Assembly: GCA_964616485.1 (NCBI GenBank)
Contig: CAZTRB010000005.1
Location: 11,592-75,591, forward strand
Direction of reading: 5' to 3'
From: an uncultured Muribaculaceae bacterium
Lineage (GTDB): Bacteria > Bacillota_I > Bacilli_A > RF39 > UBA660
Length of the DNA stretch: 64,000 nucleotides
Each line of letters opens with the position of its first letter. The stretch's first letter is position 1. Below the pieces are notes generated by a model. That model saw only the letters and a program-made list of their open reading frames with translations. It had not been told where the DNA came from and did not search any database. The position numbers were made by a program, and so were the translations under genes. Shown piece after piece: positions 1 through 64,000 of this stretch.

Positions 1-612
1 TTCTATATTTGGATCATAGCAATCATCAGATGTTGCAAAAAATAAGTCTGCTTTTGTAGTCCAAGGAACAACAAAATCGTAAAATCCATCTAATTGTCCT
101 AATCTAGTAAATAATCCCGTAGAAACTTCTAACTCTATTTTCTTCGTATCATTTTCTGTTTTGTAATTTATTATTCCAAGTAAACTCTTAGCAGTATCTA
201 AAGAATCAACTCCATCAAATTCTCTAACTTCTCCCCAAAGCGTTCCTTCATTAAGTACTTGTTTGTTAAAATCAGAATAAGCATAAATAACAAATCCCAT
301 CTCTTCATTAACCAATATAACCTCTTCTTCATTAAACAACTCTGGAATAACACTAGGTTGCTCTACCCTATATACAATTTCAAACCCGTGTATATCACAT
401 CTTTCTAAAAACAGATTCCAAGGCATTGACTCATATGTATCTCCAGCTGCTGTCAATAGTGGTAAGAGCATTTCATAAACCTTTGATTTGGATTTTATAT
501 ACATAAGTTGATCTTCTCTACTCCAATCAGATCTTTTTTTTCCTATTTTTCTTTCAAAAAACTCTTCATTATAAATATTTAGTAAATCTCTTATTTCTTT
601 ATCATCACCCAT
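1..612 (-). CDS. hypothetical protein, N-terminal 204 codons only; the C-terminus runs off the left edge
   Basis: Absent from the ORF track because it has no in-window stop. I read 204 sense codons with no stop from the ATG (complement of 610-612) down to base 1. AGGAG (complement of 619-623) lies 6 nt upstream. The protein starts MGDDKEIRDLLNIYNEEFFERK. No motif recognised. Confidence 0.6.
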   Translation of the reverse strand, partial: MGDDKEIRDLLNIYNEEFFERKIGKKRSDWSREDQLMYIKSKSKVYEMLLPLLTAAGDTYESMPWNLFLERCDIHGFEIVYRVEQPSVIPELFNEEEVILVNEEMGFVIYAYSDFNKQVLNEGTLWGEVREFDGVDSLDTAKSLLGIINYKTENDTKKIELEVSTGLFTRLGQLDGFYDFVVPWTTKADLFFATSDDCYDPNIE

Positions 613-749
613 TTTATTCTCCTAAACTTCTCTATTATTCTCTTTAATTTAATATAATAGTATTGATAAAATTACAAAAACGATTAAGAGAATAAATATT
701 GCACTTTTTCTTTATTTTTTTATATATATTATACAACTATTTTAGATTT

Positions 750-784
750 TATAAATAAAAAAGATAGATACTTTAATCTATCTT
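750..784 (-). terminator. rho-independent terminator of the 398-aa gene
   Basis: Perfect 9-bp stem AAGATAGAT/ATCTATCTT (761-784) with a 6-nt loop. It overlaps the TAG stop and is followed on the minus strand by a U-rich tract (750-760). Confidence 0.7.
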
Positions 785-1974
785 TGATCAGAACCATTAC
801 CTACTTGCGGTAATAGTTCTTTAGGTCCATCAATACCCGGAACTTTTGAATCCGTCATATTCTTAAGAGTTATTAATTTAGCCACATTAGTAGCCGTTTT
901 TAATCCTTGAATAATACGCTCTTTTTGTTCAGGAGTAATTGGTTCTTGTTTTGCTTCTCCATAAAAAGGATGATAAACATTTCCCGAGATTAAATCTACG
1001 GTTATACCAGCATCATAGTTTAAACCATCATTGTAACTGGTAGATAACCTTAAAACAGCTGAACCTTTTTTTGTTGAAACACTATAATTTATAGATTCTC
1101 TTGCCTCTGGAGCCGATTTATAACTTATACTATACTCTAATATCTTATCATCATCGTAAGATATTCTATTATATCCAACATCTCCATGTCCATTAAAAGC
1201 ATTCATAATCATCTCATCTTCTGAAGTAACGTGGATATCCCACCTAACATTATCACTAAAATCTTTTGGATCTCTTATGTTAGGATTAGCAAAAGGATTT
1301 ATAGCATCACAAAGATCTCTTAAATTAGGATATATTTCTAACGCTGCTTCACTAGTTCCAAAATCTACCATATTATGTTTATTAAGCCATTCATCAATCG
1401 TAATATTTGGTTTTCCTTGTTCAATCAATCTTCTGTAAACTTCAGCCAATAACTCTTCTTGTTTATCAGCATGTATACTTATATTCGGATTATTTAAATT
1501 TTTCCCTTTAAAAAAATCTTCAAATTCGGTAAAAAAGATTATAGGTCCTATTTTTTTATTCATATTATAAGACTCTATATACATACTTTCTAAGTCATCT
1601 TCAATTAATTGATTTCTTTTTGCCTTAATAATATCTGAATACTTATATGGATAAACAGGATAAATTTCTTTATCAACAAATTCTTTGAATTCTTCAAATC
1701 TAGCGCTAGTACAAAACTCATTTGGACTATGACTCTCAAGATCTCTGCCTATTCTAATACCAGATAGAACACTTTTCGGATGTTTAGCGTATATTCTTTG
1801 TGCTAACTCTAATGGTATTTTACCACTAACATTTATATTACCTTCACTATTAAGACTTATGCTTATACCATCCTTAGAATATTCATCTGTTTCTATTCCC
1901 TTATCATTGATAACAGTACCCTTACGTTCTATCTCCAAGACGTCCATTAAAACTTTTAATTCTAATTCACTCAT
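778..1974 (-). CDS. hypothetical protein (398 aa), no recognisable domain
   Basis: Long ORF with RBS AGGGGGAA upstream of the ATG and its own terminator. No catalytic or signal motif seen. Confidence 0.75.
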   Translation of the reverse strand: MSELELKVLMDVLEIERKGTVINDKGIETDEYSKDGISISLNSEGNINVSGKIPLELAQRIYAKHPKSVLSGIRIGRDLESHSPNEFCTSARFEEFKEFVDKEIYPVYPYKYSDIIKAKRNQLIEDDLESMYIESYNMNKKIGPIIFFTEFEDFFKGKNLNNPNISIHADKQEELLAEVYRRLIEQGKPNITIDEWLNKHNMVDFGTSEAALEIYPNLRDLCDAINPFANPNIRDPKDFSDNVRWDIHVTSEDEMIMNAFNGHGDVGYNRISYDDDKILEYSISYKSAPEARESINYSVSTKKGSAVLRLSTSYNDGLNYDAGITVDLISGNVYHPFYGEAKQEPITPEQKERIIQGLKTATNVAKLITLKNMTDSKVPGIDGPKELLPQVGNGSDQR

Positions 1975-2063
1975 TTTATTCCCCCTTTATGAATTTGGCA
2001 TTTATTGTATACGACTTAACACTAAAAGTCAAGATTTAGAAAACAAACAAAAATAATTAAATA

Positions 2064-2771
2064 TTATTTTTTTATTTTCAATTTTTCTATATGTTCTTTT
2101 TTTTCTACATTAGTTTTTTTTCCGTATTGTTTCAATTTATTATAAATAGTGTCTATTTCATCAATAGTCAACTCTTTTACATGTTCACTAATTAATATTC
2201 TTTCTTTTAACTCTTGCCTCTGAATAACTACCTTTCTGTCTACGTTTAATTTTTTAAATTCACTTCGTTCACTAAACACTATTAAAGAGTAAATTTTATT
2301 ATTTGGTATCAATTTTTCTAGATATTTAATATGTTTATGATTTTGCCACAGGGGATTATAAAACTTATATTTTTTTCCATATATATTACTTAACCAGTCT
2401 TTTTGGTTATAAGAACCATATATCCATCCACTATAATTCTTACTTTCAATAACATAAATACCAGAAGTGGTAATGTACACTAAATCAATCTCAGTCGTAC
2501 CATCTTCAGTAGGTATATATAAATTTGTTAATATCTTTGAATAAACGGGTATTTTCTCTAACTTAATAAACGTTAATCCTTCACCAAAATAACCTGTATC
2601 AATTAAAAATCTTAATAAGCTTACTCCACTTTCTTTTCTATAATTAGATTTGTAATACATAATTATATAAGGAATTTCTCTAAATAAATTTATTAAAAAT
2701 AATATAAGCAATAACCATCTAAGAGTATATATTAATTCTATAAAATTTTTAATAAGTTCTAATATTATCAT
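2064..2771 (-). CDS. NERD (nuclease-related domain) protein with N-terminal TM helix
   Basis: NERD-like core ...DLVYITTSGIYVIESKNYSGWIYGSYNQKDW...YNPLWQNHKHIKYLEKL... Hydrophobic N-terminus (LLLILFLINLF). RBS TAGGAG upstream. Confidence 0.7.
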   Translation of the reverse strand: MIILELIKNFIELIYTLRWLLLILFLINLFREIPYIIMYYKSNYRKESGVSLLRFLIDTGYFGEGLTFIKLEKIPVYSKILTNLYIPTEDGTTEIDLVYITTSGIYVIESKNYSGWIYGSYNQKDWLSNIYGKKYKFYNPLWQNHKHIKYLEKLIPNNKIYSLIVFSERSEFKKLNVDRKVVIQRQELKERILISEHVKELTIDEIDTIYNKLKQYGKKTNVEKKEHIEKLKIKK

Positions 2772-2998
2772 AATATTTTCTCCTAACAGTAAGTTTGAAT
2801 TTTTTAGAAATAATTTCGTTTTAATTTTATAAACAAAAATGAAGAACCTTTCGGTCCTTCGTCAGGGGGTTTTTGGTTGAATACACTCTCACATTATTAT
2901 AACCGTAAGAGCGAAACAGCATAATGTATTATCATTATGCATATTTATAATAATATGTATTTAGATAATTGTCAATTAGTTAGTTGATTTTTCCATAA

Positions 2999-4993
2999 TT
3001 AATCGGTATTTATTTCCGATATTAATCTTATTCTTAATTTATCTTTTTCATATTGTTCATCTTTTAAAAATTCTTCTGAATCTTTCTTCGCTTGAACTAA
3101 GATTTTATAGTCTATTCTTAGGTTAGCTATCTTAAAGGCCATATCTCCACTTTGTTTAGTACCGAAAAGATCTCCTGACCCTCTTAGTTTAAAGTCTTCT
3201 TCGCTAATAACGAAACCATCATTTATCGTTTCCATGATCTCTAATCTCTTAGTATCACTATTACTTATTAGTAAGCATTTTGATTCGATAGCGTTTCTTC
3301 CCACTCTTCCTCTTAATTGGTGAAGAGTCGAGAGTCCGAATCTATTGGCATTAAAGATTACCATCATCGTCGCATTTGGAACGTCTACTCCGACTTCGAT
3401 AACTGTCGTACTTATTAAGATATTGATCTTATTTTGTTTAAACTCTGACATGATAAGGTCTTTTTCTTTGGTCTTCATCTTTCCATGAACGATGTCGATA
3501 TTATATTTATTACCGAATACTAAGTTCATCTTATCTCTAAGAGTATAGACATTTAATAGATCTAATTCCTCATTCTCTTCGATTAGAGGTGCTATTACAT
3601 AGATTTGATAGTTCTTCTCTAGTTCATTACTCATCTGTTGATAGACTTCTTTCATCTCTTTTTCTGAATAGACTTTAGTCTTAACAGGTAGTCTTCCTTT
3701 AGGCATCTCTTTTATCGTTGAAACATCCATATCACCGTATACTGTTAATGCAAAAGTTCTCGGTATAGGAGTAGCACTCATATATAAGACGTCTGGCTTA
3801 ATACCTTTGTTTTTCAAGTTTGATCTTTGGTTAACTCCGAAACGATGTTGTTCATCGGTTACGACTAATCCTAGATTCTTGTATTCTACCTCTTCTTGAA
3901 TAAGAGCGTGGGTACCGATAATAATATCGACTTCACCATTCTTTAAATCTTCATAAATTACTTGTTTATCTTTCTTTGAGATAGAACCGATTAATAATTC
4001 TACTTTTAAGTCTTCGCTCTTAAATAACTCTCTTATATTGTTATAATGCTGAATAGCTAGTATTTCTGTCGGTGCCATCAAAGCACTCTGATAACCACAA
4101 AGTTTATTATAATACATAGCCATAATAGCTACTATCGTCTTACCACTACCAACGTCTCCTTGTAATAGACGATTCATTCTTCTCGTACTACTCAAGTCTT
4201 TAATTATCTCATCGATCGCATTTACTTGATCACTTGTTAATTCGAATGGTAACTTCTTAACTAGTGTATTTATATCTTTATCAGTCTTTCTTTCAACACC
4301 GATATTGTTCTTATTATTTTCGGCTTTCAAATAGTTTATCTTAAACATAAACTCGAATAACTCTTCGTATTTAAGTCTCATACTAGCTTCTTTTAACTTA
4401 TCATAATTAGGCGGATTATGAACGATATTAAGAGCCGTCTTTTTATTTAGAAAATCATATTTCTCAATTAAATGCCTTGGTATTCCTTCGGTAATATCTC
4501 TTCCATATTGAATAAGAGCATTATTAATACTATTAGCGATTATCTTTTGTGATAATCCGCTAGTAGTATGATAGACTGACTCAATCTTTTCTTTATCATT
4601 TAACGAACCAAATTTAATATCCGAGGCGTTGATGATATTCTTACTCTTATCATACTTACCTAAGACGATTACTTTCTCTCCGATATTAAGACTCTTCTTT
4701 AAGAATGCTCTTCCAAAGATCGATATACCTACTACGCCATAGACTGTTAGTAATCTAAAGTTTAACTTATTTAGACCACCTCTAAATCTAATGACGATCG
4801 GAACACTCTCGACTTTTCCATCGATAACGATCTTTTGCTCGACATCATCGATCGCTCTTATATCAGTCCTTTTTAAGACTTCATATCTATAAGGATAGTG
4901 GGTTACTAAATCATCTATCGTTAAAATATTTAATTTATTAAACAACTCTTCTGTTTTCGGACCTATTCCTTTTACTCCAGACAACTTATCCAT
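2999..4993 (-). CDS. recG: ATP-dependent DNA helicase RecG
   Basis: Walker A GDVGSGKT, DEQH box (VVTDEQHRFGV) and helicase C motifs (QLRGRVGR). I place the start at MDKLSGVKGIGPK (ATG at 4991-4993, RBS AGGGAAG). The track's upstream extension overlaps a terminator and a putative promoter. Confidence 0.9.
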   Translation of the reverse strand: MDKLSGVKGIGPKTEELFNKLNILTIDDLVTHYPYRYEVLKRTDIRAIDDVEQKIVIDGKVESVPIVIRFRGGLNKLNFRLLTVYGVVGISIFGRAFLKKSLNIGEKVIVLGKYDKSKNIINASDIKFGSLNDKEKIESVYHTTSGLSQKIIANSINNALIQYGRDITEGIPRHLIEKYDFLNKKTALNIVHNPPNYDKLKEASMRLKYEELFEFMFKINYLKAENNKNNIGVERKTDKDINTLVKKLPFELTSDQVNAIDEIIKDLSSTRRMNRLLQGDVGSGKTIVAIMAMYYNKLCGYQSALMAPTEILAIQHYNNIRELFKSEDLKVELLIGSISKKDKQVIYEDLKNGEVDIIIGTHALIQEEVEYKNLGLVVTDEQHRFGVNQRSNLKNKGIKPDVLYMSATPIPRTFALTVYGDMDVSTIKEMPKGRLPVKTKVYSEKEMKEVYQQMSNELEKNYQIYVIAPLIEENEELDLLNVYTLRDKMNLVFGNKYNIDIVHGKMKTKEKDLIMSEFKQNKINILISTTVIEVGVDVPNATMMVIFNANRFGLSTLHQLRGRVGRNAIESKCLLISNSDTKRLEIMETINDGFVISEEDFKLRGSGDLFGTKQSGDMAFKIANLRIDYKILVQAKKDSEEFLKDEQYEKDKLRIRLISEINTD

Positions 4994-5014
4994 ACTATCA
5001 CTTCCCTGCACTGT

Positions 5015-5023
5015 ATTATAGCA
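5015..5023 (-). promoter_or_regulatory. putative extended -10 (TGCTATAAT) for recG
   Basis: The complement of 5015-5023 reads TGCTATAAT. It sits directly downstream of the 5033-5074 terminator and about 20 nt upstream of the recG RBS. The -35 is poor (TTTATA). Confidence 0.35.
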
Positions 5024-5032
5024 CATTTTAGG

Positions 5033-5074
5033 GAATATAAAAAGTGAAACCTTACATTTCGAATAAGGTTTCAC
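5033..5074 (-). terminator. rho-independent terminator of the 147-aa gene
   Basis: Perfect 11-bp stem GTGAAACCTTA/TAAGGTTTCAC (5044-5074) with a 9-nt loop, then TTTTTATATT on the minus strand. The hairpin includes the last codons and the stop. Confidence 0.7.
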
Positions 5075-5495
5075 TAAATACACATATTAGATCTTCGTCT
5101 AGTTTCAAGGATTTATTATTTATTATCGTAAATGATAATTCTTCGTTTTCATTTAAAGTATCATATTCACTAAAAGAGTTGGTATTTATTAATTTTAAGT
5201 TATCAGAAAATATCTCATATGTTCCTTCTAGCTTAATATGTCCTTCACAAGAACTAATACTGAGTTCATAAGTAAAATCATCTCTAAGTTTTAAATAAGT
5301 GTTCATATCGTCTTTTACTCTATAGTCACCGTGCAGCTTCGTATCTGAAAAAGATCTCTTATTAACTGTATTAACAGCATAAACGTAAACTTCAATAGGT
5401 GTTGGAACGACAATGTATACTAGGATAATACTAAAAACTGCTATAAGTAAAAAAGTAATATTGGCTATTTTATTAAAGTCTCTACTCTCTTTCAT
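5052..5495 (-). CDS. hypothetical membrane-anchored protein (147 aa)
   Basis: Strong RBS GAGGAGG upstream of the ATG. One N-terminal TM helix (ITFLLIAVFSIILVYIVVP). No known motif. Confidence 0.7.
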   Translation of the reverse strand: MKESRDFNKIANITFLLIAVFSIILVYIVVPTPIEVYVYAVNTVNKRSFSDTKLHGDYRVKDDMNTYLKLRDDFTYELSISSCEGHIKLEGTYEIFSDNLKLINTNSFSEYDTLNENEELSFTIINNKSLKLDEDLICVFSETLFEM

Positions 5496-5740
5496 ATTAA
5501 AAGCCTCCTCTAATTATAGGATAACTAACAACTTTATAAAAGTAAACTAACAAGAGAGTGAAACAATGTTAACTTTACAATAAAATTTCATCTTTTTGTG
5601 CTTGACAAACTAAACCCTTTCGATTATTATATAAATCACCAGTTCGTAATGGCGAATTGGTCGCTAGTATCACACTAGCCAACCCCTTTTTATTCTTTTT
5701 TGTGAAGGGCCTTTCTCAGGGGGAAGGCTCTTCCTATTTT

Positions 5741-5772
5741 ATAAGAAAAACAGAGTAACATAAGTTACTCTG
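5741..5772 (-). terminator. rho-independent terminator of nifJ/PFOR
   Basis: Perfect 9-bp stem CAGAGTAAC/GTTACTCTG (5751-5772) with a 4-nt loop. It encloses the TAA stop and is followed by TTTTTCT on the minus strand. Confidence 0.75.
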
Positions 5773-8700
5773 TTATTTTTTTGTCTTCTTTTAAAGACTC
5801 ATAATGTTCGTATACTCTAATAGCTTCTCTCTTATTTATATCATAGAAGTCATCTTTCTTTTCAGGATTGACTTTATTAAGAGCTGCATACCTATTCTCT
5901 CCGTCTAAGAACTCTTCATATTTATCGAAGTCGGCTTTACTATCTAGAGAAAACTCTTCAGTCGTTGGGTTATATCTAAATATTGGGAAGTAACCTGATT
6001 CAGTTGCTTTCTTCTCTTCTTCGATACTAGTTCCCATTCCGGCTTTTATTCCTTGAACGATACATGGTGAATAAGCGATAATAAGTGAAGGTCCTTTGTG
6101 GTTCTTCGCTTCGTTGAAAGCCTTGATCGTCTGCATCATATTGGCACCTAGTGAAACTGTTGCAACATAGACATGAGGATAAGTCATAGCCATCTTAGCT
6201 AGATTCTTCTTGTGTGTCTCTTTACCCGAAGCAGCGAACTTAGCGATACCACCATACTTACTAGATTTAGACGCTTGTCCTCCAGTATTAGAATACATCT
6301 CGGTATCTAATACTAAGATATTAACGTCTTCATTACTTGCTAAGACGTGATCTAGACCGTTGTAACCGATGTCATAAGCCCAACCATCTCCTCCGATTAT
6401 CCAGAATGATTTGGTCTTGATAAAGTCTTTCTCTTCTAATAACTCTGGGATATTAAGACTGTCTACTATTTCATAAAGTCTCTTACTGTTTTCTAGATTA
6501 GTATCTTCTAGGTAAGAATTTACTACTTCTAAGTCATTATCATTTATCTTAGATAGGTTATCTCTTAAGATCATCTTAATCTTATCTTTGTGAATTACTT
6601 CAGATACTCTCATACCGAAACCAAACTCAGCATTGTCTTCAAACAATGAGTTAGCCCATGGTACTGAATAAGGAGTACTCGGTACGCTTCCACCATAAAT
6701 TGAAGAACATCCTGTAGCGTTAGCTATTACTAACTCTTCTCCGAATAATTGTGTTAACAATTTTATATATGGAGTCTCTCCACATCCAGCACAAGCGCCA
6801 GAATACTCGAATTTTGGTGTAGCGAACTGACTTCCCTTAACGGTATTAAGAGTCATCACTTGTTTTTCTGTAACGACGTTAAATAAATAATCCGTCTCTC
6901 TTAAAGTCTCTTCATCATTTATCTGTTCGATAGCCGTCATAACTAGAGCTTTCTCACCCTTCTTACCTGGACAAATGTTAACACATAGACCACAACCAGT
7001 ACACTGCTCGATATTAACACCGATTGCATATTTTAAGTTTTGATCTTTTATATTAGCATCGATTAATTTAGCTTTTAATGATTCTGGTGCATTCTCTACT
7101 TCCTCTTCATTAAGTAGGAAAGGTCTGATTACTCCATGAGGACAAACGAAAGCACACATATTACACATAATACAATTCTCTTCATTATAGACAGGTACTG
7201 TATCGGTAATATTTCTCTTCTCTTCTTTTGATCTTCCACCGACAAAACTACCATCGACAATTTTCTCAAATTCACTAACGGGAATAGAGTATCCTCTACG
7301 CTCATTTATAAGGTCAAAGATCGACTTTCCAACGAATGAAGATTTATTATCTTCGATGTCATCAAAACCAGAGAAATCGACTATTGTAAGTGTTTCTAAA
7401 GCTCTATCTATTGCCCGATTATTCTTCTCGATTACTTCAGTTCCTTTATTTTTAAATAAAGTCTCTAAGGCTTTTTTAATCTCTTTAAAAGCGATTTCAA
7501 AATCAATTAATTTACTTACTTTAAAGATAGCCGTAGCCATAATCGTATTAATCTTATTTCCAAGACCCACTTCATTAGATATCTTATTAGCATTAAGAGA
7601 ATAAACTTTAATATTCCTATTCTTAATAATAGCTCTATCTTTATTACTTAAAGCCTTAAATAATTCTTTATCATCTTTAAAAGTATTGACGATAAAAGTG
7701 CCGTTCTCGACAATATCATCTAACATATCAAACTTAGATAAATAACTATCTTTAGTACACACTACTAGACAAGGTTTGTTAACATAATATGTCGACTTAA
7801 TCGGCTTACTTGCAAAACGCATGTGACTCTTAGTAACACTACCAGACTTCTTCGAATCATACTCGAAGTAACCTTGAACATAAGAATCCGTATTATTACC
7901 GACAATCTTGATTATGTCTTTCGAAACACTGACCATTCCATCAGATCCAAAACCATAGATAACCACTTCTTTAGTCTCATTATCTACTGTTAAAGTGATC
8001 GGATCTAGACTCAAGTTAGTTAAGTCATCTTTTATACCGATCGTAAACCCATTAAACTTATCTTTTCTATCTAAGAACTTATAGACGGCATTTATCAGGC
8101 TAGGATCAGTATCTTTACTAGAAAGACCATATCTTCCTCCGACTACTTTAATGTTCTTACCTGTTTCCCTAATTACATTAGATATATCTAAATATAAAGG
8201 TTCGCTAGTCCCATGTTCTTTAGTACGACTTAAGACTGCTATATCAGTAACTGTATCTGGTAAAACATCTAATAAATATTTACTGCTAAACGGACGATAT
8301 AAGTGTACTTCGATTAGTCCAATCTTCTCACCCTTTAAACTATTGATAGTCTCTTTAATCGTCTCACAAATAGAACCCATAGCAACGATAATCTTCGTCG
8401 CGTCTTTTGCTCCATAATAATTAAACGGCTTATAGTCTCTTCCCGTAATAGCATTAATCTTTTTCATATACTCATTAACGATATCGGGAAGATTATCATA
8501 ATACTTATTTCTAGCTTCCGATAACTGGAAATAAATATCATCATTAGTATTAGTTCCTCTCGTTAAGTTATTAATACTTAAAGCTCTAGACCTAAACTCT
8601 TTTAAAGCGTCTTCATTTATTAATTCCTTTACTTTTTGAAAATCGATCACTTCTATCTTTTGTAACTCATGACTAGTCCTGAAACCATCAAAAGTATTTA

Positions 8701-9193
8701 TAAAAGGAACTTTACCTTCCATCGTAGAAAGATAACTAACGTTACTTAAATCCATTACTTCTTGAACAGAAGAGGATTGTAATATAGCAAACCCCGTCGT
8801 TCTAGCAGCATAGATATCTTGATGATCTCCTAAAATAGAAAGCGAATGACTCGCTAAAGAACGAGAAGCTACATTTATAACACAAGGAAATAACTGCCCT
8901 GCAATCTTATACATATTAGGAATCATCAACAAGAGTCCTTGAGAAGCCGTAAATGTCGTAGCTAAGATACCATTTTGAAGAGCACCATGAACCATAGCGA
9001 TAGCACCGGCTTCACTCTCCATCTCGACTACTTTTATTTTCGATCCCCAATAATTCTTCTTCCCTTCAGCACTCCAACTATCGACATTCTCAGCCATAGG
9101 TGATGCGGGTGTTATCGGATATATACCGGCTAGTTCAGAAAAATTATAAGCGACTAAACTACACGCTTCATTACCATCCATTATCTTATACAT
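5765..9193 (-). CDS. nifJ: pyruvate:ferredoxin (flavodoxin) oxidoreductase, single-chain
   Basis: N-terminus DGNEA...YPITPASPM. Two 4Fe-4S motifs (CIMCNMCAFVCPHG, CTGCGLCVNICPG). TPP motif GGDGWAYDIGYNGLDH. ATG at 9191-9193 is preceded by AAAGGAG; the track's first M is a TTG. Confidence 0.93.
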   Translation of the reverse strand: MYKIMDGNEACSLVAYNFSELAGIYPITPASPMAENVDSWSAEGKKNYWGSKIKVVEMESEAGAIAMVHGALQNGILATTFTASQGLLLMIPNMYKIAGQLFPCVINVASRSLASHSLSILGDHQDIYAARTTGFAILQSSSVQEVMDLSNVSYLSTMEGKVPFINTFDGFRTSHELQKIEVIDFQKVKELINEDALKEFRSRALSINNLTRGTNTNDDIYFQLSEARNKYYDNLPDIVNEYMKKINAITGRDYKPFNYYGAKDATKIIVAMGSICETIKETINSLKGEKIGLIEVHLYRPFSSKYLLDVLPDTVTDIAVLSRTKEHGTSEPLYLDISNVIRETGKNIKVVGGRYGLSSKDTDPSLINAVYKFLDRKDKFNGFTIGIKDDLTNLSLDPITLTVDNETKEVVIYGFGSDGMVSVSKDIIKIVGNNTDSYVQGYFEYDSKKSGSVTKSHMRFASKPIKSTYYVNKPCLVVCTKDSYLSKFDMLDDIVENGTFIVNTFKDDKELFKALSNKDRAIIKNRNIKVYSLNANKISNEVGLGNKINTIMATAIFKVSKLIDFEIAFKEIKKALETLFKNKGTEVIEKNNRAIDRALETLTIVDFSGFDDIEDNKSSFVGKSIFDLINERRGYSIPVSEFEKIVDGSFVGGRSKEEKRNITDTVPVYNEENCIMCNMCAFVCPHGVIRPFLLNEEEVENAPESLKAKLIDANIKDQNLKYAIGVNIEQCTGCGLCVNICPGKKGEKALVMTAIEQINDEETLRETDYLFNVVTEKQVMTLNTVKGSQFATPKFEYSGACAGCGETPYIKLLTQLFGEELVIANATGCSSIYGGSVPSTPYSVPWANSLFEDNAEFGFGMRVSEVIHKDKIKMILRDNLSKINDNDLEVVNSYLEDTNLENSKRLYEIVDSLNIPELLEEKDFIKTKSFWIIGGDGWAYDIGYNGLDHVLASNEDVNILVLDTEMYSNTGGQASKSSKYGGIAKFAASGKETHKKNLAKMAMTYPHVYVATVSLGANMMQTIKAFNEAKNHKGPSLIIAYSPCIVQGIKAGMGTSIEEEKKATESGYFPIFRYNPTTEEFSLDSKADFDKYEEFLDGENRYAALNKVNPEKKDDFYDINKREAIRVYEHYESLKEDKKITE

Positions 9194-10142
9194 CAATATT
9201 TCTCCTTTTTAATCCCTTACTCATCTCTTTAATAATGTATATAGGTCTTTTCTTTATCTCTGAATATACCTTCGATAAATAGGCTCCTATTATTCCTAAT
9301 GAGAATAGTTGAACTCCTCCGACGAAGAAGATTAACCAAAATACTAATAACACACTACTTATAGAGACATCTATTATTAAGTTTACCACAATTATAACGA
9401 ATAAGACAAACGCTACGAGAGAAAATAATAGACTCATTACAAAAGGAATCATCAAAGGAACTGTTGAAAAACCAATTATTCCCTCGAAAGCATACACTAA
9501 GAGATTCCAAAAACTCCACTTAGTATTACCTGCCACTCTCTCGACATTCTTATACTCTAACCACTTAGTCTTAAATCCAACGAAAGTAAACAGACCTTTA
9601 GAATAACGATTATACTCTCTCATCGTCAAGATTGAATCGACTACTTGTCTTCTCATCAATCTAAAGTCTCTAGCTCCATCGACCATCTCTGTCTTAGAAA
9701 TTTTATTTATCAACTTATAAAATCTTCTAGCAAAGAAACTCCTAATAGGTGGTTCTCCTTTTCTAGTCGTCCTCCTACAAGCTACGACATCGTAGTCCTC
9801 CTCTTTAATAAGACGATACATCTCTTCTAAAAGACTAGGTGGATCTTGTAAATCAGCATCAAGCGTCGCTACATAATCTCCAGTCGCATGTTCTAATCCC
9901 GCTAAAACAGCACCTTCTTTACCAAAGTTTCTAGAAAGAGAAATATACTCTACTCTCTTATCTTTCTTCTTTAATTCTTTAATATATTCTAAAGTATTAT
10001 CTTTAGAACAATCATTGACAAAGACAAATTCAAAATTAACTTTCTTTAAGTTTTCTGCTATCCTAGTTACTTCTTCATAAAAGTAAGGAAGCGACTCCTC
10101 TTCATTATAACAAGGAACGACTAACGATATTTTTTCTCTCAT
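9186..10142 (-). CDS. GT2 polyprenol-phosphate glycosyltransferase (GtrB/CsbB-like)
   Basis: VVPCYNEEESL...VNDCSKDNT...LSRNFGKEGA...DADLQDPP, plus two C-terminal TM helices. This is the classic GtrB/CsbB architecture. The gene overlaps the nifJ start by 8 nt. Confidence 0.85.
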   Translation of the reverse strand: MREKISLVVPCYNEEESLPYFYEEVTRIAENLKKVNFEFVFVNDCSKDNTLEYIKELKKKDKRVEYISLSRNFGKEGAVLAGLEHATGDYVATLDADLQDPPSLLEEMYRLIKEEDYDVVACRRTTRKGEPPIRSFFARRFYKLINKISKTEMVDGARDFRLMRRQVVDSILTMREYNRYSKGLFTFVGFKTKWLEYKNVERVAGNTKWSFWNLLVYAFEGIIGFSTVPLMIPFVMSLLFSLVAFVLFVIIVVNLIIDVSISSVLLVFWLIFFVGGVQLFSLGIIGAYLSKVYSEIKKRPIYIIKEMSKGLKRRNIDV

Positions 10143-10143
10143 A

Positions 10144-11592
10144 CTATTCTTTAATCCTTCTTTCTATTTTTTCAAAGATTCCCATATACCTAACATAAGC
10201 GTCTTTTTCCAAAGGAATCTCATAATACTTTTTAAGTTCTTTTAACTCTTCACTATTTATCGGGTTAAACTTATAGACTAGTTTTAAAGGGTTAGCTTTT
10301 ATCTCGATAGTATTTTGATTAGATTCTAACTGTTCTTTAATGTATTCTCCCCTAGTCTTCTCAAAATAAGATATTAACAAGAAAGAAGAGATATAATAAA
10401 TTACTAACAAGCTCGTTAATAAGACGACTCTCTTACTAACATTAAATTCTTTATTACTAACAAATATTGCTAAGGAACTAATTAAAAATAAAGTAAAGGC
10501 ATAATTATTACCAAAGTCCCACTCCTGTGATATAAGACTAAAAAGACTAACTGCAATCGAGAAGATAAATAAGACATTTATTAATCTCTTACTCTTTAAA
10601 TCTTTACTATAATAGTGAAGACTTCTAATCAATAAATAAAAATATAATAAGTAATAAAAAGCATAATACCAATTCTCTACTGCAAAGAAACCGTTATAAC
10701 GATTAATTACTAAAGTTAAAGATACTGGCGAATAGAAAGAGAAATTATAAATAAAAGAAAAATACAAGATGATATTAAATAAGACGATAAGTATTCTAGA
10801 GTAAATCCCTTTAAGTCTTTCCCCTAAATAAAAGTTAATCGGTATCGTCGACAATATTATTAATAATATATTTCTAGAAAAAGTATTTTCGATAAAATCG
10901 GGAATACTATTAAAGACATAGTTTATATCGAGAATAAAAATACTCTCTTTAAAGAAACTAAAGACGAATAATAAAGTCAAGAGATGAAAGATTACTACTA
11001 AGAGATACTTTTTATTATAATTACATATTAAGTAAAATATATTTGCTATAACAAAAGAAATAGCGATGAAGATAGACGAGGTAATAACATAACTACCGAG
11101 AAGTATCATCATGACATAATCACGATAGTTTCTCTCTTTATCTCTTATACTAAATAGACTATAGAAATATATAAAACCTAGTAATATCGGTATCGTATAA
11201 CTAAAAGCACCACTTACAGAGACGTAATTATAAGCAAACATATCGACGCTGACTAAAAGCATTAATAAAAATGTTATCACATACATAAACTTGTTCTTTA
11301 CTATTCCTAATAGAGTGTTGGTCCTAAAGACAAACATCGAAGTAACTATCGCTATTATCAGATTAAACCAAACTTTATTATAAGAGAATATATTAATAAA
11401 AAAACCACTTATTACTCTTCCGTCTAAAATAGAAGAATTTTCTAAATTATAAGCGATCCCCTCTTTACCTAAAGAAAAAAAAGCCCAATCTATTCCACCT
11501 AATGGAGATAAAAAAGCCACTATCAAAAAGAAGAAAAAGACATATGTCGTTAACTTATATTTATAATCTATCGTTTTAATTCTATCATTCAT
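10144..11592 (-). CDS. polytopic membrane protein (482 aa, more than 10 predicted TM helices); GT-C-like glycosyltransferase role inferred
   Basis: Almost entirely hydrophobic segments with a soluble C-terminal tail. It lies 1 nt from the GtrB-like GT2, the usual partner arrangement (GtrB+GtrC, CsbB+YfhO). The function is inferred from context only. Confidence 0.55.
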   Translation of the reverse strand: MNDRIKTIDYKYKLTTYVFFFFLIVAFLSPLGGIDWAFFSLGKEGIAYNLENSSILDGRVISGFFINIFSYNKVWFNLIIAIVTSMFVFRTNTLLGIVKNKFMYVITFLLMLLVSVDMFAYNYVSVSGAFSYTIPILLGFIYFYSLFSIRDKERNYRDYVMMILLGSYVITSSIFIAISFVIANIFYLICNYNKKYLLVVIFHLLTLLFVFSFFKESIFILDINYVFNSIPDFIENTFSRNILLIILSTIPINFYLGERLKGIYSRILIVLFNIILYFSFIYNFSFYSPVSLTLVINRYNGFFAVENWYYAFYYLLYFYLLIRSLHYYSKDLKSKRLINVLFIFSIAVSLFSLISQEWDFGNNYAFTLFLISSLAIFVSNKEFNVSKRVVLLTSLLVIYYISSFLLISYFEKTRGEYIKEQLESNQNTIEIKANPLKLVYKFNPINSEELKELKKYYEIPLEKDAYVRYMGIFEKIERRIKE

Positions 11593-11600
11593 AAAGTCTC

Positions 11601-12080
11601 CTATAACTTATCTATGTAATCCTCTATTAATTTTACCATATTTTTAGTATTACTCTCATACTTTTTAGGTTTAAAAGTCTTAGCTTTTTCTAAAGTCTTA
11701 GAAAGTTTATTAAGATCTTTAAGAGGAAGTATATATTTCTTAGAACTTAATTGTTCGATAATCTCTAATTGATGATCGTTATCATGCTCTTTAAACTTCT
11801 TTAGTCTAGGAGCAGCTATTACAACTTTATTATATTCTAATCCCTGTAAGATAGAACCTACTCCACCATGAGTAATTAATAAACTACAATCTTTAATCAT
11901 CTTAGCAAACTCTTCACGAGAAATAAAATCAAAGATTTTCATATTAGGACTCTCATACTTAGTATGACCTGCTTGGACAATTACTTCTTCTTTAATAGTT
12001 CCTTTCTTTATCTCTCTATCTATTTGCTCTAATAAACGTTTAAACTCTTTATCTTGAGTTCCAAGAGTAACTAATATCAT
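11601..12080 (-). CDS. Alg13-like glycosyltransferase catalytic subunit (Glyco_tran_28_C-type)
   Basis: MILVTLGTQDKEFKRL...ITHGGVGSI... is the typical Alg13/PssE/Cps14G pattern. The ATG overlaps the upstream stop as TAATG. The track's GTG start at 12092 is an alternative. Confidence 0.8.
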   Translation of the reverse strand: MILVTLGTQDKEFKRLLEQIDREIKKGTIKEEVIVQAGHTKYESPNMKIFDFISREEFAKMIKDCSLLITHGGVGSILQGLEYNKVVIAAPRLKKFKEHDNDHQLEIIEQLSSKKYILPLKDLNKLSKTLEKAKTFKPKKYESNTKNMVKLIEDYIDKL

Positions 12081-12550
12081 TAGTAAATCCACCCCCCATA
12101 AACCGCTTTAGGATAAAGTTTTAACATACTCTCCCATTGAACGATAAATAAATCGGCAAAGAGATAGATTAACCTTCCCGTAATCGTCTTACTCTTACTA
12201 TTAGCAAGCGTCTCGATATAAATAATCTTACTACCGAATATTTTACCGACACAACACATTGGTCCTGCCGTATGAGCACCAGTAGTTATGATTACTTTAG
12301 GTCTAATCTTAAAGTAAAGAAAGAGACTCTTAAAAGAATTATATATTAACTTAAAGGGATAAGTTAATAAATGAGCCTTAGTTCCATAGACTAAATACTT
12401 TACTTTTCCCGGATATTTATCTTTTAAAGTCATATTAGATTTAGTCTTTTCTGTTATTATATAGTGATCATATTTCTCAAACATCGAAGACAACTTCATC
12501 ATCTCAGATAAATGACCACCAGTAGAAGATATAAATAAAACCTTTTTCAT
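12080..12550 (-). CDS. Alg14-like glycosyltransferase membrane/accessory subunit
   Basis: MKKVLFISSTGGHLSEM...TTGAHTAGP... is the Alg14/PssD/Cps14F-type pattern. It is translationally coupled to the Alg13-like gene. Confidence 0.8.
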   Translation of the reverse strand: MKKVLFISSTGGHLSEMMKLSSMFEKYDHYIITEKTKSNMTLKDKYPGKVKYLVYGTKAHLLTYPFKLIYNSFKSLFLYFKIRPKVIITTGAHTAGPMCCVGKIFGSKIIYIETLANSKSKTITGRLIYLFADLFIVQWESMLKLYPKAVYGGWIY

Positions 12551-12557
12551 AAACCAC

Positions 12558-13772
12558 CTATTTTAGTATTTTAAACCAATCTTTCTCTATATTTTTAGCT
12601 AAGTACTTTTGAGATATTTTAAGATTCTCTTTACTTAGTTTTTCTCTATACTTATTATCTTTTAAAATAAGAACGATTTTTTCTTTTAAAAGGCTTAAGT
12701 CTCTATTAGGTATCAAAACATCACTATTATCTTCTAAGACTTCACATATTCCCTTAGCACTATCGAAACCAATAACAGGAAGTCCATAACTAGCAGCTTC
12801 GATTACGACTAAACCGAAAGACTCCGAGAATGATGTAGTTACGAAAAGAGAACTATCTAACATATACTTTTCTATCTTATCTTTAGATAAAAATCCGAGT
12901 AATTCGACATTATCATTTAAAGATAATTTCTTAATTTGTTTCTCTAAATTACTTCTTTCAGACCCATCACCGATTAGGTAAAGCTTAATATTAGGTATAT
13001 TTTCTCTAACCAAAGATAATACTTCTAAAAGGTCAGAGTGTCCTTTTTCTAGAGATAATCTTCCGACATTGATTATGTTATTTGTCTTTAATAGAGATTT
13101 TTTCTTCGGCAATTCGTCTAAGACATTGGGTATATAAAGACACTCTACATTCGTCTTATCTTTATAAAAGTCTCTGAGTTCTCTAGATACTAAGATAAAA
13201 TAAGAAAATCCTTTAATAGAAGATACTAACTTTCTAACATATTTTTTATCGTTATTATGATAGTTGTGATCGGTAACAATTTTTACAATATGTCTATTAC
13301 CATAAGTAGATACTAATCTATTATGGAAGGTCCTAGTAGTAATTACATACTTGCTATTTATTTTAATAATAGCATTAATATTTAAAAGACTTTTTTTAAA
13401 TAAGAGAACAAGAGCTATATATGCTTGTTTTAATATACCAAAGATATTCTTATTAGTTAATTCTTTTTTAAACTCTTCTCTATTAGGTTTAGAATCAATT
13501 AAATATTTTATCTTAATCTTCTTATCAAAATAAAACGCGGGTTGTTCTAGCAACTTATAAGTAGTTATAATCTCTATCTCAAACTTTTTATCTAGCATCT
13601 TACAAAGAGAAGACAAGTACTTTTCGATACCACCATATCCTAAATGAAGAGCTAATATCGTTATCTTATTTTCTTTTAGTTTTCTCTTGTTATATTTTAA
13701 AATTAAAAACACTAAAAATAAGATAATAACAAAAGACAATAATACTAATAACAGTTGCAATATATCACACAC
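12558..13772 (-). CDS. GT4-family glycosyltransferase with N-terminal TM helix
   Basis: C-terminal Glycos_transf_1 signature GRLSLEKG...SFSESFGLVVIEAASYGLPVI (EX7E). GTG start with a weak RBS, so the start is uncertain. Confidence 0.8.
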   Translation of the reverse strand: MCDILQLLLVLLSFVIILFLVFLILKYNKRKLKENKITILALHLGYGGIEKYLSSLCKMLDKKFEIEIITTYKLLEQPAFYFDKKIKIKYLIDSKPNREEFKKELTNKNIFGILKQAYIALVLLFKKSLLNINAIIKINSKYVITTRTFHNRLVSTYGNRHIVKIVTDHNYHNNDKKYVRKLVSSIKGFSYFILVSRELRDFYKDKTNVECLYIPNVLDELPKKKSLLKTNNIINVGRLSLEKGHSDLLEVLSLVRENIPNIKLYLIGDGSERSNLEKQIKKLSLNDNVELLGFLSKDKIEKYMLDSSLFVTTSFSESFGLVVIEAASYGLPVIGFDSAKGICEVLEDNSDVLIPNRDLSLLKEKIVLILKDNKYREKLSKENLKISQKYLAKNIEKDWFKILK

Positions 13773-13814
13773 TTTCTAAGTATAGTTTATCACTTTTAGA
13801 AGAATAATAAAATA

Positions 13815-13847
13815 GCAAGAAAAAAGATATCTTTTTCAAGATATCTT
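13815..13847 (-). terminator. rho-independent terminator of the giant pilin-like gene
   Basis: 10-bp stem AAGATATCTT/AAGATATCTT (13824-13847) with a 4-nt loop, overlapping the stop. It is followed on the minus strand by TTTTTCTT. Confidence 0.7.
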
Positions 13848-16800
13848 ATCCCCAATTTTCACAACCACAAGCTGCTGTTCTACAAGAATTATTTCCTCCT
13901 ACACAAGTACTATAAGTGTATAGACAATTATTCCATCCACATGCACTATGTTGACAATAATAGTATCCGGCACATCCACAGCAATCATTATAACAGGTTG
14001 CAGCTTCCTCACCAGAAACACAACATGTTGTCGAAGTTTTATACCATGTTTGGCCACCCGAACTAGGTTTGCTACTTGCACACTTAGTTCCGCACCCATA
14101 ACCTCCTGTGTTTTGGTAACATTCATAGATATTTCCTTTAGTTTTACAATATGTTCCGCAACAAGAGTAACTAGTACATCTTTTATTTCCAGTACATCCG
14201 CATCCGGCAGTATAACAAGAATTATATCCTCCAACACAAACGGACGGGTTACCTGTTAAACAAGAATTCCATCCACAATTAGCATGTTGACAACTCTTAT
14301 TGGTAACACAACTCGATGTTATAGAACAAGTTCCTGTATTACCCGCTCCATCTGTAACCGTGTATGTCTTTGTACCTTTAACATTTGAATCATTATATGT
14401 AGCTGGAGATACTCCACTTGCATTATCAGAAGTTGTAACTTTTACGGTTATTCCATTAGCTCCATTCGCTGTTTTAACAGCAGTACAAGTAGGATTAACT
14501 GTATCTCTTTTTATCGTAAATACATTAGATGCAGCAGATGCATTACCTGCATTGTCAATTGATCTTACATAGAAATTCCAATTCCCATCCCAGTTTATCG
14601 TCCATGGATTTGACATTGCTGTCCAATTTGCAGCATCATGACTATACTGATAACTAGCAATTCCAGAACCAGTTCCGTCCGAAGATGATGCAGTTATTAC
14701 AACATTAGATTTTGTCCAAGTGCCTGAAGTATAAGAACCTAGATTGATCGTTGGTTTTGAAGGTTTTGTTGCATCTCTCTTTATTGTTACGACATTTGAA
14801 TTATCACTTATGTTACCAGATTTATCTATAGCCCTTACATAAACGTTCGTAGATATATCTGAACTAATTGTCCATGGATTCGACATCGTCGTCCATCCCG
14901 ACGTCCCATTAGTACTATATTCATATCTATCTAAGTTAGTATCCGATGAACTCGCTGTTATGACAATATTTTGATTTGACCATGTATTAGATGTATATGT
15001 AGTACCATCTGCTTTTTTCAAGGTTAAAGTTGGTTTCGACGGTTTCGTCGCATCTCTTTTAACATTAAAGACGTTTGACACATCACTTATATTACCAGCA
15101 CCATCAGTAGACCTTACATAGTAATTACTTTCGACATCTGTACTAATTGTCCATGGATTTGCCATATTTGTCCATCCTGAAGTTCCATTAACACTATATT
15201 CATATTTACTTATTCCTGAAATATTATCAGTTGAACTTGCCGTTACGACTACATTGCCAGAGGTCCATGTCCCTGAAGTATAAGAACCTAAATTGATCGT
15301 CGGTTTCGATGGTTTAGTAGCATCCCTTTTGATAACTACGGCATTAGATACATCACTAACATTTCCTGAGGAATCGATTGCTCTTACATAGATGTTTGTC
15401 GAAGTATCCCAGTTAATCGTCCATGGATTTGTCATAGCCATCCATCCCGATGTTCCGGTCGTACTATATTGATATCCAGCTAAGTTATCATCAGTTGAAC
15501 TTGCTGTAATGATTATATTTTGATTTGACCATGTATTAGATGTATAAGTAGAATTGTCTGCTTTCTTCATTGTCAATGTTGGTTTTGATGGTTTCGTCGC
15601 ATCTCTTCTAACAATAAATGGATTTGAATTATCACTTACGTTACCAGCACCATCAGTCGATCTGACATAGTAAGTTTTATCGGTATCGAAGTTTATCGTC
15701 CATGGATTTGACATCGTCGTCCATCCTGAAGTTCCATTGTTACTATATTCGTATTTGCTTATTCCCGAAATATTATCAGTTGAACTTGCCGTTACGACGA
15801 CATTACCAGAAGTCCATGTACCAGAAGTATACGAACCTAGATTAATCGTCGGCTTCGATGGTTTAGTACCATCTATTTTTACCGTTTGGTTGTTCGGACA
15901 AGTAACACAGTTTCCTGCTCTATCACAAACCTCGCCCGGTCCAGCCGTCGTCGTATTTATATCACTAGTATAAGGTTTAGTAATTGTCGTATTTACACAA
16001 CCACTACCACTATCACTACAAGTACCAATTATATTTACAGTCGTCTTACTCCATGCAGAACTTCCACCACTACTTACACAAGTTGGTTTCGTCGTATCGA
16101 TCGTATCGACGACTACCGCTTTATTAGTAACATGTCCAGCTTGGTCCTTAACCCACACATAATATGTACCATTATCAGAAGCTATATTTGGAACACCAAT
16201 TCCAAAACTAGTTCTTGCCGATATAGCGGTAAATGTCGGTTGTGTCGTCGAACTCTTATTTATACCGTAACCGATTATTCCTGAATTAGTATCTGTTCCG
16301 GTAAATACTATCGTTCCGTTAAGTCCGTCTTGACCAGTATCGATTATCGTCGAGTACGCTACATCCCAACTTACTGAAGTACCAGAACCCGTCAAGTAAA
16401 CGTGTCCGAAAGTCGAGAACGTTCCCGAACTACCCGCTTTTTGAATATAGATATATTCTGCCCAATCTCCAGTTCCAGCTTGTGGAGTGATCCAGTAGAC
16501 GCTTGAACCTGTACCGGTAGAATTAGAAGCTCTTTGAATAGTATACCCAACTGGTATCTTTGCAATTATTCTATGAGCATATACAGCATTAGCTCTCGAA
16601 GTTACAGTTTGAACATAACCTCCTAATCCAGGAGAACTGACACCATTTGTCGTTATTCTCATAACGTATGAACCATATGGGTTAGATTGAGCTACTCTAG
16701 CGTGAGTAACAGTACCATTTCCACTATTATTATATACGCTAAAGTTATTTGTCCCAGAAGCAAACGTCGGATCTTTGAATAACGGAGTCCCTGATATTGC

Positions 16801-18897
16801 TTCTGATATAACCGGAGCATTTTTATCTATTCTTACGATTTGGTCAGCCTGGCAAGTAGTACAGTTTCCTGCATTATCACAAACTTGTCCAGGTGATTCA
16901 TTAGTCGAATTTATATTAGAAGTATATGTTTTCGTTACCGTCGAATTCACACAACCACTATCAGCGTCATTACACGTTCCAGTAATCGTGACATTCGTCG
17001 TTTTCCATGTAGCGCTTCCACCACTATTTATACATGTTGGTGGTTCGTTATCGGCAGTTATCGTTTGGTGATACCATCCGCCACTATTTGGCGATTGAGT
17101 TATGACGTTACCAGCATTATCAACTAGTCTCGTATAAACGGTATATACTCCTCCAGGTAAACTAACAACGTGTTTATTTTGTCCAGTAATAGATGTAATG
17201 CCACCTACAGCAACACCGTTTCTTTCCATCTTGACTTGGAACTCTTTAATACCACTCAAATTATCAGCAACCGTAATTGTCAACGTTTGATTAGCACTAT
17301 ATACTCCCGTTAATAAGCTATAACTTGCAGTAGGAGCCGTCTTGTCGATTCTAGAAATCGTTACTGATGAAGGATCAGATGATAAACCGACAACGTTTCT
17401 CGTACGAACTTGAGCATTCGTTACATTTGACGAATAAATATTATAATTTGTCGATTGCCAAGAAGCGCCATCATTAAACGAATACTCAGTCGTTCTAACT
17501 AATCCAGCTCTTGGAATCAAGTTAACTTTTACATTGTTCTTAGTCCAGATACCTGGAGAAGCAGCGACTAAATCAATTCTAGAAACATTGTAAGATACAC
17601 CACTTAGTGCTCCTAAAACTAATCTAAAGTTAGAGTATTGTCCAACCGAAGGTAAAATAAACTCTATGTCTCTAGTACCTTGAATCATTAATGCTGATAC
17701 TGAGAGTTCATTCCCATTTTGATCTTTAAAGTAGACTCTACCCGTCGTCGTCGTTGGAATATTAGTATTTAAAGTCACAGTTAATTTCTTAATACCATTA
17801 AATGTCGGATACGAAGCAGTACCAAACGTTATAACTGGGTTTGTCGTAGTCGTCGTTAGTATTGTACCCGCTAAATTTAACCCCGAAAGAGTATATTCAT
17901 ATTGGTTAGGGAACAATTGATATGCATACTCAACATCAAATTCTGGTTTTGGAACACCCACTCTTACGTCGATTGAACAAATCCCCTCATTACCCGCTTC
18001 GTCTTTAACATAACCTACGACTGTCGTAAGTCCCATATCTAATTTAAGACTATCTTTTTTATTATAATCAATATTCTTTATACTAGTACCAAGTCCATAA
18101 GTTAAAAGTCCACTATCAGCATCATCTTTAGTATCGAACTTAACATAAACGTCTCCCGAATACCACCCTAACGCTTCTAAGTTTCCGCCATCTCTAATAA
18201 GTGTACAAGTTGGAGGAGTCTTATCGACATATACTTTTACCGGACAACTAGTTTGATTTCCACTCTTATCAACTATATTAATAAAACTCTCAGTAGTAGT
18301 CGTACCAAATGTCTTAGAGAATCTAGCTAAACGACAACCACTAGTTTGGTCACTACAACCAACACTAATTGTTCTATTTTCCTTAGTCCATGTAGTAGAT
18401 TCACCTATGACACTACCACATACCGGATTATCATTATCAGATTCATACTTAGAACAAGCCGAACCTTCAGTAGAATAATTTTCACAATACAAACACGCTC
18501 TATATTCGTAGTCACCACTAACTTTGCTTACCTCAACATAACTAAGTAAACTATTACAAAATCCATCTGTTTCCGGATCTTTTAATTCATCAGAGTAACC
18601 TTTTTCAATAACATCACTCAAATAGACAATAGATCTATCTCCATCGCCTGGTAAATTACAAGTGTAATCATTATTAGCAATACAATCAACAACCATGTTA
18701 TTCGTAGCTGTTTGCATATTCTTTTCATAAGCTAAATAAGTATTATCCTTACTACTTCCAATATAATTAGAAATAGCCGGAACTGTAATGATTGCCAATA
18801 TAGCAATTATCACGATAACGGCGATTACTTCTATTAAAGTAAACCCTTTCTTTTTCTTGGCTTTTTCCAAAATTTTACTAACAGTTTTCTTTCGCAT
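13846..18897 (-). CDS. giant (1683 aa) modular protein with an N-terminal type IV prepilin (class III) signal, multiple Ig-like modules and a Cys-rich C-terminal domain
   Basis: The start at ATG 18895-18897 is supported by AAGGAG 7 nt upstream and by a TTGACT-17-TAAAAT promoter lying inside the track's longer ORF. Leader MRKKTVSKILEKAKKKKG, then FTLIEVIAVIVIIAILAIITVPA (G-1, F+1, E+5; encoded at 18829-18846). The body has recurring D.SG(I/L)..Y and D.AGN strand motifs. No LPXTG. Confidence 0.9.
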   Translation of the reverse strand: MRKKTVSKILEKAKKKKGFTLIEVIAVIVIIAILAIITVPAISNYIGSSKDNTYLAYEKNMQTATNNMVVDCIANNDYTCNLPGDGDRSIVYLSDVIEKGYSDELKDPETDGFCNSLLSYVEVSKVSGDYEYRACLYCENYSTEGSACSKYESDNDNPVCGSVIGESTTWTKENRTISVGCSDQTSGCRLARFSKTFGTTTTESFINIVDKSGNQTSCPVKVYVDKTPPTCTLIRDGGNLEALGWYSGDVYVKFDTKDDADSGLLTYGLGTSIKNIDYNKKDSLKLDMGLTTVVGYVKDEAGNEGICSIDVRVGVPKPEFDVEYAYQLFPNQYEYTLSGLNLAGTILTTTTTNPVITFGTASYPTFNGIKKLTVTLNTNIPTTTTGRVYFKDQNGNELSVSALMIQGTRDIEFILPSVGQYSNFRLVLGALSGVSYNVSRIDLVAASPGIWTKNNVKVNLIPRAGLVRTTEYSFNDGASWQSTNYNIYSSNVTNAQVRTRNVVGLSSDPSSVTISRIDKTAPTASYSLLTGVYSANQTLTITVADNLSGIKEFQVKMERNGVAVGGITSITGQNKHVVSLPGGVYTVYTRLVDNAGNVITQSPNSGGWYHQTITADNEPPTCINSGGSATWKTTNVTITGTCNDADSGCVNSTVTKTYTSNINSTNESPGQVCDNAGNCTTCQADQIVRIDKNAPVISEAISGTPLFKDPTFASGTNNFSVYNNSGNGTVTHARVAQSNPYGSYVMRITTNGVSSPGLGGYVQTVTSRANAVYAHRIIAKIPVGYTIQRASNSTGTGSSVYWITPQAGTGDWAEYIYIQKAGSSGTFSTFGHVYLTGSGTSVSWDVAYSTIIDTGQDGLNGTIVFTGTDTNSGIIGYGINKSSTTQPTFTAISARTSFGIGVPNIASDNGTYYVWVKDQAGHVTNKAVVVDTIDTTKPTCVSSGGSSAWSKTTVNIIGTCSDSGSGCVNTTITKPYTSDINTTTAGPGEVCDRAGNCVTCPNNQTVKIDGTKPSKPTINLGSYTSGTWTSGNVVVTASSTDNISGISKYEYSNNGTSGWTTMSNPWTINFDTDKTYYVRSTDGAGNVSDNSNPFIVRRDATKPSKPTLTMKKADNSTYTSNTWSNQNIIITASSTDDNLAGYQYSTTGTSGWMAMTNPWTINWDTSTNIYVRAIDSSGNVSDVSNAVVIKRDATKPSKPTINLGSYTSGTWTSGNVVVTASSTDNISGISKYEYSVNGTSGWTNMANPWTISTDVESNYYVRSTDGAGNISDVSNVFNVKRDATKPSKPTLTLKKADGTTYTSNTWSNQNIVITASSSDTNLDRYEYSTNGTSGWTTMSNPWTISSDISTNVYVRAIDKSGNISDNSNVVTIKRDATKPSKPTINLGSYTSGTWTKSNVVITASSSDGTGSGIASYQYSHDAANWTAMSNPWTINWDGNWNFYVRSIDNAGNASAASNVFTIKRDTVNPTCTAVKTANGANGITVKVTTSDNASGVSPATYNDSNVKGTKTYTVTDGAGNTGTCSITSSCVTNKSCQHANCGWNSCLTGNPSVCVGGYNSCYTAGCGCTGNKRCTSYSCCGTYCKTKGNIYECYQNTGGYGCGTKCASSKPSSGGQTWYKTSTTCCVSGEEAATCYNDCCGCAGYYYCQHSACGWNNCLYTYSTCVGGNNSCRTAACGCENWG
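14500..15873 (-). repeat. five in-frame tandem repeats (~270-279 bp, 90-93 aa each) in an A-B-A-B-A pattern inside the giant gene
   Basis: Units begin D(A/G)TKPSKPT at 15873, 15603, 15324, 15054 and 14775 (complement). A-type units read INLGSYTSGTWTSGNVVVTASSTDNISGISKYEYS. B-type units read LT(M/L)KKAD..TYTSNTWSNQNI(I/V)ITASS. DNA copies are similar but carry many synonymous differences. Confidence 0.9.
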
Positions 18898-18931
18898 AAT
18901 AAAGCTCCTTGTATTATCTTTTATATATAAC

Positions 18932-18960
18932 ATTTTAATATCTTTATACATAATAGTCAA
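18932..18960 (-). promoter_or_regulatory. sigma-A-type promoter of the giant pilin-like gene
   Basis: Complement: TTGACT (18955-18960), 17 nt spacer, TAAAAT (18932-18937). About 35 nt upstream of the ATG. Confidence 0.5.
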
Positions 18961-19043
18961 GAAAGATTTAGTCGTTAAATCTTTTAGTTTTTTGTAAAAA
19001 GTTGTCTAATTCCTTATAAATTATGTAAAACTTTCCTAGCAAG

Positions 19044-19072
19044 TAGACACTATATACAATATATTATATAAT
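19044..19072 (+). promoter_or_regulatory. sigma-A-type promoter of the glucosaminidase-cohesin-LCP operon
   Basis: TAGACA (19044-19049), 17 nt spacer, TATAAT (19067-19072). About 33 nt upstream of ATG 19106, with RBS GGAGGTG. Confidence 0.5.
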
Positions 19073-19105
19073 TATATTACTAATAATGGCATGGAGGTGT
19101 AACAA

Positions 19106-21121
19106 ATGAAGAGATTTTTATTCGTGATTCTTTTGATATTGCTTCTTTTTAATAGTGGAACAGCACATGCAGAAATTATTAAGACTGGTCGGGCTATAGC
19201 CGATGTTGGGCTTAGAATTAGAGCTACTCCCTCTACTAGCGGAACACAATTAGGAACGATACCCTATGGAACGATAGTTAGAATCATCGGTGAAGCGAAT
19301 GGTTCGGGATGTAACGATCCTTGGTTTCAAGTAATTTACTCTACTGGTAATAGTAATATAAACGGTTATTCTTGTTCTACTTATATAACGGAAATTACGG
19401 AGTATGATACTGAAGAGAATACGCCTACAACACCACCAGTAAATAGCGAGGACTTCGAAGCCTACTTAACTTCACAAGGATTCCCAGAAAGCTACAAAGT
19501 CAAACTAAGAATTTTACACGAACAACATCCTAATTGGATATTTGTCGGTATAAAAGTAAGAGAGTCTTGGCAAACGTCTTTAAATCTTCAAGGCGAAGAT
19601 GGAAGAAGTACATTAAATGTTAATGCGGCAAGAAAGGCTTTGGGGCAAGAGGGATATTTATCGACTGCAGCGGGACACTATAACTATGAGACTGACACTT
19701 TTATTCCTAAAGATGGTACTTATTGGTTTCAAGCTAACTCAGATGCTATTGGATATTACCTTGACCCAAGAAACTTCATGGACGAGAAAAATGTTTTCAT
19801 GTTCGAAAGTCTTTTACAAAACGATGCTATTCATACTAAATCAGTAGTCGACGGGATCTTGTCGAGTGACTTCATGAAACAATATTCTAATCATTTCATG
19901 AAAGGTGCAAGAGACTACAACGTTTCTGCTACGCACTTAGCATCACTATCTAGACAAGAAGTAGGAATTACTAACGGTAACATTGTTACTAACGGAAAAG
20001 CCGGAGTATTATCAGACGGAGTTAACTATAACGGTTACTATAACTTTTTTAATATCGGAGCATCATCATCGGGAGATCCGAAGTTAAAATCGTTACAAAG
20101 CGCTAAAGCTCGCGGCTGGAATTCACCTGAGAAATCAATCGTTGGTGGAGCGGCTTTTATATCTAGTGGTTATATTAATGCCGGACAATACACGGCTTAT
20201 CTTCAAAAGTTTAACGTCGATCCTAATGCTACTAAAGGAATATGGCATCAGTATATGACTAACATAGCGGCATTATCTTCGCCGGCAATTACGACATATA
20301 ACTCATATAATAATCTCGGTTTCATAAACCATTCATTTATATTCTCGATTCCAATATTTACTAATATGCCAGAAAGCACTTCGTTACCTCCCTTAGGTAA
20401 CCCAAATAACTGGCTAAAAGAAATAAAGATAAATGGTATCGCTTTATCTAGTTTCTACGGTGGTACCACTAATTACACCATCGATATTCCTTACGAGGAA
20501 GAGATTACAGTAGAGGCTAAAAAAGTAAATAGTAACGCTACTGTATCAGGAACTGGAACAAAAGCCTTAACGGAAGACAAAACCACTTTAACGATTAAAG
20601 TCACTGCTCAAAACGGAAGCGTTAAAAACTATACGGTAACAGTTAATCGTGGGATAAAAGACGATCCTAACTTAGAGATAGATCTTCTATTAAAAGATGT
20701 CTTAACTGATAGCAAATACAAATACGATAGTAAAAATCTTTGGGGAATAACTCTAGGAACTAGCGTTAAGAGTCTTACTAGTAAAATAAAAGGAAAATAT
20801 AAAACAGTAAGTGTAAATATAAAAAATAAAGACGGCAATACTAAAACAGACGGTGTCATAGTTACAGGAGATAAAGTAACGATAACGACTAAACAAGAAT
20901 CTACTACTATCGAAGTAATAATCTTTGGTGATACTAATGGAGACGGATACATCTCGGCAATCGACATCTTAAGCGCTCAAAAACATATCCTTGGATATAC
21001 TACTCTTTTAGGAACTAGTTTCAAAGCGGCAGACATAAATAAAGACGGTGTCATATCAGCTTATGACTTACTACAATTTCAAAAACACGTCTTAGGTTAT
21101 ACTAATATAAGCCAATCATAG
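19106..21121 (+). CDS. secreted peptidoglycan N-acetylglucosaminidase (GH73-like) with SH3b, cadherin-like beta-sandwich and C-terminal dockerin
   Basis: Sec signal ending AHA|E. SH3b-like GLRIRATPSTSGTQLGTIPYGTIVRIIGE. Glucosaminidase-like core (YLDPRNF...HLASLSRQEVG...YNFFNIGA). Cadherin-like module at 20413-20652. Dockerin duplicated F-hand: GDTNGDGYISAIDILSAQKHILG and AADINKDGVISAYDLLQFQKHVLG (20927-21105). Confidence 0.85.
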   Translation: MKRFLFVILLILLLFNSGTAHAEIIKTGRAIADVGLRIRATPSTSGTQLGTIPYGTIVRIIGEANGSGCNDPWFQVIYSTGNSNINGYSCSTYITEITEYDTEENTPTTPPVNSEDFEAYLTSQGFPESYKVKLRILHEQHPNWIFVGIKVRESWQTSLNLQGEDGRSTLNVNAARKALGQEGYLSTAAGHYNYETDTFIPKDGTYWFQANSDAIGYYLDPRNFMDEKNVFMFESLLQNDAIHTKSVVDGILSSDFMKQYSNHFMKGARDYNVSATHLASLSRQEVGITNGNIVTNGKAGVLSDGVNYNGYYNFFNIGASSSGDPKLKSLQSAKARGWNSPEKSIVGGAAFISSGYINAGQYTAYLQKFNVDPNATKGIWHQYMTNIAALSSPAITTYNSYNNLGFINHSFIFSIPIFTNMPESTSLPPLGNPNNWLKEIKINGIALSSFYGGTTNYTIDIPYEEEITVEAKKVNSNATVSGTGTKALTEDKTTLTIKVTAQNGSVKNYTVTVNRGIKDDPNLEIDLLLKDVLTDSKYKYDSKNLWGITLGTSVKSLTSKIKGKYKTVSVNIKNKDGNTKTDGVIVTGDKVTITTKQESTTIEVIIFGDTNGDGYISAIDILSAQKHILGYTTLLGTSFKAADINKDGVISAYDLLQFQKHVLGYTNISQS

Positions 21122-21130
21122 GAGGACTTT

Positions 21131-22546
21131 ATGAAAAAAATCTTTAAACCATTTACAATGGTTTTCCTTTTTACAGTGATGTTTTTGTTTAATAATAACG
21201 TCTTGGCAGCTAACTTAAATGTCTCGATAACCTCGAGTACTAGTAGAGCGGTAGTTGGTAACAATATTACTTATACGGTTAGAGTGTCTTCTAATGCTAA
21301 ATTTGGTAATATTCATTATAGATTAGAATATGACACTTCTAAGTTAACTCATGTAAGTGGAACACTAAATAATTTTGATTTAAATGTTATCGATAAATAT
21401 TCTGCTACTTACACTTTTACTTTTAGAGCAAAAGCAAGTGGTAATGCTAGAGTAACGTTCGTAATCAACGAAGCCTTAGAATTAAATAACAATTCTTTTA
21501 ATTATAATACTAGAACCAATAAAGATATAACGATCATAACTCAACAACAATTAGAAGCTAGCTATAGTAAAAACAACTACCTATCATCTTTAAAAATAGA
21601 TAATTTTGAAATGACACCGGCTTTTAATAAAGATACTTTAGAATACTCGATAGAATTAGAAAACGATGTTAAATCAATAAATATTAGCGGTACTAAAGCA
21701 GATTCAACAGCATCAGTCGAAGGTTTGGGTGCACATGAATTAATAGAAGGACCAAATAAAATAAATATAAAAGTTACTGCCCAAAACGGTGCCTCTAGAA
21801 CATATACGATAAATGCAACGGTAAAAGAATTAAATCCCATTATCGTAACTGTCGACGGCAAAGAATATAATGTCGTTAGAAAAAAAGACCTAATAAAAAA
21901 ACCTAATAGCAAATACGAAGAGACGATTATACAAATAAATGAAGAAGATGTCCCAGCTTTCATAAACGAGACGACTAAAGTAACATTAATCGGGCTTAGA
22001 GATGAAGAGGACAACATTTCTTTATTTAGTGTTAAAAATGATACGTATATTCCTTACCAAGAATTCGCTTTTAGTAGTATAATATTTACGGAAGAAAATT
22101 TAGACGATCTTCCTAAAGGTTATACTAAAACTAAATTAAAACTCGAAGAAGTAGAAATAGACGCTTATCAAGATAACTCTAACTTAAATTTCTACCTAAT
22201 AAAAGGAGTGAACATTGAAACGGGAATAACTTCCCTATATCAATATGATAGTAAAGAAAACACTCTTCAAATATATAATGATTCATTAGCTAAACAAAAT
22301 AAGGAATTAACTAATAAGAATAATATTTATCTTTATACTATAATTGGTCTAATAGCACTCATAGCTATATCTTCCGGAACGATATTAGTAAAGACTTTAA
22401 AAAATGAAAAACCTAAAATAAAAAAAGAAGAGAAGACCGACAAAAAAGTCAAAGAAAAAGTAGAGGAACCGAAAGAACCTATCATAGAAGAAGAGAGTCT
22501 AACAAAACAAATAAAGAAAATGAAAAAAAATAAAAAACAATCTTAA
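21131..22546 (+). CDS. membrane-anchored surface protein with cohesin-like N-terminal domain and cadherin-like beta-sandwich
   Basis: Sec signal (VLA|AN). Residues ~27-135 (21209-21536) read VGNNITYTVRVSSNAKFGNIHYRLEYDTSKLTHVSGT, which fits the cohesin pattern. Cadherin-like module at about 21580-21825. C-terminal TM helix (IYLYTIIGLIALIAISSGTILV) and a Lys/Glu-rich tail. Confidence 0.7.
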   Translation: MKKIFKPFTMVFLFTVMFLFNNNVLAANLNVSITSSTSRAVVGNNITYTVRVSSNAKFGNIHYRLEYDTSKLTHVSGTLNNFDLNVIDKYSATYTFTFRAKASGNARVTFVINEALELNNNSFNYNTRTNKDITIITQQQLEASYSKNNYLSSLKIDNFEMTPAFNKDTLEYSIELENDVKSINISGTKADSTASVEGLGAHELIEGPNKINIKVTAQNGASRTYTINATVKELNPIIVTVDGKEYNVVRKKDLIKKPNSKYEETIIQINEEDVPAFINETTKVTLIGLRDEEDNISLFSVKNDTYIPYQEFAFSSIIFTEENLDDLPKGYTKTKLKLEEVEIDAYQDNSNLNFYLIKGVNIETGITSLYQYDSKENTLQIYNDSLAKQNKELTNKNNIYLYTIIGLIALIAISSGTILVKTLKNEKPKIKKEEKTDKKVKEKVEEPKEPIIEEESLTKQIKKMKKNKKQS

Positions 22547-22561
22547 TATACTGGAGGAATT

Positions 22562-24667
22562 ATGAAAAAGAAAAAGATCAAATACCAAAATATATTCACA
22601 ATACTTTGTATCTTAAGCAGCTTATATCTAATCCAATCTATCTACTTATTTTCACAAATAGAAACAGTTATTAGATACTCTGTAATTGGTATTTTAGTTC
22701 TTTTCGACTTCTTTATATTAATTAAGATGTTTTTCTTAAAGACTAAAAAAACTATTATATATATTATAGTCTTAGTCTTTTTTAGTGGAATATATATATT
22801 CTTAGGATACAATTTAAATAGAATATACTCTTATTTTACTAACTTAAATAAGACGATTACTTATTCGACTAGTTTAGTTACCTTAAAAAGTACTAAAGAT
22901 GTCGATCTAATAACACTTAAGAATGCTAATATAGGTCTTATCGATGATCCGACTTCTGAAGATGGACACATCTTAGCACAAGAGATAATAAAGAAAGAGA
23001 GTTTATCTAAAAACAATAATATTATCTATAGGCATTCATATACTGAACTTATATTAGATTTATATGATAAAGACTTAGACTATATTTTTCTTCCTAGTTC
23101 TTATGTCGATATCTTTAGTACGATCGAAGGTCTTGAAGATATAGAAGATAAAATTAAGACTATTCTAACGACAGAGATGGAAAAGACTAAAGAAGAGGCA
23201 CAACTATTAGGAGATCCTAAGAATATAGATGAACCATTCACGATGTTATTAATAGGTATTGATTCAACGGCTGATGGTATTCAAAATGCCGACTCATTTA
23301 ATGGAGATTCTCTTATGGTACTTACTTTTAATCCTAAGACGATGACTGCTACGATGTTAAGTATACCTAGAGATACGTATGTTCCAATAGCATGCTTTCC
23401 AAATAAAATAGAAAATAAGATAACTCATTCTGCTTCTCGTGGTACAAGTTGTGTTATAAATACTATTCAAAACTTATTGGATATAAAAATAGACTATTAT
23501 ATGAAGATTAACTTTACTGGTCTAGTCGAACTAGTCGATGCCGTCGGTGGAGTCGAAGTCGATGTTCCTTATAGTTTTTGTGAACAAAATAGTAAGAGAA
23601 AATTCGGTAATAGTACTATCTATGTAAAAGAAGGTTTAAGGACACTTAATGGTGAAGAGGCCTTAGCATTATCTAGAAATAGAAAGAATAATTATGAATA
23701 TTGTTCTAAAGAATGGACTAAGGGAAATAGAAGTGACTTTGTAAGAGCAGAGAACCAACAAAAAGTAGTTCAAGGAATATTAAATAAAGTAAAAGGTTAT
23801 ACTTCTATTAACAAAATAGAAGAGTTATTAAAAATAGTCTCTAAAAACTTAGATACTAATATGAGTGAGAAGACGATTTTCTCATTCTATAATATTGCAA
23901 AGGATGTCATGATATCATCGTCTAATTCTGATATACTATCTATTCAAAGATTAGAGATAGTCGGATGGGGACAAACGATATACGATGAGACATCTAAGTT
24001 ACAGTTGTGGAATTATGTTCCAAATAAGAGAAGTACCGAAGATGTAAAAGAAGCTATTAAAATAAATTTAGGACTGAAAAAACATGAGTTAATCAAGACT
24101 TTCACTTATTCTTGGAAAGAAGAATATACTCAAAAGATTCCAGGTAAAGGGCCTTATAGTATATATACTACTTATGACTTGCTAAAAGACTTTACTAACA
24201 TGAATATAACGGATGTCGAGCTATGGGCTGAAAAAAACGACATTACTTTAGTCATAGAAGAAGTAGAAAAGGTCGGTTACAAAAATGGTACAGTCGTTAA
24301 TCAAGAGTATCCAGTTAATAAGAGATTAGATTTAATACCCGATAGAACATTAAAAATAGAAGTAGTCAAGAATAAAGATACTAAAATAGACTGTTTAAAA
24401 GACGAGGAAAACATTATTTGTCTAATACCTGACTTTATCGGTAAAACTAAGAAAGACGTAGCTCTTTGGGGAAATAAGTTCTCTAATCTAGTAGATGTTA
24501 AATATGTAGAAGTGGAGTCTGAAGAAGAAGAGAATACGATAATAGATCAAACGATTAAAGGTATTACGATAAAAGAATTACTTGAGAATAAAGAGAGTAT
24601 CACTTTTACTATCGTTAAGAAAAAAGAAATAATACCACCTATCGAAGAAGAAATGGAAGAAGAATAA
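22562..24667 (+). CDS. LytR-CpsA-Psr (LCP) family cell-wall glycopolymer ligase with a long C-terminal extension
   Basis: N-terminal TM helices. LCP core LLIGIDS...GDSLMVLTFNPKT...SIPRDTYV...INFTGLVELVDAVGGVEVDV...GEEALALSRNR. The roughly 200 C-terminal residues are PASTA-like or unassigned. Confidence 0.85.
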   Translation: MKKKKIKYQNIFTILCILSSLYLIQSIYLFSQIETVIRYSVIGILVLFDFFILIKMFFLKTKKTIIYIIVLVFFSGIYIFLGYNLNRIYSYFTNLNKTITYSTSLVTLKSTKDVDLITLKNANIGLIDDPTSEDGHILAQEIIKKESLSKNNNIIYRHSYTELILDLYDKDLDYIFLPSSYVDIFSTIEGLEDIEDKIKTILTTEMEKTKEEAQLLGDPKNIDEPFTMLLIGIDSTADGIQNADSFNGDSLMVLTFNPKTMTATMLSIPRDTYVPIACFPNKIENKITHSASRGTSCVINTIQNLLDIKIDYYMKINFTGLVELVDAVGGVEVDVPYSFCEQNSKRKFGNSTIYVKEGLRTLNGEEALALSRNRKNNYEYCSKEWTKGNRSDFVRAENQQKVVQGILNKVKGYTSINKIEELLKIVSKNLDTNMSEKTIFSFYNIAKDVMISSSNSDILSIQRLEIVGWGQTIYDETSKLQLWNYVPNKRSTEDVKEAIKINLGLKKHELIKTFTYSWKEEYTQKIPGKGPYSIYTTYDLLKDFTNMNITDVELWAEKNDITLVIEEVEKVGYKNGTVVNQEYPVNKRLDLIPDRTLKIEVVKNKDTKIDCLKDEENIICLIPDFIGKTKKDVALWGNKFSNLVDVKYVEVESEEEENTIIDQTIKGITIKELLENKESITFTIVKKKEIIPPIEEEMEEE

Positions 24668-24729
24668 ATTTTTAGCAACTATAGAGAGCTAGAGATAGAT
24701 TCTCTTTTGTTTGTCATTAAAATATTACT

Positions 24730-24758
24730 TTGACAATTAATATACTATATAGTATAAT
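24730..24758 (+). promoter_or_regulatory. consensus sigma-A promoter of rnjA
   Basis: TTGACA (24730-24735), 17 nt spacer, TATAAT (24753-24758). Confidence 0.6.
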
Positions 24759-24796
24759 CACCTAGTTAGTTCTTTAAAAATATGAAAGGAGAAATT

Positions 24797-26470
24797 ATGA
24801 ATAAAGAAACAAACGATACTAAAATTATTATTTTAGGAGGTTTGGGAGAAGTCGGTAAGAACATGTATTGTGTAATGCATGGTGACGACATTATTATTAT
24901 TGATTCGGGTATCAGTTTTCCAGATGCAGGAATTTTGGGAATTGATTATATATTACCAGATTTTACTTTTTTAAAGCAAAATCAAGATAAGATTAAAGCC
25001 TTGATAATAACTCATGGTCACGAGGACCATATAGGAGCTATTCCTTTTTTGGTGCAATCAATAGATATACCAGCGATATATGCCCCTAACCAAGCTAAAG
25101 AGTTAATAAGTATGAAGCTACAAGATCGTAACGTTAGATATGATAATCTATTCGTCTACGATGACAAGACAATTTTAAAATTTAATAAGCTAGAAGTAGA
25201 GTTTTTTATAACGACTCACTCGATTCCCGATTCACATGGAGTCTTGATAAAGACACCTGATGGAAACATCGTAACGACTGGAGACTTTAAGTTCGACTTT
25301 ACTCCGATAGGTCCGATGGCTGATTTACACAAAATGGCAAGAATCGGAGAAAACGGAGTTGATGTTCTATTAAGTGACTCAACAAACGCATTAAATGAAG
25401 GTATAAGTATAAGTGAGACGAAAGTAGACAATGCTCTAAATGATATTTTTGATAAATATACACAACAGAGAATAATAATAGCCACTTTCGCTTCAAACAT
25501 CTATCGTCTTAAACACATTATCGAGACATGTTACAATCACGGAAGAAAAATATGTGTCTTCGGTAGAAGTATGGAGAATAATATCAAGATATCGATAAGT
25601 GGTGGTTATATAAACCATTCTGATATCTTAGTCACACCAGAAGAAGCTAATTCGTTAAAGCCTGGTGAAGTAACTATACTATCTACCGGTTCACAAGGAG
25701 AACCTTTGGCTGCTCTTTCGAGAATATCTAACGGTACTCATAAGCAAATTAAGCTTAGACCAGACGATGTCGTAGTATTGTCATCTTCACCGATACCGGG
25801 CAATGCTCAAGCTATCGGGAATACGATAAACAAATTATATTTACAAGGAGTAAAAGTATATACTAATAATACTTCTAATGAAATCCATACATCGGGTCAT
25901 GCCAATATGGAAGAGCTAAAACTGATGATTAGGTTGATGAAACCAAAATATCTAGTGCCTTTCCACGGTGACTATCGCATGTTAAAGAGTCATGCCAACT
26001 TAGGAATAGAGTGTGGGGTACCAAAAGAAAATACCTTCGTCTTAAAAAACGGAGATGTCTTGGTATTAAAAGATCGTGTTCTAACTAAAGGAACGCCAGT
26101 AATAGCCAGTGATATCTATGTCGATGGTAGTCGCTTAGAAGAAGTAAACAGTGCTGTTCTAAGAGATCGTAAAGTAATGGCAAGTGATGGTATACTAGTA
26201 GTCATTGCTAATATCGATATGAAAAACAAGAGTCTGCTTATTAAACCTAACGTTACTACTAGAGGTTTTGTCCTAGTAAATGAGAATGAGACTTTATTAA
26301 AACAAATTGTAAATAAAGCCGAAGAAATAATCTTAAATAAGTTAGAAGATCAAGCATCTAGTTTCATGGATATTAAAAATCAAATAACGGCTGATTTATT
26401 CCCTTATGTATACGAATTAACGGGAAGAAAGCCGATCATATTGCCAGTAATTTTAGATATTAAGAAATAA
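24797..26470 (+). CDS. rnj: ribonuclease J
   Basis: Metallo-beta-lactamase motif ITHGHEDHIG, beta-CASP region and HTSGHA motif. The start at ATG 24797 has AAAGGAG 6 nt upstream; the track start at 24782 contains this RBS. Confidence 0.92.
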   Translation: MNKETNDTKIIILGGLGEVGKNMYCVMHGDDIIIIDSGISFPDAGILGIDYILPDFTFLKQNQDKIKALIITHGHEDHIGAIPFLVQSIDIPAIYAPNQAKELISMKLQDRNVRYDNLFVYDDKTILKFNKLEVEFFITTHSIPDSHGVLIKTPDGNIVTTGDFKFDFTPIGPMADLHKMARIGENGVDVLLSDSTNALNEGISISETKVDNALNDIFDKYTQQRIIIATFASNIYRLKHIIETCYNHGRKICVFGRSMENNIKISISGGYINHSDILVTPEEANSLKPGEVTILSTGSQGEPLAALSRISNGTHKQIKLRPDDVVVLSSSPIPGNAQAIGNTINKLYLQGVKVYTNNTSNEIHTSGHANMEELKLMIRLMKPKYLVPFHGDYRMLKSHANLGIECGVPKENTFVLKNGDVLVLKDRVLTKGTPVIASDIYVDGSRLEEVNSAVLRDRKVMASDGILVVIANIDMKNKSLLIKPNVTTRGFVLVNENETLLKQIVNKAEEIILNKLEDQASSFMDIKNQITADLFPYVYELTGRKPIILPVILDIKK

Positions 26471-26495
26471 AAAAACAGTTTCCTGTTTTTTTTTT
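26469..26495. terminator. bidirectional terminator between convergent rnj and rny
   Basis: AAAAAACAG-TTTC-CTGTTTTTTTT. An A/T-flanked hairpin fills the 26-nt gap between the two stop codons. Confidence 0.6.
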
Positions 26496-26496
26496 A

Positions 26497-28047
26497 CTAT
26501 TTTGCTTCTTCTTGAGCTCTAGTTTCTCTTATAACTGTTACTTTAATAGTACCCGGATATTGCATAGTAGACTCAATCTTTTCTTTAACCTCTCGCGCAA
26601 TCTTGTGAGACGTTAAGTCGTCGATCTCTTCTGGTTTAACTATTACTCTAAGTTCTCTACCCGCTTGAACAGCAAAGGTCTTATCGATACCACTCATATC
26701 TTTAGTAATCGCTTCTAGTTGACCTAGACGTTTAATATAGTTTTCTAAAGAATCGTTTCTAGCTCCTGGACGCGATGCCGATAGAGCATCTGCTATAGCT
26801 ACTATTACCGAGATAATCGATGTAGCTTCTCTATCGCCATGGTGAGACTCGATCGAATTAATAACCGCTTCATGTTCATTAAACTTTTTAGCAAGCTCAA
26901 TTCCAATCTCAACGTGACTTCCTTCAGCTTCGTGATCAATCGCTTTACCAATATCATGTAACAACCCAGCTCTCTTAGCAAGCATTTGATTCTCACCAAG
27001 TTCTGCCGCTATTAAACCTGCTAGATGTGCAACTTCTTTAGAGTGATCTAAGGCATTTTGACCATAACTAGATCTAAAATGTAATTTACCTATTATCTCT
27101 ACTAGTTGAGCATCGACTTTAGTAATACCAAGTTCGAATAAGGCATCATTACCATGCTCGATTACTTTTTGTTTCATCTCTTTACTTACTTTATCATAAA
27201 TCTCTTCGATTCTAGTCGGATGAATACGACCATCTTTAAGTAGAGTCTCTAACATTACTCTAGCAGTCTCTCTTCTTAAAGGATCAAAACTTGAAAGGAC
27301 TACCGCTTCCGGAGTATCATCGATTATTAAATCTACTCCCGTTATAGCTTCAATAGTACGAATATTTCTTCCCTCTCGTCCTATAATTCTTCCTTTTAAT
27401 TCATCATCTGGAAGAGCGACGACAGTAACAGTCTGATCATTCGCTATATCAGCAGCATATCTTTGCATAGACATCGTAAGTAAGTTTTTAGCCTTCTTAT
27501 CTACTTCTAATTTAGCTTCGTCTTCTCTTTCTTTAATATACAAAGAAATCTCTTTATTCATCGTCTCTTCGACAATTTTCATGACTTCTTTTCTAGCCTG
27601 ATCTCGATTTAACTTTGCTACATTCATAAGTTGTTCTAATTGTTCTTGTTTCATTTCTTCTATTTTTGCGTATTCTGACTGAATATCTTTTTGAGATTCT
27701 AAAATTTTATTTTCTTTTTCCTCTAAAGAAAGTTCTCTTTTTTGGAACAATTCATCACGCTTATCTAGGTTACCCTCTCTTGCATGTAACCTATCTTCAG
27801 CCGCTTTAATTTCGTCTTTCTTTTCTTTAAAACCTTTTTCCGCTTCTAGTTTAGTCTTGTGAAGTTCTTCTTTTAACTCAAATAAAGAATCACGTTTATT
27901 TCTTTCCGCTTCTTTTTTAGCATTCTCAATAATCTCGTCGGCATTTTTAGCGGCTTTTTTCACTTTATTGTTAATAAAGTAATATCCCGCAAAAAAACCA
28001 GTAAATATTCCAGCAAGAACTAGCAAAACAGAGATTAGTGTTTCCAT
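26497..28047 (-). CDS. rny: ribonuclease Y
   Basis: N-terminal TM helix, coiled coil, KH domain ([12 protein letters not shown]) and HD domain (LLHDIGKA). Start at METLISVLL (ATG 28045-28047) with GGAGGA upstream. Confidence 0.93.
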
Positions 28048-28116
28048 AATTTCCTCCATTTTCTAATTCAATATAATTTAACAGTTAATATTACATAAGT
28101 AAATATTACTATCTCT

Positions 28117-28145
28117 ATTGTATGTTTTTTTAATGATATTGTCAA
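28117..28145 (-). promoter_or_regulatory. sigma-A-type promoter of rny
   Basis: Complement: TTGACA (28140-28145), 17 nt spacer, TACAAT (28117-28122). Confidence 0.5.
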
Positions 28146-28176
28146 AGTAAATTTTGAAACAAATAAAAAGAGAAAT

Positions 28177-29190
28177 TTATTTTTTCTCTTTCTTTACACT
28201 AATACCATAAAATTCTCTAGTCTTAGTCTCAATCTCATCGAATAAATCTCTTCTCTCTTTAAGTAGGATTTTCACATTTTCTTTTCCTTGACCTAGTTTT
28301 TCACCGTTATAAGAGAACCAAGCTCCACCTTTTTCCACGATGTTTGCACTGACGGCTAGATCGATTAACTCTCCTTCTTTAGAAACCCCTTCTCCATACA
28401 TAATATCGACTGCTGCGACTTTGAATGGTGGAGCCACCTTGTTTTTAACGACTTTAACATTCGTCTTATTACCGATAATAGCGTCTCCTATCTTTATTTG
28501 TTCGCTTCTCCTAATCTCTAAACGAATCGTCGAATAGAATTTTAAAGCTCTACCACCAGGAGTCGTCTCTGGGTTACCAAACATGATTCCTACTTTTTCA
28601 CGCAATTGATTTATAAAGACAGCAATAGTGTTTGTTTTATTGATAACACCTGATAACTTTCTTAGAGCTTGACTCATAAGCCTAGCTTGTAATCCGACAT
28701 GTGAATCACCCATTTCACCAGCAATCTCTGCTTGTGGAACGAGTGCAGCCACCGAGTCGATAACGACGATACTAACGGCTTCACTTCTAACTAAAGCCTC
28801 ACATATTTCTAAAGCTTGTTCACCAGTATCTGGTTGAGCTAATAATAAATCGTTAATATTAACTCCTAAGTTTTTAGCATACGTCGGATCAAGAGCATGC
28901 TCAGCATCGATAAACGCCGCCTTACCACCTTGCTTTTGAACCTCGGCTATTGCATGTAATGCAAATGTCGTCTTACCACTTGATTCCGGACCATATATCT
29001 CGATAATCCTTCCTTTAGGATAACCACCGACACCTAATGCTATATCTAACGAAAGGGAACCACTTGGTACGGTATCGACTTCCATATGTCTGCTTTCTCC
29101 AAGCTTCATTATCGCACCTTTACCAAATTGTTTTTCTATATCTAATAATACTTGTTCTAATGTTTTTTCCTTGTCTGTACTTTTGTTCAT
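28177..29190 (-). CDS. recA: recombinase RecA
   Basis: [12 protein letters not shown] Walker [10 protein letters not shown], and loop regions typical of RecA. RBS GGAGG. Confidence 0.97.
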
Positions 29191-29257
29191 AAATTACCTC
29201 CACTTATTACTCACAAAATTATAATACAATAGATTAAATAAAAAAGCAACTGTTTTT

Positions 29258-29271
29258 CGAACAATTGTTTG
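29258..29271. promoter_or_regulatory. candidate LexA (Cheo/SOS) box upstream of recA
   Basis: CGAACAATTGTTTG differs by one half-site mismatch from the Firmicute consensus CGAAC-N4-GTTCG. It lies about 70 nt upstream of the recA ATG, next to a putative TTGCTT-17-TATTAT promoter. Confidence 0.45.
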
Positions 29272-29329
29272 TATTTAATGTTTTGTTGACACTTTGTATT
29301 AAAAAAATAAAATTTCTATAAAAGAAATT

Positions 29330-29938
29330 CTATTTTTCACGATCTTTATTAACAAAAATTATCTTTTTATTAATACTATAGTATTCAAACATAGACGTTA
29401 TAGATAATACTGTAGCAAAATATAATAAGAATTCAGCGGCTCTTATACCGATAAGTTCAAATGGTAAATTACCGAAAAATACTAACGAAATACCGATCAT
29501 TAACATTACTGTCTTCAATTTCCCGCTTCCTATTGCCGCTACTACCTTACCCTTAGCCGCAGCTTCCATCTTAATCGCATTAACGATTATATCTCTTAAT
29601 ACGATGACTATCGGTATTATAGCATCTATCTCATTTAATGAAGCTAAAATAATTAAAACTGAGTTAACTAAGATCTTATCAGCGATAGCATCTAACATCT
29701 TTCCCGTGTTAGTAATCAAACCTTTTTTTCTAGCGATATAACCGTCATAAAAATCAGTAAAAGACGCTATTAAAAAGATTACTCCACTAATAAGATATTT
29801 AGAATCTAAAACGACACTATCTGTTATCTTAATTATAGGAAAAACTATTCCTACTTCGTAAAATGGAAAAAGTAAGAGGATAATTAAAACAACAGCTAAT
29901 ACTATACGGGATAATGTTAATTTAATTGGTAAATTCAT
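29330..29938 (-). CDS. pgsA: CDP-diacylglycerol--glycerol-3-phosphate 3-phosphatidyltransferase
   Basis: CDP-alcohol phosphatidyltransferase motif DFYDGYIARKKGLITNTGKMLDAIADK. Polytopic membrane protein. Confidence 0.9.
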   Translation of the reverse strand: MNLPIKLTLSRIVLAVVLIILLLFPFYEVGIVFPIIKITDSVVLDSKYLISGVIFLIASFTDFYDGYIARKKGLITNTGKMLDAIADKILVNSVLIILASLNEIDAIIPIVIVLRDIIVNAIKMEAAAKGKVVAAIGSGKLKTVMLMIGISLVFFGNLPFELIGIRAAEFLLYFATVLSITSMFEYYSINKKIIFVNKDREK

Positions 29939-30416
29939 AATATAAACTCGCCCCCTTCTCGCTAAGAAGCTCTTCCGTTATCTTTCCTTTTTTAGGAAGT
30001 TTAATTAAGATTATTAAATATATTAATATTAAAAAAAATACTATAACACCCAAAGAAAAATAGACATATTTCTTATTTATTTTCTTTGCTTTTACCAATG
30101 TATATGGAGATACGACTTTCTTTTCTTTAGTATCTTTCTTTTGTGCTTCTAATATATCATCTAAAGATATTTTAGAAGTATGTTCAAATAAGAAATCATT
30201 AAACTCATCCAAGACATCTTCAGAATCAAGCCCCAGATATTTAGCATAGTAAGCAACAATTTCTTTCATCGATAAGACATCTTTAAAAGCTCTTACATTA
30301 CCGGCTTCTAAACTCTCTAGATCAAAACTATCTATCTTTAAATCATCAGCGGCTTCTTCGACACTAACACCGTTTCTCTCTCTCGTTTCTCTTAAATATT
30401 CACCAAGTTCTTTCAA
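29922..30416 (-). CDS. RodZ/YmfM-like HTH (XRE) membrane protein
   Basis: N-terminal HTH (LGEYLRETRERNGVSVEEAADDLKI) and a single TM helix near the C-terminus. Its position upstream of pgsA matches Bacillus ymfM-pgsA. Confidence 0.7.
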   Translation of the reverse strand: MKELGEYLRETRERNGVSVEEAADDLKIDSFDLESLEAGNVRAFKDVLSMKEIVAYYAKYLGLDSEDVLDEFNDFLFEHTSKISLDDILEAQKKDTKEKKVVSPYTLVKAKKINKKYVYFSLGVIVFFLILIYLIILIKLPKKGKITEELLSEKGASLYYEFTN

Positions 30417-30433
30417 CTGATCACCTCAATAAA

Positions 30434-30791
30434 AAAAATAATATTAATAAGCCATGTTCTGTTCCTATTTCTAGGCGACAAACATTTATCTACCGAATTA
30501 CTTCAGTCCTTAACTCCGTTTGATTCCTTCGTTAAAGTTCCTCTACCGAAATTTGAGTTTCTCGCTTGCGGGGTTTATCACGTTCCACTTCCATCGTTTC
30601 CAACTTGTTCGTCACTATGACACTTTATAGCTAATCTAGTCATATCCGAAGACTTAGACTATTTCGCCGCCGTTAGTTACCTACCTAGAGTTATTTTTTC
30701 CTCTAGCACAAACACTACAGACATCTCAGCCTGTGCGAGCATGGACTTTCCTCTATATTATTAAAAATACAGCGTTTGTCTTAATATTATT
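30434..30791 (-). ncRNA. rnpB: RNase P RNA, type B
   Basis: On the complement, GAGGAAAGTCCATGCTCGCACAGGCTGAGATG...GTAGTGTT.GTGC.TAG closely resembles my recollection of B. subtilis rnpB. The 3' conserved ACAGAACATGGCTTA is present. P1 is AATAATATTAA (30781-30791) with TTAATATTATT (30437-30447). P2 is GACAAAC/GTTTGTC. P3 is CTGTATT-TTTAA-TAATATAG. GAAA tetraloop elements are present. Confidence 0.92.
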
Positions 30792-31137
30792 CATCTTTTC
30801 CATAAACAATTTTTTCAAGTTGTGATAACCTTCTAATGACATCAAGATTAGATAGATTCTTATTAGTATCGTCACACTCTGCTTCTTTAGCAATTTCTAG
30901 ACTAACTTTCAAATTTCTTATCTCTTGTTTTAAAGACATTATTTCATCGAGCAAAGACTCTTTCTCTTTCTCATAATCTTTTAACACCTTAAAAAATTGT
31001 TCATAATCTCCGATAATAAGATCTAAGTATTGATCAACTTCTTTTAATCGATACCCTCTAGTATCGATTTTAAATTCTTTTTCTAATATATCTTTCGAAG
31101 ACAGATTAAATTGTTCTTGATACATACTTTTCACCAA
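30787..31137 (-). CDS. gpsB: cell-cycle protein GpsB (DivIVA-domain)
   Basis: LSSKDILEKEFKIDTRGYRLKEVDQYLDLIIGDYEQF matches the GpsB N-terminal domain. C-terminal coiled coil. The start is ambiguous: GTG at 31137 or ATG at 31125. Confidence 0.85.
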   Translation of the reverse strand: MVKSMYQEQFNLSSKDILEKEFKIDTRGYRLKEVDQYLDLIIGDYEQFFKVLKDYEKEKESLLDEIMSLKQEIRNLKVSLEIAKEAECDDTNKNLSNLDVIRRLSQLEKIVYGKDE

Positions 31138-31291
31138 TCCCTTACGTTAACATTATCTAATATAATACGTTTTTTGTCAATGAAACATATTAGCTAATAT
31201 AAGGTTTATCATTATTTTTCTAATATAGTAGAATTTTTCTATAAAATATAGTATAATTTATGAGTATAATTATGTTATACAAGGAGATTAA

Positions 31292-31864
31292 ATGAATTAT
31301 CCAAAAGGCGTAAAAGTAATAGAAAATAAAAACTATAGATACGATAATAGAGGTATGATCTTAGAAGAAGACATAAACCTCTCTAATCAATATTATATAA
31401 ATAAGAAGATAGCCTATATATATAAGAGACCCACTCCAATACAAGCTACTAAGACGGAATATCGGAACAATAAAAAGATTATTAAAGAGGCTTTTTTTAA
31501 GGAGTCCTCTACTACCGATTATAACGGTCTTTATAAAGGAATATATATAGATTTTGAGGCTAAGGAGACGAGAAGTAAGACTTCTTTTCCATTAAGTAAC
31601 ATTCATAACCATCAAATAGAACATTTAACAAATGTCTTAGATAATGGTGGGTTGGCTTTCTTTATAATTAGATTTACTACTTTGGATAAGACTTTTTTAT
31701 TAACAGCAAAAGACTTTATAGAATATTTTCAGACTAGTAAAAGAAAATCTATTCCTTTAGATTATTTTAATGAAAGAGCATATCTTATCAAAGAGGGCTA
31801 CAATATTAGATTAGACTATATTAAAATAGTAGATATACTATTGGGAGGTACAAATGAGTGCTAA
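31292..31864 (+). CDS. recU: Holliday junction resolvase RecU
   Basis: RGMILEEDINLSNQYY...IYKRPTPIQ...DFEAKETRSKTSFPLSNIHNHQIEHL is the RecU signature. It overlaps ponA, as in Bacillus recU-ponA. Confidence 0.9.
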   Translation: MNYPKGVKVIENKNYRYDNRGMILEEDINLSNQYYINKKIAYIYKRPTPIQATKTEYRNNKKIIKEAFFKESSTTDYNGLYKGIYIDFEAKETRSKTSFPLSNIHNHQIEHLTNVLDNGGLAFFIIRFTTLDKTFLLTAKDFIEYFQTSKRKSIPLDYFNERAYLIKEGYNIRLDYIKIVDILLGGTNEC

Positions 31865-34652
31865 AAAGAGAAACAATAAAAAGAAATTATCGATAAAAAG
31901 AAATGTTAGGGATTTGATAATATTTACAATAATCGCTACTATTTTAGGATTAGTATTTATGAACTTAGTTTTTACTCTTCTTATGTTAGTAGGTATTTTC
32001 ATAATATTAAAACTATCTATATACTTAAGTAAAAAGAAAAAGAAGAAATCTTTTAGAATAATCTTAAATACTTTGGTTGCTATTATCTTAATTGGTTCAA
32101 TTGCAGTAGTCATCGGTGGTGCGTGGTTCTTAAATCGCGTCGTTAAAAATTCGCCAGAATTTAATGAAGAGGTATTATCGATGTCACAAACGACAAAGAT
32201 ATTCGATATGAATGGTGTTGAAATTACCGAATTAGGTACGGAAAAAAGAGAGATAATAAAGTTCGAAGACATGAGCGAAGTCTTAATAGACGCTCTAGTC
32301 GCTACTGAGGATTCTAGATTCTTTCAACATAACGGATTTGATGCTCCTCGTTTCTTAGCCGCTTCTGTCAAACAAATTTTAGGACAAAAAGATGCCGGTG
32401 GTGCTTCGACTATTACGATGCAAGTAGCTAAAAACAGTTATAACAAAGATAGATCTAATGTAGCATCTGGTACTGAAGGTATCGAACGTAAATTTAGTGA
32501 TATTTACTTAGCCGTATTTAAAATAGAAAAAAACTATTCTAAACAAGAGATCTTAGAGTTCTATATAAACAACCACTTCTTGGCAAACAATGCTTATGGA
32601 GTAGAACAAGCTAGTAAAATATATTTTAATAAGAAAGCTAGTCAATTAACGTTGTCTGAAGCGGCTCTTATAGTAGGAATGTTCCAAGCACCTAGTGCTA
32701 CTGATCCTTTTAAGTATCCAGAAACGGCTACTAAAAGAAGAGCCGAAGTATTATATTTAATGCAGACTCACGGATACATAACTAAAGAAGAAAGAGATAT
32801 TGCAAATGCAATACCCGTAAAATCACTTTTATTTTCGACAGCCGAAGAACAAAAATTTTATTCTTATTTAAATACTGTCGTTGAAGAAGCAATCAAGAAG
32901 TATGACGTTAATCCACATACTAGTTCTTTATTAGTATATACGAATATGAATAGATCATATCAAACTATAATCGATGATGTCTTTAGTGGAGCTACCTTTA
33001 ACTGGGAAAACCCTGTCGTTCAAGCGGGAGTCACACTTATGGACGTAAATACTGGTAAAATATTAGCTATCGGAGCCGGTAGAAACCAAACGGGTAATAG
33101 AAACCATAACTATGCTACTAGTTCAAAAAGACAAATCGGATCTGTAGCAAAACCGTTATTCGACTATGGTCCTGGTTTTGAATATAACAACTGGTCTACT
33201 TATACATTGTTCGATGATTCACGTTATTATTACTCGACTGGACAAGAATTAAGAAACTCAGATCGTGGTTATATGGGAACGATTACACTTAGAACCGCTC
33301 TTGCACAATCAAGAAATATACCAGCATTAAAAGCCTTCCAACAAGTAAATAAAAAACAAGTCTTTGACTTCGTCGATTCTCTTGGTGTAAGCATGGAACC
33401 TGACGCTTATAAGTCTAAATATCTACATGAAGCATATTCGATTGGTGCTTACACTGGATCTAATCCATTAGAGATGGCTGGAGCTTTTGCAGCTTTTGCT
33501 AACGGAGGGTTCTATTACGAACCGTATACTATTAACAAGATTGTCTTTAGAGATACGGGAGAAGTTCTAACAAACGAGTCTACGAAACAAAAAGTCATGA
33601 GTAGTTCAACTGCTTTCATGATGAACGACGTCTTAAAGACTGCAGTTAATAGTGGGCTAAGTGGTGCTGCTAAAATAAACGGTGTTAACATCGCTGCAAA
33701 GACGGGGACGACGAACCATACACCAGCTACATTACAAACTTTCGGATTACCAGGTAGTGCTTTAAACGATGCTTGGGTAGTCGGTTATGATACTAAGTTA
33801 GTCCTTTCTATCTGGTACGGATACGAACCTATAAGTCGACAATATTATACGACTAGTAATTCCGCTTATGTACAAAGAAAAGCACTATTCTCGGCTATTG
33901 GAGGAAAGATATTCCAAAGAGATGGATCGGACTTTCCAATGCCAAACACTGTCGTAAAAGTAGCTATCGAGATGGGAACTAACCCTGCTAAATTAGCTAG
34001 TCAATATACCCCTTCCGATAAAATAGTCTATGAATATTTTAAGAAAGGAACAGAGCCCACCGAAGAGTCGACAGTATACAAGAAGATGAATGCTCCTAGC
34101 AATCTCTCCTTGAGTTATGAACCTTCTACTAAAAACTTAATCTTAAATTGGAACTCAGCAGGTAACAAAGCAGATGACGATCTCGGTCTCGGTGCGCTAG
34201 GATATAAGATATATAAGAATGATGCTTATATAGACTTTACAACGAGTACTTCCTATACGATTAAAAACACTAGTAACCCAAATGGTATCTATTCAATTAG
34301 AGCCGGTTACCAACATAGTGATCAAAACAATAGTGGTGCTATATCTAAAGAGTTCTCTTTAGATAATATGAGTACTTATGATGCCACTTTAAACGTTCCA
34401 GCTAATAAGACTTATAGAGTAGGAGATTCTTTAGAAGCATATGATTTAAATCCAGGTGCTGGCGACGTAAAACTTCTTAAAGATGGAGTAGTTACCGTTG
34501 GAACTGTAGCAATATCAATTAAAAATAAAGACGGAGACACCGTCTCTGGTATCGATACAATAGATGTTGACAAATATACGATAACATATGTAGTAAGCTA
34601 TAAGAGTGCTTATACAAAAACATTAACGAGAACCGTTACTATAGATCCATAA
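31854..34652 (+). CDS. ponA: class A penicillin-binding protein (PBP1A/1B) with C-terminal FN3/Ig-like extension
   Basis: GT51 motifs EDSRFFQHNGFD and GASTITMQ. Transpeptidase motifs SVAKP (SxxK), SRN and KTGTT. N-terminal TM anchor. Confidence 0.93.
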   Translation: MSAKKRNNKKKLSIKRNVRDLIIFTIIATILGLVFMNLVFTLLMLVGIFIILKLSIYLSKKKKKKSFRIILNTLVAIILIGSIAVVIGGAWFLNRVVKNSPEFNEEVLSMSQTTKIFDMNGVEITELGTEKREIIKFEDMSEVLIDALVATEDSRFFQHNGFDAPRFLAASVKQILGQKDAGGASTITMQVAKNSYNKDRSNVASGTEGIERKFSDIYLAVFKIEKNYSKQEILEFYINNHFLANNAYGVEQASKIYFNKKASQLTLSEAALIVGMFQAPSATDPFKYPETATKRRAEVLYLMQTHGYITKEERDIANAIPVKSLLFSTAEEQKFYSYLNTVVEEAIKKYDVNPHTSSLLVYTNMNRSYQTIIDDVFSGATFNWENPVVQAGVTLMDVNTGKILAIGAGRNQTGNRNHNYATSSKRQIGSVAKPLFDYGPGFEYNNWSTYTLFDDSRYYYSTGQELRNSDRGYMGTITLRTALAQSRNIPALKAFQQVNKKQVFDFVDSLGVSMEPDAYKSKYLHEAYSIGAYTGSNPLEMAGAFAAFANGGFYYEPYTINKIVFRDTGEVLTNESTKQKVMSSSTAFMMNDVLKTAVNSGLSGAAKINGVNIAAKTGTTNHTPATLQTFGLPGSALNDAWVVGYDTKLVLSIWYGYEPISRQYYTTSNSAYVQRKALFSAIGGKIFQRDGSDFPMPNTVVKVAIEMGTNPAKLASQYTPSDKIVYEYFKKGTEPTEESTVYKKMNAPSNLSLSYEPSTKNLILNWNSAGNKADDDLGLGALGYKIYKNDAYIDFTTSTSYTIKNTSNPNGIYSIRAGYQHSDQNNSGAISKEFSLDNMSTYDATLNVPANKTYRVGDSLEAYDLNPGAGDVKLLKDGVVTVGTVAISIKNKDGDTVSGIDTIDVDKYTITYVVSYKSAYTKTLTRTVTIDP

Positions 34653-34655
34653 ATT

Positions 34656-34681
34656 AAAGTAGAGAATACTCTACTTTTTTT
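34656..34681 (+). terminator. rho-independent terminator of ponA
   Basis: AAAGTAGAG-AATA-CTCTACTTT followed by TTTT. It sits between convergent ponA and nth. Confidence 0.65.
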
Positions 34682-34694
34682 AATAAAAAAAAGC

Positions 34695-35345
34695 CTATTT
34701 AAGACTTTGTTTATAATACTTGCATATCTCTTGTAATTTACAAGAAGAACATTCTGGTTTTATAGCTTTACAATTATATCTTCCAAATAAGACTAATTGA
34801 TGATGAAGCTTACACCAGTTTTTCTTTGCAAATTTTTTCATTAACTTCTGTTCGATAACTTCTACCGAATCTTCTTCTTTGACTAAGTTTAATCTCTTAC
34901 TAACTCTAGCTACATGAGTATCAACAGCAATTGCTGGATAATCAAATAGATTACTTAAAACGACATTAGCAGTCTTTCTTCCTACTCCAGGAAGAACTTC
35001 TAAGTCTTCTCTGTTATTAGGAACAACACTACTATGTTTATCTATTAATATTTTAGCGATATCTTTGATGAAAATACTCTTCTTATTAAAAGTACCTATC
35101 GGTTTAATTATATTAGCAATATCTTCTACTGAACCTTCACTTAACTTAAATAAAGTGTCATATTTAGAAAAAAGTTCTGGAGTAACACTATTTACCCTCT
35201 TATCCGTCGTCTGAGCACTAAGAACTACTGCAATTAACAACTCATAGTCTTTATTATAATTAAGTTCACATCTAGGATTAGGATACTTTTCATCTAAATA
35301 ATCTTCTATTTTTTTAATTTTCACGCTCTTCATCCATCCAGTCAT
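34695..35345 (-). CDS. nth: endonuclease III
   Basis: HhH-GPD motif LPGVGRKTANVV and a C-terminal 4Fe-4S cluster loop C-x6-C-x2-C-x5-C (CKAIKPECSSCKLQEIC). The start is uncertain (35345, 35333 or 35360). The gene overlaps the dnaD end. Confidence 0.88.
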   Translation of the reverse strand: MTGWMKSVKIKKIEDYLDEKYPNPRCELNYNKDYELLIAVVLSAQTTDKRVNSVTPELFSKYDTLFKLSEGSVEDIANIIKPIGTFNKKSIFIKDIAKILIDKHSSVVPNNREDLEVLPGVGRKTANVVLSNLFDYPAIAVDTHVARVSKRLNLVKEEDSVEVIEQKLMKKFAKKNWCKLHHQLVLFGRYNCKAIKPECSSCKLQEICKYYKQSLK

Positions 35346-35979
35346 AATCGAAGATATCAATCTTTTCTACCTCTTTTTTATTTTGATACTCTTTCTTGTT
35401 CTTTACTACATCTTCTCTAGTCTTAATACCTTTCTTACCCCACTCATAAAGAATCTTGTCGATATAACGAAGTTCTGGAACACCATTAAATACCGCTTCT
35501 TTAACAGCTTCTTTGACCATCTCTTCACTATAATTCATATCTTGCCATGCTTTTACTATCTCATATTGCATAGGCGATAAGGGCTTACCTAATTCACTCT
35601 CTAATAAACTATAAACGTTATATTCCTTAGTAATTTCATTATTAATATCCTCTATAAAGTAAGTCGCTATCTTTTCAAAGAAACGATCGAGAGATATATA
35701 CTCTTCAGTGACATTTTTCTCATTTTTAACGACTTTAATATTAATTAAATCCTTTTCTTTTAACAAAGAAACATATCTTAAGACTTCTTTAGGAGTAGTA
35801 CCAAAGTCTGCAGAGAACTTATTAATATCGAATAATAATTCCGTACTTAAACCATTTAAATACATCAAAAAGATAAATGTCTCTGAATCGATACCTAACT
35901 TTTTATAAAACTTATATAAATTAAGCGGTATAACGACATTCTTTCCTTTCATAATATCCAAGATCTTTTCTTGTTTCAT
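35314..35979 (-). CDS. dnaD: DnaD-domain replication initiation/membrane attachment protein
   Basis: C-terminal DnaD/DnaB_2 domain (SPMQYEIVKAWQDMNYSEEMVKEAVKEAV...YIDKILYEWGKKGIKT). dnaD-nth order as in Bacillus. Confidence 0.8.
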   Translation of the reverse strand: MKQEKILDIMKGKNVVIPLNLYKFYKKLGIDSETFIFLMYLNGLSTELLFDINKFSADFGTTPKEVLRYVSLLKEKDLINIKVVKNEKNVTEEYISLDRFFEKIATYFIEDINNEITKEYNVYSLLESELGKPLSPMQYEIVKAWQDMNYSEEMVKEAVKEAVFNGVPELRYIDKILYEWGKKGIKTREDVVKNKKEYQNKKEVEKIDIFDYDWMDEEREN

Positions 35980-35987
35980 AAATCCCC

Positions 35988-37067
35988 CTAATAGTTTTTC
36001 TTAATATAGTCAATTATTACTCTATTGTCATTTTCTAAATTACCCTTTAATATTTTATCTTCAATATCTGTGAATATCATCGCTATTTTTAATTTGGAAT
36101 CGACCACTTCTAAGATCTCATTTCCTTTGATGTTAATATCTCTTTTAGAATATATAGGTAAAGAGCTATATTTCTCCGTTATAGCAAGACGATCTTTACC
36201 TAAGATATCTGCCGCTACTTGATTAATATAAAGACCATACTTATATAGTGTCTTTCTACTTATACCAGTCTTAACGACACTCTTAATATTTTTAATAATC
36301 TCTTTCTCATGCTTAGTAAAATTATATCTATCGGAGACATCGATCGATGACCATGCTCCTAAAAGATCGCTTTTAAAGACTATTTTCTCTAGATTATATA
36401 GTTCCAATTCCTTATCTAAACCTAATTCTAAAAGAAGAGATACTCCATAAGAAGCGTTCGGATTAGAAAATATTTTATCTAACTCTTGTCTCTTTCTCTC
36501 ATAAGATAAACCTACTAAATTTTGTTTAGTATCTATTATAGCTTTTTTTACTTCATCACACAACTTAAAATTTAGTGAAGTAGCAAATCTCACAGCCCTT
36601 AATATTCTAAGAGAGTCTTGCTCAAACTTATCATAAGCATTACCCACCGTCTTTATAATCTTGTTGTCGATGTCTTCCATACCATTTAGAAGATCTAGTA
36701 TACTTCCTTTGCTATCGATACATAGAGTATTTATCGTAAAGTCTCTTCTTTTTAAGTCCTCTACTAAATCATCGATATATTCTATCTCGACAGGTATTCT
36801 ATTATTATGATATTTTATCTCTCTACGGAAGGTCGTTATCTCAAATCTTTTACCATGAGAATAAACGGTAATTGCACCATAATTTTCATTTGGTAACAAT
36901 CCTTCTTCAAAAATCTTTAACAACTCCTGTGGTTTAGCATTAGTCGTTATATCGACGTCTAAAGAAGACATACCTAAAATATAATCTCTTACGAATCCTC
37001 CTACTATGTAAGCCTGAAAACCTGAACTCTCTAATTTTTTTAATAATTTTAATGAAGTCTTTAACAT
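35988..37067 (-). CDS. cca: CCA-adding tRNA nucleotidyltransferase
   Basis: YIVGGFVRDYILG...DVDITT and RRDFTIN motifs of the class II nucleotidyltransferase head. Confidence 0.88.
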   Translation of the reverse strand: MLKTSLKLLKKLESSGFQAYIVGGFVRDYILGMSSLDVDITTNAKPQELLKIFEEGLLPNENYGAITVYSHGKRFEITTFRREIKYHNNRIPVEIEYIDDLVEDLKRRDFTINTLCIDSKGSILDLLNGMEDIDNKIIKTVGNAYDKFEQDSLRILRAVRFATSLNFKLCDEVKKAIIDTKQNLVGLSYERKRQELDKIFSNPNASYGVSLLLELGLDKELELYNLEKIVFKSDLLGAWSSIDVSDRYNFTKHEKEIIKNIKSVVKTGISRKTLYKYGLYINQVAADILGKDRLAITEKYSSLPIYSKRDINIKGNEILEVVDSKLKIAMIFTDIEDKILKGNLENDNRVIIDYIKKNY

Positions 37068-37080
37068 CGCATCTCCTCTG

Positions 37081-37560
37081 TTAATAATTATTATCTAAAT
37101 AAGTTATAATCTCTTTAATATCTTTTTCAAATAAAGTACCGAAAGCTAAGTCGATATACCATTCTTTCGTTTCTTTAATATATTTATCGATAAAATTTTT
37201 ATTAGCAAGGACAACCTCTTTAAGATTACAAAGACGATCCGCTAATTTAACGGTCTTGGCAGCTTCATTTAAAGAGATTCTCTCTATATAGTTAGACATA
37301 TCATAATTATCTTCTTTAGTAAGTAAAACGACTATATTAGCTATCTCAACACTCGTTAAAGAAGATAACTCTTCATAAGTAGTATCCGTATCTTCTAAAA
37401 GATCATGACATAGAGCAATGACCTGATATTTTTCATCAAAGCCTTTTTCTTTTAAAAGAAGAGATACAGAAAAAGGATGTAAATAATAAGGTGTCCCTTG
37501 AATTCTCTTTTGATCGGCATGTTTTAGTTTAACGAATTCTCTTATATTATCTATATTCAT
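37081..37560 (-). CDS. small HD-domain hydrolase, RelA/SpoT-hydrolase-like (small alarmone hydrolase candidate)
   Basis: 159 aa. HxxxxxxH...HDLLEDT (CHDLLEDTDTTYEEL) and a downstream KLADRLCNL motif, as in (p)ppGpp hydrolase domains. Confidence 0.6.
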   Translation of the reverse strand: MNIDNIREFVKLKHADQKRIQGTPYYLHPFSVSLLLKEKGFDEKYQVIALCHDLLEDTDTTYEELSSLTSVEIANIVVLLTKEDNYDMSNYIERISLNEAAKTVKLADRLCNLKEVVLANKNFIDKYIKETKEWYIDLAFGTLFEKDIKEIITYLDNNY

Positions 37561-37648
37561 ATAGCCCTCTATTAATATTATATCATGTATTATAATGACA
37601 GCAAAACACTAAAACAAAAAAAAAGAAAAGTAAACCTTTTCTTTCTTA

Positions 37649-37921
37649 CTAGTTAACTGCTTCTTTTAATGCTGTACCAGCTTTAAAAGTAACGGCTTTT
37701 CTCGCAGCAATTTTAACTTTTGCTCCTGTTTGTGGGTTACGTCCCTCTCTTGCTTTTCTATGTGAAACTCCGAAAGTTCCAAATCCAGCAACTGGTACCT
37801 TGTTCCCCTTTGCTAATGCATTAGAAATAGTATTAAATACTGCGTCTAAAGCACGTGTTGCATCAGCTTTTGTAAGTCCCGTTTCTTTTGCAACTGCTTC
37901 TACTAAATCTGCCTTTTTCAT
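37649..37921 (-). CDS. hup: DNA-binding protein HU
   Basis: 90 aa. MKKADLVEAVA...GFGTFGVSHRKAREGRNPQTG is the canonical HU sequence. Confidence 0.96.
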   Translation of the reverse strand: MKKADLVEAVAKETGLTKADATRALDAVFNTISNALAKGNKVPVAGFGTFGVSHRKAREGRNPQTGAKVKIAARKAVTFKAGTALKEAVN

Positions 37922-38018
37922 TATATTACCTCCTCCTTTTAAGCATAATATGCTTACATATACAAAATATCACAAATTATTTGTAAAATCAACATATTAT
38001 ACGTATTTTTCAATATAT

Positions 38019-39059
38019 TTACATAATTAACGCTTTTTCATTCAAAACATAGCGATAAGCCTTATTTTCATGGATAATAATAAACGTACTTTCTCTTTTC
38101 CTCTTACTCTCAAAAAACAAGATAGGTATCCTTAATTCATCTTCGATATCGATTAGATCTTTAACGTTAGTTATATCCATTACATTAAATTTACTTAAGT
38201 CTGGTTTTTTAGCCACTTCAGCGATAACATTGGCATAAGTAGTTAAGATCCTATCTCTTTCTTTAGTGTAAGGGTCAGCGTTTTTAAGGTGTAGTACTCT
38301 CTTTAAATAATAGAAGAATAAGACAAATGACACCATTACTAAGAATATTCCAATAGTAAGACCGTACTGATTAACGATGTTATCTTTACTAAAAACATTT
38401 TTATTCTCATTGAAAGATCCCGTTTTATCGACACTTACTACCGTATCCAAAAGAGGAATTTTAGCTGTCATAGTGTGAAGATCAGCGACTTTCTTAGCCG
38501 TTTCTTTAGTCGTAATAAGATTGTTTATTTCAAAGACAACTTTTATATAAGCCTCTGTTAAGATAGAACTTTCTTTTCTAAACTCCAAAGCTTCTTCTTG
38601 ATATTCTTTATAATCGATAGTCGTTTTATAATCAAAGAACACGACTCCTGTCTCTTGTTTTATGACTTTATTTTTAGGAAACAAAACGTCTTCTCTCTTC
38701 CATAATTCTTCCGTTTGAAGGCCGTCTTTATAAGTGTTAACTAAAAACAAAGATATAGAATATTCCGCTTCAGAATCAATTAGATTAATAGACGTAAGGT
38801 CATAAGTAAATTTTAAATCGATATAGTCGATATATTTAGCTAGAATCTTATTCTTATTAATATATTCATCTTTATATAAAAAGTTATCTTTTAGTCTAAA
38901 ATTATACTCGATATCACCGAAAGATTTATAATCGACAACGATATTATTTTTGTTATTTTCTATACTCGTACTATCATAAGTTATAATTGATCCGGCAAAA
39001 AAGAGTAATACCCCTAGTAATAATAATACTATACTTTCCTTTTCTTTAGTTCTTTTCAT
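38019..39059 (-). CDS. DUF5305-like two-TM protein (346 aa), last gene of the accessory operon
   Basis: N-terminal TM helix, an extracytoplasmic domain of about 200 aa, a second TM helix (YGLTIGIFLVMVSFVLFFYYL), then a cytoplasmic C-terminal domain. This topology next to SipW-type peptidases matches what I recall for DUF5305. The assignment is unverified. Confidence 0.55.
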   Translation of the reverse strand: MKRTKEKESIVLLLLGVLLFFAGSIITYDSTSIENNKNNIVVDYKSFGDIEYNFRLKDNFLYKDEYINKNKILAKYIDYIDLKFTYDLTSINLIDSEAEYSISLFLVNTYKDGLQTEELWKREDVLFPKNKVIKQETGVVFFDYKTTIDYKEYQEEALEFRKESSILTEAYIKVVFEINNLITTKETAKKVADLHTMTAKIPLLDTVVSVDKTGSFNENKNVFSKDNIVNQYGLTIGIFLVMVSFVLFFYYLKRVLHLKNADPYTKERDRILTTYANVIAEVAKKPDLSKFNVMDITNVKDLIDIEDELRIPILFFESKRKRESTFIIIHENKAYRYVLNEKALIM

Positions 39060-39073
39060 CTTGACCTCCTATT

Positions 39074-40213
39074 TTAATTATTTAAAAGTTCATTAAACCA
39101 TACTGTAGGATATCCAAAATATGGTAGAGAAACATTATATTTTGCAACTATGTCTTCCGGATAAACTCTCCAGTTATCTTCTGACGAATTATTATCTCCT
39201 TTTGTTATGAGATAATCTATATCACCATTAGATAATCTACTTATATAATTAATCCTGTGAACGACATAGGTATTATCGTATCTATAATAGATTATATCAT
39301 ATTGAACTAAATTATTAATATCTTTATCACTTAATTTTTCTAAAATTAATAAATCTCCTCTTTTAAAAGTATCTTTCATACTATCGGATAAAACGGCCAT
39401 CGGATAATAATTAAATACTCTTAAGATAAACATTATTAATACCGATACGACGATGGCAAGAATAGTTATACCACCATTCTTTTCATCGATAAACCTTCTC
39501 GTTCTAGAATCGCTATTATTAACCAAGGTACTTATATTAAAATAGACGAACATCGGTAGCAACAAACCGAATAGAGTCGTTACAATCCAGGGATGGCTAG
39601 GTAAAATAGGTAAGATGATTAGTAATAGTCTCGTCCATACCAAGTAGATTATAGTCGTCTTATACTTCATATTTCTTTGTAAATAAGTCATGACATAACT
39701 AGTTATAATAAGCGGAAGGACTAATGAAGAAAACATCTTAAAAAGATAACTAAACTCACTTACAGAGAAAATATATAAGACATTCATACTACTGAAAGCC
39801 AATAAAAATGAAATGATACTATTATTAATTAAAGTATCTTTGGAGTTGGTAATTAACTTATATCTTATATACTCGTTTACCGTTATCGTTCCAATAGTAG
39901 TAAAAACAACTTTTAAAAGAGTAATTAAAGACCTATTATATATCGATTTCTCATAACCAAAGAAAAGACCAGACATAAAATATATTAAAGAATATATTAT
40001 TAAGATTATTATTATGTTTTGAGTCTTATCGTAGTTATCTTTGCTCTTAGTATATTTAGTATCGAATAAAAAGAAGAAAGTAACTGCTATTATCGATAAA
40101 ATTATCATATTCATTATTCCTGCATACACAGAGAAGATAGAAGTAACTAGATAATTTTGAAATATTATATATAAAAACAGTATTATATATGTTAAATATA
40201 TTTTCTTCATCAT
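39074..40213 (-). CDS. SipW-type (S26B, archaeal/ER-type) signal peptidase I fused to an N-terminal polytopic membrane domain of about 270 aa
   Basis: C-terminal AVLSDSMKDTFKRGDLLILEKL...VVHRI...ITKGDNNSSED parallels B. subtilis SipW (SGSMEP..GD.., H, TKGDNN). The N-terminal two-thirds form about 7-8 hydrophobic helices. Start MMKKIY (40213 or 40210) with GGAGGA directly upstream; the track start at 40261 is unlikely. Confidence 0.75.
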   Translation of the reverse strand: MMKKIYLTYIILFLYIIFQNYLVTSIFSVYAGIMNMIILSIIAVTFFFLFDTKYTKSKDNYDKTQNIIIILIIYSLIYFMSGLFFGYEKSIYNRSLITLLKVVFTTIGTITVNEYIRYKLITNSKDTLINNSIISFLLAFSSMNVLYIFSVSEFSYLFKMFSSLVLPLIITSYVMTYLQRNMKYKTTIIYLVWTRLLLIILPILPSHPWIVTTLFGLLLPMFVYFNISTLVNNSDSRTRRFIDEKNGGITILAIVVSVLIMFILRVFNYYPMAVLSDSMKDTFKRGDLLILEKLSDKDINNLVQYDIIYYRYDNTYVVHRINYISRLSNGDIDYLITKGDNNSSEDNWRVYPEDIVAKYNVSLPYFGYPTVWFNELLNN

Positions 40214-40310
40214 GGTCCTCCTATTATAAATATTATATACTACAACAAAGAAAAAAAACAACTTTTACAGTCTTTTGTACTGTTTAATTGTTTTTTTGTA
40301 AACTTATCTT

Positions 40311-40826
40311 TTAACGAACTACATAGTCAAGTGTCAGCCTCAAGTCTTTTGTTAAGTCTTCAGCGGTAACTTCTTCAGTCATATCTGGATTATAATAAGC
40401 TATAACTTCAAATAATTTGCTTTGTCCGACTTGTAATACTTCACCGGCTTCTATTCCGTTTATTGTATAAATAATAAATCCTTCTCCATAGTCTTTAGGA
40501 TTTAATTCAATGGCATTTAATTTAGCATCTAGGTTTCCTTGATTTCTAACATTAACAACATATTTAACGGTATCACCAGGATCGACAAAAGTAGCGCTAA
40601 ATATAGCGGTCTTAGAATCTAAAACGGTCGATTCTAAACTTTTTCCACTTCCCTCAGTCTCTGTGCTATTAATTGCCGTTATCGCGACGTCAAAGTCAGG
40701 GTTAACGATCGTAGCACTTCCTTTTATTTCTAACTGCGTAGATAAAAGAGCATACCCTACTGACACAAAAACAAGTGCAACTAGTAAAGCTCCAATCATC
40801 GTATTTTTCTTATCTTTATTGCTCAT
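40311..40826 (-). CDS. exported beta-sandwich protein with a SipW-cognate-type signal peptide (TasA/camelysin-like)
   Basis: KKNTMIGALLVALVFVSVGYALLSTQLEIKG resembles the SipW-cognate signal class (G-x-x-A-hydrophobic-hydrophobic-S/T). The mature part has a DPGDTVKYVVNVRNQGNLDAKL motif like TasA/CalY. Strong RBS GGAGGA. Confidence 0.55.
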   Translation of the reverse strand: MSNKDKKNTMIGALLVALVFVSVGYALLSTQLEIKGSATIVNPDFDVAITAINSTETEGSGKSLESTVLDSKTAIFSATFVDPGDTVKYVVNVRNQGNLDAKLNAIELNPKDYGEGFIIYTINGIEAGEVLQVGQSKLFEVIAYYNPDMTEEVTAEDLTKDLRLTLDYVVR

Positions 40827-40880
40827 ATAATCCTCCTATAATAAATTTTAATATATATGGCTTTTATTGTCAATTATTCG

Positions 40881-41948
40881 CTATGAATCTACTACTTTTA
40901 ATTTAAGACGAATCATACTCTTAACCTGATTAAATTGTTCAGTAGAATGAAACATTGTCTGTGAAATTGTCGTTGAACCTACTTTATCACCAGTTACGAC
41001 CCATTCGTAATAGTTTGTTCTTAAGAATGTACTAGGGTCTTTTCTATTTACATAAGGTTCAGAAACAGCTGTCGCATAGTTTTGCCAACCTTTAGCACCA
41101 TCAGCCGTCGTCCTTTGAAGCTGTTTTATTTTACCAGCACTAACTGGAAGTTTTACGATTATTCTAATAGTCTCTCCCTTTTTTACGACTATTTCATCAT
41201 CTCTTTTATATTCTTTTCCGTTATACCAAAGAGTAGGAGTTTGGGCTACTTTACCTATTTTAGGTGAGATATAATAATCATCATTATCAATATCTCCGAC
41301 AAAAGCCCTAGCTTCTTCATCGAGACTAAGATTAGTACTAGTTATTTGACTATTGACTATCTTTTTAACTTCTTCTTCCTTTATTTTAATCTCTTCTATT
41401 TTAGTAGTAGTAACTCCTTTAATAGAGGCTATCTCTTTATCAATACTCTCTTTTAAAATCGTCAAAGTTCTAAAGTCACTATCGACATTCGTCGTTAATT
41501 CATCTTTAGTAGATTGATAAGTCTTATAAGCACTAGTTAAAGTAGTCGTCTCTTCATTATTACTATCTAACTCGTATTTAGGTGAAGGTTCTCTTAGTTT
41601 ATCAAGAGTCTCTTTATTTTTCTCATACTGTAAATCTAAATCTTTAAAAGTCTCTAACATCGATACTAGATTGTTTACTATGCGTTCTGAAACTGGAATC
41701 AATGCTTGTTCGACATTTTTATTAAGATTTTTAATAGCTTCTATTATCTGTGGTAAAAACTCGGACTTTAAATACTCTTGTCCCGCTTCTTTCCAATTCT
41801 CACCGCTCATCGAATCTAATAGATTTGTGTCTATATCAACTATTTTAGTAACATCTTCAAGCACCCTTTTCGCTTTGTTAACAAGTTCTTTTTCACTTTT
41901 GAGTTTTTCATAATAATTATCGTAAGGATTAATATAAAAAATTGCCAT
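40881..41948 (-). CDS. LXG-like T7SS-substrate-type protein with a beta-rich (Ig-like) C-terminal domain
   Basis: No signal peptide. The helical N-terminal region of about 200 aa contains LLDSMSGENWKEAGQEYLKSEFLPQ, which parallels the LXG-domain core of Bacillus LXG proteins as I recall it (DALKGKGGDAIRTFYEECHKPFL). The C-terminal ~150 aa (GETIRIIVKLPVSAGK...YEWVVTGDKVGSTTISQTM) look like a Big-type beta-sandwich, with no nuclease or deaminase motif. Confidence 0.5.
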   Translation of the reverse strand: MAIFYINPYDNYYEKLKSEKELVNKAKRVLEDVTKIVDIDTNLLDSMSGENWKEAGQEYLKSEFLPQIIEAIKNLNKNVEQALIPVSERIVNNLVSMLETFKDLDLQYEKNKETLDKLREPSPKYELDSNNEETTTLTSAYKTYQSTKDELTTNVDSDFRTLTILKESIDKEIASIKGVTTTKIEEIKIKEEEVKKIVNSQITSTNLSLDEEARAFVGDIDNDDYYISPKIGKVAQTPTLWYNGKEYKRDDEIVVKKGETIRIIVKLPVSAGKIKQLQRTTADGAKGWQNYATAVSEPYVNRKDPSTFLRTNYYEWVVTGDKVGSTTISQTMFHSTEQFNQVKSMIRLKLKVVDS

Positions 41949-41964
41949 TTAATCACATCCTTTA

Positions 41965-42288
41965 TTAATTTATATCTAATTTGCTAGTATTGTCTTCTAA
42001 AAATTGAATTCGATTTCTTTCATCGGTATTATAAGCTTCGATTGCTTCTTCTAAAAACAAAATCAAACTCTCTAATTCTTTTATTTCTAAAGGAAAGTTT
42101 TCACTTATCTTTAAATACTTGTCATACATAATTTGTTGAGTCTTACCAACCCAAACATCAGTTTCTCCATTTATTTGCTTTAGATTATGATCTAATTCAT
42201 CGAATTTACTTTCAAGACTAAACTTTTTTTGTTTTAAAAGAGCTACTACTTTTTCAAGTTCTTTAGTATTAATATCTAAATTCATCAT
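41965..42288 (-). CDS. WXG100-family small helical protein (107 aa)
   Basis: Helix-turn-helix size class with a central W46-V-G48 (TGGGTTGGT, complement of 42145-42153). ATGA overlap with the upstream gene. Confidence 0.65.
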   Translation of the reverse strand: MMNLDINTKELEKVVALLKQKKFSLESKFDELDHNLKQINGETDVWVGKTQQIMYDKYLKISENFPLEIKELESLILFLEEAIEAYNTDERNRIQFLEDNTSKLDIN

Positions 42289-42587
42289 AGCTTATCACCG
42301 TCTTTTCTCATTTCAGCAACAAACTCATTATTTCTCTTAGTGTATACCCCCATACAATAGTCTATCTTTTCATAGATTCTTTTCAACCTATGATTCTCAT
42401 ATTTACTTTTTGAAATAAATCCACGATACTTATCACAAAAAGCATCACTATCGACGCCTTTCCAATTTTGTTCGATTATCGGAAGTAAGTCTTCTATTTC
42501 TTTAATTACTTTTTCTATCTCTTCATACTTAGTCTCAATAGATAACGAAACACTATCCATTTCTTGAAATTTAACTTTTAGTTTCAT
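42285..42587 (-). CDS. WXG100-family small helical protein (100 aa)
   Basis: Central W42-K-G44 followed by ..DAF (EQNWKGVDSDAF; complement of 42456-42464). It starts 1 nt after the upstream stop. Confidence 0.65.
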   Translation of the reverse strand: MKLKVKFQEMDSVSLSIETKYEEIEKVIKEIEDLLPIIEQNWKGVDSDAFCDKYRGFISKSKYENHRLKRIYEKIDYCMGVYTKRNNEFVAEMRKDGDKL

Positions 42588-42588
42588 A

Positions 42589-43482
42589 TTAAACTCCTTG
42601 CTTCAATACATCGATATATATTTCGTTAGTCAATAGGGTTTCAACGGTAATATCTAACTTTTTAGCGATGTTATTGATATAGTTTTTATATATACTCATC
42701 TCTTTATTAGTTAAGCCATCCGGTATTTCAGGAGCATAATAAAGAGAGTGAAAAGTTTTAAACAAAAGAGTCTTATTTTTATCCTCGATTAATAGTTCGG
42801 AAAAAGTAATATTACTTGATTCTGCTACTTTTTCTAGATGTTCTTTAGTTATTAAAAAAGTCAGGCTTTGTTCAAAAATATTAAAATCTTTGTTTTTTGC
42901 TAACAATTCTAAAAGTTGTTTTTGAATGACAAAATTATCTTCTGTAGAAAAAACTAAATTTGGTGCGAATCTTTTTAAGTAGAAGATTAAGGCCTTAGTG
43001 TTTTGGCCTCCAAATAAAAGACGATTTAAATTAAATGGGTCTTTTTCGTTAACGTTTTGAACTAGCAAACTTTGTCCAAACGAATCGAAATCAGCAAGGT
43101 CCGTAATCTGGCTATTAGGAAGCATGCTTGGTCCACCTACAGTCTCTCCAATTACACCACTAAATCCACCACCTCCAGTATAGCCACTATAACCACTACC
43201 ATTATTAGTATCATCTTCGACAATCTTACCAAGATTCTCTTCACTAGTTATCATGTCTTCACTATGTCCTCTAAGTCTTCTAATTAATTGTGTTTTATTT
43301 GTAGCAAGACTATCTACGTCTTTTTTAATATCTTCGGCAACAGTCGATAGTTCTAATTCTTTAAATACAGCAAAATCAGTAGCCACCGAAGTAGCGACTG
43401 CTTCCAAAAGGGCCGAAGTCTCTGATAACTTACTAATTACTTCTTCTAATTCTGCAGAGTTATAAATTATTTCATTTGTCAT
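42589..43482 (-). CDS. helical N-terminal (Lap1/SACOL2603-like) protein with Gly-rich linker and unknown C-terminal domain (297 aa)
   Basis: N-terminus MTNEIIYNSAELEEVISKLSETSALLEA resembles the DUF3130/TIGR04197-type start of T7SS accessory proteins. Gly-rich linker NNGSGYSGYTGGGGFSGVIGETVGG. The C-terminal ~170 aa are unassigned. No signal peptide. Confidence 0.45.
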   Translation of the reverse strand: MTNEIIYNSAELEEVISKLSETSALLEAVATSVATDFAVFKELELSTVAEDIKKDVDSLATNKTQLIRRLRGHSEDMITSEENLGKIVEDDTNNGSGYSGYTGGGGFSGVIGETVGGPSMLPNSQITDLADFDSFGQSLLVQNVNEKDPFNLNRLLFGGQNTKALIFYLKRFAPNLVFSTEDNFVIQKQLLELLAKNKDFNIFEQSLTFLITKEHLEKVAESSNITFSELLIEDKNKTLLFKTFHSLYYAPEIPDGLTNKEMSIYKNYINNIAKKLDITVETLLTNEIYIDVLKQGV

Positions 43483-43500
43483 ATAATCACCTACTTATTA

Positions 43501-44805
43501 TTAATCACTTCTATTTTTAAACTGTAATACTATCGGAGTACCACTTAATTCAAAATTTTCTCTTAATTTATTTTCTAAATATCTCTCGTATGAAAAGTGA
43601 ACGAGATTTTTATTATTAACATGAAATGTATATTTAGGAGGTTTCTTTCCCGTTTGATTGACAAAATATATCTTAAGTCTCTTACCTTTATAAGATGGTG
43701 GTGGATTTAATGTGTATGCTTCAATCATAACTTCAGATAAAAGACTACTCGCTATTTCTCTACTTATATTTTCTTTTACTTTAAGTATCTCAGGCATAAT
43801 AGTATGAATTCTCTTTTTAGTTAAAGCCGATGTAAATACGATCGGTACATAACTTAAAAATTGAAACTCTGATCTTACTTTCTTAGTATATTCTCTTATA
43901 TCCATATCTTTAACAGTATCCCATTTGTTAACGACGATTATTAATCCTTTACCACTTTCCAAGACATATCCGGCAATATGTTTATCATGCTCGATAATTC
44001 CTTCTTCCGCATTAATTACTAAGAGACAAATATCGCTACGATCAATCGCCTTCATACTTCTAAGAGCACTATACTTCTCAATATTTTCAAATATTCGTCC
44101 CTTTTTTCTTAATCCAGCTGTGTCGATAGCTACAAACTCTTCATCGTTATATCTGAACACCGTATCAACGGCATCTCTAGTCGTTCCAGGAACATCACTA
44201 ACAATTAAACGGTCTTCATTTAAAAGAGCATTTATAATACTACTCTTACCGACATTGGGCCTTCCAACGACGGAAAACTTTAAACGATTATCTTCTATTG
44301 AATAATCTCTCTTCGGTAAATGCGATACTATTTCATCGAAAAGTTCGATGAAACCGATATTATGCTCTCCACTTACTTGAACATAACTATCGAATCCAAG
44401 CTCATAAAAATCATAGATATTATCGATACTCTTTTTACTATCTACCTTGTTAATAACGACTATTACTTCCTTGTTACTTTTTCTTAACATATCTCTTACT
44501 AAATAGTCGTTACTAGTCAAGCCCTCTTTACCATCGACGATAAATAACACGACATCGGCTTGTTCGATAGCAATTTCCGCTTGCATTTTTATTACGTCAT
44601 TAAATTTTATCTCTTCACTATCGATACCACCGGTATCAATAACATTGAACTTATAATCTCCGTAAGTAGTATCACTATATATCCTGTCTCTAGTAACTCC
44701 AGGAGTATCTTCGATAATAGATATTCTTGAACCGACCATACGATTGAAGATTGTGCTTTTTCCAACATTAGGCGTTCCGACTAATGCGATAATTGGAAGG
44801 TTCAT
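43501..44805 (-). CDS. der: ribosome-associated GTPase Der/EngA
   Basis: Two tandem GTPase domains (GTPNVGKST, GRPNVGKSS; DTGG/DTAG; NKVD/NKWD) and a KH-like C-terminus. Confidence 0.95.
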   Translation of the reverse strand: MNLPIIALVGTPNVGKSTIFNRMVGSRISIIEDTPGVTRDRIYSDTTYGDYKFNVIDTGGIDSEEIKFNDVIKMQAEIAIEQADVVLFIVDGKEGLTSNDYLVRDMLRKSNKEVIVVINKVDSKKSIDNIYDFYELGFDSYVQVSGEHNIGFIELFDEIVSHLPKRDYSIEDNRLKFSVVGRPNVGKSSIINALLNEDRLIVSDVPGTTRDAVDTVFRYNDEEFVAIDTAGLRKKGRIFENIEKYSALRSMKAIDRSDICLLVINAEEGIIEHDKHIAGYVLESGKGLIIVVNKWDTVKDMDIREYTKKVRSEFQFLSYVPIVFTSALTKKRIHTIMPEILKVKENISREIASSLLSEVMIEAYTLNPPPSYKGKRLKIYFVNQTGKKPPKYTFHVNNKNLVHFSYERYLENKLRENFELSGTPIVLQFKNRSD

Positions 44806-44871
44806 ATAATCACCTCGATTTTCTTAATTATAGCAAATTTTCTCATCTTTGTTAACAAAAAAAGAAATAAA

Positions 44872-45483
44872 CTATTTCTCTTTTACTATTTGTTCTATTT
44901 GATTGACAATCTCTTCGCGTCCTAATTTAGTAACACTTGAAAAAAGAACGATATTGTCTCCGACAATTATATCTAAAGTATCTTTAAGTTGTTTTAAATT
45001 CTTCTCTTTTTCTCTAGAACTAACTTTATCTGTCTTTGTAGCAACGATCGTTACCGGTATTTGATAATGCTTTAAATAATTATACATTAAGACATCATCA
45101 CTACTAGGTTTATGACGAAAATCGACTAATAGAAAGACTCTCTTTAACTCGTCTCTTTTCTCCAAATACTCTTCTACCATAAGACCAAACTTCTTAATTT
45201 CCTCTTTACTAGTATCAGCATAACCGTAACCGGGCACATCGACTAAATAAAAGCTATTATCGACATTAAAGAAATTTAAAGTACTAGTCTTTCCAGGCTT
45301 AGAAGAAATACGAGCCATGTTTCTTCTATTGACAATCGTATTTAAGAAACTACTCTTACCGACATTACTGCGTCCTAACATAATGAATTCTTTCATGCCA
45401 TCTTCCGGATATTGACTTCTTCTAACGGCACTTATAAATAAATCGACATTATTAAAATTCATCTCTCTCACCTTGACTTTCAA
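44872..45483 (-). CDS. engB: ribosome biogenesis GTPase EngB/YsxC
   Basis: GRSNVGKSSFLN, DVPGYGY and TKTDK motifs. The start may instead be M8 (45462). Confidence 0.9.
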   Translation of the reverse strand: MKVKVREMNFNNVDLFISAVRRSQYPEDGMKEFIMLGRSNVGKSSFLNTIVNRRNMARISSKPGKTSTLNFFNVDNSFYLVDVPGYGYADTSKEEIKKFGLMVEEYLEKRDELKRVFLLVDFRHKPSSDDVLMYNYLKHYQIPVTIVATKTDKVSSREKEKNLKQLKDTLDIIVGDNIVLFSSVTKLGREEIVNQIEQIVKEK

Positions 45484-46426
45484 TATACTCTTTACAAGTA
45501 TTGTCTAAATCTCTAATAAAAGGCATGACTTCATCCATACTAGAAAGTCTAGCACCAGAAGCAAATTGATGACCTCCACCCCTATATTTTTCAGCTACAG
45601 TATTTATTATCGGACCACGTGATCTAATATTAAACTTGATTATATTATTTTTAATATCTTCTGATACCGTAACCCATACCAAGATTTCTTCGATATTATT
45701 AAAGTTATTTATTAAGTTTCCAGCACTACTAGCATCTACTCCATACTCGGTCATTATATCGTTAGTAATGATTGTATAAGCAAGCTTATTGTCAGTAACA
45801 ATCATGTTTTGAGATATATAACCTTGTAATTTTATCTCATTTAAAGGCCTTAAATATAACTTTTGATATAAGTCTTCGACATCTAAGTGATACTTCTCAA
45901 TAAGCTCGGCAACAATTCTCAAAGTATTGTGATTACTATTGAAAAGGAATCTGTTAGTGTCCGATATTATACCTAAAAACAAATACTTAGCTACCTCTTC
46001 ATCAAGTTGTAAGTTGTTTTCTTTTATAAAACGATAGACTAATTCTGAGGCACTACTTGCCGTAGTATCTACATACTCTAAAGGGCCGAAAACATCGATT
46101 GCTGGATGATGGTCTATCTTGCATATCTCTTTATACAAATCGACATTAGAAGCTTCAATTCTCTTCATATCGGGCGTATCGACGACGATAAGTAAAGCTT
46201 CTTTATCTTTAGGATCAAACTTATCTAATTTAGGAAAATAGTTATACTTAGCACTCTTAGCTCCGACTGCATATATTTCTTTATCTTTAAAGGCTAACTT
46301 TAAAGATTCTTTTAAAGCTAGTTGTGCTCCCAAGGCATCGGGATCAACTCCGATATGCCTAGCGATTACTATTATCTTATATTCTTTTACTTTTTTATAT
46401 ATTTTTTTTAACATTGGTACATCCAT
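45452..46426 (-). CDS. nrnA: DHH/DHHA1 phosphoesterase NrnA (oligoribonuclease / pAp phosphatase)
   Basis: DHH motifs (HIGVDPDALGA, VDTPD, KIDHHP) and the DHHA1 motif GGGHQFASGA. The start is either 46426 or 46414. Confidence 0.85.
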   Translation of the reverse strand: MDVPMLKKIYKKVKEYKIIVIARHIGVDPDALGAQLALKESLKLAFKDKEIYAVGAKSAKYNYFPKLDKFDPKDKEALLIVVDTPDMKRIEASNVDLYKEICKIDHHPAIDVFGPLEYVDTTASSASELVYRFIKENNLQLDEEVAKYLFLGIISDTNRFLFNSNHNTLRIVAELIEKYHLDVEDLYQKLYLRPLNEIKLQGYISQNMIVTDNKLAYTIITNDIMTEYGVDASSAGNLINNFNNIEEILVWVTVSEDIKNNIIKFNIRSRGPIINTVAEKYRGGGHQFASGARLSSMDEVMPFIRDLDNTCKEYIESQGERDEF

Positions 46427-46427
46427 T

Positions 46428-47609
46428 CTATTTGTTAATTATTTCCACCGTATCTCTTGCAATCATTAACTCTTCGTCCGTCGGTACAGTATATACTAAG
46501 ACACTAGAGTCTTCACTACTAATTTTAGCAAAAGTACCACGAGCTTTATTAGCTTCATTGTCTATCTTAATTCCAAGACAATTTAGTTTCTCGATTATTT
46601 CTGCACGAGATTCAGGACTTCGCTCACCTATTCCCGCCGTAAAGCAAATAGCGTCTACTTTACCTAACTGAACATAATACTGAGCTATATATTTAACGAT
46701 CGAGTTAACGAACATCTCTTGAGCGAGAATACAGTTTTCATCTCCTCTTTTAATACCTTCTTCGATATCGCGAGAATCACTACTTACGCGGCTTACTCCT
46801 AAAAGACCAGATTTCTTATTTAAGTCATTCATTACCTCGGTAGCACTCTTTCCTTCTTTTTCCATAACATAAGGAATAATAGATACGTCGATATCACCAC
46901 TTCTTGTTCCCATTACGACACCGGCATGAGGAGTAAATCCCATCGAAGTATCGATACATTTACCGTCTCTAACAGCAGTTATACTAGAACCGTTACCTAA
47001 GTGACAAGAGATAATATTAATATCTTCTCTTCCTAATTCTTCCATCATACGAAGAGTAATAAACCTGTGAGAAGTACCGTGAGCCCCATATTTTCTAACC
47101 GAATAATCTTCATACCAAGTATGTGGTACCGGATACAAGTATCTCTCTCTTGTCATCGTTTGATGAAACGCTGTATCAAAAACAGCTACCATCGGAGTCT
47201 TTGGTAAAACTTCTCTAAAAGCCTCGATACACGTGACATTTGCCGGATTATGAAGTGGAGCAAATTCATTGAAACTAATTATATCTGCTAATACTTCATC
47301 AGTTATCATGATCGAAGAGACATACTTGTCTTTACCATGAACGACACGATGACCAACTCCCTCTATCTCTTCATAATTAGAGATTACTTGGAGTTCTATT
47401 AATTTATCTAATAAGAGTTTAACGGCTACTGCATGATTTTCTAATTCATTTTCAACAACGATCTTATCACCCTTATACTTTAGAGCATAACGTCCTCCCT
47501 CAATTCCTATTCTTTCAAATAGTCCTGATATTAAAACTTCTTCACTATTAATATCAAATAAAGAAAATTTTAAAGAACTACTTCCTGCATTAATCGACAT
47601 TATTTTCAT
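46428..47609 (-). CDS. ackA: acetate kinase
   Basis: MKIMSINAGSSSLKFSLF at the N-terminus, GHRVVHGK, and FTAGIGE near the C-terminus. Confidence 0.95.
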   Translation of the reverse strand: MKIMSINAGSSSLKFSLFDINSEEVLISGLFERIGIEGGRYALKYKGDKIVVENELENHAVAVKLLLDKLIELQVISNYEEIEGVGHRVVHGKDKYVSSIMITDEVLADIISFNEFAPLHNPANVTCIEAFREVLPKTPMVAVFDTAFHQTMTRERYLYPVPHTWYEDYSVRKYGAHGTSHRFITLRMMEELGREDINIISCHLGNGSSITAVRDGKCIDTSMGFTPHAGVVMGTRSGDIDVSIIPYVMEKEGKSATEVMNDLNKKSGLLGVSRVSSDSRDIEEGIKRGDENCILAQEMFVNSIVKYIAQYYVQLGKVDAICFTAGIGERSPESRAEIIEKLNCLGIKIDNEANKARGTFAKISSEDSSVLVYTVPTDEELMIARDTVEIINK

Positions 47610-47665
47610 AAATTTACCTCTTTCAATAAGACTATTTTAACAAAGATTACCTTATTTGTGAACAC

Positions 47666-48853
47666 TTACAACAAATATTCAAAATTATCTTCTTCTTTTT
47701 CGGTAATGGTAATAGTCTCTATCTTACTTATCGTCTCATCAATCTTCGTTTCATAATCGATCTTTTTCTCTTCTTCTAGACACTCACTTAAGTAAGGATG
47801 AATAACGGGATGCTCTGGTACAAAGATCGTACAACAGTCTTCGAAAGGAAGAATGCTCGTATTATATGTATCTATTTCCTCAGCTATCTTAATTATATCT
47901 AATTTATCCATGCAAGCGACGGGTCTTATAACGGGCATATTAGTAACTTCGTTTATAACCGACATACTCCTAAGAGTCTGACTAGCTACTTGACCTATTG
48001 ATTCACCATTTATTAACACTTGGCACTTTCTTCTCTTAGCATATTTATCAGCTATCCTATACATCATACGACGCATGATCGTAATCATATAATCTTTACT
48101 CATATTTTGATAAATCGCTTCTTGTATATCGGTAAAAGGAACGATATGTAATTTAATTTCTTTGGTATAAGCAGCTAATTTTCTAGTAAGAGTAATGACT
48201 TTCTTTCTAGCATCTAAACTAGTATGAGGAAGTGCTTCAAAATATAACATCTCGGCATTAATTCCTCTTCTCATCGAAAGATAAGCGGCTACTGGCGAAT
48301 CGATACCACCACTTAACATGACTAACCCCTTACCCATACTATTAAGTGGATAACCACCTAAACCATTATAACTATCTGTATATATATAGACATATTCATT
48401 TCTAATCTCGATACTTACTAATAATTCTGGATTAGTAACATTAACCTTTTTATCTTTAGTATTCTTAAGTATAAGCCCACCCATTTGTCTAGAAAACTCA
48501 AGACTAGAGACGGGAAAAGTCTTATCACTACGTTTCGTTTCTACTTTAAACGTAGAAAAACTTTTATCTTTGATTATAGATAAAAGTGTCTTTTCGATAG
48601 TTTCAATATCTTTACTTATCTTATAAGCTAAAACATACTTATGAATTCCAAAAGTCTTATTAATTACTTTTAAAATCTCTTCTTTATCTTTAATATCAAA
48701 CTCTATATACATACGAGCAAGATCTTTTCTTATTTTAACATTATAATTAAGTAGTTTTTCATCTAAATCTCTATAAAGTAGACCTATAAAGAAATTACGA
48801 TTATTCTTTTTAGTATTAAGTTCACCATACTTAATCATTATAACTAGATTCAT
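47666..48853 (-). CDS. thiI: tRNA 4-thiouridine synthase ThiI
   Basis: THUMP-type N-terminus (IKYGELNTKKNNR.FF) and PP-loop SGGIDSPVAAY. ATG at 48851-48853 with AAGAGGTG upstream. Confidence 0.9.
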   Translation of the reverse strand: MNLVIMIKYGELNTKKNNRNFFIGLLYRDLDEKLLNYNVKIRKDLARMYIEFDIKDKEEILKVINKTFGIHKYVLAYKISKDIETIEKTLLSIIKDKSFSTFKVETKRSDKTFPVSSLEFSRQMGGLILKNTKDKKVNVTNPELLVSIEIRNEYVYIYTDSYNGLGGYPLNSMGKGLVMLSGGIDSPVAAYLSMRRGINAEMLYFEALPHTSLDARKKVITLTRKLAAYTKEIKLHIVPFTDIQEAIYQNMSKDYMITIMRRMMYRIADKYAKRRKCQVLINGESIGQVASQTLRSMSVINEVTNMPVIRPVACMDKLDIIKIAEEIDTYNTSILPFEDCCTIFVPEHPVIHPYLSECLEEEKKIDYETKIDETISKIETITITEKEEDNFEYLL

Positions 48854-48867
48854 AAGCACCTCTTTTG

Positions 48868-49482
48868 TTATTTTACTTCGGTAATATAGAGTTTTTCCTC
48901 TACATGGACAATGACTAAATCTACTTTAGTTGGATAAGATAAATTTTCGACATAAGTTATATCTACTGTCGTTTTAAAACACTTATCATCCTTTAAATCG
49001 TCTTTGATATAAGAACACTTACCTTCAACTAATTTAGAAGTAGCTTCTTTTACTATTGGAAGCTTTTGCTTTCTATCTCCATAAACATTATTCTCAACAT
49101 ATTTATAGATCGTATCTTTAGCTGCTAAAGAGAAATTATCTTTTGCCGGAACATAGATAAACTCTATTCCACCAATATCTGAATTAGTTACTTTGCTGTT
49201 TAAATCGTAAAAATCTGCTGCAAATAATTCACTTATAATCAAGGCATAATCTTCTTCGACAATAGTTTCATTATTTAAGACTTCTTTTAATTTCTCAAAT
49301 TTTTCTTTATATAAATCAGTCTTATTTTCGTATAAGACATAACCATATTTCTCAATAGTCTCTAAGACCTTAACTTCTTCTATTACTTCTGGAGAAGATT
49401 TGAAAAAATAATACCATACTCCTACAAAAGCGACTAATAAGACGATTAAAAATACTAAAAACCACATTACTTTTCTCTTCAT
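48868..49482 (-). CDS. hypothetical membrane-anchored extracytoplasmic protein (204 aa)
   Basis: N-terminal TM helix or signal (WFLVFLIVLLVAFVGVWYYFF). No known motif. It sits 1 nt from the ltaS-like gene. Confidence 0.7.
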   Translation of the reverse strand: MKRKVMWFLVFLIVLLVAFVGVWYYFFKSSPEVIEEVKVLETIEKYGYVLYENKTDLYKEKFEKLKEVLNNETIVEEDYALIISELFAADFYDLNSKVTNSDIGGIEFIYVPAKDNFSLAAKDTIYKYVENNVYGDRKQKLPIVKEATSKLVEGKCSYIKDDLKDDKCFKTTVDITYVENLSYPTKVDLVIVHVEEKLYITEVK

Positions 49483-49483
49483 A

Positions 49484-51568
49484 TTAACTCCCTTTAATAA
49501 TATCTTCTTCGTTTACTACCGTTAATCTAGAATTCTTTATCAAGTCATATATTAGAATGTCATTAGATACTCTTAGTAACTTATCTACAAATTCCGTATT
49601 CTTAACGACTTCTTCTTGATTGACAATAGCGTTACCAAATACATAAGTCTCTTTTTTTCTACTGTTATAATACATATCTTTATTTAACCAACTACCATTT
49701 GGAAAAGGTACGAGGTTATTCTCCTTAACGCTGAATATATCTCTACCCAATGCATAATTATTATAAAAACCAAACATGTTTCCTAAAGTCGGCATTACGT
49801 TATACATAGCCATCGGATAACTAATTACTTCTGGTTTAACATCAGAGTCTTTAGACCATATTATTAATGGGACTCTCTTGATAAGTTCATAATCATACTC
49901 ATTGAAAGGTACATAATCAGGATCTTCTTCATCTAAAACAGCATCGTTTTCTTTATCATAGTTATAGAAACGTACATAGTTATCAAATGGTAATTTAGCA
50001 TCGTGATCACCATAGAGTACAATGACTGTGTTTTCTAACAATCCTTTGTCTTCTAATTCTTCTAATAATACTCCTAAAGCATAATCGGCATAATGAGCAG
50101 ACTTAATATAATTACCAAACTTAGTTCCTTCCATATAAGGATAAACGATCTCTTCAGTCTCACCAATTTCCTCATTATAAACTAATTCTTTTATATCGAC
50201 GGCAAACTCACCGTATTTATCTACTTGATTAAAAGGAGTATGATTGGTAAGCATGATAAGTGTCGCATAATAATTATCGTGCTCTTTCGCTATCTCTTCT
50301 ATTTTTAATACCGATTGTTTAAAGAAAGAAACATCGGATAAACCAAGGCCGATTATTTCATCGATCTCGTAATCAGTCTTTCCATATAAACGGTCATACC
50401 CCAAACTTTTATGCATAACTCTTCTGTTCCAATAGTCAGCATTATTACCATGCATCGAAAAGGCATAATATTCTTTTTCTTTTAATAATTTTGGTATAGA
50501 AATATACTCTTTATCGGCATAATTGCCAAAAGCCGTACCGACATTAGCCGGCATTAACGAAGTGTTAAAAGTAAACTCCGTATCACTACTATTACCTACG
50601 TTAACATGGGCAAAAAAGTTATCGAAATAAAGCCCAGAAGACGCTAATTTGTTTAAATTAGGAGTTACTTCTTCGCCATTAAATTTTAATCCGATTAAGA
50701 AAGATTGAAGACTTTCACCGTGTATAGATATTATATTCTTACCCTCATATACATTGGTATATTTATTACTCTTTTCTTTTATTGGAGTTTCAAAATATTC
50801 ATTAAAGTTTTTAAGGGCATTATCAAATCCAAAAAGAGAAGCAAATTTAGGTTCAAGGCTTTTCACCATATCATTTAAATGATATGGAAAGATACCAAAT
50901 CTCATAACGATGTTTTCCCTATTCCACTGTCTCATTAAAGTACCATAATCATTATCTCTTAATTGTAATAAGAAAAATATCGTAGAAAAAACTGCAAAAG
51001 CAAAAGTAGCTTTAGCTAATTTTTTAGAAGTCTTTAAAAACCCCGTATTTTTATAATAATCGTTTTTTAAATAATGACGATGAAAATAATATAAAATTAT
51101 CGGTGCTAATAGATATAGAAGATCTTTGATTTCAAAGACATTTTCTATAACGGCATCTCCGACAGCAACGATAAACTTCATCGTCGAAAGTTGAGATATA
51201 GAAGCGAAAGAAGTATAGTTCGTATAATAAGAAGAGTTAATTAAACAAATAAGAGATAAGATAAAAGTAATTGAAAACATATAAGTAAACTTATATTTAT
51301 CTTTTAATAGATAAGAGATTGAACCGATCAATAATATAAAGGAAAAGTCTCCTAATAGAGGAGAATAGTCTAATAGATTATCAATCGAATTTATCGTTAA
51401 ATATCTAAGTAACCAAGCATTAAAAACATTTAAAAAAACAAACAATACAAATAATTTATTGTTCTTTAAATATGTTACAAAAGAATTTTTAAAATTTAAA
51501 AGACTTCCTTTCGGATTATTTTTAAATGTATTATAATTTTTTTTAATCTTTCTAAATAACTTCTTCAT
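49484..51568 (-). CDS. ltaS: LTA synthase family protein (LtaS-type sulfatase-fold enzyme with 5-TM N-terminus)
   Basis: N-terminal polytopic region plus an extracellular sulfatase-like domain (HGESLQSF, NSSDTEFTFNTSLMP, MHGNNADYWNR, YGDHD). Confidence 0.85.
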   Translation of the reverse strand: MKKLFRKIKKNYNTFKNNPKGSLLNFKNSFVTYLKNNKLFVLFVFLNVFNAWLLRYLTINSIDNLLDYSPLLGDFSFILLIGSISYLLKDKYKFTYMFSITFILSLICLINSSYYTNYTSFASISQLSTMKFIVAVGDAVIENVFEIKDLLYLLAPIILYYFHRHYLKNDYYKNTGFLKTSKKLAKATFAFAVFSTIFFLLQLRDNDYGTLMRQWNRENIVMRFGIFPYHLNDMVKSLEPKFASLFGFDNALKNFNEYFETPIKEKSNKYTNVYEGKNIISIHGESLQSFLIGLKFNGEEVTPNLNKLASSGLYFDNFFAHVNVGNSSDTEFTFNTSLMPANVGTAFGNYADKEYISIPKLLKEKEYYAFSMHGNNADYWNRRVMHKSLGYDRLYGKTDYEIDEIIGLGLSDVSFFKQSVLKIEEIAKEHDNYYATLIMLTNHTPFNQVDKYGEFAVDIKELVYNEEIGETEEIVYPYMEGTKFGNYIKSAHYADYALGVLLEELEDKGLLENTVIVLYGDHDAKLPFDNYVRFYNYDKENDAVLDEEDPDYVPFNEYDYELIKRVPLIIWSKDSDVKPEVISYPMAMYNVMPTLGNMFGFYNNYALGRDIFSVKENNLVPFPNGSWLNKDMYYNSRKKETYVFGNAIVNQEEVVKNTEFVDKLLRVSNDILIYDLIKNSRLTVVNEEDIIKGS

Positions 51569-51613
51569 CCGTATACCTCGCGATTATATTATAGCAAAAA
51601 CAAACACTTCTTT

Positions 51614-52450
51614 CTAGTTTTTATTTCTCTCTTCTTTGTTTTTTAAATGGTTATATGAGTTTAAAATCATTCCTAAAACAAAGATATAAGATAAGACATA
51701 AAGCCATAGCATTAAGAATAAGAGACTAGACATGCTACCATAGAAAGTCTCATATCCAGTGTAAAAATCAATATAATATGAGTATAAAAAAGTACTTATT
51801 ACCCACATAATAGAAGTAAATAAAGTCCCAGCATTTAACTCTTTACTATTTAATCTAATACTAGGAGCGATATAATATAAAAATTTGACTGCTAAATAAA
51901 TAAAGAGAAAAGAGATTGGGTATTTAAATAAATTAAATACTAAATAATAAATACTATCAGTTATATTCGTATTAGTTACGATTGATCCGATTATTCTAAA
52001 TATTAAGTTACCAAAAGCAGGCACCAACAATAAGAAAACGAATAGTATAATAAGAACGATAAACATGAAAAAAGACTTTATCTTTTTCTTTAAATAGTTT
52101 TTATCGTCGACTTTATATATAGAATTAGAGGCAATTATTATCGAGTATGTCCCATTAGATGCTAACAAAACGGTCGGTATTAAAACTATCCATAAACTTA
52201 GACTCGAAATATCACTCTTAGATACTCCTATGATTAGATTAGCGACATTAGTAGGTAAGTTATTATGAATAATAGTCGTCATACTCTCCGAAGAGATACT
52301 AAATTTTGTCAAAACAGCACCGAGTAACACCAGTAAAGGGACTAACATCATCATTAAATAAAAAGCCAGGTGAGCAGGTAAAACACTCATCTCTGGCCTT
52401 TTTATAAGATTATATATTTCCTTGAAAAAGGCTGTTACTTTTCTCTTCAT
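51614..52450 (-). CDS. YihY/BrkB family membrane protein
   Basis: SVLPAHLAFYLMMMLVPLLVLL at the N-terminus and six TM segments, typical of the YihY family. Confidence 0.8.
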   Translation of the reverse strand: MKRKVTAFFKEIYNLIKRPEMSVLPAHLAFYLMMMLVPLLVLLGAVLTKFSISSESMTTIIHNNLPTNVANLIIGVSKSDISSLSLWIVLIPTVLLASNGTYSIIIASNSIYKVDDKNYLKKKIKSFFMFIVLIILFVFLLLVPAFGNLIFRIIGSIVTNTNITDSIYYLVFNLFKYPISFLFIYLAVKFLYYIAPSIRLNSKELNAGTLFTSIMWVISTFLYSYYIDFYTGYETFYGSMSSLLFLMLWLYVLSYIFVLGMILNSYNHLKNKEERNKN

Positions 52451-52462
52451 TTTAAGACCTTC

Positions 52463-54514
52463 TTACTTATATTCCTCTTTATCTTTACGCATTTCTAAAG
52501 TAGCTTCATTTATAGCATCATCAATCGTCTTTATCTCATCGATAATCATACTAAAACCAATAGCAGCACCAAATCCATAAGGAAGAGTCTTTAACTCTTT
52601 AGAAATCTTTTTAGCATAAGTAGTAACTTGTTGTTCACTGTATCCGACCAAATAAATTAAGAATTCATTTCCATCAGTTCTTATAATCTCAGTCTTTTCA
52701 AGCTGAGTATTAACTAAAATACTAGCAGCACCAATAATAAGCTTATCACCTTGATCATAACCATAATTGTCATTTACATATTTAACATTATTTAAGTCGA
52801 TTACGATTATACCTTGTGGATACTTATCACTATCATTCCATAGTTTTTTACTAAAGTTTAAGTAATTTCTATTCTTAAGAGAAGTTAACATATCAGTATA
52901 TTTACGACGCTCTTCTTTCTTAACATATTTTTTCTCTTTAAAACTTCTTAATATTAGAATAACGACTAAGATAGCTATGATAGGAATGATTAAGATAACA
53001 AAAAGTATTACATATAATTCTTCAAAAGAACTCTTTTCTAAAAGTGTTAGATTAAGACTGCTTAGACCTTCGTTACGATAATTATAATAAGAGTTAGTAC
53101 TTATTATATAGTCGAATATTTTATGTAAGACTTTATTGCTATCATCATTTTTAACCATAAAATTATAGTCTTTAGTAATCGTCGATTCAAATAAAATCTC
53201 ATAATCAGAAAACTTATTATTTTTGTAATAGTTATATACTTCTTTATCGACGACGACTAAGTTACCATTAGAACTCTTAAGTAGACTGTCTAGAGTTTGT
53301 GCTGGTACGAGAGCAGCTTTGCTACTATCTTTAAAATAATTATAAATAGCATTGTTTTCTAATAAGTATACTTTTCTACCTTTAGTCGACTCAAAAGTAT
53401 TAACGACAAACTTATCTTTAGCTTTTCCTAAGACGACATATTTCTCGATAAACGGAGAAATAGTAGGTACGTAATTACTATGTTCAAAATCATAGTAATT
53501 AAAGTAAATATCAACTTCCCCCTTATTAATAGCTTCTTTTAAAGCTTCAAGGGTATCGTATTTATTAAAAGTTATTACCTTATCACTCATTAATCTTTGC
53601 ATCCTACCAATGTATTCAGCAGCTATTCCCGACAATTCCTTCTTGTCTTTTACTTCGTAAGGATAGTTTTCTACATAACCATAAATATAGTTTTTAGTTA
53701 AAAATTCTGTCTTTTCCTTATCGTTTATATTAGCGGCATTAATATAATAATCTAAAAGCATCTTATTATATACCGAGACGTAATTGTTCTTCTTCCAAGT
53801 CTTAAAATATTTAGTAACGATCTCGTTCATTCTCGAATCATTCTCTTTATCACTTAAAGAGAGAACGATACTTCTACTAAAATCGGTAAATATGTATTTA
53901 ATATGAAAATCTTCTTTTAAAATAGTCTCATTCAGATACATCGTATTAGGAATAATAATCATATCGATAGCGTCTTTTTCATAATCTTCAAAAAGTTTAT
54001 CGGCTTCTTCATAAGTCTTATATTTGACTTGACCATAACTCTTTAAATAATAAATTATCTCATCAGAATCGTTAGCTAAAATTCCAAAAGTCTTACTTCC
54101 CACCTCATTAATTGAGTCATATCTACCTTTTTCTTTACCAATCAAAGCATAGACTTCTTCTTGTAAGAATAAGTCTTTTTCACTTAATACTTCTTTATTA
54201 GTTAAAATTCTAAATCTATAGCCTTTAGAATCGATAACACTTTCTTTTAAAAAAGGAACAACATTAAATTCAAAACCAGTATCTTTACTAAAATCATCGA
54301 TAAATCTTCTAAAAACACCGCCGTTACCAAAAACAGGATAATCACTAAGAATACTAAAATCGACGACTGTCGCTTGATTCTCCTTAATCCATTTATTATC
54401 CGCTACCGTAAACGAATTTTGGTCTTCCTTATTAAAATAATAATATAACGATAAGAATGTCACTATCGCTATTATTAAAGGTATTATAAATAACCATTTC
54501 TTCTTAATTTTCAT
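52463..54514 (-). CDS. membrane sensor protein with two extracytoplasmic SBP-like domains and a degenerate GGDEF domain
   Basis: Signal-anchor, a large extracellular region, a TM helix (VILFVILIIPIIAILVVILIL), then a GGDEF fold (LTSLKNRNYL...IDLNNVKYVNDNYGYDQGD...). The signature reads R-T-D-G-N-E-F (52661-52675, complement) instead of GG(D/E)EF. Confidence 0.8.
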   Translation of the reverse strand: MKIKKKWLFIIPLIIAIVTFLSLYYYFNKEDQNSFTVADNKWIKENQATVVDFSILSDYPVFGNGGVFRRFIDDFSKDTGFEFNVVPFLKESVIDSKGYRFRILTNKEVLSEKDLFLQEEVYALIGKEKGRYDSINEVGSKTFGILANDSDEIIYYLKSYGQVKYKTYEEADKLFEDYEKDAIDMIIIPNTMYLNETILKEDFHIKYIFTDFSRSIVLSLSDKENDSRMNEIVTKYFKTWKKNNYVSVYNKMLLDYYINAANINDKEKTEFLTKNYIYGYVENYPYEVKDKKELSGIAAEYIGRMQRLMSDKVITFNKYDTLEALKEAINKGEVDIYFNYYDFEHSNYVPTISPFIEKYVVLGKAKDKFVVNTFESTKGRKVYLLENNAIYNYFKDSSKAALVPAQTLDSLLKSSNGNLVVVDKEVYNYYKNNKFSDYEILFESTITKDYNFMVKNDDSNKVLHKIFDYIISTNSYYNYRNEGLSSLNLTLLEKSSFEELYVILFVILIIPIIAILVVILILRSFKEKKYVKKEERRKYTDMLTSLKNRNYLNFSKKLWNDSDKYPQGIIVIDLNNVKYVNDNYGYDQGDKLIIGAASILVNTQLEKTEIIRTDGNEFLIYLVGYSEQQVTTYAKKISKELKTLPYGFGAAIGFSMIIDEIKTIDDAINEATLEMRKDKEEYK

Positions 54515-54525
54515 AATTCACCACT

Positions 54526-55269
54526 TTATTGAACATTCGTCCAAACAAACTTTGTCGCTCCTCTTCTTAAATAACCGATCATTGGAAATCTACTACCTTG
54601 TCGGCTTTTTATAGTATCGACACTAGCATCTATATCGCTAGCTTTCTTCGTGACTTTAAGACTACAAGTACCTTCGGTAGTTCCGTCTTTAACGAAACCA
54701 TATATCGTATGAGTACCATCTTCTTTTAAATCATACGTTTGTTTTTGATTATAGACTACTTCTTTTGCACTAGATAATCCATAAGATAATCCGGTTACAC
54801 GAGATAAGTCATTAACGAACCTAATCTCTATCTTATCGACAAAGTTACCATCTTCATCCATTTTACCCGTGGCCATTATCGTACAGTTATAGTCTTTATT
54901 CAAGAAAAACTCGATATCATAAAACTTTTTTTGTTCATCATTTAATACTTCCGTTACTTTAGAAGCCAAAGCCTTACCTGGCGCCATATCTGCAGAATCT
55001 TTAATCGTGACTATTACTTTTACTATTTTCCCACTAACATACGGTTTAGTAACTCTTACGACAATATCTTCTTTCTCAATTTCTGTCTTAATACTATCTA
55101 ATTGTTCTTTTGATATAAGCACACTCTCGATTCCATCAAGTCGCTCACCATAAACTGGCATCCCACTACTTCCGATAAATAAATTATATATAAAGTAGCC
55201 AAAAGCAATGACTACTATGTAAACTAAAATAATAAATACTGTTAATTTATGTTTTTTTATAAAATTCAT
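54526..55269 (-). CDS. hypothetical membrane-anchored protein (247 aa)
   Basis: N-terminal TM helix (LTVFIILVYIVVIAFGYFIY). No recognised motif. Confidence 0.7.
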   Translation of the reverse strand: MNFIKKHKLTVFIILVYIVVIAFGYFIYNLFIGSSGMPVYGERLDGIESVLISKEQLDSIKTEIEKEDIVVRVTKPYVSGKIVKVIVTIKDSADMAPGKALASKVTEVLNDEQKKFYDIEFFLNKDYNCTIMATGKMDEDGNFVDKIEIRFVNDLSRVTGLSYGLSSAKEVVYNQKQTYDLKEDGTHTIYGFVKDGTTEGTCSLKVTKKASDIDASVDTIKSRQGSRFPMIGYLRRGATKFVWTNVQ

Positions 55270-55351
55270 ACTTCACACTCCAGTACACTAATTATATACC
55301 AATTTAAGTCAATAATCAAATCTAAGAAGAAAAAAAAGCAATATTTTTTTA

Positions 55352-56767
55352 CTACTTTTCTAACTCTTCTTTTATTTTTGCCATCAACGTCGCTGGGTTA
55401 ACATTTCCCTTTGTTTCTTTCATGATTTGACCCATTATATATTTAAGCGCTCTCTCATTACCACTCTTGTAATCGATGACACTTTGTTCATTGGCCAACA
55501 ACACTTCTTTAATCATATTATCGACGACATCATTGTCTATTTCTCTTACACCGTGATCATCTAATATTTTATCAACAGAATCTGTTGATAAAAGTAATTC
55601 GTCCAATATATCTTTAAATAATTTACTATTTATCTTACCACTATCTAAGTAATCGACCGTTTGTTTAAATTTTTCTCTCGTTAAATTTGTCTTTTCGATA
55701 GTCATATCGTTTTTATTTAAAAATGCTGCAATATCTCCTAAAAGAAGATTACTAGCAATGACAAGATTGATGTCTTCGTCTAAAAACTGATTTAAATAGT
55801 CAGAGACAACTCTATTTTGAAGAATCTTGGCACTATTAATTTCACTTATTCCAAAAGCCAAATATTTTTCTCTTCTCTCTTCTAATGACATAGGCATCTC
55901 TTTTTTCGTCTTAGCAATATATTCATCAGTTAAGATGACGAAAGGAATATCCGGTTCTGGGAAATAACGATAATCATTACCCGTCTCTTTTTTACGCATA
56001 AGTATCGTCGTATCAGTCTTATCATCGTATCTTCTCGTCTCTTCTGTTAAGACTTCACCTTTTTCTAATAAGGAAGACTGTCTCTTTTCTTCATACTCGA
56101 TAGCTAATCCGACATTACTAATCGAACCAATATTCTTTATCTCTATTTTAGTTCCTAACTTTTCAGTCTTACTAATCGAGACATTACAATCACATCTCAT
56201 GCTTCCTTCTTCGATTTTACAATTGGAAACATCGGCATATATTAAAAGATTTCTAAGTTTATCGACATATTTAACAGCTTCTTCTGCCGAGGAAATATCG
56301 GCTTCAGTAACTATTTCTACTAAAGGAACTCCAGATCTGTTGAAATCTAATAAAGATCTATTATCGGAATGAATACTCTTGCTAGTATCTTCTTCTATGT
56401 GAATATCATGAATCCTTATTTTCTTTAAACCGTTATCCGTGTCTATTTCGACATAACCATCTACTCCGATAGGTGTTCTGTTTTGTGTAATTTGATAACT
56501 CTTCGGATTATCGGGATAAAAGTAATTCTTTCTATCGAAATGCATTCTCTTATTTATCTTACAATTAAGTACTAAAGCCGCTCTTAAAGCGAGAGCAACG
56601 GCTTCTTTATTTACTAAAGGCAACGTTCCAGGATAACCCCAATCGATAAGAGTAGTACTAGTATTAGCCATTTTCCCATAATTGTTAGCACTAGCCGAGA
56701 ACATCTTCGTCTTTGTCTTTAATTCGACGTGTACTTCGATACCTACAGTCGTCTTATAACTACTCAT
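55352..56767 (-). CDS. gatB: Asp/Glu-tRNA(Asn/Gln) amidotransferase subunit B
   Basis: TTVGIEVHVELKT..K.FS at the N-terminus and a YqeY-like tail. ATG at 56765-56767 with AAAGGAGGTG upstream. It overlaps the gatA stop. Confidence 0.95.
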   Translation of the reverse strand: MSSYKTTVGIEVHVELKTKTKMFSASANNYGKMANTSTTLIDWGYPGTLPLVNKEAVALALRAALVLNCKINKRMHFDRKNYFYPDNPKSYQITQNRTPIGVDGYVEIDTDNGLKKIRIHDIHIEEDTSKSIHSDNRSLLDFNRSGVPLVEIVTEADISSAEEAVKYVDKLRNLLIYADVSNCKIEEGSMRCDCNVSISKTEKLGTKIEIKNIGSISNVGLAIEYEEKRQSSLLEKGEVLTEETRRYDDKTDTTILMRKKETGNDYRYFPEPDIPFVILTDEYIAKTKKEMPMSLEERREKYLAFGISEINSAKILQNRVVSDYLNQFLDEDINLVIASNLLLGDIAAFLNKNDMTIEKTNLTREKFKQTVDYLDSGKINSKLFKDILDELLLSTDSVDKILDDHGVREIDNDVVDNMIKEVLLANEQSVIDYKSGNERALKYIMGQIMKETKGNVNPATLMAKIKEELEK

Positions 56768-58214
56768 TAGAAGCACCTCCTTTAGGATTTAAATCTAACT
56801 TTAGTTCTTTCTCGATAAAAGATGCCAATTTATAAATGGTCGCTTCATCGAAATCTTTTCCTATTATTTGCATTCCAATTGGAAGATTTTCTATGAAACC
56901 AATAGGAAGATTTAATGCAGGTATTCCCGCCATGTTAGCCGGCATAACTAAAACATCATCAAGAAACGACTTATTAGGGTCTTTCTGTTCAGAATCTATA
57001 TCATAAGCAGTAGTCGTCGTAGTCGGACCAATTATCAAATCATAATCTTTAAAGATATTTAAAAAATTCTTTCTAATATCATCTCTTATCTTTAAAGCTT
57101 TATCATAATATTTTCTAGCATTATCTCCACTCAATACTAAAGAACCAATCATAATTCTTCTCTTTACTTCATCTCCAAATCCTTCTCCTCTAGTCTTAGC
57201 ATAAAGCTCTTCTAAATCAGAAGGGTTATTATGAGAATAGCCGTATTTAATACCATCAAATCTGGCTAGATTACTGCTAGCTTCTCCCATAGCAATAATC
57301 TGATAAAGAGTGACGATCTCTTTTAAATGTTCAATCTCGACAAAGTCGATAAGACATCCTTTTTCTCTTAAAAGACTAACGATATCATTAAATTTATCGA
57401 GCACGTTTTTATCGACTATATCAGTAACAAAATAACTAGGAATAGCGATTTTCATTCCCTTTATATCTTCACCTATTAATCTAGTGAAATCATCTAAATT
57501 ATCTGAACTAGTCATATCGTTTTCGTCTAATCCCGCTATTACATTTAAAAAAGCCGCATTGTCATAGACATTTTTACTAAAGTGACCTATTTGATCTAAA
57601 CTAGAAGCAAATGCTACCAACCCATATCTAGATACCCTTCCATAAGTAGGTTTAATTCCGACTAAACCGCAGTAACTAGCTGGTTGTCTAATCGAACCTC
57701 CCGTGTCACTTCCTAATGAGAGTGGAACTATTCCAGCACCTACACAAGAAGCGGAACCACCACTACTACCACCAGTTATCTTCTTAATATTCCAAGGGTT
57801 TTTAGGTTCTTTAAAATAACTCGTCTTACTAGTAGAACCCATAGCAAACTCATCCATATTAGTCTTACCGATAATGATCATATTATTTTCTTTTATCTTT
57901 TTAACGACTGTCGCATCATAAATCGGTACGAAGTTTTCTAACATCTTCGAAGCACAAGTAGTTCTTAGATTCTCTGTACAAATATTATCTTTTATAGCGA
58001 TAGGTATACCGAAAAAAAGTGTGTCTACTTCTTTATTTTCTAGTTCAATAGCACGTTTTAAAGCCTCTTCCTTATTTAAAGTTATAAAACTATTCAAGAT
58101 AGCATTATCTTCAATGTTTTTAAAAGCTTCTTCGACTAAGTCTTTAGGAGTAATGATTTTTTCTCTTAACAATTTATTTATCTCTCTTATTTCAAGATTT
58201 AAATACTTACTCAC
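56760..58214 (-). CDS. gatA: Asp/Glu-tRNA(Asn/Gln) amidotransferase subunit A
   Basis: Amidase signature GGSSGGSASCVGAG...GSDTGGSIRQPASYCG. Confidence 0.95.
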   Translation of the reverse strand: MSKYLNLEIREINKLLREKIITPKDLVEEAFKNIEDNAILNSFITLNKEEALKRAIELENKEVDTLFFGIPIAIKDNICTENLRTTCASKMLENFVPIYDATVVKKIKENNMIIIGKTNMDEFAMGSTSKTSYFKEPKNPWNIKKITGGSSGGSASCVGAGIVPLSLGSDTGGSIRQPASYCGLVGIKPTYGRVSRYGLVAFASSLDQIGHFSKNVYDNAAFLNVIAGLDENDMTSSDNLDDFTRLIGEDIKGMKIAIPSYFVTDIVDKNVLDKFNDIVSLLREKGCLIDFVEIEHLKEIVTLYQIIAMGEASSNLARFDGIKYGYSHNNPSDLEELYAKTRGEGFGDEVKRRIMIGSLVLSGDNARKYYDKALKIRDDIRKNFLNIFKDYDLIIGPTTTTTAYDIDSEQKDPNKSFLDDVLVMPANMAGIPALNLPIGFIENLPIGMQIIGKDFDEATIYKLASFIEKELKLDLNPKGGASNE

Positions 58215-58509
58215 TTAACATCACCGGAACTTCCACAAAGTTACCACTAGCTCTAGGTACACTAATAATTACCTTTTTATAATCCAGCATATCTTTTACT
58301 TCATCTTCTCTCAAAGTAGAATCTTTAGAAAAAGGGCTAATCAATATATCTTCATCAGTCGCTTTAATATCTTCTATTTTAGAGACACTATCCATTATCA
58401 TCTTTAACTGAACTCTAAATTTTTCTATCTCTTCTTCAGTTAAATATATTTTAGCTAAGTTAGCTACTCTTAAAACTTCTTCTCTCGATAATTTTTCCAA
58501 AAAAATCAC
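58207..58509 (-). CDS. gatC: Asp/Glu-tRNA(Asn/Gln) amidotransferase subunit C
   Basis: 100 aa. VANLAKIYLTEEEIEKF pattern. It overlaps the gatA start in the gatCAB order. Confidence 0.88.
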   Translation of the reverse strand: MIFLEKLSREEVLRVANLAKIYLTEEEIEKFRVQLKMIMDSVSKIEDIKATDEDILISPFSKDSTLREDEVKDMLDYKKVIISVPRASGNFVEVPVMLSE

Positions 58510-58584
58510 TCGCTTTCATTTAAATAATATATCATAAAATCTAACAAATAAAAAGAGAGTAGTCTCTCTTTCGAATAGTTATTA

Positions 58585-59001
58585 CTAATTATTAGCATCA
58601 GAATATAAATTTATAAACCTATTAACATTTTCCCTATGCTTTTTAATAGCCATGTTCCTTTTCGTTACTTTAAAAGCTATCTTCTCAGATGTTTTTAAAG
58701 TAATCATAATTTTCTTATACCAAAAAAGACCTCCACTTTTAAAAGTAACGCTTTCTATATTATCATCGCTTATAAATTGAATCTTATCTGGTTCTGGCCT
58801 ACCACTAAATTGATTAAGAGGTATTATACCAATCCCTTTTTCCATTTTATTAATTAACATAGATTTTAACTTAGCGTTTGCAAAAACACCTAAAAGCAGG
58901 TGCTGAGTAGCAGTCGGCAAAATCATTCCTAAAAAGTAAATATTATCATTACCCCAAAAATTAGCATCTCTAAAAGCCTTTTCTATTTTTCCATCGTTCA
59001 T
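58585..59001 (-). CDS. hypothetical protein (138 aa), possibly a bacterial PH-domain-like fold
   Basis: ORF with a plausible RBS. The weak resemblance to YokE-like PH-domain proteins is from memory and not verified. Confidence 0.55.
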   Translation of the reverse strand: MNDGKIEKAFRDANFWGNDNIYFLGMILPTATQHLLLGVFANAKLKSMLINKMEKGIGIIPLNQFSGRPEPDKIQFISDDNIESVTFKSGGLFWYKKIMITLKTSEKIAFKVTKRNMAIKKHRENVNRFINLYSDANN

Positions 59002-59145
59002 ATATAACCTCTTTCTCTTTTAATTAATAATAGCACATGTTTAGTTTATTTAAATAGTAATTAACATTTTTTACATCTTTTAAATAACATATATGTTGTT
59101 AAAATATCGATATTGTTGTATATTTAATCTATACTAGGAGGTATT

Positions 59146-60228
59146 ATGAATAGAAAAATAAAAGTAGTCCAATATGGTGTTGGTAAAATGTCGCAATATA
59201 CGATGCGTTATGCTATCGAAAAAGGTTGTGAAATAGTCGGAGCAGTCGATTTAAATCCAGAAATTGTTGGAAAAGATATTTCTGTTATTTTAGGTGGTAA
59301 CGCTACTGGAGTATTAGTATCTTCGATTGCAGATGCAGAGAAAATGCTTTTAGAAACGAGACCCGATGTTTGCTTAGTAACTACTATGAGTCTACTAAAT
59401 GATGTCTATTCTGCTCTTGAATTATGTGCTAAGTTAGGAATAAACGCTATTACTATTTGTGAAGAGACTTTCTTCTCGCTTAACTCTAATCCTATTTCTA
59501 CTAAAGCGATAAATGCTATTGCTACAGAAACGGGAGCAACGATATTAGGTACCGGTTACCAAGACGTTTATTGGGCTTATCTAGTATCTACCATTGCTGG
59601 TTCTACTCAAAGAATATCTAAAATCAAAGGGTCTTCTTCATATAATGTAGAAGAGTATGGAATAGCTTTAGCTAAGGCTCATGGAGCTGGATTAACGATA
59701 GATGAGTTTAATAAGACGATAGCGGCAGCCGATGATATAAGTGAAGAAGAGAGACAACAATTAATCGATAAATGTGAATTTCTTCCATCTTATATGTGGA
59801 ATGTAAATGGTTGGTTAGCTTCTAAATTAGGACTTAAAGTAATCTCACAAACACAAAAATGTGTTCCACAGATTGCAGAAGAAGACATAGAATCTAGTAC
59901 TTTAGGTTTAACTATTTCTAAAGGAAATGCTACTGGTATGAGTGCCGTCGTTATAACAGAGACGGAAGAAGGAATAACGATCGAATCAGAATGTATCGGT
60001 AAAGTTTATGGAGACGAAGATTTCGATAAAAATGAATGGACTGTCTACGGTGAACCAGACACGACTTTTGTCGTAAATAGACCATCTACTGTAGAGTTAA
60101 CTTGTGCTACGATGATTAACAGAATACCAGACGTAATAGATGCTCCCGGAGGATTTATAACTTCTGATAAACTAAGAGAGCCAACATATAAGTCAAAAGC
60201 TTTAAATGAATATGTTGAAAACTATTAA
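59146..60228 (+). CDS. NAD(P)-binding DapB-N/Ord-like oxidoreductase (amine dehydrogenase family candidate)
   Basis: N-terminal Rossmann motif KVVQYGVGKMSQYTMRYAIEKGCEIVGAVD. The ~360-aa size and layout resemble the 2,4-diaminopentanoate dehydrogenase / DapB-like family. RBS AGGAGG. Confidence 0.6.
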   Translation: MNRKIKVVQYGVGKMSQYTMRYAIEKGCEIVGAVDLNPEIVGKDISVILGGNATGVLVSSIADAEKMLLETRPDVCLVTTMSLLNDVYSALELCAKLGINAITICEETFFSLNSNPISTKAINAIATETGATILGTGYQDVYWAYLVSTIAGSTQRISKIKGSSSYNVEEYGIALAKAHGAGLTIDEFNKTIAAADDISEEERQQLIDKCEFLPSYMWNVNGWLASKLGLKVISQTQKCVPQIAEEDIESSTLGLTISKGNATGMSAVVITETEEGITIESECIGKVYGDEDFDKNEWTVYGEPDTTFVVNRPSTVELTCATMINRIPDVIDAPGGFITSDKLREPTYKSKALNEYVENY

Positions 60229-60233
60229 GTATT

Positions 60234-60261
60234 AAAAAAACACACATAAGTGTGTTTTTAA
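60234..60261. terminator. bidirectional terminator between the convergent oxidoreductase gene and fhs
   Basis: AAAAACACAC-ATAA-GTGTGTTTTT, a perfect 10-bp stem flanked by A and T runs. It overlaps the fhs stop. Confidence 0.7.
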
Positions 60262-61877
60262 ATGCCTATAATTTCTCCTGAGTTATCTAAATAAATTTTC
60301 TCGTAATTAGGCGTTTTAGATAGGCCGGGCATGGTTAAGATTTCACCTAAGAAAACCGTTATAAAACCCGCACCAGTACGTAGTTCTATATCTCTTACTA
60401 AGACATCAAAGTCTTTAGGATAACCCAACTTTTTAGGATCATCACTTATAGAATATTGAGTCTTAGCAATACATATAGGTAATTCGTCTTCTTTGATATT
60501 ATTAATGTATTCGATTTTCCTTAAAGCTTTCTCACTATATGAAATAGAACTCGCTCTATAAATTTCTTTACATACTTTTTCTATCTTAGTAGTTATAGAT
60601 TCTGAAAAATCATATAGGGGTTTAAAATCATTTTCTAAATCACTTATCTCAACTATTTTATTAGCAAGAGCAACGGTCGATAATCCTCCCTTTAAATAAG
60701 CTTCACTGGTAGCAAATTTGACTAATTTATCGTTACAATAATTTTTTACTACACCTATCTCTTCATCGGTATCATCTGAGAATTCGTTTAGACAAACGAT
60801 AACATTAGAAGTAAATTTTTTCATATTTTCGATATGGACTCCTAGATTAGGTAACCCAGCTATTAACGATTCTCTCTCGTCTTCTAAGTTACCATTGTGT
60901 TTTAAAGCTCTAATGGTAGCGACGATAACGATACAATCTGGTTTTAAGTTAGCTTTTTGGCACTTGATATTTAAAAACTTTTCTGCACCGAGGTCAGCTC
61001 CAAATCCCGCTTCCGTTATAACATAATCAGCGAGTTGTAACGCTAAATTAGTAGACACTATCGAACTACAACCATGAGATACGTTAGCAAAAGGGCCACC
61101 ATGAACTAAGACAGGATTATTTTCTAATGTCTGTACTAAATTAGGATTAAAAGCATCTTTTAAAAGAGCCATTAGGGAACCACTAATATTTAAATCTCTT
61201 ACATATAAAGGATTACCATTTAAATCTTTAGCAATAAAAATGTTTTCTAAATTAGTCTTTAAATCATCGTAGTCGGTAGACAAACAAAAGATACTCATGA
61301 CTTCACTCGCTGCCGTAATATCGAAAGAAGTCTCATATGAAACTTTACTATTTATCGTCAAATCTCTTAAAGACCTATCATTTACATCGAGACATCTTTT
61401 AAATACTATCTCGTTTGGATCTATATTTAATTTATTACCATGAAATACGATATTATCGATAGCGGCAGAAATAAGGTTGTTAGCACTAGTTATAGCATGA
61501 AAATCTCCGGTAAAGTGAAGATTAATATCTTCTCTAGGAATCAATTGACTATAACCGTCTCCTGTCGCTCCGCCTTTAATACCAAAGATAGGTCCTAAAG
61601 ACGGTTCTCGAAGAGCGCCGATTGCATCTTTACCTAGGTGTTTAAAAGCATCGACTAAACCTATAGCAACGGTAGTCTTTCCTTCTCCATAAGGAGTAGG
61701 ATTTATTCCCGTTACTAAGATAAGTTTACCTTTTTTTCTCTTCATGACATCATTAAAATAAATCTTTGCTTTATCTTTACCATAATAACTTAATAAGTTA
61801 TCATCTAAATCTAACTTTTCAGCTATTTCTCTAATCTCTTTTTTAACCACTCTTTTAGCAATCTCTTCACTATTCAT
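60258..61877 (-). CDS. fhs: formate--tetrahydrofolate ligase
   Basis: TPYGEGKTT P-loop and FHGNKLNIDP and VHGGPFANV.HGC motifs. Confidence 0.95.
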   Translation of the reverse strand: MNSEEIAKRVVKKEIREIAEKLDLDDNLLSYYGKDKAKIYFNDVMKRKKGKLILVTGINPTPYGEGKTTVAIGLVDAFKHLGKDAIGALREPSLGPIFGIKGGATGDGYSQLIPREDINLHFTGDFHAITSANNLISAAIDNIVFHGNKLNIDPNEIVFKRCLDVNDRSLRDLTINSKVSYETSFDITAASEVMSIFCLSTDYDDLKTNLENIFIAKDLNGNPLYVRDLNISGSLMALLKDAFNPNLVQTLENNPVLVHGGPFANVSHGCSSIVSTNLALQLADYVITEAGFGADLGAEKFLNIKCQKANLKPDCIVIVATIRALKHNGNLEDERESLIAGLPNLGVHIENMKKFTSNVIVCLNEFSDDTDEEIGVVKNYCNDKLVKFATSEAYLKGGLSTVALANKIVEISDLENDFKPLYDFSESITTKIEKVCKEIYRASSISYSEKALRKIEYINNIKEDELPICIAKTQYSISDDPKKLGYPKDFDVLVRDIELRTGAGFITVFLGEILTMPGLSKTPNYEKIYLDNSGEIIGI

Positions 61878-61912
61878 ATTATCACCTACCTTGATTATAC
61901 TATATTTTTAGA

Positions 61913-63751
61913 CTATTTATTTAATTTATTTATTACCGAAACAATTGCATCGACACTTAGGTTTTCACTTTCATATAACTCTTCGATACTACCTTGCTCA
62001 ATAAATTTATCTTTATATCCTAGTGAGACTATCTTTTTAGAGAAACCTATCTCATTTAAATACATTTGTACTTTAGAACCTAAACCACCATTTAACAAAT
62101 TATCTTCAATCGTAATTATGTTATACTTTTTGTCTTTTAGATACATTAACAGTTCCTTGTCCACCGGCTTTACAAAAGTAACACTTACCACCATGACATT
62201 CTTTCTACTCTTTTCTACTGCCTCTAATGCTTTTTGAGACATCTTTCCAACAGCTAAAACAGCTGTTTTTTCTCCTTCTCTAAGCACTTCCCATTTACCA
62301 AGTTCCACCTTTTTTAATTTATCCATAGCAAAATAGTCCTTTCCTCTAGGATATCTAATCGCTATCGGAAAACCTTGTTTTAGCGACCATTTTAAAATAG
62401 TCTCTAAATCAGTCGCATGCTTAGGAGCTATAATTACTAAGTTAGGTATCATCGATAAATAAGATAAATCGAATATTCCTTGATGTGTCTCACCGTCGTC
62501 TCCGACTATTCCCGCACGATCAATAGCAAATATTACCGGTAATTTTTGCATACTAACATCGTGAATAACTTGATCTATTCCTCTTTGTAAGAAAGTCGAA
62601 TAAATAGCTAATACAGGACGCATACCCTCGTTTGCTAAGCCGGCTGCTAAAGTAACTGAGTGTTCTTCGCATATACCCACGTCAAAACTTCTCTCTGGAT
62701 AATCTTTAAAAAATTTGCTTAGTCCCACTCCTTCTTTCATAGCTGCCGTTATAACGACTATCTTCGGATCTTTTTTAGCTAAATTTAATAACGCTTTACC
62801 AAATTCTTCCGAATATGTTGCACCTACTTGCTTAAGTACTCCTAGATTCTTATCAAAAGACTTTACTCCATGATATGATTCCGGATCAATCAAAGCCTTC
62901 TCATAACCTTTTCCTTTAGTAGTAACGACATGTAAAAGAACTGGTTCATCTTTATTCTTTATCCTATTCAATACTTTTATTAAGAGATTTATATCGTGGC
63001 CATCGATCGGTCCGACATATGTAAGTCCCATAGCTTCAAAGTATTTAGAAGGTACTAAGAAACCTTTAACACGATGTTTAACTGCCGATGTAACTCGAAT
63101 AAACTTATCTCCTAAATATGTTCCATCGACACTATGTTTAACTTTGTTTTTTAGATTAATATATTTTTTGTTTATACTAATTCTACTCAAATAACTAGAT
63201 AAACCACCGACGTTAGAAGATATACTCATTCCGTTATCATTTAATATTACAAGCATTTTGGTCTTTCTATAACCTAAATCATTTATAGCTTCAAGACTCA
63301 TTCCATTGCTAATAGCGGCATCTCCAACTAAAGAAATGACATTAAAATCCTCTTTCTTTAAGTCTCTTGCCCTAGCAATACCAAGAGAAGCCGAGATAGA
63401 AGTACTACTATGACCAGTTTCAAAAAAATCATATTTACTCTCGCTCCTATAAGGGAAACCCCTTAATCCTTTATACATTCTAAGTCGATCAAACTGTTCT
63501 TTTCTTCCCGTTAAAATCTTATAAACATAACTTTGATGACCAACATCAAAGATTATCTTATCCTTATCAAAATCAAAGACTGAAACAAGAGCGATAGTAA
63601 GCTCTACTACTCCTAAATTAGAAGCTAAATGACCTCCCGTCTTAGAGACTTTATCAATCAAAAACTCTCTAATTTCATTAGCTAATTTTTTCTTCTCTTT
63701 TATATTTAATTTCTTTACATCATCTATACTATTAACTTTGTCTAAAACCAC
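61913..63751 (-). CDS. dxs: 1-deoxy-D-xylulose-5-phosphate synthase
   Basis: GGHLASNLGVVELT, TPP-binding GDAAISNGMSLEA..N, and the transketolase pyrimidine and C-terminal domains. Confidence 0.95.
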   Translation of the reverse strand: MVLDKVNSIDDVKKLNIKEKKKLANEIREFLIDKVSKTGGHLASNLGVVELTIALVSVFDFDKDKIIFDVGHQSYVYKILTGRKEQFDRLRMYKGLRGFPYRSESKYDFFETGHSSTSISASLGIARARDLKKEDFNVISLVGDAAISNGMSLEAINDLGYRKTKMLVILNDNGMSISSNVGGLSSYLSRISINKKYINLKNKVKHSVDGTYLGDKFIRVTSAVKHRVKGFLVPSKYFEAMGLTYVGPIDGHDINLLIKVLNRIKNKDEPVLLHVVTTKGKGYEKALIDPESYHGVKSFDKNLGVLKQVGATYSEEFGKALLNLAKKDPKIVVITAAMKEGVGLSKFFKDYPERSFDVGICEEHSVTLAAGLANEGMRPVLAIYSTFLQRGIDQVIHDVSMQKLPVIFAIDRAGIVGDDGETHQGIFDLSYLSMIPNLVIIAPKHATDLETILKWSLKQGFPIAIRYPRGKDYFAMDKLKKVELGKWEVLREGEKTAVLAVGKMSQKALEAVEKSRKNVMVVSVTFVKPVDKELLMYLKDKKYNIITIEDNLLNGGLGSKVQMYLNEIGFSKKIVSLGYKDKFIEQGSIEELYESENLSVDAIVSVINKLNK

Positions 63752-63759
63752 TGTTTACC

Positions 63760-64000
63760 TCACTTAAATAACATATACTGAACTTTCTCTTTCAACACAT
63801 GAATATATTTCATTTCACCCTTTAACTCTCTAGTATAATACTTATTACCGCTTATATCGACACTTACAACTTGATTAGAAGACGGCAATACGTCTTTAGT
63901 AGTATATAGCCATCTATAAAACGAAGATAATTCGATATCCATATTATTTAATATATAAGTAAATAATAAATCAGGACCCAAGTACTTGATATATTCATAC
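63760..64000 (-). CDS. hypothetical protein, C-terminal part only; the frame stays open to the right edge
   Basis: The track starts this ORF at a TTG (63979-63981). The same frame has no stop up to base 64000 (...YEYIKY-L-GPDLL), so the true start is probably outside the window. Confidence 0.5.
   Translation of the reverse strand, partial: YEYIKYLGPDLLFTYILNNMDIELSSFYRWLYTTKDVLPSSNQVVSVDISGNKYYTRELKGEMKYIHVLKEKVQYMLFK

Follow-up and report, generated by a model that had tools for sequence, protein, structure and literature searches.

In Staphylococcus aureus, SagB and SpdC form a peptidoglycan release complex (bioRxiv 10.1101/2020.05.21.109470; PDB 6fxp, 6u0o). In Clostridium perfringens, NagJ, NagH and a sialidase (PDB 2w1n, 2vo8, 2o4e) form non-cellulosomal cohesin-dockerin complexes in which the secreted enzymes bind each other. 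In the wall-glycopolymer loci of Cps2A, TagT/U/V and LytR, the gene for an LCP (LytR-CpsA-Psr) ligase stands beside glycosyltransferase (GT) genes. The means of surface attachment vary: SagB carries its own N-terminal membrane anchor, and the anchoring scaffoldins of cellulosomes, such as C. thermocellum OlpA/OlpC/SdbA, use SLH domains or sortase anchoring and not a C-terminal transmembrane (TM) helix. Finally, PilB and PilC of Streptococcus sanguinis are modular type IV pilins, a design already reported to be widespread and diverse (Raynaud et al. 2021, PMC8179133).

Organization of the locus

The locus described here spans positions 9186-24667 of the window, that is, of the whole 64-kb stretch of DNA that was analysed. 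A preliminary description had tentatively read it as one co-regulated, dedicated apparatus that would pass a very large appendage through the wall and decorate it. Reading of the ORFs located all ten genes at the positions given there, searches of Pfam, NCBIfam and PDB bore out most of the domain calls, and the identifications of the genes were right, that of a dedicated anchor included. The idea of a single system is only partly supported, as giant genes are linked to the operon at some loci but the hydrolase-anchor core also occurs giant-free. Rather than one machine, the interval is probably a composite of three units, the best reading being a conserved wall-maintenance operon (unit A, 19106-24667, retained across the lineage) beside which a separate, movable gene for a giant pilin-like adhesin has landed (unit C, 13846-18897); a glycosyltransferase operon whose content differs between genomes would form the third (unit B, 9186-13772). 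The features are as follows:

9186-10142, minus strand: GT2 glycosyltransferase of the polyprenyl-phosphate sugar type (PgfS/ArnC/GtrB-like); Pfam Glycos_transf_2, 1.5e-40
10144-11592, minus strand: 482-aa polytopic membrane protein; orthologues beside PssD/PssE
11601-12092, minus strand: PssE/Cps14G-type glycosyltransferase subunit (Alg13-like); NCBIfam NF041548, Pfam Glyco_tran_28_C
12080-12550, minus strand: PssD/Cps14F-type glycosyltransferase subunit (Alg14-like); NCBIfam NF041549, Pfam Alg14
12558-13772, minus strand: GT4 glycosyltransferase, generic type; Pfam Glycos_transf_1, 3.5e-40
13820-13847, minus strand: intrinsic-terminator-like hairpin overlapping the giant's stop codon; sequence and RNA fold
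13846-18897, minus strand: giant modular type IV pilin-like surface protein, 1,683 aa; Pfam, NCBIfam
18932-18960, minus strand: promoter-like site for the giant gene, TTGACT-17-TAAAAT; 10/12 match
18993-19008, plus strand: direct-repeat-like motif TGTAAA-N4-TGTCTA, upstream of the hydrolase promoter
19044-19072, plus strand: promoter of the hydrolase operon, TAGACA-17-TATAAT; 11/12 match, conserved in 9/9 loci
19106-21121, plus strand: secreted peptidoglycan N-acetylglucosaminidase (hydrolase); GH73 homology, Dockerin_1
21131-22546, plus strand: type I membrane anchor; AF2 model, family-level cohesin evidence
22562-24667, plus strand: LCP glycopolymer-to-peptidoglycan ligase; Pfam, 1.7e-38

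A conserved hydrolase-anchor pair

The hydrolase and anchor genes, 9 nt apart in the window, are the conserved core of the locus. They are adjacent in all nine related loci examined (9/9), always with the anchor immediately downstream, a dockerin on the hydrolase and the same promoter in front. An LCP gene belongs to the operon in L002, L082, L083, L166 and L169 and is missing from it in L084, L170 and L171. Four loci (L083, L170, L171 and L084) keep the pair and its promoter without any giant, which runs against the co-regulated, dedicated apparatus proposed earlier. In giant-free L083, the partner divergent from hydrolase-anchor-LCP-RNase J is a glycosyltransferase operon, in the order PFOR-serpin-membrane protein-PssE-PssD-GT4. 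In L170 and L171, GT clusters of teichoic-acid or O-antigen-ligase type are divergent from the pair, with neither LCP nor giant, and in L084 the pair adjoins murG-murB-ftsQ-ftsA-ftsZ.

The hydrolase is composed of a signal peptide, an SH3_3 domain, a GH73 catalytic domain (~193-409), a Cadherin-like spacer and a type I dockerin. Among PDB entries the catalytic domain matches SagB (6fxp, 2.2e-16) and also Atl, AtlE and AcpCD, the ExG-motif Glu being aligned, and the protein matches the NCBIfam SagB model at 5.6e-22. The dockerin (Dockerin_1, 2.9e-12) contains two Ca-loop repeats, the sole ones in the window, and was found in 118 of the 120 best hydrolase homologues and in 8/8 orthologues examined.

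The anchor, which has at least 583 homologues, begins with a signal peptide and an N-terminal cohesin (24-142), followed by a Cadherin-like domain, two further beta-sandwich domains and a long C-terminal helix, modelled at 384-424, which includes the TM segment and leads into a Lys/Glu-rich cytoplasmic tail. The AF2 model of the full-length protein (pLDDT 85) likewise shows four beta domains between the signal peptide and a TM helix at the C-terminus. Pfam alone detects no cohesin in the anchor protein of the window; 16 of 57 family members match PF00963 (best 9e-8) and 14 of the 24 PDB matches of the domain profile are cohesins, so that the identity of the outermost domain as a cohesin is supported at family, profile and fold level.

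In the window there is just one dockerin and just one cohesin, and this one-to-one stoichiometry, together with the adjacency and conservation of the two genes, suggests that the dockerin of the hydrolase would bind the cohesin of the neighbouring anchor. A stalk of four beta-sandwich domains would thereby keep the GH73 enzyme at a set distance from the membrane, where the enzyme would trim or release the cell's own glycan strands locally and not diffuse off, much as membrane-bound S. aureus SagB does with another tether. As in SagB-SpdC, a partner is predicted to keep a GH73 glucosaminidase at the membrane for the cell's own glycan strands, and in sequence the catalytic domain is closest to SagB. 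SpdC, however, is polytopic, whereas here a secreted enzyme is predicted to dock through its dockerin onto the cohesin of a single-pass stalk protein, and no SpdC-like gene is adjacent. Unlike the C. perfringens complexes, the locus pairs a single cohesin, borne by a membrane-anchored stalk, with a single dockerin enzyme that is encoded directly upstream and is predicted to target peptidoglycan; unlike the cellulosome systems, it lacks a multi-cohesin scaffoldin, a CBM and plant-wall enzymes. No description of a cohesin–dockerin-tethered GH73 was found in the literature that could be searched.

Alternatively, the tethered GH73 could face outward as a surface glycosidase, acting on the walls of neighbouring bacteria or on host/dietary glycans in the manner of the C. 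perfringens cohesin-dockerin glycosidase complexes and not as a housekeeping autolysin. The best structural matches of the cohesin are indeed those of C. perfringens NagJ and the sialidase, the cohesin is the membrane-distal domain of the anchor, and the labels of relatives point to a gut bacterium. However, the catalytic domain is nearest to the staphylococcal housekeeping glucosaminidases SagB, Atl and AtlE, and the wall-binding SH3_3 domain suggests the cell's own wall as the target. The pair is also apparently single-copy and near-universal in the lineage, in a context that is invariably one of envelope/division genes (LCP, GT clusters, murG-ftsZ, with PBP1/RecU/DivIVA nearby), and we regard an outward-facing role as quite unlikely.

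The LCP protein (TIGR00350, 115.9 bits against a cutoff of 62.3; CpsA-like in NCBIfam, 2.5e-44) has N-terminal TM segments and a C-terminal PASTA-like domain, and its gene would be co-transcribed with the hydrolase-anchor pair in this clade. Like the Cps2A, TagT/U/V and LytR loci, the locus places the ligase gene beside glycosyltransferase genes, including a PssD/PssE (Cps14F/G) pair. It differs from them in that the ligase gene shares its operon with those of an autolysin and the autolysin's anchor, in that the ligase bears the PASTA-like domain, and in that an initiating transferase or flippase is not recognisable in the cluster. Apart from the giant, the interval is best read as a housekeeping membrane-tethered peptidoglycan glucosaminidase and wall-glycopolymer locus.

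Promoter-like sites of the divergent spacer

The 208-bp divergent spacer reported earlier is present, corresponding to 18898-19105 with the giant starting at M22, and both promoter-like hexamer pairs lie at the coordinates first given. A consensus match alone proves little, because such sites are no commoner than chance in the AT-rich window (82 found versus 74.7 ± 8.3 expected). The hydrolase promoter is conserved: upstream of nine orthologous hydrolase genes TATAAT is invariant and the -35 element (T[A/G]GAC) is retained in 9/9, whatever gene lies upstream. This conservation independently corroborates the plus-strand site at 19044-19072 alone; other giants have AT-rich upstream regions of their own with TATAAT-like boxes. 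The motif TGTAAA-N4-TGTCTA is recognisable in most of the nine upstream regions, occurs as a single exact copy in the window (looser copies are at chance level) and might be either a second element of the promoter or a site for a regulator.

Glycosyltransferase operon

The PssE and PssD genes are assigned above cutoff, with 151.5 bits to NF041548 (cutoff 120; Glyco_tran_28_C, 1.4e-13) and 171.4 bits to NF041549 (cutoff 110; Alg14, 3.5e-18), respectively. The GT4 differs from genome to genome, with only 29-36% identity to the GT4s of L083, L169 and L171, and the GT2 gene is particular to the window among the loci compared, L083 having a serpin gene there. Orthologues of the 482-aa membrane protein occur in L002, L083 and L169 at 38-43% identity. 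Pfam and NCBIfam searches with this protein gave no match, and an hhalign comparison with O-antigen-ligase-type proteins from L170/L171 was likewise negative. Its position makes it a candidate polymerase or transferase for glycopolymer synthesis. The operon would make a wall glycopolymer, which the LCP ligase would then join to peptidoglycan.

A protein O-glycosylation cassette can also be imagined, modelled on the Pgf system of Streptococcus mutans or on PilO/PglL pilin glycosylation, in which a polyprenyl-phosphate sugar made by the GT2 would be transferred by the 482-aa protein onto the Thr/Ser-rich giant outside the cell. The best NCBIfam match of the GT2 is PgfS (1e-93; ArnC-type, 9.6e-51), the giant is rich in Thr (13%) and Ser (11.5%), the GT2 and giant genes are both in the window and both missing from L083, and GT2 matches lie near N_methyl genes at several other loci. 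Such proximity is weak evidence, however, GT2 genes being so common; the PgfS score is below cutoff (313.9 versus 500 bits), and ArnC/GtrB-type enzymes modify lipids and wall polymers too. The polytopic protein has no Wzy_C, PglL or GT-C signature and sits beside PssD/PssE in L083, L169 and L002 regardless of GT2 or giant. We consider a cassette of this kind distinctly improbable.

The giant pilin-like gene and its placement

The giant ORF spans 13846-18960 on the minus strand; its most plausible start is M22 (18897), which AAGGAG precedes by 7-8 nt. The protein has a class III signal peptide (leader ...KKKKG/FTLIE, the slash marking the predicted cleavage point, plus a hydrophobic helix) and a conserved ~600-aa N-terminal module that contains Cys. 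Behind these come Ig-like domains, five OmpL47/Big_7-type repeats of ~91 aa each and a Cys-rich C-terminal region with 30 Cys in its last ~155 aa. The prepilin motif is significant (Pfam N_methyl, 5.8e-7; TIGR02532, 27.8 bits versus a cutoff of 16.3), and no variation was seen at F+1, L+3 and E+5 of the motif in 33 sequences. Cleavage between G and F by a prepilin peptidase with its gene elsewhere would leave the helix either built into a type IV filament or simply lodged in the membrane, and the long Ig-repeat and Cys-rich portion would be an adhesin; in the 64-kb window, prepilin peptidase and type IV assembly genes are absent. The GC3 of the gene equals that of its neighbours, so no recent foreign origin is indicated. 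The gene ends in a terminator-like hairpin of its own (10-bp palindromic stem AAGATATCTT, GAAA loop, then a T-run), whose AT-rich stem made the consensus scan overlook it; having a promoter-like site as well, the giant would be a separate transcription unit.

As in PilB and PilC, the class III signal peptide and pilin helix bear non-pilin modules predicted to be adhesive. The giant is unlike modular pilins in its length (1,683 aa, and as much as 3,792 aa in the family, whereas the most extreme case named in PMC8179133 has 860 aa), in its N-module, which is missing from Pfam, in being one of a multi-copy family and in lacking type IV pilus genes nearby. The N-module is common to about 35 proteins at 35-48% identity and occurs in about 65 of the best 150 representative clusters, and several N_methyl giants were recovered from single MAGs. 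About 6 of 8 independently sampled giant homologues lie in unrelated contexts; unlinked giants are found between rpoC and rpsL, by RNB and ABC exporters, and by UDG and a two-component system, and homologues also occur in arrays.

Giants do accompany the operon in several genomes. In L166 an N-module homologue adjoins the hydrolase-anchor-LCP operon in the same divergent layout as in the window, and L082, where this layout recurs, has at least two copies. The giant of L002/L085 is placed between the genes for LCP and RNase J, and in L169 another N_methyl giant adjoins GT genes, so placement differs between the window, L166 and L082, L002, and L169. The closest homologue, P0005 (48% identity), is unlinked and the giants at the locus reach only 37-41%; the latter therefore do not form a group of positional orthologues. 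Of the 6 genomes with LCP in the operon, 5 have an N_methyl giant within 10 kb; the 6 are interrelated, and two of them were sampled via the giant itself. Random placement would give ~10%, a rough guess that assumes a genome of some 1.8 Mb with about ten copies. Given this difference, some real linkage, functional or recombinational, is conceivable, and a loose preference of giants for cell-envelope loci could also account for the proximity.

The recurrence of the layout in L166 and L082, and the frequency of nearby giants, count in favour of an integrated apparatus, in which the tethered GH73 would open the wall locally for passage of a giant pilin-like fibre, the glycosyltransferases and LCP would decorate or fix that fibre, and the divergent promoters would co-regulate both arms. 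GH73 or lytic enzymes dedicated to appendage passage exist, for instance, the C-terminal domain of FlgJ, and LCP enzymes of Actinomyces can glycosylate proteins. Yet the pair and its promoter are conserved in giant-free loci, giant homologues are mostly unlinked, and those near the operon are at differing positions and are not each other's closest relatives. Moreover, the giant has its own terminator, and genomes contain several giants against a single hydrolase-anchor pair, as far as seen. We judge an integrated apparatus to be unlikely. The region is best read as a place where giant modular pilin-like adhesin genes repeatedly lodge, and since the glycosyltransferase operon and not a giant is divergent from the hydrolase in L083, the arrangement of the window looks like an insertion.

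A dockerin-bearing glucosaminidase and its predicted cohesin anchor

The conserved functional unit of this locus is a pair of adjacent genes, one encoding a dockerin-bearing GH73 hydrolase and the other a cohesin-bearing membrane stalk, and the locus as a whole is ordinary cell-envelope synteny with an inserted paralogue, the giant prepilin-type gene. Our ORF map agrees exactly with the gene coordinates of the preliminary description at 9186-24667, and its gene calls (prepilin-type giant, dockerin hydrolase, cohesin anchor, LCP ligase and glycosyltransferases) were all borne out.

Genes of the locus from the ORF map
5765-9196 (-): PFOR
9186-10142 (-): GT2
10144-11592 (-): 482-aa polytopic membrane protein
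11601-12092 (-): Alg13-like protein (PssE)
12080-12550 (-): Alg14-like protein (PssD)
12558-13772 (-): GT4
13846-18960 (-): giant ORF
19106-21121 (+): hydrolase, 671 aa
21131-22546 (+): anchor, 471 aa
22562-24667 (+): LCP, 701 aa
24782-26470 (+): RNase J

Residues ~193-409 of the hydrolase are similar to the GH73 domains of SagB from S. aureus (2.2e-16), Atl (2.7e-14), AtlE (2.2e-10) and AcpCD of the C. perfringens Acp protein (1.4e-9). The sequence ...RQEVG aligns with ...LLETG of SagB, which brings into register the Glu of the ExG motif that we take to be the GH73 catalytic residue. The Pfam Glucosaminidase model gave no match to the hydrolase at E<=0.01, and SagB was its top NCBIfam match but scored only 78 bits against a cutoff of 425. 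On either side of the GH73 domain are SH3_3, a Cadherin-like domain and a canonical type I dockerin with two loops. The dockerin matches Dockerin_1 at 47 bits (cutoff 22.9) and dockerins in the PDB down to 9.7e-6, and it has the duplicated loop-helix arrangement with Ca-binding loops DTNGDGYISAID and DINKDGVISAYD. Homologues of the hydrolase number in the thousands of matches, and 118 of the top 120 carry the dockerin.

For the anchor, which has at least 583 homologues, Pfam recognizes only a Cadherin-like domain, and the window protein itself has no match to PF00963 Cohesin at E<=0.05. Pfam Cohesin is matched by 16 of its 57 orthologues (best 9e-8), and a profile of the N-terminal domain prefers cohesin structures (14 of 24 PDB matches, best 1.2e-4). 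An AF2 model built with 57 homologues (pLDDT 85) has a signal peptide, four beta-sandwich domains, a long C-terminal helix with a transmembrane segment and a disordered Lys/Glu-rich tail. By family-level homology and its nine-stranded jelly-roll fold, the N-terminal domain of the anchor is a cohesin. The hydrolase and the anchor are adjacent in 9/9 loci, and the window holds one cohesin and one dockerin, with neither a second dockerin nor a second prepilin motif. The adjacency and the one-to-one count lend indirect support to a putative Ca-dependent binding of the dockerin by the cohesin.

Both partners also carry a Cadherin-like beta-sandwich module (residues 434-515 of the hydrolase, window ~20405-20650; residues 148-233 of the anchor, window ~21572-21829). 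The two modules share 35-41% identity in several genomes, and their presence in both proteins suggests domain exchange between hydrolase and anchor.

We found no description in the open-access literature of a dockerin-bearing GH73 or other peptidoglycan hydrolase paired with a cohesin membrane anchor. The components all come from known families, and what appears to be new is their combination, a cohesin-dockerin pair that would tether an autolysin and that a large, uncultured gut lineage has conserved. The proposed arrangement is a functional analog of SagB-SpdC, from which the pair differs in its tether: the known glucosaminidase has its own transmembrane anchor and a polytopic, CAAX-protease-like partner in SpdC, whereas the hydrolase here has a cleavable signal peptide and a dockerin and its partner is a single-pass cohesin protein. 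Cellulosomes combine a multi-cohesin scaffoldin and a CBM with dockerin-bearing plant-wall hydrolases, in contrast to the single cohesin, single dockerin and peptidoglycan hydrolase of the window.

Conservation of the neighborhood

Related loci from other genomes and MAGs (L-numbers) were drawn in two ways, six via the anchor and eight via the N-terminal module of the giant (N-module). Judged by RNase J (79-83% identity), all are about equally close to the window. The relatives are labeled as uncultured Bacilli or Tenericutes, Mycoplasma sp. CAG:956 and Candidatus Onthousia.

Gene neighborhoods of the related loci
L082 (via anchor): two or three giants within 10 kb, divergent from hydrolase-anchor-LCP-RNase J
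L169 (via anchor): 911-aa N_methyl giant of another subfamily within 10 kb, past a membrane-protein gene; GT2 and GT4 now on the hydrolase strand
L083 (via anchor): no giant within 10 kb; PFOR-serpin-membrane protein-PssE-PssD-GT4 divergent from hydrolase-anchor-LCP-RNase J
L170 (via anchor): no giant within 10 kb, no LCP; divergent GT cluster (TagF-like, GT2, O-antigen-ligase, GT4, GT2 and deacetylase genes) opposite hydrolase-anchor-RNase J
L171 (via anchor): no giant within 10 kb, no LCP; PssE-PssD and an O-antigen-ligase/GT4 fusion divergent from hydrolase-anchor-RNase J
L084 (via anchor, more distant): no giant within 10 kb; hydrolase-anchor, then murG-murB-ftsQ-ftsA-ftsZ
L166 (via giant): operon-linked; divergent layout as in the window
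L002/L085 (via giant): operon-linked; giant flanked by LCP and RNase J; hydrolase divergent from the GT operon
L165 (via giant; best homologue, 48%): unlinked; UDG and a two-component system
L001, L167 (via giant): unlinked; RNB, giants, ABC exporter pair
L168 (via giant): unlinked; between rpoC and rpsL
L086, L089 (via giant): unlinked; none of the neighbors

The preliminary description had read the locus as one co-regulated surface apparatus and had looked to neighborhood conservation to decide the matter. Linkage of some giants to the operon (L166, L082, L002/L085) is in keeping with that reading, but the pair and the giants each also occur apart: hydrolase and anchor stay together throughout, while a giant is present in only 2/6 of the anchor-sampled loci and the operon in only 2/8 of the giant-sampled loci. 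Given that the pair persists without giants and giants without the pair, no obligatory partnership is indicated. Where the LCP gene belongs to the operon, an N_methyl giant lies within 10 kb in five of six genomes, at four different positions. This frequency is higher than the ~10% expected from random placement, itself a crude guess that assumes about ten copies per ~1.8 Mb genome, and it comes from a small, phylogenetically related sample, partly biased by the way of sampling. It suggests that giants have a regional hotspot here or mildly prefer cell-envelope loci. The observations of the preliminary description are thus confirmed, and its reading of the locus as one apparatus is partly supported. 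The pair itself is surrounded by variable glycopolymer GT clusters, often by LCP and once by the dcw cluster, with PBP1, RecU and DivIVA nearby.

Promoters and transcription units

Co-regulation had been proposed from two promoter-like hexamer pairs in the divergent spacer, at 18932-18960 (-) and 19044-19072 (+), and we recovered both. In this window of ~30% GC, promoter-like matches number 82, compared with 74.7 +/- 8.3 in shuffled sequence; because they are as common as in shuffled DNA, a match alone is weak evidence. When ~140 nt upstream of nine orthologous hydrolase genes were aligned (the window, L002, L082, L083, L084, L166, L169, L170 and L171), an invariant TATAAT and a conserved -35 T(A/G)GAC were found at the position of the plus-strand promoter. 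This promoter and a TGTAAA-N4-TGTCTA-like element are kept whichever gene lies on the opposite side, which indicates that the promoter belongs to the hydrolase operon and predates the presence of the giant.

Regulatory elements
13820-13847 (-): terminator-like, AT-rich hairpin, a 10-bp palindromic stem followed by a T-run, at or overlapping the giant stop codon
18993-19008 (+): TGTAAA-N4-TGTCTA direct-repeat-like motif, kept ahead of the hydrolase promoter in orthologous loci
24730-24758 (+): RNase J promoter, TTGACA-17-TATAAT, 12/12 sigma-70 consensus, from a sequence scan

In form, the direct-repeat-like motif is similar to response-regulator sites that control autolysin genes. The window shows no sign of a wider regulon: it contains a single exact copy, and copies with two mismatches are as frequent as chance predicts. 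The spacers between hydrolase and anchor (9 nt) and between anchor and LCP (15 nt) are short, and the 12/12 promoter of RNase J marks the 3' end of the hydrolase-anchor-LCP unit. On the other side, the hairpin and T-run at its stop make the giant a self-contained unit between the GT operon and the hydrolase operon. The consensus scan missed this hairpin because it requires stems rich in G+C, and it probably overlooks other terminators of this genome as well. An Rfam scan found no riboswitch or leader in the divergent spacer.

A giant modular pilin-like protein

The ATG at 18897 is a plausible start for the giant, with AAGGAG 7-8 nt upstream, a product beginning MRKK...KKKKG/FTLIE, and a divergent spacer of 208 bp, the length originally proposed. 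The protein has a class III signal peptide, with a basic leader ending in Gly, Phe at +1, Glu at +5 and ~20 hydrophobic residues. Its predicted cleavage site lies between MRKKTVSKILEKAKKKKG and FTLIEVIAVIVIIAILAIITVP, the N_methyl motif is matched in Pfam (5.8e-7) and by TIGR02532 (27.8 bits against a cutoff of 16.3), and F19, L21 and E23 are invariant across 33 homologues. Past the prepilin helix no Pfam match was obtained. The modules that follow are a region with cysteines, an Ig-like unit that bears Cys and is present three times, five ~91-aa repeats of OmpL47/Big_7 type and a C-terminal stretch whose ~155 residues include 30 Cys (residues ~1530-1683; window 13846-14310 (-)). The giant has neither a wall-sorting signal nor a dockerin, and the 64-kb window contains no prepilin peptidase, assembly ATPase or platform genes, nor any type IV pilus, competence-pilus or sortase genes.

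Modular pilins combine an N-terminal prepilin motif with at least one domain that is not specific to type IV pilus biology, a widespread design that is already known (Raynaud et al. 2021, PMC8179133). With Big_7/OmpL47-type repeats, Ig-like domains and a Cys-rich C-terminus behind N_methyl, the giant falls within this definition and, judged from its sequence, is a predicted modular type IV pilin-like adhesin. Its family consists of far larger proteins than the modular pilins listed in that survey (PMC8179133).

In the DNA, a repeat search found repeats with a period of 549 nt that are 63-90% identical; this period explains why Tandem Repeats Finder found nothing on the giant gene, and the divergence argues against recent expansion. 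The GC content of the gene exceeds that of its neighbors, which might suggest a foreign origin, but GC3 (0.235) equals that of the neighbors, so there is no sign of recent import; the excess sits in second codon positions and reflects the Thr/Ser/Gly-rich composition of the protein. A CBM4/9-like lectin module at residues ~700-930 was dropped, as PDB and Pfam gave no match even at E 5-10. The C-terminal region contains an internal repeat, CQH..CGWN.CL....CVGG.NSC.TA.CGC, and homologues show faint matches to TNFR/ephrin-receptor-like Cys-rich domains. In a strict anaerobe, an extracellular protein with so Cys-rich a C-terminus is unusual.

Homologues of the giant share an N-terminal module of ~520-700 aa at 35-48% identity, in which the prepilin residues and a set of cysteines are invariant, and their C-termini vary, some carrying Flg_new or TSP1-like domains among others. 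An exhaustive profile search over representative clusters placed the N-module at the N-terminus in ~65 of the best 150, and the proteins concerned reach 3,792 aa. Single MAGs yielded several giant-family genes, and arrays of two or three exist. The giant family stretches the size range of modular pilins about four-fold, and its size and copy number appear to be new. It probably supplies most of the adhesins of these uncultured gut bacteria with reduced genomes.

Type IV pilus genes were never seen beside giant-family genes in the loci examined. In L065, the MAG locus checked for a type IV pilus ATPase, none adjoins the N_methyl genes, and the matches checked there from a Walker-motif regex for such ATPases near small pilin genes were ABC exporters, a result that speaks neither for nor against pilus machinery. 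Giant or small N_methyl genes flank an ABC_membrane+ABC_tran exporter pair in L001 (12945-16548), L167 (18678-22287) and L065 (3598-7498), which amounts to two independent contexts because L001 and L167 are syntenic. The L168 member, of 1,477 aa (10001-14434), sits between rpoC and rpsL, in a gene order that ranks among the best conserved across bacteria.

LCP and glycosyltransferases

The LCP protein matches PF03816 (132.6 bits against a cutoff of 24.6) and TIGR00350 (115.9 against 62.3), and its C-terminus is weakly PASTA-like. PssD (171.4 bits against 110) and PssE (151.5 against 120) pass their equivalog cutoffs in NCBIfam, and the two genes share a 13-nt overlap. The GT4 is of generic type. 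The GT2 is nearest to polyprenyl-phosphate transferases of PgfS/ArnC type, with 313.9 bits for PgfS against a cutoff of 500; a Pgf O-glycosylation system like that of S. mutans (PgfS with PgfM1/PgfE/PgfM2) was not recognized, and there is no epimerase gene. The 482-aa membrane protein has no Pfam match at E<=5 and no NCBIfam match. We rejected it as a Wzy/O-antigen-ligase relative when hhalign against the O-antigen_lig proteins of L170 and L171 returned a probability of 1.6%. In L083, the place of the PgfS-like GT2 of the window, next to PFOR on one side and the membrane-protein gene on the other, is taken by a 581-aa serpin gene (2367-4112).

A proposed tether for the hydrolase

The restraint of autolysins in Gram-positive cells is a long-standing question, and known controls include membrane anchors, the partners SpdC, FtsEX and ActH, and exclusion by teichoic acids. 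The most economical mechanism for the pair would be a tethered hydrolase that acts on its own wall. The hydrolase would be exported and then captured, through putative dockerin-cohesin binding, at the tip of the four-domain, single-pass stalk, where it would act on the cell's own peptidoglycan at a controlled position. The stalk may serve as a molecular ruler, so that the wall is cut only within a shell whose distance from the membrane is fixed. In this clade the LCP ligase, predicted to be co-transcribed with the pair, presumably attaches the product of the divergent GT operon, so that wall-cutting activity and glycopolymer ligation would be expressed from one transcript. For the multi-copy giants of about 1,000 to 3,800 aa, the prepilin helix may be a mere cleavable membrane anchor and not a device for filament assembly. 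The two proposals joined, a previously undescribed stalk-ruler control of a housekeeping GH73 together with giants that use the prepilin helix only as an anchor, make a tentative reading that we consider rather unlikely to hold in full.

A cohesin-dockerin tether whose stalk has a fixed length would be a simple and testable addition to the known means of autolysin control and would give the cohesin-dockerin pair a core physiological role outside polysaccharide degradation. Hundreds of metagenomic relatives, from the guts of humans and animals, share the conserved hydrolase-anchor pair, which could therefore be a lineage marker and a possible target.

Other features of the window

The remainder of the window is housekeeping, with genes for RecG, RNase Y, RecA, RNase P RNA, RecU, PBP1, DnaD, Der, acetate kinase and GatAB, among others. 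The sole match of the Rfam scan was the RNase P RNA. It is of class B, the usual class in low-GC Firmicutes, which agrees with a host of Bacilli type.

30444-30787 (-): RNase P RNA, class B, 296 bits, Rfam scan
38019-41948 (-): five-gene run

The five-gene run encodes a DUF5305 protein, an S26 signal-peptidase-like protein that is unusually long at 395 aa, and three ORFs without a Pfam match; it could be a fibre or matrix operon of SipW/TasA type.

Follow-up and report, generated by a model that had tools for sequence, protein, structure and literature searches.

The rod-forming EGF-like, laminin-EGF and TNFR repeats of eukaryotes and the disulfide-braced antifreeze beta-helix of an insect, the Tenebrio molitor AFP, are extracellular, carry regularly placed cysteines, are almost coreless and form rigid, elongated structures. 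Modular pilins, in which functional modules are grafted onto the C-terminus, are an established class that includes two pilins of Streptococcus sanguinis, PilB, which bears a vWA module, and PilC, which bears a lectin module, and the most extreme modular pilin in a 2021 InterPro survey had 860 residues (PMC8179133). A cystine-ladder-like loop of 37 residues is known from Chlamydomonas HAP2 (PMC6327110), and as a rule Firmicutes keep Cys out of the proteins that they export (PMC2823432). Here we compare with these systems a Cys-rich module at the C-terminus of a giant pilin-like protein encoded in a 64-kb stretch of DNA (the window).

An earlier note had placed the module at 13849..14310 without giving a strand. 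The plus-strand frame at these positions is full of stops, and the ORF list and translation identify the minus-strand reading as the C-terminal 154 residues of an ORF of 1,704 codons, built as follows.

13846..18960, minus strand: giant modular pilin-like surface protein, whole gene (1,704 codons counted from the first possible start)
18778..18897, minus strand: class III (prepilin) signal peptide and hydrophobic alpha1-N segment, MRKKTVSKILEKAKKKKG/FTLIEVIAVIVIIAILAIITVP (N_methyl, TIGR02532)
15859..17043, minus strand: region between and including the two copies of a 77-residue six-Cys beta-type domain (direct reading, coordinates)
16813-17043 and 15859-16089, minus strand: the two 77-residue copies of the six-Cys beta-type domain (PPTC..SGGS..W...C.D..SGC...C.N.GNC..C)
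14488..15858, minus strand: rod of ~5-6 repeats of ~90 residues, OmpL47-type/Big-like beta domains (NF047446, Big_7)
14311..14487, minus strand: two-Cys Ig-like 'adaptor' domain, residues 1492-1550, CTAVK...TYTVTDGAGNTGTCSIT (alignments A1, A2)
13849..14310, minus strand: Cys-rich module, residues 1551-1704, 28 Cys in 154 aa (translation, Cys counts)

The prepilin signal of the protein, KKKKG/FTLIE continuing as FTLIEVIAV, matched Pfam N_methyl (PF07963; 29.3 bits, cutoff 21.2) and NCBIfam TIGR02532 (27.8 bits, cutoff 16.3), and by this N-terminal signal the protein is type IV pilin-like; matches to ComGC and GspG were sub-threshold. The start codon is most likely that of M22 (MRKK) at 18897, and an identical public protein (P0001), located on one 98.6-kb contig, starts at the ATG at 18951. 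The rod belongs to the OmpL47-type/bacterial Ig-like repeats, matching NCBIfam NF047446 (barrel_OmpL47; 147.5 bits, cutoff 40, six stretches) and Pfam Big_7 (27.1 bits, cutoff 24.1), and the Cys-rich tail lies outside those matches. Rod domains are common to 17 genome loci, and the Cys module was found in none of the 17. Residues 717-957 form the stretch between the two 77-residue six-Cys domains, a domain that also occurs in the relatives L018 and L020. The adaptor is conserved with P0002, P0003, P0006 and P0012 (alignments A1 and A2), and of the ten complete modules, eight have it ahead of the Cys-rich part while P0011 and P0014 are without it; in P0012 it sits on a non-pilin protein with a Sec signal. 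Two small ORFs, 13899..14237 (minus strand) and 13948..14259 (plus strand), are shadows of the overlapping Cys-rich frame. No pilus machinery genes were found within the 64-kb window. A homologous carrier in L002 lies ~2.5 kb downstream of genes for a T2SSF platform (163.9 bits) and a Peptidase_A24 prepilin peptidase. The window protein would presumably be incorporated into a pilus.

The module has the composition that had been described for it. It contains 28 Cys (18.2%), including three CC pairs and four CGC motifs, 23 Gly, 17 Thr, 15 Ser, 14 Asn, 14 Tyr and 4 Trp, and almost no hydrophobic core residues (1 Ile, 2 Leu, 5 Val and neither Phe nor Met), and it does stand at the far end of a giant pilin-like protein. 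Its Cys density was rightly called abnormal for the exported proteins of this organism: the neighboring signal-peptide proteins have 0-2 Cys each, and mean Cys content over the other 48 window ORFs is 0.60%, so that the density of the module is far beyond chance. The cysteines are laid out as a 14-Cys core flanked by two diverged 7-Cys units.

14197..14292, minus strand: N-arm, residues 1557-1588, CQHANCG-WNS / CLTGNPSVCVGGYNS / CYTAGCG (tokenization; alignment A4)
13957..14196, minus strand: core or 'head', residues 1589-1668, 80 aa, 14 Cys (alignment, Cys counts, coordinates)
13864..13956, minus strand: C-arm, residues 1669-1699, CQHSACG-WNN / CLYTYSTCVGGNNS / CRTAACG (tokenization)
13846..13863, minus strand: terminal CENWG and stop codon (comparison with relatives)

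The duplicated ~33-aa unit quoted for the two ends is present verbatim in both places (residues 1557-1589 and 1669-1700), with 7 of 7 Cys in register when the copies are aligned. The two copies are only 76-78% identical at the DNA level, so the duplication is old and did not arise in assembly. The 32-aa N-arm reads head, 3-aa spacer, 'b' unit, head; the C-arm has 31 aa, and in either arm the 'b' unit comes second when counted from the base. Invariant positions in alignment A4 are C4, Q5, C9, C14, L15, C21, G23, G24, C28, C33 and G34, and the window core is a P0006/P0013-type core in reduced form. Relatives extend past the module with a tail of ~25-30 aa, WGxWSxWSxxxCx(6-9)CExRTxY, that the window protein lacks and of which the 73-nt intergenic spacer after the window gene holds no remnant. 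Thrombospondin type-1 repeats are marked by WxxWxxW with an Arg ladder and by three disulfides. A TSP1-like identity of the relatives' WGxWSxWS...C...C.xRT tail was rejected, as Pfam TSP_1 matched none of the tails and a PDB search with their profile returned chance matches only (E 0.21 and 1.1).

Sequence and profile searches of Pfam, NCBIfam and the PDB with the window tail and all the relatives' tails returned nothing significant, so that the family, unrecognized in the earlier note, matches no well-characterized one in these databases. PDB profile searches of the module gave no match at E <= 10, and neither a word-index homology search with the window tail alone nor a scan of viral contigs for the module yielded any. 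About a dozen relatives emerged from module searches that covered 1.84 billion cluster representatives as well as an index of 5.8 billion clusters. The true phmmer matches among the 1.84e9 representatives were the protein itself, P0002 (2.3e-14), P0003 (9.5e-10) and P0006 (9.3e-5); P0004, P0005 and P0007, which came from the exhaustive search, were compositional false positives. Profile searches added P0008-P0014, and a metagenome scan with the unit alignment detected one locus, L020. The module is very rare, uncatalogued and extracellular, and it is mostly C-terminal in proteins with a prepilin-type N-terminus, with a Sec-type signal in one carrier. In P0014 it is internal, followed by 44 residues; an ALK_LTK_GRD match in that protein (E 0.005, below cutoff and not spanning the module junction) is only suggestive of an insertion inside a glycine-rich domain. 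Modules have been swapped between near-identical carriers. A pair of carrier genes at L024 share 99.9% identity across 1,740 nt, yet one has 13+13 units and core A and the other 2+2 units and an unrelated core B; their tig-pilin-tig-pilin tandem could be a join of two strain alleles.

There is next to no probability that the Cys-rich stretch is a product of frameshift or mis-assembly or a non-functional low-complexity tail. The window protein does lack the WSxWS tail of most relatives and its exact sequence occurs in only one genome, but the frame is open over 1,704 codons, the two units differ at 22-24% of nucleotides, and the same architecture recurs with conserved Cys in independent assemblies. 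Between P0006 and L020, 27/27 Cys are kept despite 12% amino-acid divergence, with a dN/dS of 0.51. The Cys pattern shared by homologs from independent assemblies excludes the frameshift or assembly artifact against which the earlier note had cautioned.

The same note had suggested a disulfide-knotted or metal-binding module. Cys counts are even in all ten modules and all ten cores, and apart from Cys the module is rich in Gly, Asn, Ser, Thr, Tyr and Trp. This evidence, read from sequence, favors disulfides over metal; 'knotted' is not the best word, because the relatives show the duplication to be two arms of one probable mirror-symmetric hairpin, and metal or Fe-S binding is without positive support. 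Oxidation of the cysteines is not guaranteed, given that no thiol-disulfide oxidoreductase (Dsb/thioredoxin-like) genes occur within the 64-kb window, that the organism, with PFOR, acetate kinase and formate-THF ligase, appears to be an anaerobe living by fermentation and that Firmicutes generally exclude exported Cys. We presume that the cysteines are oxidized, and the exact pairings, the fold and the ligand of the module are likewise presumptive.

Reduced cysteines in an anoxic habitat might instead bind Zn, Cu, Fe or other soft metals, with proposed roles in sequestration, sensing or electron transfer. The extreme Cys density would fit such a metal-thiolate module, as would the probably anaerobic organism with no Dsb-like gene in the window and the single His in each unit of the window copy. 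Metal-binding domains have CxxC/CxC motifs, Cys in fours (or 3+1), few aromatics and a match to a curated model. The module falls outside the metallothionein, zinc-ribbon and Fe-S classes on these features: it has no CxxC or CxC metallothionein or knuckle motifs, its dominant spacing being C-x4-C; Tyr and Trp make up 12% of residues, unlike in metallothioneins; the His of CQH is Asn in homologs; and some modules have Cys numbers (26, 18 and 42) that 4 does not divide, though all counts are even. The best Pfam zinc-finger matches had E = 0.1-0.29, far below cutoffs, and no zinc-finger or Fe-S family scored better than E = 0.1. We consider metal-thiolate binding quite unlikely.

It is very improbable that the cysteines are substrates for cross-linking into radical-SAM thioether/sactionine-type bridges, as in SCIFF and ranthipeptides, instead of disulfides. 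The regular C-x4-C spacing is like that of some Cys-rich RiPP cores, but neither the window nor the related loci examined (L018/L019, L021/L022, L023 and L024 by the Pfam families on record, L020 by ORF list only) contain a radical-SAM, SPASM or lanthionine enzyme, and the module ends an exported protein of ~1,700 residues rather than forming, as in that class, a short precursor peptide beside a radical-SAM/SPASM maturase.

All relatives share a common plan, in which an N-arm of C-x4-C-G units, each 10 or 13 aa long, is followed by a variable Cys-containing core and a C-arm of like units. With explicit arm boundaries, the two arms were equal to the residue in six members (P0002, 143/143; P0003, 103/103; P0012, 77/77; P0011, 56/56; P0014, 40/40; P0006 and L020, 31/31) and nearly equal in the window copy (32/31) and P0016 (18/17). 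We compared three spacer classes (3 aa, C-type 6 aa and V-type 6 aa) and found that the N-arm classes read from base to tip are those of the C-arm reversed in 31/31 positions, while direct order matches in 13/31. Shuffling gave probabilities of 0.0008, 0.005, 0.25, 0.017 and 0.34 for the mirror order, in a family that is small and partly related by descent, so that the arm statistics are not fully independent. The 'b' unit has the same index from the base in N- and C-arm (2/2, 4/4, 2/2 and 1/1), the 'extra' CGC cysteines come in mirrored pairs, and C-type spacers always stand opposite C-type spacers.

Every unit keeps its N-to-C orientation in both arms, and an inverted-repeat DNA mechanism therefore cannot produce the mirror pattern. 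The pattern requires compensating changes at mirrored positions, which argues that the arms pair, and the internal module of P0014 is compatible with N- and C-ends that meet. The two antiparallel segments in register that characterize a cystine ladder are found here at the level of sequence pattern only, and the two arms most likely form an antiparallel, paired hairpin. As the window copy, the minimal member of this C-x4-C-G hairpin module family, is too short to separate mirror from direct order, the argument for a hairpin draws on the relatives. AlphaFold2 predictions for the window tail (8-sequence alignment; pLDDT 33) and the P0002 module (pLDDT 31) were unusable.

The arms could also be strings of tandem, independent disulfide mini-domains, EGF/TNFR-like and unpaired, with equal lengths arising from duplication or concerted evolution. 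The two units of the window copy are direct duplicates, P0002 has 33-aa (13+10+10), 6-Cys super-repeats of EGF/TNFR-like size, and a C-x4-C could close a local ring. However, duplication or gene conversion would yield direct, not mirror, symmetry, and the spacer order, the residue-exact equality of the arms in six members and the mirrored positions of the 'b' units and CGC-type spacers all go against unpaired mini-domains, which we regard as unlikely.

Returning to the paired hairpin, we propose with moderate confidence that the module lies outside the cell and consists of two antiparallel strands joined by disulfides, a stalk that can be tuned in length and that bears a variable head. The prepilin-type N-terminus would export the protein and anchor it in a type IV filament or the membrane, and ~1,450 residues of beta-sandwich domains would serve as a rod holding the module away from the cell. 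The N-arm would run outward and the C-arm back, antiparallel and in register, with a Cys every five residues stapling both arms into a rigid two-stranded ladder, the stalk, whose length would be set by the number of unit pairs (2-3 in the window, up to 13 in relatives). Between the two arms, the Cys-rich core may form a small disulfide-bonded head at the very tip, offering a variable surface that is probably ligand-binding (adhesive), a role suggested solely by its position and variability. A broader reading, which we advance tentatively, is that uncultured anaerobic bacteria labelled Firmicutes/'Tenericutes' have a new protein architecture, a length-tunable, two-stranded cystine-ladder stalk that would display a swappable mini-domain at the tip of type IV pilin-like fibers. 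With 2 to 13 mirrored unit pairs, such a stalk would exceed by far the length of all described ladders. Since the lineage is expected to avoid exported Cys, the organism would then need an unrecognized extracytoplasmic oxidative-folding route. More speculatively, the thiol/disulfide-dense tip might covalently bind Cys-rich host or partner proteins, such as mucins, via disulfide exchange.

If correct, the model would add to bacterial surface proteins a new building block, a rigid disulfide-ladder stalk with a variable head, in which stalk length evolves through compensated insertion of unit pairs. It would also be a clear exception to the exclusion of Cys from Firmicutes exported proteins, pointing to an unknown oxidative-folding capacity in a lineage of uncultured anaerobes. 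The mirror rule gives precise predictions on disulfide pairing, and the failure of AlphaFold2 makes the module a worthwhile, demanding test case for both determining and predicting structures.

The closest described systems each share part of this organization. As in modular type IV pilins, a homologous carrier of the module adjoins prepilin peptidase and platform genes; the window gene differs in that no pilus operon was found within its 64 kb, with filament incorporation of its product only presumed, and the protein would extend the modular-pilin concept to a carrier of 1,704 residues with more than 12 added domains and an uncatalogued terminal module. With cystine ladders (theta-defensins and the HAP2 loop) the module shares no sequence similarity, and its ladder is one that we infer, whereas theirs is observed; antiparallel strands with parallel disulfide rungs are nevertheless the arrangement implied by its mirrored pattern. 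Known ladders have three rungs in 18-37 residues, whereas in the module family each arm would contain from 6 to more than 26 Cys in units of 10 or 13 residues, a folded head would separate the arms, and paralogs would differ in length. EGF-like, laminin-EGF and TNFR domains and the Tenebrio molitor AFP resemble the module in being extracellular, with regular Cys and little hydrophobic core, but those families have neither a 10- or 13-aa C-x4-C-G unit nor mirror-paired arms.

Translation of the minus strand showed that 13849..14310 encodes the last 154 residues of the pilin-like giant, a 1,704-codon ORF (13846..18960, minus strand); the plus-strand frame of this interval, for which the earlier note had given coordinates and no strand, has many stops. 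The 28 Cys claimed there were confirmed in this reading frame (18.2% of the tail), which is rich in Gly, Thr, Ser, Asn and Tyr, has only eight aliphatic residues and lacks Phe and Met. Both quoted copies of the internal duplication were found letter for letter (residues 1557-1589 and 1669-1700), with seven Cys of one aligned to all seven of the other. Given that DNA identity between the two units is only 76-78%, the duplication is old. It is exceedingly improbable that the tail is an artefact.

No family had been recognised from the sequence, and sequence and family-profile searches of the tail against Pfam, NCBIfam and the PDB likewise gave no significant match; AlphaFold2 pLDDT was 33 for the tail (8-sequence alignment) and 31 for the module of the relative P0002. 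A phmmer search of 1.84 billion cluster representatives returned only the giant's own database entry (P0001) and the true homologues P0002, P0003 and P0006. Profile searches of a 5.8-billion-cluster index added P0008 through P0014, and a metagenome scan added the locus L020. No match to the module was found in the viral contigs scanned, and none of seventeen genome loci with rod domains in common with the giant carries the Cys tail. The module is extremely rare, and databases may miss some members of the family where repeats have broken the assembly. In the locus L018, the ORF at 7832-11209 contains a run of N (translated X) within its repeated six-Cys domain region, leading the gene caller to give only the last 402 residues (P0003), the C-terminal end of a pilin-like ORF of 1,125 residues. 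Most relatives have a prepilin N-terminus; P0012 reads as having a Sec-type signal in its place, together with Listeria-Bacteroides repeats. As the module usually is accompanied by an Ig-like adaptor, it is a portable tip unit.

In every member, an N-arm of C-x4-C-G "heads" with 3- or 6-residue spacers, forming units of 10 or 13 aa, is followed by a core, 48-140 residues long and containing 6-14 Cys, and then by a C-arm with the same C-x4-C-G heads. Several members also have a special unit, "b" (CLTGxxTCxGGYxx). The window copy is a minimal version: head-3-b-head, a 14-Cys core, and head-3-b-head. A conserved C-terminal tail of ~25-30 residues, WGxWSxWSxxxCx(6-9)CExRTxY, is present in P0002, P0003, P0006, P0008, P0009, P0011, P0013 and L020; in the AlphaFold2 model of the P0002 module it is the sole part with pLDDT >50, with predicted beta strands. 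The window protein ends just ahead of this segment (absent at 13846-13863), and no remnant was found downstream. The motif resembles a thrombospondin repeat (WxxWxxW), a reading rejected for want of support from Pfam and the PDB.

The two arms of each module are equal or nearly equal in length.

Arm lengths of the modules (N-arm/C-arm, residues)
P0002: 143/143
P0003: 103/103
P0012: 77/77
P0011: 56/56
P0014: 40/40
P0006 and L020: 31/31
Window: 32/31
P0016: 18/17

We compared the order of three spacer classes (3 aa, C-type 6 aa and V-type 6 aa) between arms. The N-arm order equals that of the C-arm read backwards at 31/31 positions; read forwards, it agrees at only 13/31, making it unlikely that the arms are tandem mini-domains. 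The family behind this comparison is small, with shuffle probabilities of a full mirror match, protein by protein, of 0.0008, 0.005, 0.25, 0.017 and 0.34. Counting from the base, the "b" unit also has the same index in the N-arm as in the C-arm. All units run in the same N-to-C direction, so mirror order could arise neither by direct duplication nor from an inverted repeat in the DNA; it needs compensating insertions at mirrored positions, the signature of two segments paired in register. In the window copy alone, mirror and direct order are indistinguishable, so the inference of a hairpin comes from the relatives. In P0014, the module is internal (residues 285-579), preceded by a glycine-rich region with a weak ALK_LTK_GRD match (E 0.005) and followed by a 44-residue C-terminal segment; its ends are two alike "b" units, YNSCLTGENTCEAGYVNGTC and YSPCATGSNTCTGGYENGSC. 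This arrangement would be compatible with module ends that meet and with insertion in a loop of a host domain; when Pfam was searched for a domain that spans the module, the result pointed only weakly to such a host.

The earlier note had proposed a disulfide-knotted or metal-binding module; of these, disulfides are favoured. All 10 of 10 modules contain an even number of Cys, as do all 10 of 10 cores when counted on their own, and the "extra" cysteines in CGC motifs always come as mirrored pairs. Between P0006 and L020, 12% of residues have changed, with 27/27 Cys kept and dN/dS 0.51. Metal binding is not supported and seems quite unlikely, as metal-type CxxC and CxC motifs are absent, aromatics are plentiful, the CQH His is Asn in homologues, and counts of 26, 18 and 42 Cys are no multiples of four. 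Thioether modification of the Cys is very improbable: no radical-SAM gene was found within the 64-kb window, nor were pilus machinery or thiol-disulfide oxidoreductase genes.

Two carriers, P0002 and P0016, are encoded at one locus.

L024, 1-9029: tig (partial), P0002, tig, P0016, lon

A 3,087-nt repeat here (99.94% identity) has the upstream trigger-factor gene duplicated along with the carrier. Over 1,740 nt the two carrier sequences are 99.9% identical, and only the Cys-rich modules set the genes apart: 13+13 units enclose the core in one, and 2+2 units enclose an unrelated core in the other. Either the tandem duplication is genuine and cassettes were exchanged, or the assembler joined alleles from two strains; for paralogues and joined alleles alike, the module behaves like a cassette that can be swapped while the carrier stays constant. 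A homologous carrier without the Cys tail is encoded in locus L002 (9443-12058, plus strand), where genes for a T2SSF platform protein and an A24 prepilin peptidase lie 2.5 kb upstream of it. The last ~95 residues of this carrier are a different small 8-Cys domain (HSHTDSC...WKCTKCG...YSYCG...LTCG), whose HxH and CxxC motifs have the look of a zinc site. Carrier tips seem to be interchangeable Cys-containing mini-domains.

The description of a pilin-like giant with the tail at its C-terminus held, its class III (prepilin) signal scoring above cutoff in both models (N_methyl 29.3 bits, cutoff 21.2; TIGR02532 27.8, cutoff 16.3). The body has five to six OmpL47-type/Big-like repeats (NF047446, 147.5 bits), a two-Cys Ig-like adaptor immediately N-terminal to the tail, and two copies of a six-Cys domain also present in L018 and L020, to which whole-protein scans matched no Pfam or NCBIfam model. 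These domains and other genes of the window are as follows.

15859-16089 and 16813-17043, minus: 77-residue six-Cys domain, two copies (PPTC..SGGS..W...I.G.C.D..SGC...C.N.GNC..C)
9186-13772, minus: glycosyltransferase block that immediately follows the giant gene, on its strand
12558-13772, minus: GT4
11601-12550, minus: PssD/PssE-type split GT
10144-11592, minus: 482-aa ORF, no family match
within 9186-13772, minus: GT2 resembling PgfS (313.9 bits, under the 500-bit cutoff)
19106-24667, plus: three envelope/surface-associated proteins, encoded upstream of the giant and transcribed away from it: SH3 + cadherin-like + dockerin (671 aa, 2 Cys), cadherin-like (471 aa, 0 Cys) and LytR-CpsA-Psr + PASTA (701 aa, 7 Cys, 1.0%)
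38019-43482, minus: cluster of a DUF5305 protein, a 395-aa S26 signal-peptidase-like protein, a 171-aa protein with a hydrophobic N-terminal segment, a WXG100-like 100-aa protein (24 bits, under cutoff) and several ORFs without family match

In Streptococcus mutans, PgfS is part of a system for O-glycosylation of adhesins. Since the giant is very Ser/Thr-rich, the downstream glycosyltransferases might glycosylate it. For the 38019-43482 cluster, a SipW/TasA-type fibre operon and a small ESX-like one are both possible readings. No cohesin partner is visible for the dockerin of the 671-aa protein, whose context is non-cellulosomal.

Collectively, these features suggest an extracellular two-stranded stalk, stapled by disulfides and tunable in length, that would hold a small variable head (the core) at the far end of a giant pilin-like fibre of modular build, with ligand recognition or adhesion as the head's probable role. 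We favour this full reading with slightly more confidence than doubt. The sequence-level structural signature of the module is unusually clear, and there is a substantial chance that it represents a new architecture. Known cystine ladders, those of theta-defensins and the HAP2 loop, have three rungs (PMC6327110); the ladder predicted from the C-x4-C-G sequences would be far longer. Cysteine exclusion has been described for exported Firmicutes proteins (PMC2823432), and the giant's neighbours agree with it, with 0-2 Cys in each adjacent signal-peptide protein. The Cys density of the tail is unusual for such an exported protein, as had been remarked, at 18.2% compared to a mean of 0.60% in the 48 remaining window ORFs. 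With two six-Cys domains and 12 pilin-proximal Cys, the whole giant, beyond the tail alone, is a marked exception. The giant also agrees with the concept of modular pilins, in which functional modules grafted on a pilin are shown off on type IV filaments (PMC8179133), at about twice the size of the most extreme example in that survey, an 860-residue protein, and with putative filament incorporation. By its sequence, the module is real, rare and uncatalogued, and would be a new variety of modular pilin or adhesin tip module.

Follow-up and report, generated by a model that had tools for sequence, protein, structure and literature searches.

What brings genes resembling a TasA-type fibre system and genes resembling type VII secretion (T7SS) substrates together between two core genes of an uncultured gut Bacilli lineage? 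The first-pass annotation of the window (the whole 64,000-nucleotide stretch of DNA analysed here) had read them as one seven-gene operon, fusing a T7SS-like with a SipW/TasA-type module and inserted as a whole between hup and der. Our results point elsewhere. We consider it rather likely that the array consists of two adjacent modules, separately promoted and evolutionarily separable: an AbpX-like fibre system (g5-g7) and a WXG100-type cassette (g1-g4). Both look like divergent members of kinds that have been described before.

Genomic setting

The der-hup interval holds seven minus-strand open reading frames, g1-g7, with the coordinates (Table 1) and spacing first annotated: g1 begins 18 nt after the der stop, and the gaps that follow, read from the sequence, are 1, -4, 16, 54, 97 and 14 nt. 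G+C content is about 30% across the whole region, without a compositional break. Since three further lineages (L019, L001 and L009) each carry orthologues of all seven in unchanged order, they are real genes; in the four lineages that keep the contiguous array, g4 has diverged to 41-72% identity. The identity of der to its relatives is 77-93%. Two genes, spoVIF and spoIVA, are missing from the interval in the window lineage, which has lost them there. The stretch from der to spoIVA or hup varies across this clade of uncultured gut Bacilli; this variability, together with the loss of spoVIF and spoIVA, would account for the two modules abutting. The chromosome of a related MAG, OZ006981.1, is complete and only about 1.31 Mb long.

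Table 1. Features of the der-hup region (window positions)
Feature	Position	Strand	Basis
sigma-70-like promoter match upstream of der, TTAACA-17-TATAAT with TG	44827..44855	-	11/12 consensus matches
der (EngA GTPase), upstream core gene	43501..44805	-	orthologue with MMR_HSR1/KH_dom-like Pfam matches
g1, helical protein, 297 aa	42589..43482	-	no TM segment
g2, WXG100-like, 100 aa	42285..42587	-	W42-K-G44; PF06013, TIGR03930
g3, WXG100/YwqH-like, 107 aa	41965..42288	-	W46-V-G48; Y86-x3-[D/E]
g4, 355 aa, no signal peptide	40881..41948	-	AF2 model, Foldseek
promoter of g5-g7 unit, TTGACA-17-TAAAAT	40845..40873	-	11/12 consensus matches
g5, putative fibre subunit, 171 aa	40311..40826	-	AF2, hhalign, family profile
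hairpin and U-run directly 3' of g5	40251..40296	-	hairpin conserved in clade
g6, ER/archaeal-type (S26B, SipW-type) signal peptidase I	39074..40213	-	TIGR02228, Peptidase_S26, SEC11
g7, DUF5305 protein, 346 aa	38019..39059	-	PF17231
hup (HU), downstream core gene	37649..37921	-	Bac_DNA_binding Pfam match on identical Logan gene

A putative fibre subunit with its own signal peptidase

The g5 protein has a single hydrophobic segment, at its N-terminus: a signal peptide ending V-G-Y-A26, followed first by an amphipathic segment that resembles a donor strand (L27-V41) and then by an acidic β-sandwich (pI 4.23 and 15.9% D+E in the mature part). Its AF2 model has a pLDDT of 77, with low confidence for residues 17-40. 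It had been described as TasA/camelysin-like with a SipW-cognate-type signal. In Pfam and NCBIfam, neither the Peptidase_M73/TasA model nor the SipW-cognate signal model matches g5, and its alignment with TasA covers only 32 columns. The top PDB match of the g5 family profile, and its best and only specific sequence match there, is AbpX (9sj2, E = 0.13); hhalign aligns the g5 family with AbpX over 141 columns (E = 9.6e-5, probability 58%). The two share a signal ending ..G.(T)YA, an alternating-hydrophobic mature N-terminus, the motif PGD..N.G..A, a pI of about 4 and about 15% acidic residues. A structure-level match to AbpX was not recovered, fold searches giving generic matches. These data suggest that g5 is an acidic secreted β-sandwich subunit of the TasA superfamily, distantly AbpX-like, which weakens the earlier description. 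The g5 family has 5400 cluster representatives, and larger relatives combine the g5 N-terminal module with adhesin-type domains.

Read from an ATG with an AGGAGG ribosome-binding site, g6 encodes 379 aa; on the Logan contig the gene caller starts one codon later (378 aa). It matches TIGR02228 at 68.7 bits (cut-off 51.85) and Peptidase_S26 at 32.1 bits (gathering score 22.9), and reaches 57.6 bits with the SipW equivalog model (cut-off 190). Its best PDB matches are SEC11C and SEC11A (SEC11C 7p2q, E = 1e-8), to which its SxSM, VHR and KGDNN motifs align, and eight, possibly nine, hydrophobic segments lie N-terminal to the catalytic domain. By its sequence, then, g6 is an S26B SipW-type signal peptidase, as had been proposed, fused to an 8-9-TM domain. 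The assignment of g7 to DUF5305 also holds: the match to PF17231 spans the full-length profile (E = 9.8e-13, 48.5 bits; gathering score 29). Besides two TM segments (9-27 and 234-252), the protein has a cytoplasmic C-terminal domain and an extracellular one. We regard g7 as a putative signal-peptidase accessory subunit, by analogy with the role proposed for DUF5305 proteins (bioRxiv 10.64898/2026.01.04.697558, PMC11821415).

The WXG100-type cassette

Sequence comparison identifies g2 and g3 as paralogues of each other. The former matches PF06013 (E = 4.9e-5, 24.0 bits; gathering score 27.3) and TIGR03930 (E = 7e-6), and its orthologue profile finds EsxA (3zbh) as the best PDB match over the full length (E = 0.038). 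The latter matches YwqH-like (E = 1e-3) and WXG100 (E = 0.022) models, both more strongly through its L001 orthologue (1.2e-4 and 4.9e-4), and its orthologue profile matches Bacillus anthracis EsxB (4j41) over the full length (E = 0.02). None of the WXG100 matches of the window's own g2 and g3 reaches a curated threshold. The WxG motif is invariant among the four orthologues of each protein (W42-K-G44 in g2; W46-x-G48 in g3, here W46-V-G48), and Y-x3-D/E is present in all four of g3. Sub-threshold but consistent, these matches indicate that both probably belong to the WXG100 superfamily, in keeping with their original description as helical proteins of about 100 aa with a central W-K-G or W-V-G. 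The corresponding cassette of L005 contains bona fide WXG100 proteins (47.4 and 29.9 bits; gathering score 27.3).

For the larger proteins, g1 and g4, the first descriptions are weakened. A Lap1/SACOL2603-like N-terminus had been reported for g1; profile searches gave no SACOL2603/DUF3130 match in Pfam and no match in NCBIfam, the sole Pfam match being a weak one to DUF5344 (E = 0.072), and no relative was found in the PDB. The protein consists of a helical N-terminal region, a Gly/Ser-rich linker and a helical C-terminal domain, which resembles repeats of a 741-aa protein from the WXG cassette of L005 and L014; it shares 25-58% identity with its orthologues in L019, L001 and L009. It is probably a T7SS-type substrate or accessory protein. 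For g4, called LXG-like, the N-terminus is helical and WXG-like, the Pfam search gave no LXG (PF04740) match, and the C-terminus is Ig-like rather than a toxin. In the AF2 model (pLDDT 69 overall, 75-91 across the C-terminal domain), the N-terminus leads into a long coiled helix, and the protein ends in an Ig-like β-sandwich (about residues 225-355). For this domain, Foldseek finds matches among chagasin/amoebiasin Ig folds and the Ig domains of the S-layer protein SbsC (E = 8e-5 for SbsC). Weak WXG100 matches occur at the N-terminus of g4 relatives (P0004; 423 and 380 aa in L005). Only 4 clusters turned up among 5.8 billion proteins. A g4-like gene in L012 sits in an unrelated context.

No hydrophobic segment occurs anywhere in g1-g4, consistent with the reported lack of Sec signals. 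We also found no FtsK/EssC-type protein among window ORFs of at least 470 aa and no T7SS core gene (EssC, EsaA, EssA, EssB) within about 78 kb, that is, the window plus about 14 kb of extra flank from Logan contigs, which extends the same finding made for the 64 kb. There is ample precedent for orphan WXG100 and LXG genes that lie apart from the T7SS locus (10.1101/2022.07.06.499029, PMC9900821).

Promoters and distribution of the two modules

The promoter match upstream of der, a consensus match only and among the two best minus-strand sites in 37600-45000, probably also drives g1-g4. Upstream of g5, TTGACA-17-TA(A/G)AAT at equal spacing and a ribosome-binding site are kept in nine loci, be it g4, spoVIF or the gene for a 698-aa repeat protein that comes before. 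The g5 stop is followed by a hairpin and U-tract in 8 of the 8 clade loci examined, with differing sequences; it is a probable leaky intrinsic terminator or attenuator, and the 107-nt stretch containing it (40214-40320) has an energy z-score of only -1.3. In L009, 9 nt separate g4 from g5, and they hold no promoter. A promoter of its own in nine loci, whatever lies upstream, and a terminator-like hairpin after g5 argue against a single seven-gene operon.

The g5-g7 trio is found without g1-g4 in the close relatives L002, L015 and L016 and in the distant lineages L020 and L023, and L002-4, L015 and L016 have it without any WXG cassette; its identity is 27-47% in L013, L015, L016, L020 and L023. 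Several relatives lack the cassette, and its place shifts within the der-to-spoIVA/hup gap: it lies on the opposite side of spoVIF in L005, L014 and L022. L014 lacks g6, and L022 has a WXG cassette and g5 and lacks both g6 and g7. In every lineage in which we found a multi-gene cassette of the g1-g4 type, it lies in the der-to-spoIVA interval next to g5. Divergence is fastest in g1-g4 (25-44% identity in L001 and L009, where that of der is about 80%). The trio is a constant resident of the interval in the clade and only the WXG cassette varies. Neither the insertion of a whole operon nor the fusion of two modules is supported. Independent occurrence of g5-g7 in relatives, combined with a complete T7SSb locus elsewhere, had been named beforehand as evidence against such a fusion; the first of the two is what we found. 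On balance, we favour g5-g7 being an autonomous module and g1-g4 a fast-evolving, variable WXG100-type cassette.

From these observations we infer how the modules might work. In the g5-g7 surface-fibre system, g5 would be exported by Sec via its N-terminal signal peptide and cleaved after G-Y-A26 by the dedicated g6, together with g7. Cleavage would leave a free amphipathic N-terminal strand, which may enter the β-sandwich of the next g5 subunit (donor-strand complementation) and so build an acidic extracellular fibril. The strong promoter of g5 and the leaky terminator after it would provide subunit in excess over g6 and g7. In the cassette, the helix-turn-helix paralogues g2 and g3, the latter with a YxxxD/E export-arm motif, would pair with the helical N-termini of signal-less g1 and g4 into a pre-secretion bundle. 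We assume that this bundle depends on a type VIIb secretion system encoded elsewhere, through which g4 would bring its Ig-like, non-enzymatic domain to the surface or medium.

Relation to known systems

A 2026 preprint described AbpX loci in which a subunit of the TasA superfamily is likewise joined by a multi-TM signal peptidase I and a DUF5305 accessory, and it also reported Bacillota homologues (bioRxiv 10.64898/2026.01.04.697558). AbpX of Pyrodictium abyssi, like g5, is a small acidic secreted subunit (about 160 aa mature) whose signal ends in ..YA before an amphipathic donor strand and which carries the PGD motif; its locus likewise adjoins a dedicated many-TM peptidase of the TIGR02228 type and a 2-TM DUF5305 protein. 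However, sequence similarity is marginal, the Ca-coordinating W2 and E4 of AbpX are Leu and Thr in g5, the AbpX-locus peptidase has ten TM helices against the eight or nine counted in g6, and the g5-g7 unit has no minor-subunit, tip, anchor, sortase or c-di-GMP genes. The tapA-sipW-tasA operon of Bacillus subtilis shares an S26B (ER-type) peptidase encoded with the matrix-fibre subunit it processes, a signal with an aromatic residue at -2 and Ala at -1, and assembly by donor-strand exchange, as would be expected of g5. It differs in gene order and in having TapA, and its three genes do not include DUF5305; moreover, g5 fails its Peptidase_M73 model, with the short TasA alignment noted above, and g6 is far below the SipW cut-off and has an extra 8-TM domain. 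Haloarchaeal tafi loci (TafA/C/E subunits, TafD peptidase, TafG DUF5305; PMC11821415, PMC12337348) also place a signal peptidase-DUF5305 pair beside strand-donating fimbrial subunits, but these are Tat-exported, of several types and accompanied by an anchor, and the peptidase has 4 TM helices and two outside domains.

For g1-g4, the closest parallels are T7SSb LXG modules and orphan WXG100 modules (Lap1/Lap2-LXG, YwqH-YwqI-YwqJ and the orphan GBS modules; 10.1101/2022.07.06.499029, PMC9900821). In both, a pair of helical proteins, each about 100 aa long, immediately precedes a larger protein whose N-terminus is helical and whose C-terminus varies. Also common to both are the lack of signal peptides, the WxG and YxxxD/E motifs, remoteness from secretion-machinery genes (none within about 78 kb of g1-g4), fast divergence and presence/absence variation. 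Unlike those modules, g1-g4 show no LXG, DUF3130 or DUF3958 match (DUF5344 weak), encode no toxin, immunity protein or DUF4176, and are headed by the additional helical g1.

Alternative explanations

A functional coupling, in which the cassette would be a T7SS-exported fibre accessory of one surface-structure locus, for example with the g4 Ig-like domain binding, capping or decorating the g5 fibril, was one of two options raised at the outset. It would fit the contiguity of g1-g7 in four lineages despite the divergence of g4, the promoterless g4-g5 junction of L009, the sharing of an interval with g5 by all multi-gene WXG cassettes seen in the clade, and an Ig-like rather than toxin C-terminus with no immunity gene after g4. 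We nevertheless find it quite unlikely: g5-g7 is complete and conserved without the cassette in five lineages (L002, L015, L016, L020 and L023), L022 keeps the cassette without g6 and g7, and g5 has its own promoter. In addition, g4 and the g5 family have no profile similarity, the g4 Ig domain is predicted, with confidence, to be complete and without sign of a missing strand, and the L012 gene places a g4-like protein in an unrelated context. The other option, that polytopic g6 and g7 handle signal-less WXG-fold proteins without a T7SS, could draw on the lack of a T7SS core within about 78 kb and on the 8-9-TM domain of g6, which has no assigned function. It appears highly improbable, as in archaea and bacteria alike multi-TM signal peptidase and DUF5305 pairs accompany AbpX/tafi-type subunits where no WXG genes are present, g1-g4 offer no cleavable signal to a signal peptidase, and WXG cassettes are present where g6 (L014) or g6 and g7 (L022) are missing.

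The two remaining alternatives concern one module each. The products of g1-g4 might be non-secreted, either helical proteins that stay in the cytoplasm or the decaying remains of a T7SS effector island whose secretion machinery has disappeared from a reduced genome; the small size of the related MAG (1.31 Mb), the lack of core genes nearby, the sub-threshold family scores and the absence of the cassette from several relatives would all agree with this. It is unlikely, since four lineages keep all four ORFs intact and, although identity falls to 25-44% in the two more distant of these, WxG and YxxxD/E do not vary, which suggests purifying selection on secretion-related motifs. As for g5, it might be a non-polymerising monomeric surface protein or Ig-like adhesin module, the trio being only a dedicated processing and display system: fold searches were generic, the Ca-binding donor-strand residues W2 and E4 of AbpX are missing, and in many relatives the module forms the N-terminus of large adhesin-like proteins. 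We rate this as distinctly improbable. The alternating hydrophobic pattern begins right after the predicted cleavage site, the AF2 monomer has low confidence in that segment, AbpX is the only specific PDB sequence match, and the strong promoter and terminator flanking g5 suggest that the subunit would be made in excess over g6 and g7.

Two gene modules between der and hup

The seven minus-strand genes lying between der and hup (g1–g7) probably comprise an AbpX-like fibre module (the trio g5–g7) beside an orphan WXG100-type cassette (g1–g4), both of them divergent representatives of kinds already known. All seven ORFs proposed in the first-pass annotation are present where it had placed them, and its spacings were reproduced on reading the sequence: g1 starts 18 nt past the der stop, and the following gaps are 1, −4, 16, 54, 97 and 14 nt, the 97-nt spacing being counted from the g6 ATG at 40213 behind AGGAGG. 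Since the same order of g1–g7 is repeated in three more lineages (L019, L001 and L009), these are genuine genes. The G+C content is uniform at about 30%. In a hydropathy scan g1–g4 had no hydrophobic segments, which bears out their proposed lack of a Sec signal; g5 had one (residues 10–28), g6 eight ahead of its catalytic domain and g7 two.

The close relatives available for comparison are all uncultured gut 'Bacilli bacterium' MAGs, in which Der is 77–93% identical, and four arrangements of the region can be distinguished among them.

Arrangements of the der–hup region in the window and related loci
Arrangement	Gene order	Loci
(i)	der-g1..g7-hup	window, L019
(ii)	der-spoVIF-g1..g7-spoIVA	L001; L009 (identical up to g6, the last gene on its contig)
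(iii)	der-[WXG cassette of different composition]-GNAT-spoVIF-(698 aa)-g5-g6-g7-racemase-spoIVA-hup	L005
(iii), variants	similar to L005 minus g6	L014
	five small WXG-like genes plus g5, neither g6 nor g7	L022
(iv)	der-spoVIF-g5-g6-g7-spoIVA, no cassette	L002–L004, L016, L015 (complete 1.31-Mb chromosome, OZ006981.1)

Across these arrangements the cassette varies in presence, content and position, and g5–g7 are therefore the constant resident of the site and an autonomous module. Distant g5-g6-g7 trios with 27–30% identity also occur in L020 and L023, where no WXG genes are nearby. The idea that the whole operon had been inserted between hup and der is thus not supported: only the WXG cassette varies. 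The two modules touch in the window because it is without SASP, spoVIF and spoIVA, genes that relatives carry at syntenic positions and for which tblastn found no match in the 64 kb. The lineage of the window, together with L019, may be asporogenous. A 59–64-aa ORF located 3′ of der in L002, L005 and L015 is likewise missing from the window. Genes g1–g4 evolve faster than g5–g7 (28–44% versus 38–54% identity in L001), and der and hup change far more slowly than either set. A phage origin was considered and rejected: PHROGs gave no meaningful match and a scan of viral contigs with g4 found none.

The view of g1–g7 as a single seven-gene operon is not supported either. On the minus strand, the best two promoter-like sites precede der and g5, respectively. 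The g5 site (40845–40873), TTGACA-17-TAAAAT followed by an RBS, is conserved in nine loci and is kept whichever gene precedes it, be it g4, spoVIF or the unrelated gene for a 698-aa repeat protein. In addition, each of the eight clade loci examined has a hairpin with a U-run after the g5 stop (near 40251–40296 in the window), the sequences themselves being different. The conserved promoter and the hairpin indicate that g5–g7 are a separate unit, arranged for excess expression of the subunit gene, and g1–g4 probably ride on der transcription. As spoVIF and spoIVA flank the trio in relatives, control by sporulation was also considered; it was judged unlikely, because the conserved promoter is sigma-A-like and because the trio is retained in a lineage whose window lacks SASP, spoVIF and spoIVA.

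Possible relationship of g5–g7 to AbpX-type fibres

Two of the three assignments made earlier for the trio proved sound. The multi-TM protein g6 is a SipW-type S26B signal peptidase, scoring 68.7 bits with TIGR02228 (cut-off 51.85) and 32.1 bits with PF10502 (Peptidase_S26; cut-off 22.9). The best matches to it among solved structures are human SEC11C and SEC11A, to which LSDSM (Ser), VHRI (His) and KGDNN can be aligned. However, the equivalog model for Bacillus SipW, NF046067, needs at least 190 bits and g6 reaches 57.6, so that it is the same type of enzyme but not an orthologue. Likewise, g7 matches DUF5305 (PF17231) over positions 1–217 of the 217-position profile with 48.5 bits against a gathering score of 29, and has the two TM segments (9–27 and 234–252) that flank an outside domain in this family.

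The third assignment, a TasA/camelysin-like g5, found no profile support. Peptidase_M73 (PF12389) matched neither the 171-aa g5 nor any of 34 family members, and hhalign of the g5 family against TasA (sequence verified against 8aur) covered only 32 columns with 25% probability, confined to the region of the PGD..N.G motif. Pfam gave weak matches of g5 to the Ig-like DUF11/DUF7507 only, and fold searches were unspecific. Sequence comparison showed marginal similarity to a different subunit, AbpX of Pyrodictium abyssi (PDB 9sj2), a member of the TasA superfamily. It was the top match of the g5 family profile in the PDB (E = 0.13), and hhalign of the 50-member family alignment against it spanned 141 columns (E = 9.6e-5, probability 58%). 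The AbpX sequence (bioRxiv 10.64898/2026.01.04.697558) aligns with g5 from the signal onward; at the signal/mature boundary, marked here by a slash, AbpX reads ...GLTYA/QWSETLSLSATIS... and g5 ...SVGYA/LLSTQLEIKGSATIV..., with GYA at the predicted SPase I site of g5, L27 as the expected first mature residue and an alternating hydrophobic pattern after it, as expected of an amphipathic N-terminal donor strand. Mature g5 has a pI of 4.23 and 15.9% Asp+Glu, in agreement with the low pI and ~15% Asp/Glu reported for AbpX homologues; all three properties mark the AbpX-like branch. An AbpX-like g5 would be expected to polymerise by donor-strand complementation. The W2/E4 calcium site of AbpX, on the other hand, is absent from g5, which has L and T there, and from the family consensus.

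The gene neighbourhood points in the same direction. The literature on DUF5305 yielded two accounts of this combination of genes. In the haloarchaeal tafi fimbriae, the TafD peptidase occurs with the DUF5305 protein TafG (PMC11821415; see also PMC12337348). According to a January 2026 preprint, the genes for AbpX subunits in both archaea and bacteria are accompanied by that of a dedicated SPase I of about ten TM segments, and their loci also carry a two-TM DUF5305 'SPase accessory' (bioRxiv 10.64898/2026.01.04.697558). This layout, a multi-TM SPase I and an adjacent DUF5305 accessory, is present here as g6 and g7. The trio is not always complete: L014 lacks g6, and L022 has neither g6 nor g7. 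Thus, unless these are MAG assembly errors, the subunit gene can persist without a dedicated peptidase or accessory. A genome scan with g7 returned six loci, the window's own genome not being among them. Some DUF5305 genes lie in or beside cell-division/cell-wall (dcw-like) clusters, and the one in L018 stands alone directly after a PBP gene, with no adjacent peptidase.

The family to which g5 belongs is very large. At E ≤ 1e-3, an exhaustive profile search collected 5400 representatives, corresponding to about 5400 clusters at 50% identity; in our scans none of the Pfam or NCBIfam models fitted a whole member. In many members the g5-type sequence is the N-terminal module of proteins of 300 to more than 1000 aa with adhesin-type domains. 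The module consists of KKN..I..LL..MSVGYA/..L.I.GTA.I..WDV.IT and an Ig-like domain; among the domains fused to it are Flg_new, DUF285/PARCEL, BspA-type LRR, DUF6273 and F5/8C (family proteins P0009–P0158). A metagenome scan with a 12-sequence g5 alignment gave seven loci, and no plasmid match to g5 turned up in tblastn.

The WXG100-type cassette

The small proteins g2 (100 aa) and g3 (107 aa) were earlier described as WXG100 proteins. Their size of about 100 aa and the central motifs agree with this: W42-K-G44 in g2 and W46-V-G48 in g3 are present as had been reported, and W-x-G is invariant across four orthologues of each. The thresholds of curated profiles, however, are not reached: g2 scores 24.0 bits with PF06013 (E = 4.9e-5; gathering score 27.3) and 26.1 bits with TIGR03930 (threshold 44.85), and g3 attains 15.5 bits with the WXG100 profile next to a YwqH-like match. 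The orthologues behave in the same sub-threshold manner. In searches of the PDB with orthologue profiles, EsxA (the top match for g2) and EsxB (for g3) are among the best hits, aligned at full length with E = 0.02–0.04. The g2 and g3 profiles detect each other, which makes the two proteins paralogues. Two small proteins of the L005 cassette pass the WXG100 threshold at 47.4 and 29.9 bits, though orthology to g2/g3 is not demonstrable for them. In g3, Y86-x3-[D/E] is kept in all four orthologues; in T7SS substrates and Lap1, Y-x3-[D/E] has been discussed as an 'export-arm' signature.

The other two members of the cassette are less readily placed. A Lap1/SACOL2603-like N-terminus (DUF3130, TIGR04197) had been proposed for g1, and no NCBIfam model matches this protein at E ≤ 1; proteins of that type are expected to have ~100–150 aa and an FxxxD, a description that the 297-aa g1 does not fit. 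Its sole Pfam match is DUF5344 (E = 0.072), and a sequence search of the PDB found nothing specific. In the alternative cassette, a g1-like protein of 741 aa has about eight ~75-aa helical domains (..TGLT.E.LLSG.YPE..) in tandem; g1 itself carries one or two copies of this domain at its C-terminus.

The proposed LXG-like N-terminus of the 355-aa g4 also failed to find a profile match: PF04740 gave none at E ≤ 1 with g4 and none at E ≤ 0.1 with its orthologues. More distant g4 relatives show weak WXG100 matches at their N-termini; the g4 profile returned only coiled-coil noise from the PDB. Like an LXG effector, g4 has small helical genes directly upstream (g2 and g3; gaps of −4 and 16 nt), but it lacks a C-terminal toxin with a downstream immunity gene, the next gene being g5. 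In its AF2 model, helices 22–46, 54–117 and 139–200 are followed by a confident C-terminal β-sandwich, which in Foldseek resembles the Ig domains of the S-layer protein SbsC and chagasin-type folds and is thus Ig-like. Only these C-terminal matches are meaningful; STAT-like ones were discarded as artefacts of the long helices. The possibility that the C-terminus is a pilin-like domain was dropped, as g4 and the g5 family showed no relation in hhalign. A g4-like protein in L012, P0004, is encoded behind genes for VanY and a SleB-like (Hydrolase_2) cell-wall hydrolase; no g1–g3 or g5 is in view on this 3.4-kb contig.

As had been claimed, the window encodes no EssC/FtsK-type ATPase, the check covering ORFs of at least 470 aa, and none of the EssC/EccC type is encoded in about 14 kb of additional flank. 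T7SSb-positive Bacillota commonly have orphan WXG100/LXG genes remote from the machinery, so the lack of a core nearby is not unusual. If, however, essC were truly absent from these genomes, the locus would become much more interesting.

Relation between the two modules

Adjacency raises the question of whether the cassette and the fibre module work together. The multi-gene cassettes found always adjoin g5, in L009 only 9 nt separate g4 from g5, and the cargo of g4 is a non-toxin Ig-like domain; these observations speak for a functional link, which we nevertheless regard as unlikely given the autonomy of the trio. Slightly less credible still is the stronger proposal that in this small-genome gut Bacilli clade the two constitute one functional surface system. 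Under it, a T7SS, or another route where the T7SS is missing, would export the signal-less, WXG-targeted g4, which would then join or bind a donor-strand fibre assembled through Sec and SPase. If true, type VII-style substrates would for the first time be linked to fibres of the TasA superfamily. That g6 and g7 export the WXG proteins themselves is the least plausible option, and we give it very little credence.

The reading we favour, a fibre module next to an orphan cassette, has implications of its own. If it is right, the trio adds a bacterial, host-associated case to the recently defined AbpX/TasA-superfamily fibres with a polytopic signal peptidase and DUF5305. The N-terminal module of its subunit belongs to the very large, often adhesin-fused family described here, and a model for this family would allow better annotation of gut Bacillota surface proteins. 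The WXG cassette, in turn, would be a divergent example with non-toxin cargo.

Other genes of the window and related loci

Coordinates of further features in the window and in comparison loci
Sequence	Coordinates	Strand	Feature
Window	13846–18960	−	1704-aa ORF; N-terminal prepilin N-methylation motif (PF07963), Big_7 Ig domains
Window	19106–24667	+	three consecutive surface-type genes
Window	within 19106–24667	+	SH3_3 and type I dockerin protein, 671 aa
Window	within 19106–24667	+	cadherin-like β-sandwich protein, 471 aa
Window	within 19106–24667	+	LytR_cpsA_psr and PASTA protein, 701 aa
Window	37922–38018, 43483–43500, 47610–47665		sites compared with L002, L005, L015
L005; L014	2264–4489; 5175–7166		741-aa g1-like protein
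L005; L006	7789–9885; 312–2408		698-aa protein of many ~35-aa helical repeats, between spoVIF and g5
L012	110–3297		P0004; canonical W-Q-G, same C-terminal Ig-like domain as g4
L014	9269–10990		g5 and g7, 235 nt apart
L018; L023	9833–10912; 9995–12777		DUF5305 genes in or beside dcw-like clusters
L020	843–2441		locus of the g5-module family
L021	4444–9228		three g5-module genes in tandem
L022	2432–3721		g5, racemase gene directly after it
L022	6125–7471		448-aa protein, type IV pilin-like N-terminus (KKAFTLIELLAVIIILGVL), inserted between spoIVA and hup

The 698-aa repeat protein belongs to no real Pfam family and attracts many spurious partial matches. The 1704-aa ORF of the window encodes a pilin-like protein of giant size; next on that strand come a glycosyltransferase cluster (GT4, Alg14/Alg13-like, GT2) and a 482-aa ORF without a Pfam match. 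The 1704-aa ORF and its neighbours were considered as a T7SS cluster and rejected, as they represent the pilin-like giant protein, glycosyltransferases and PFOR. Cohesin–dockerin surface assembly is hinted at by the dockerin, found here in a Bacilli lineage with small genomes.
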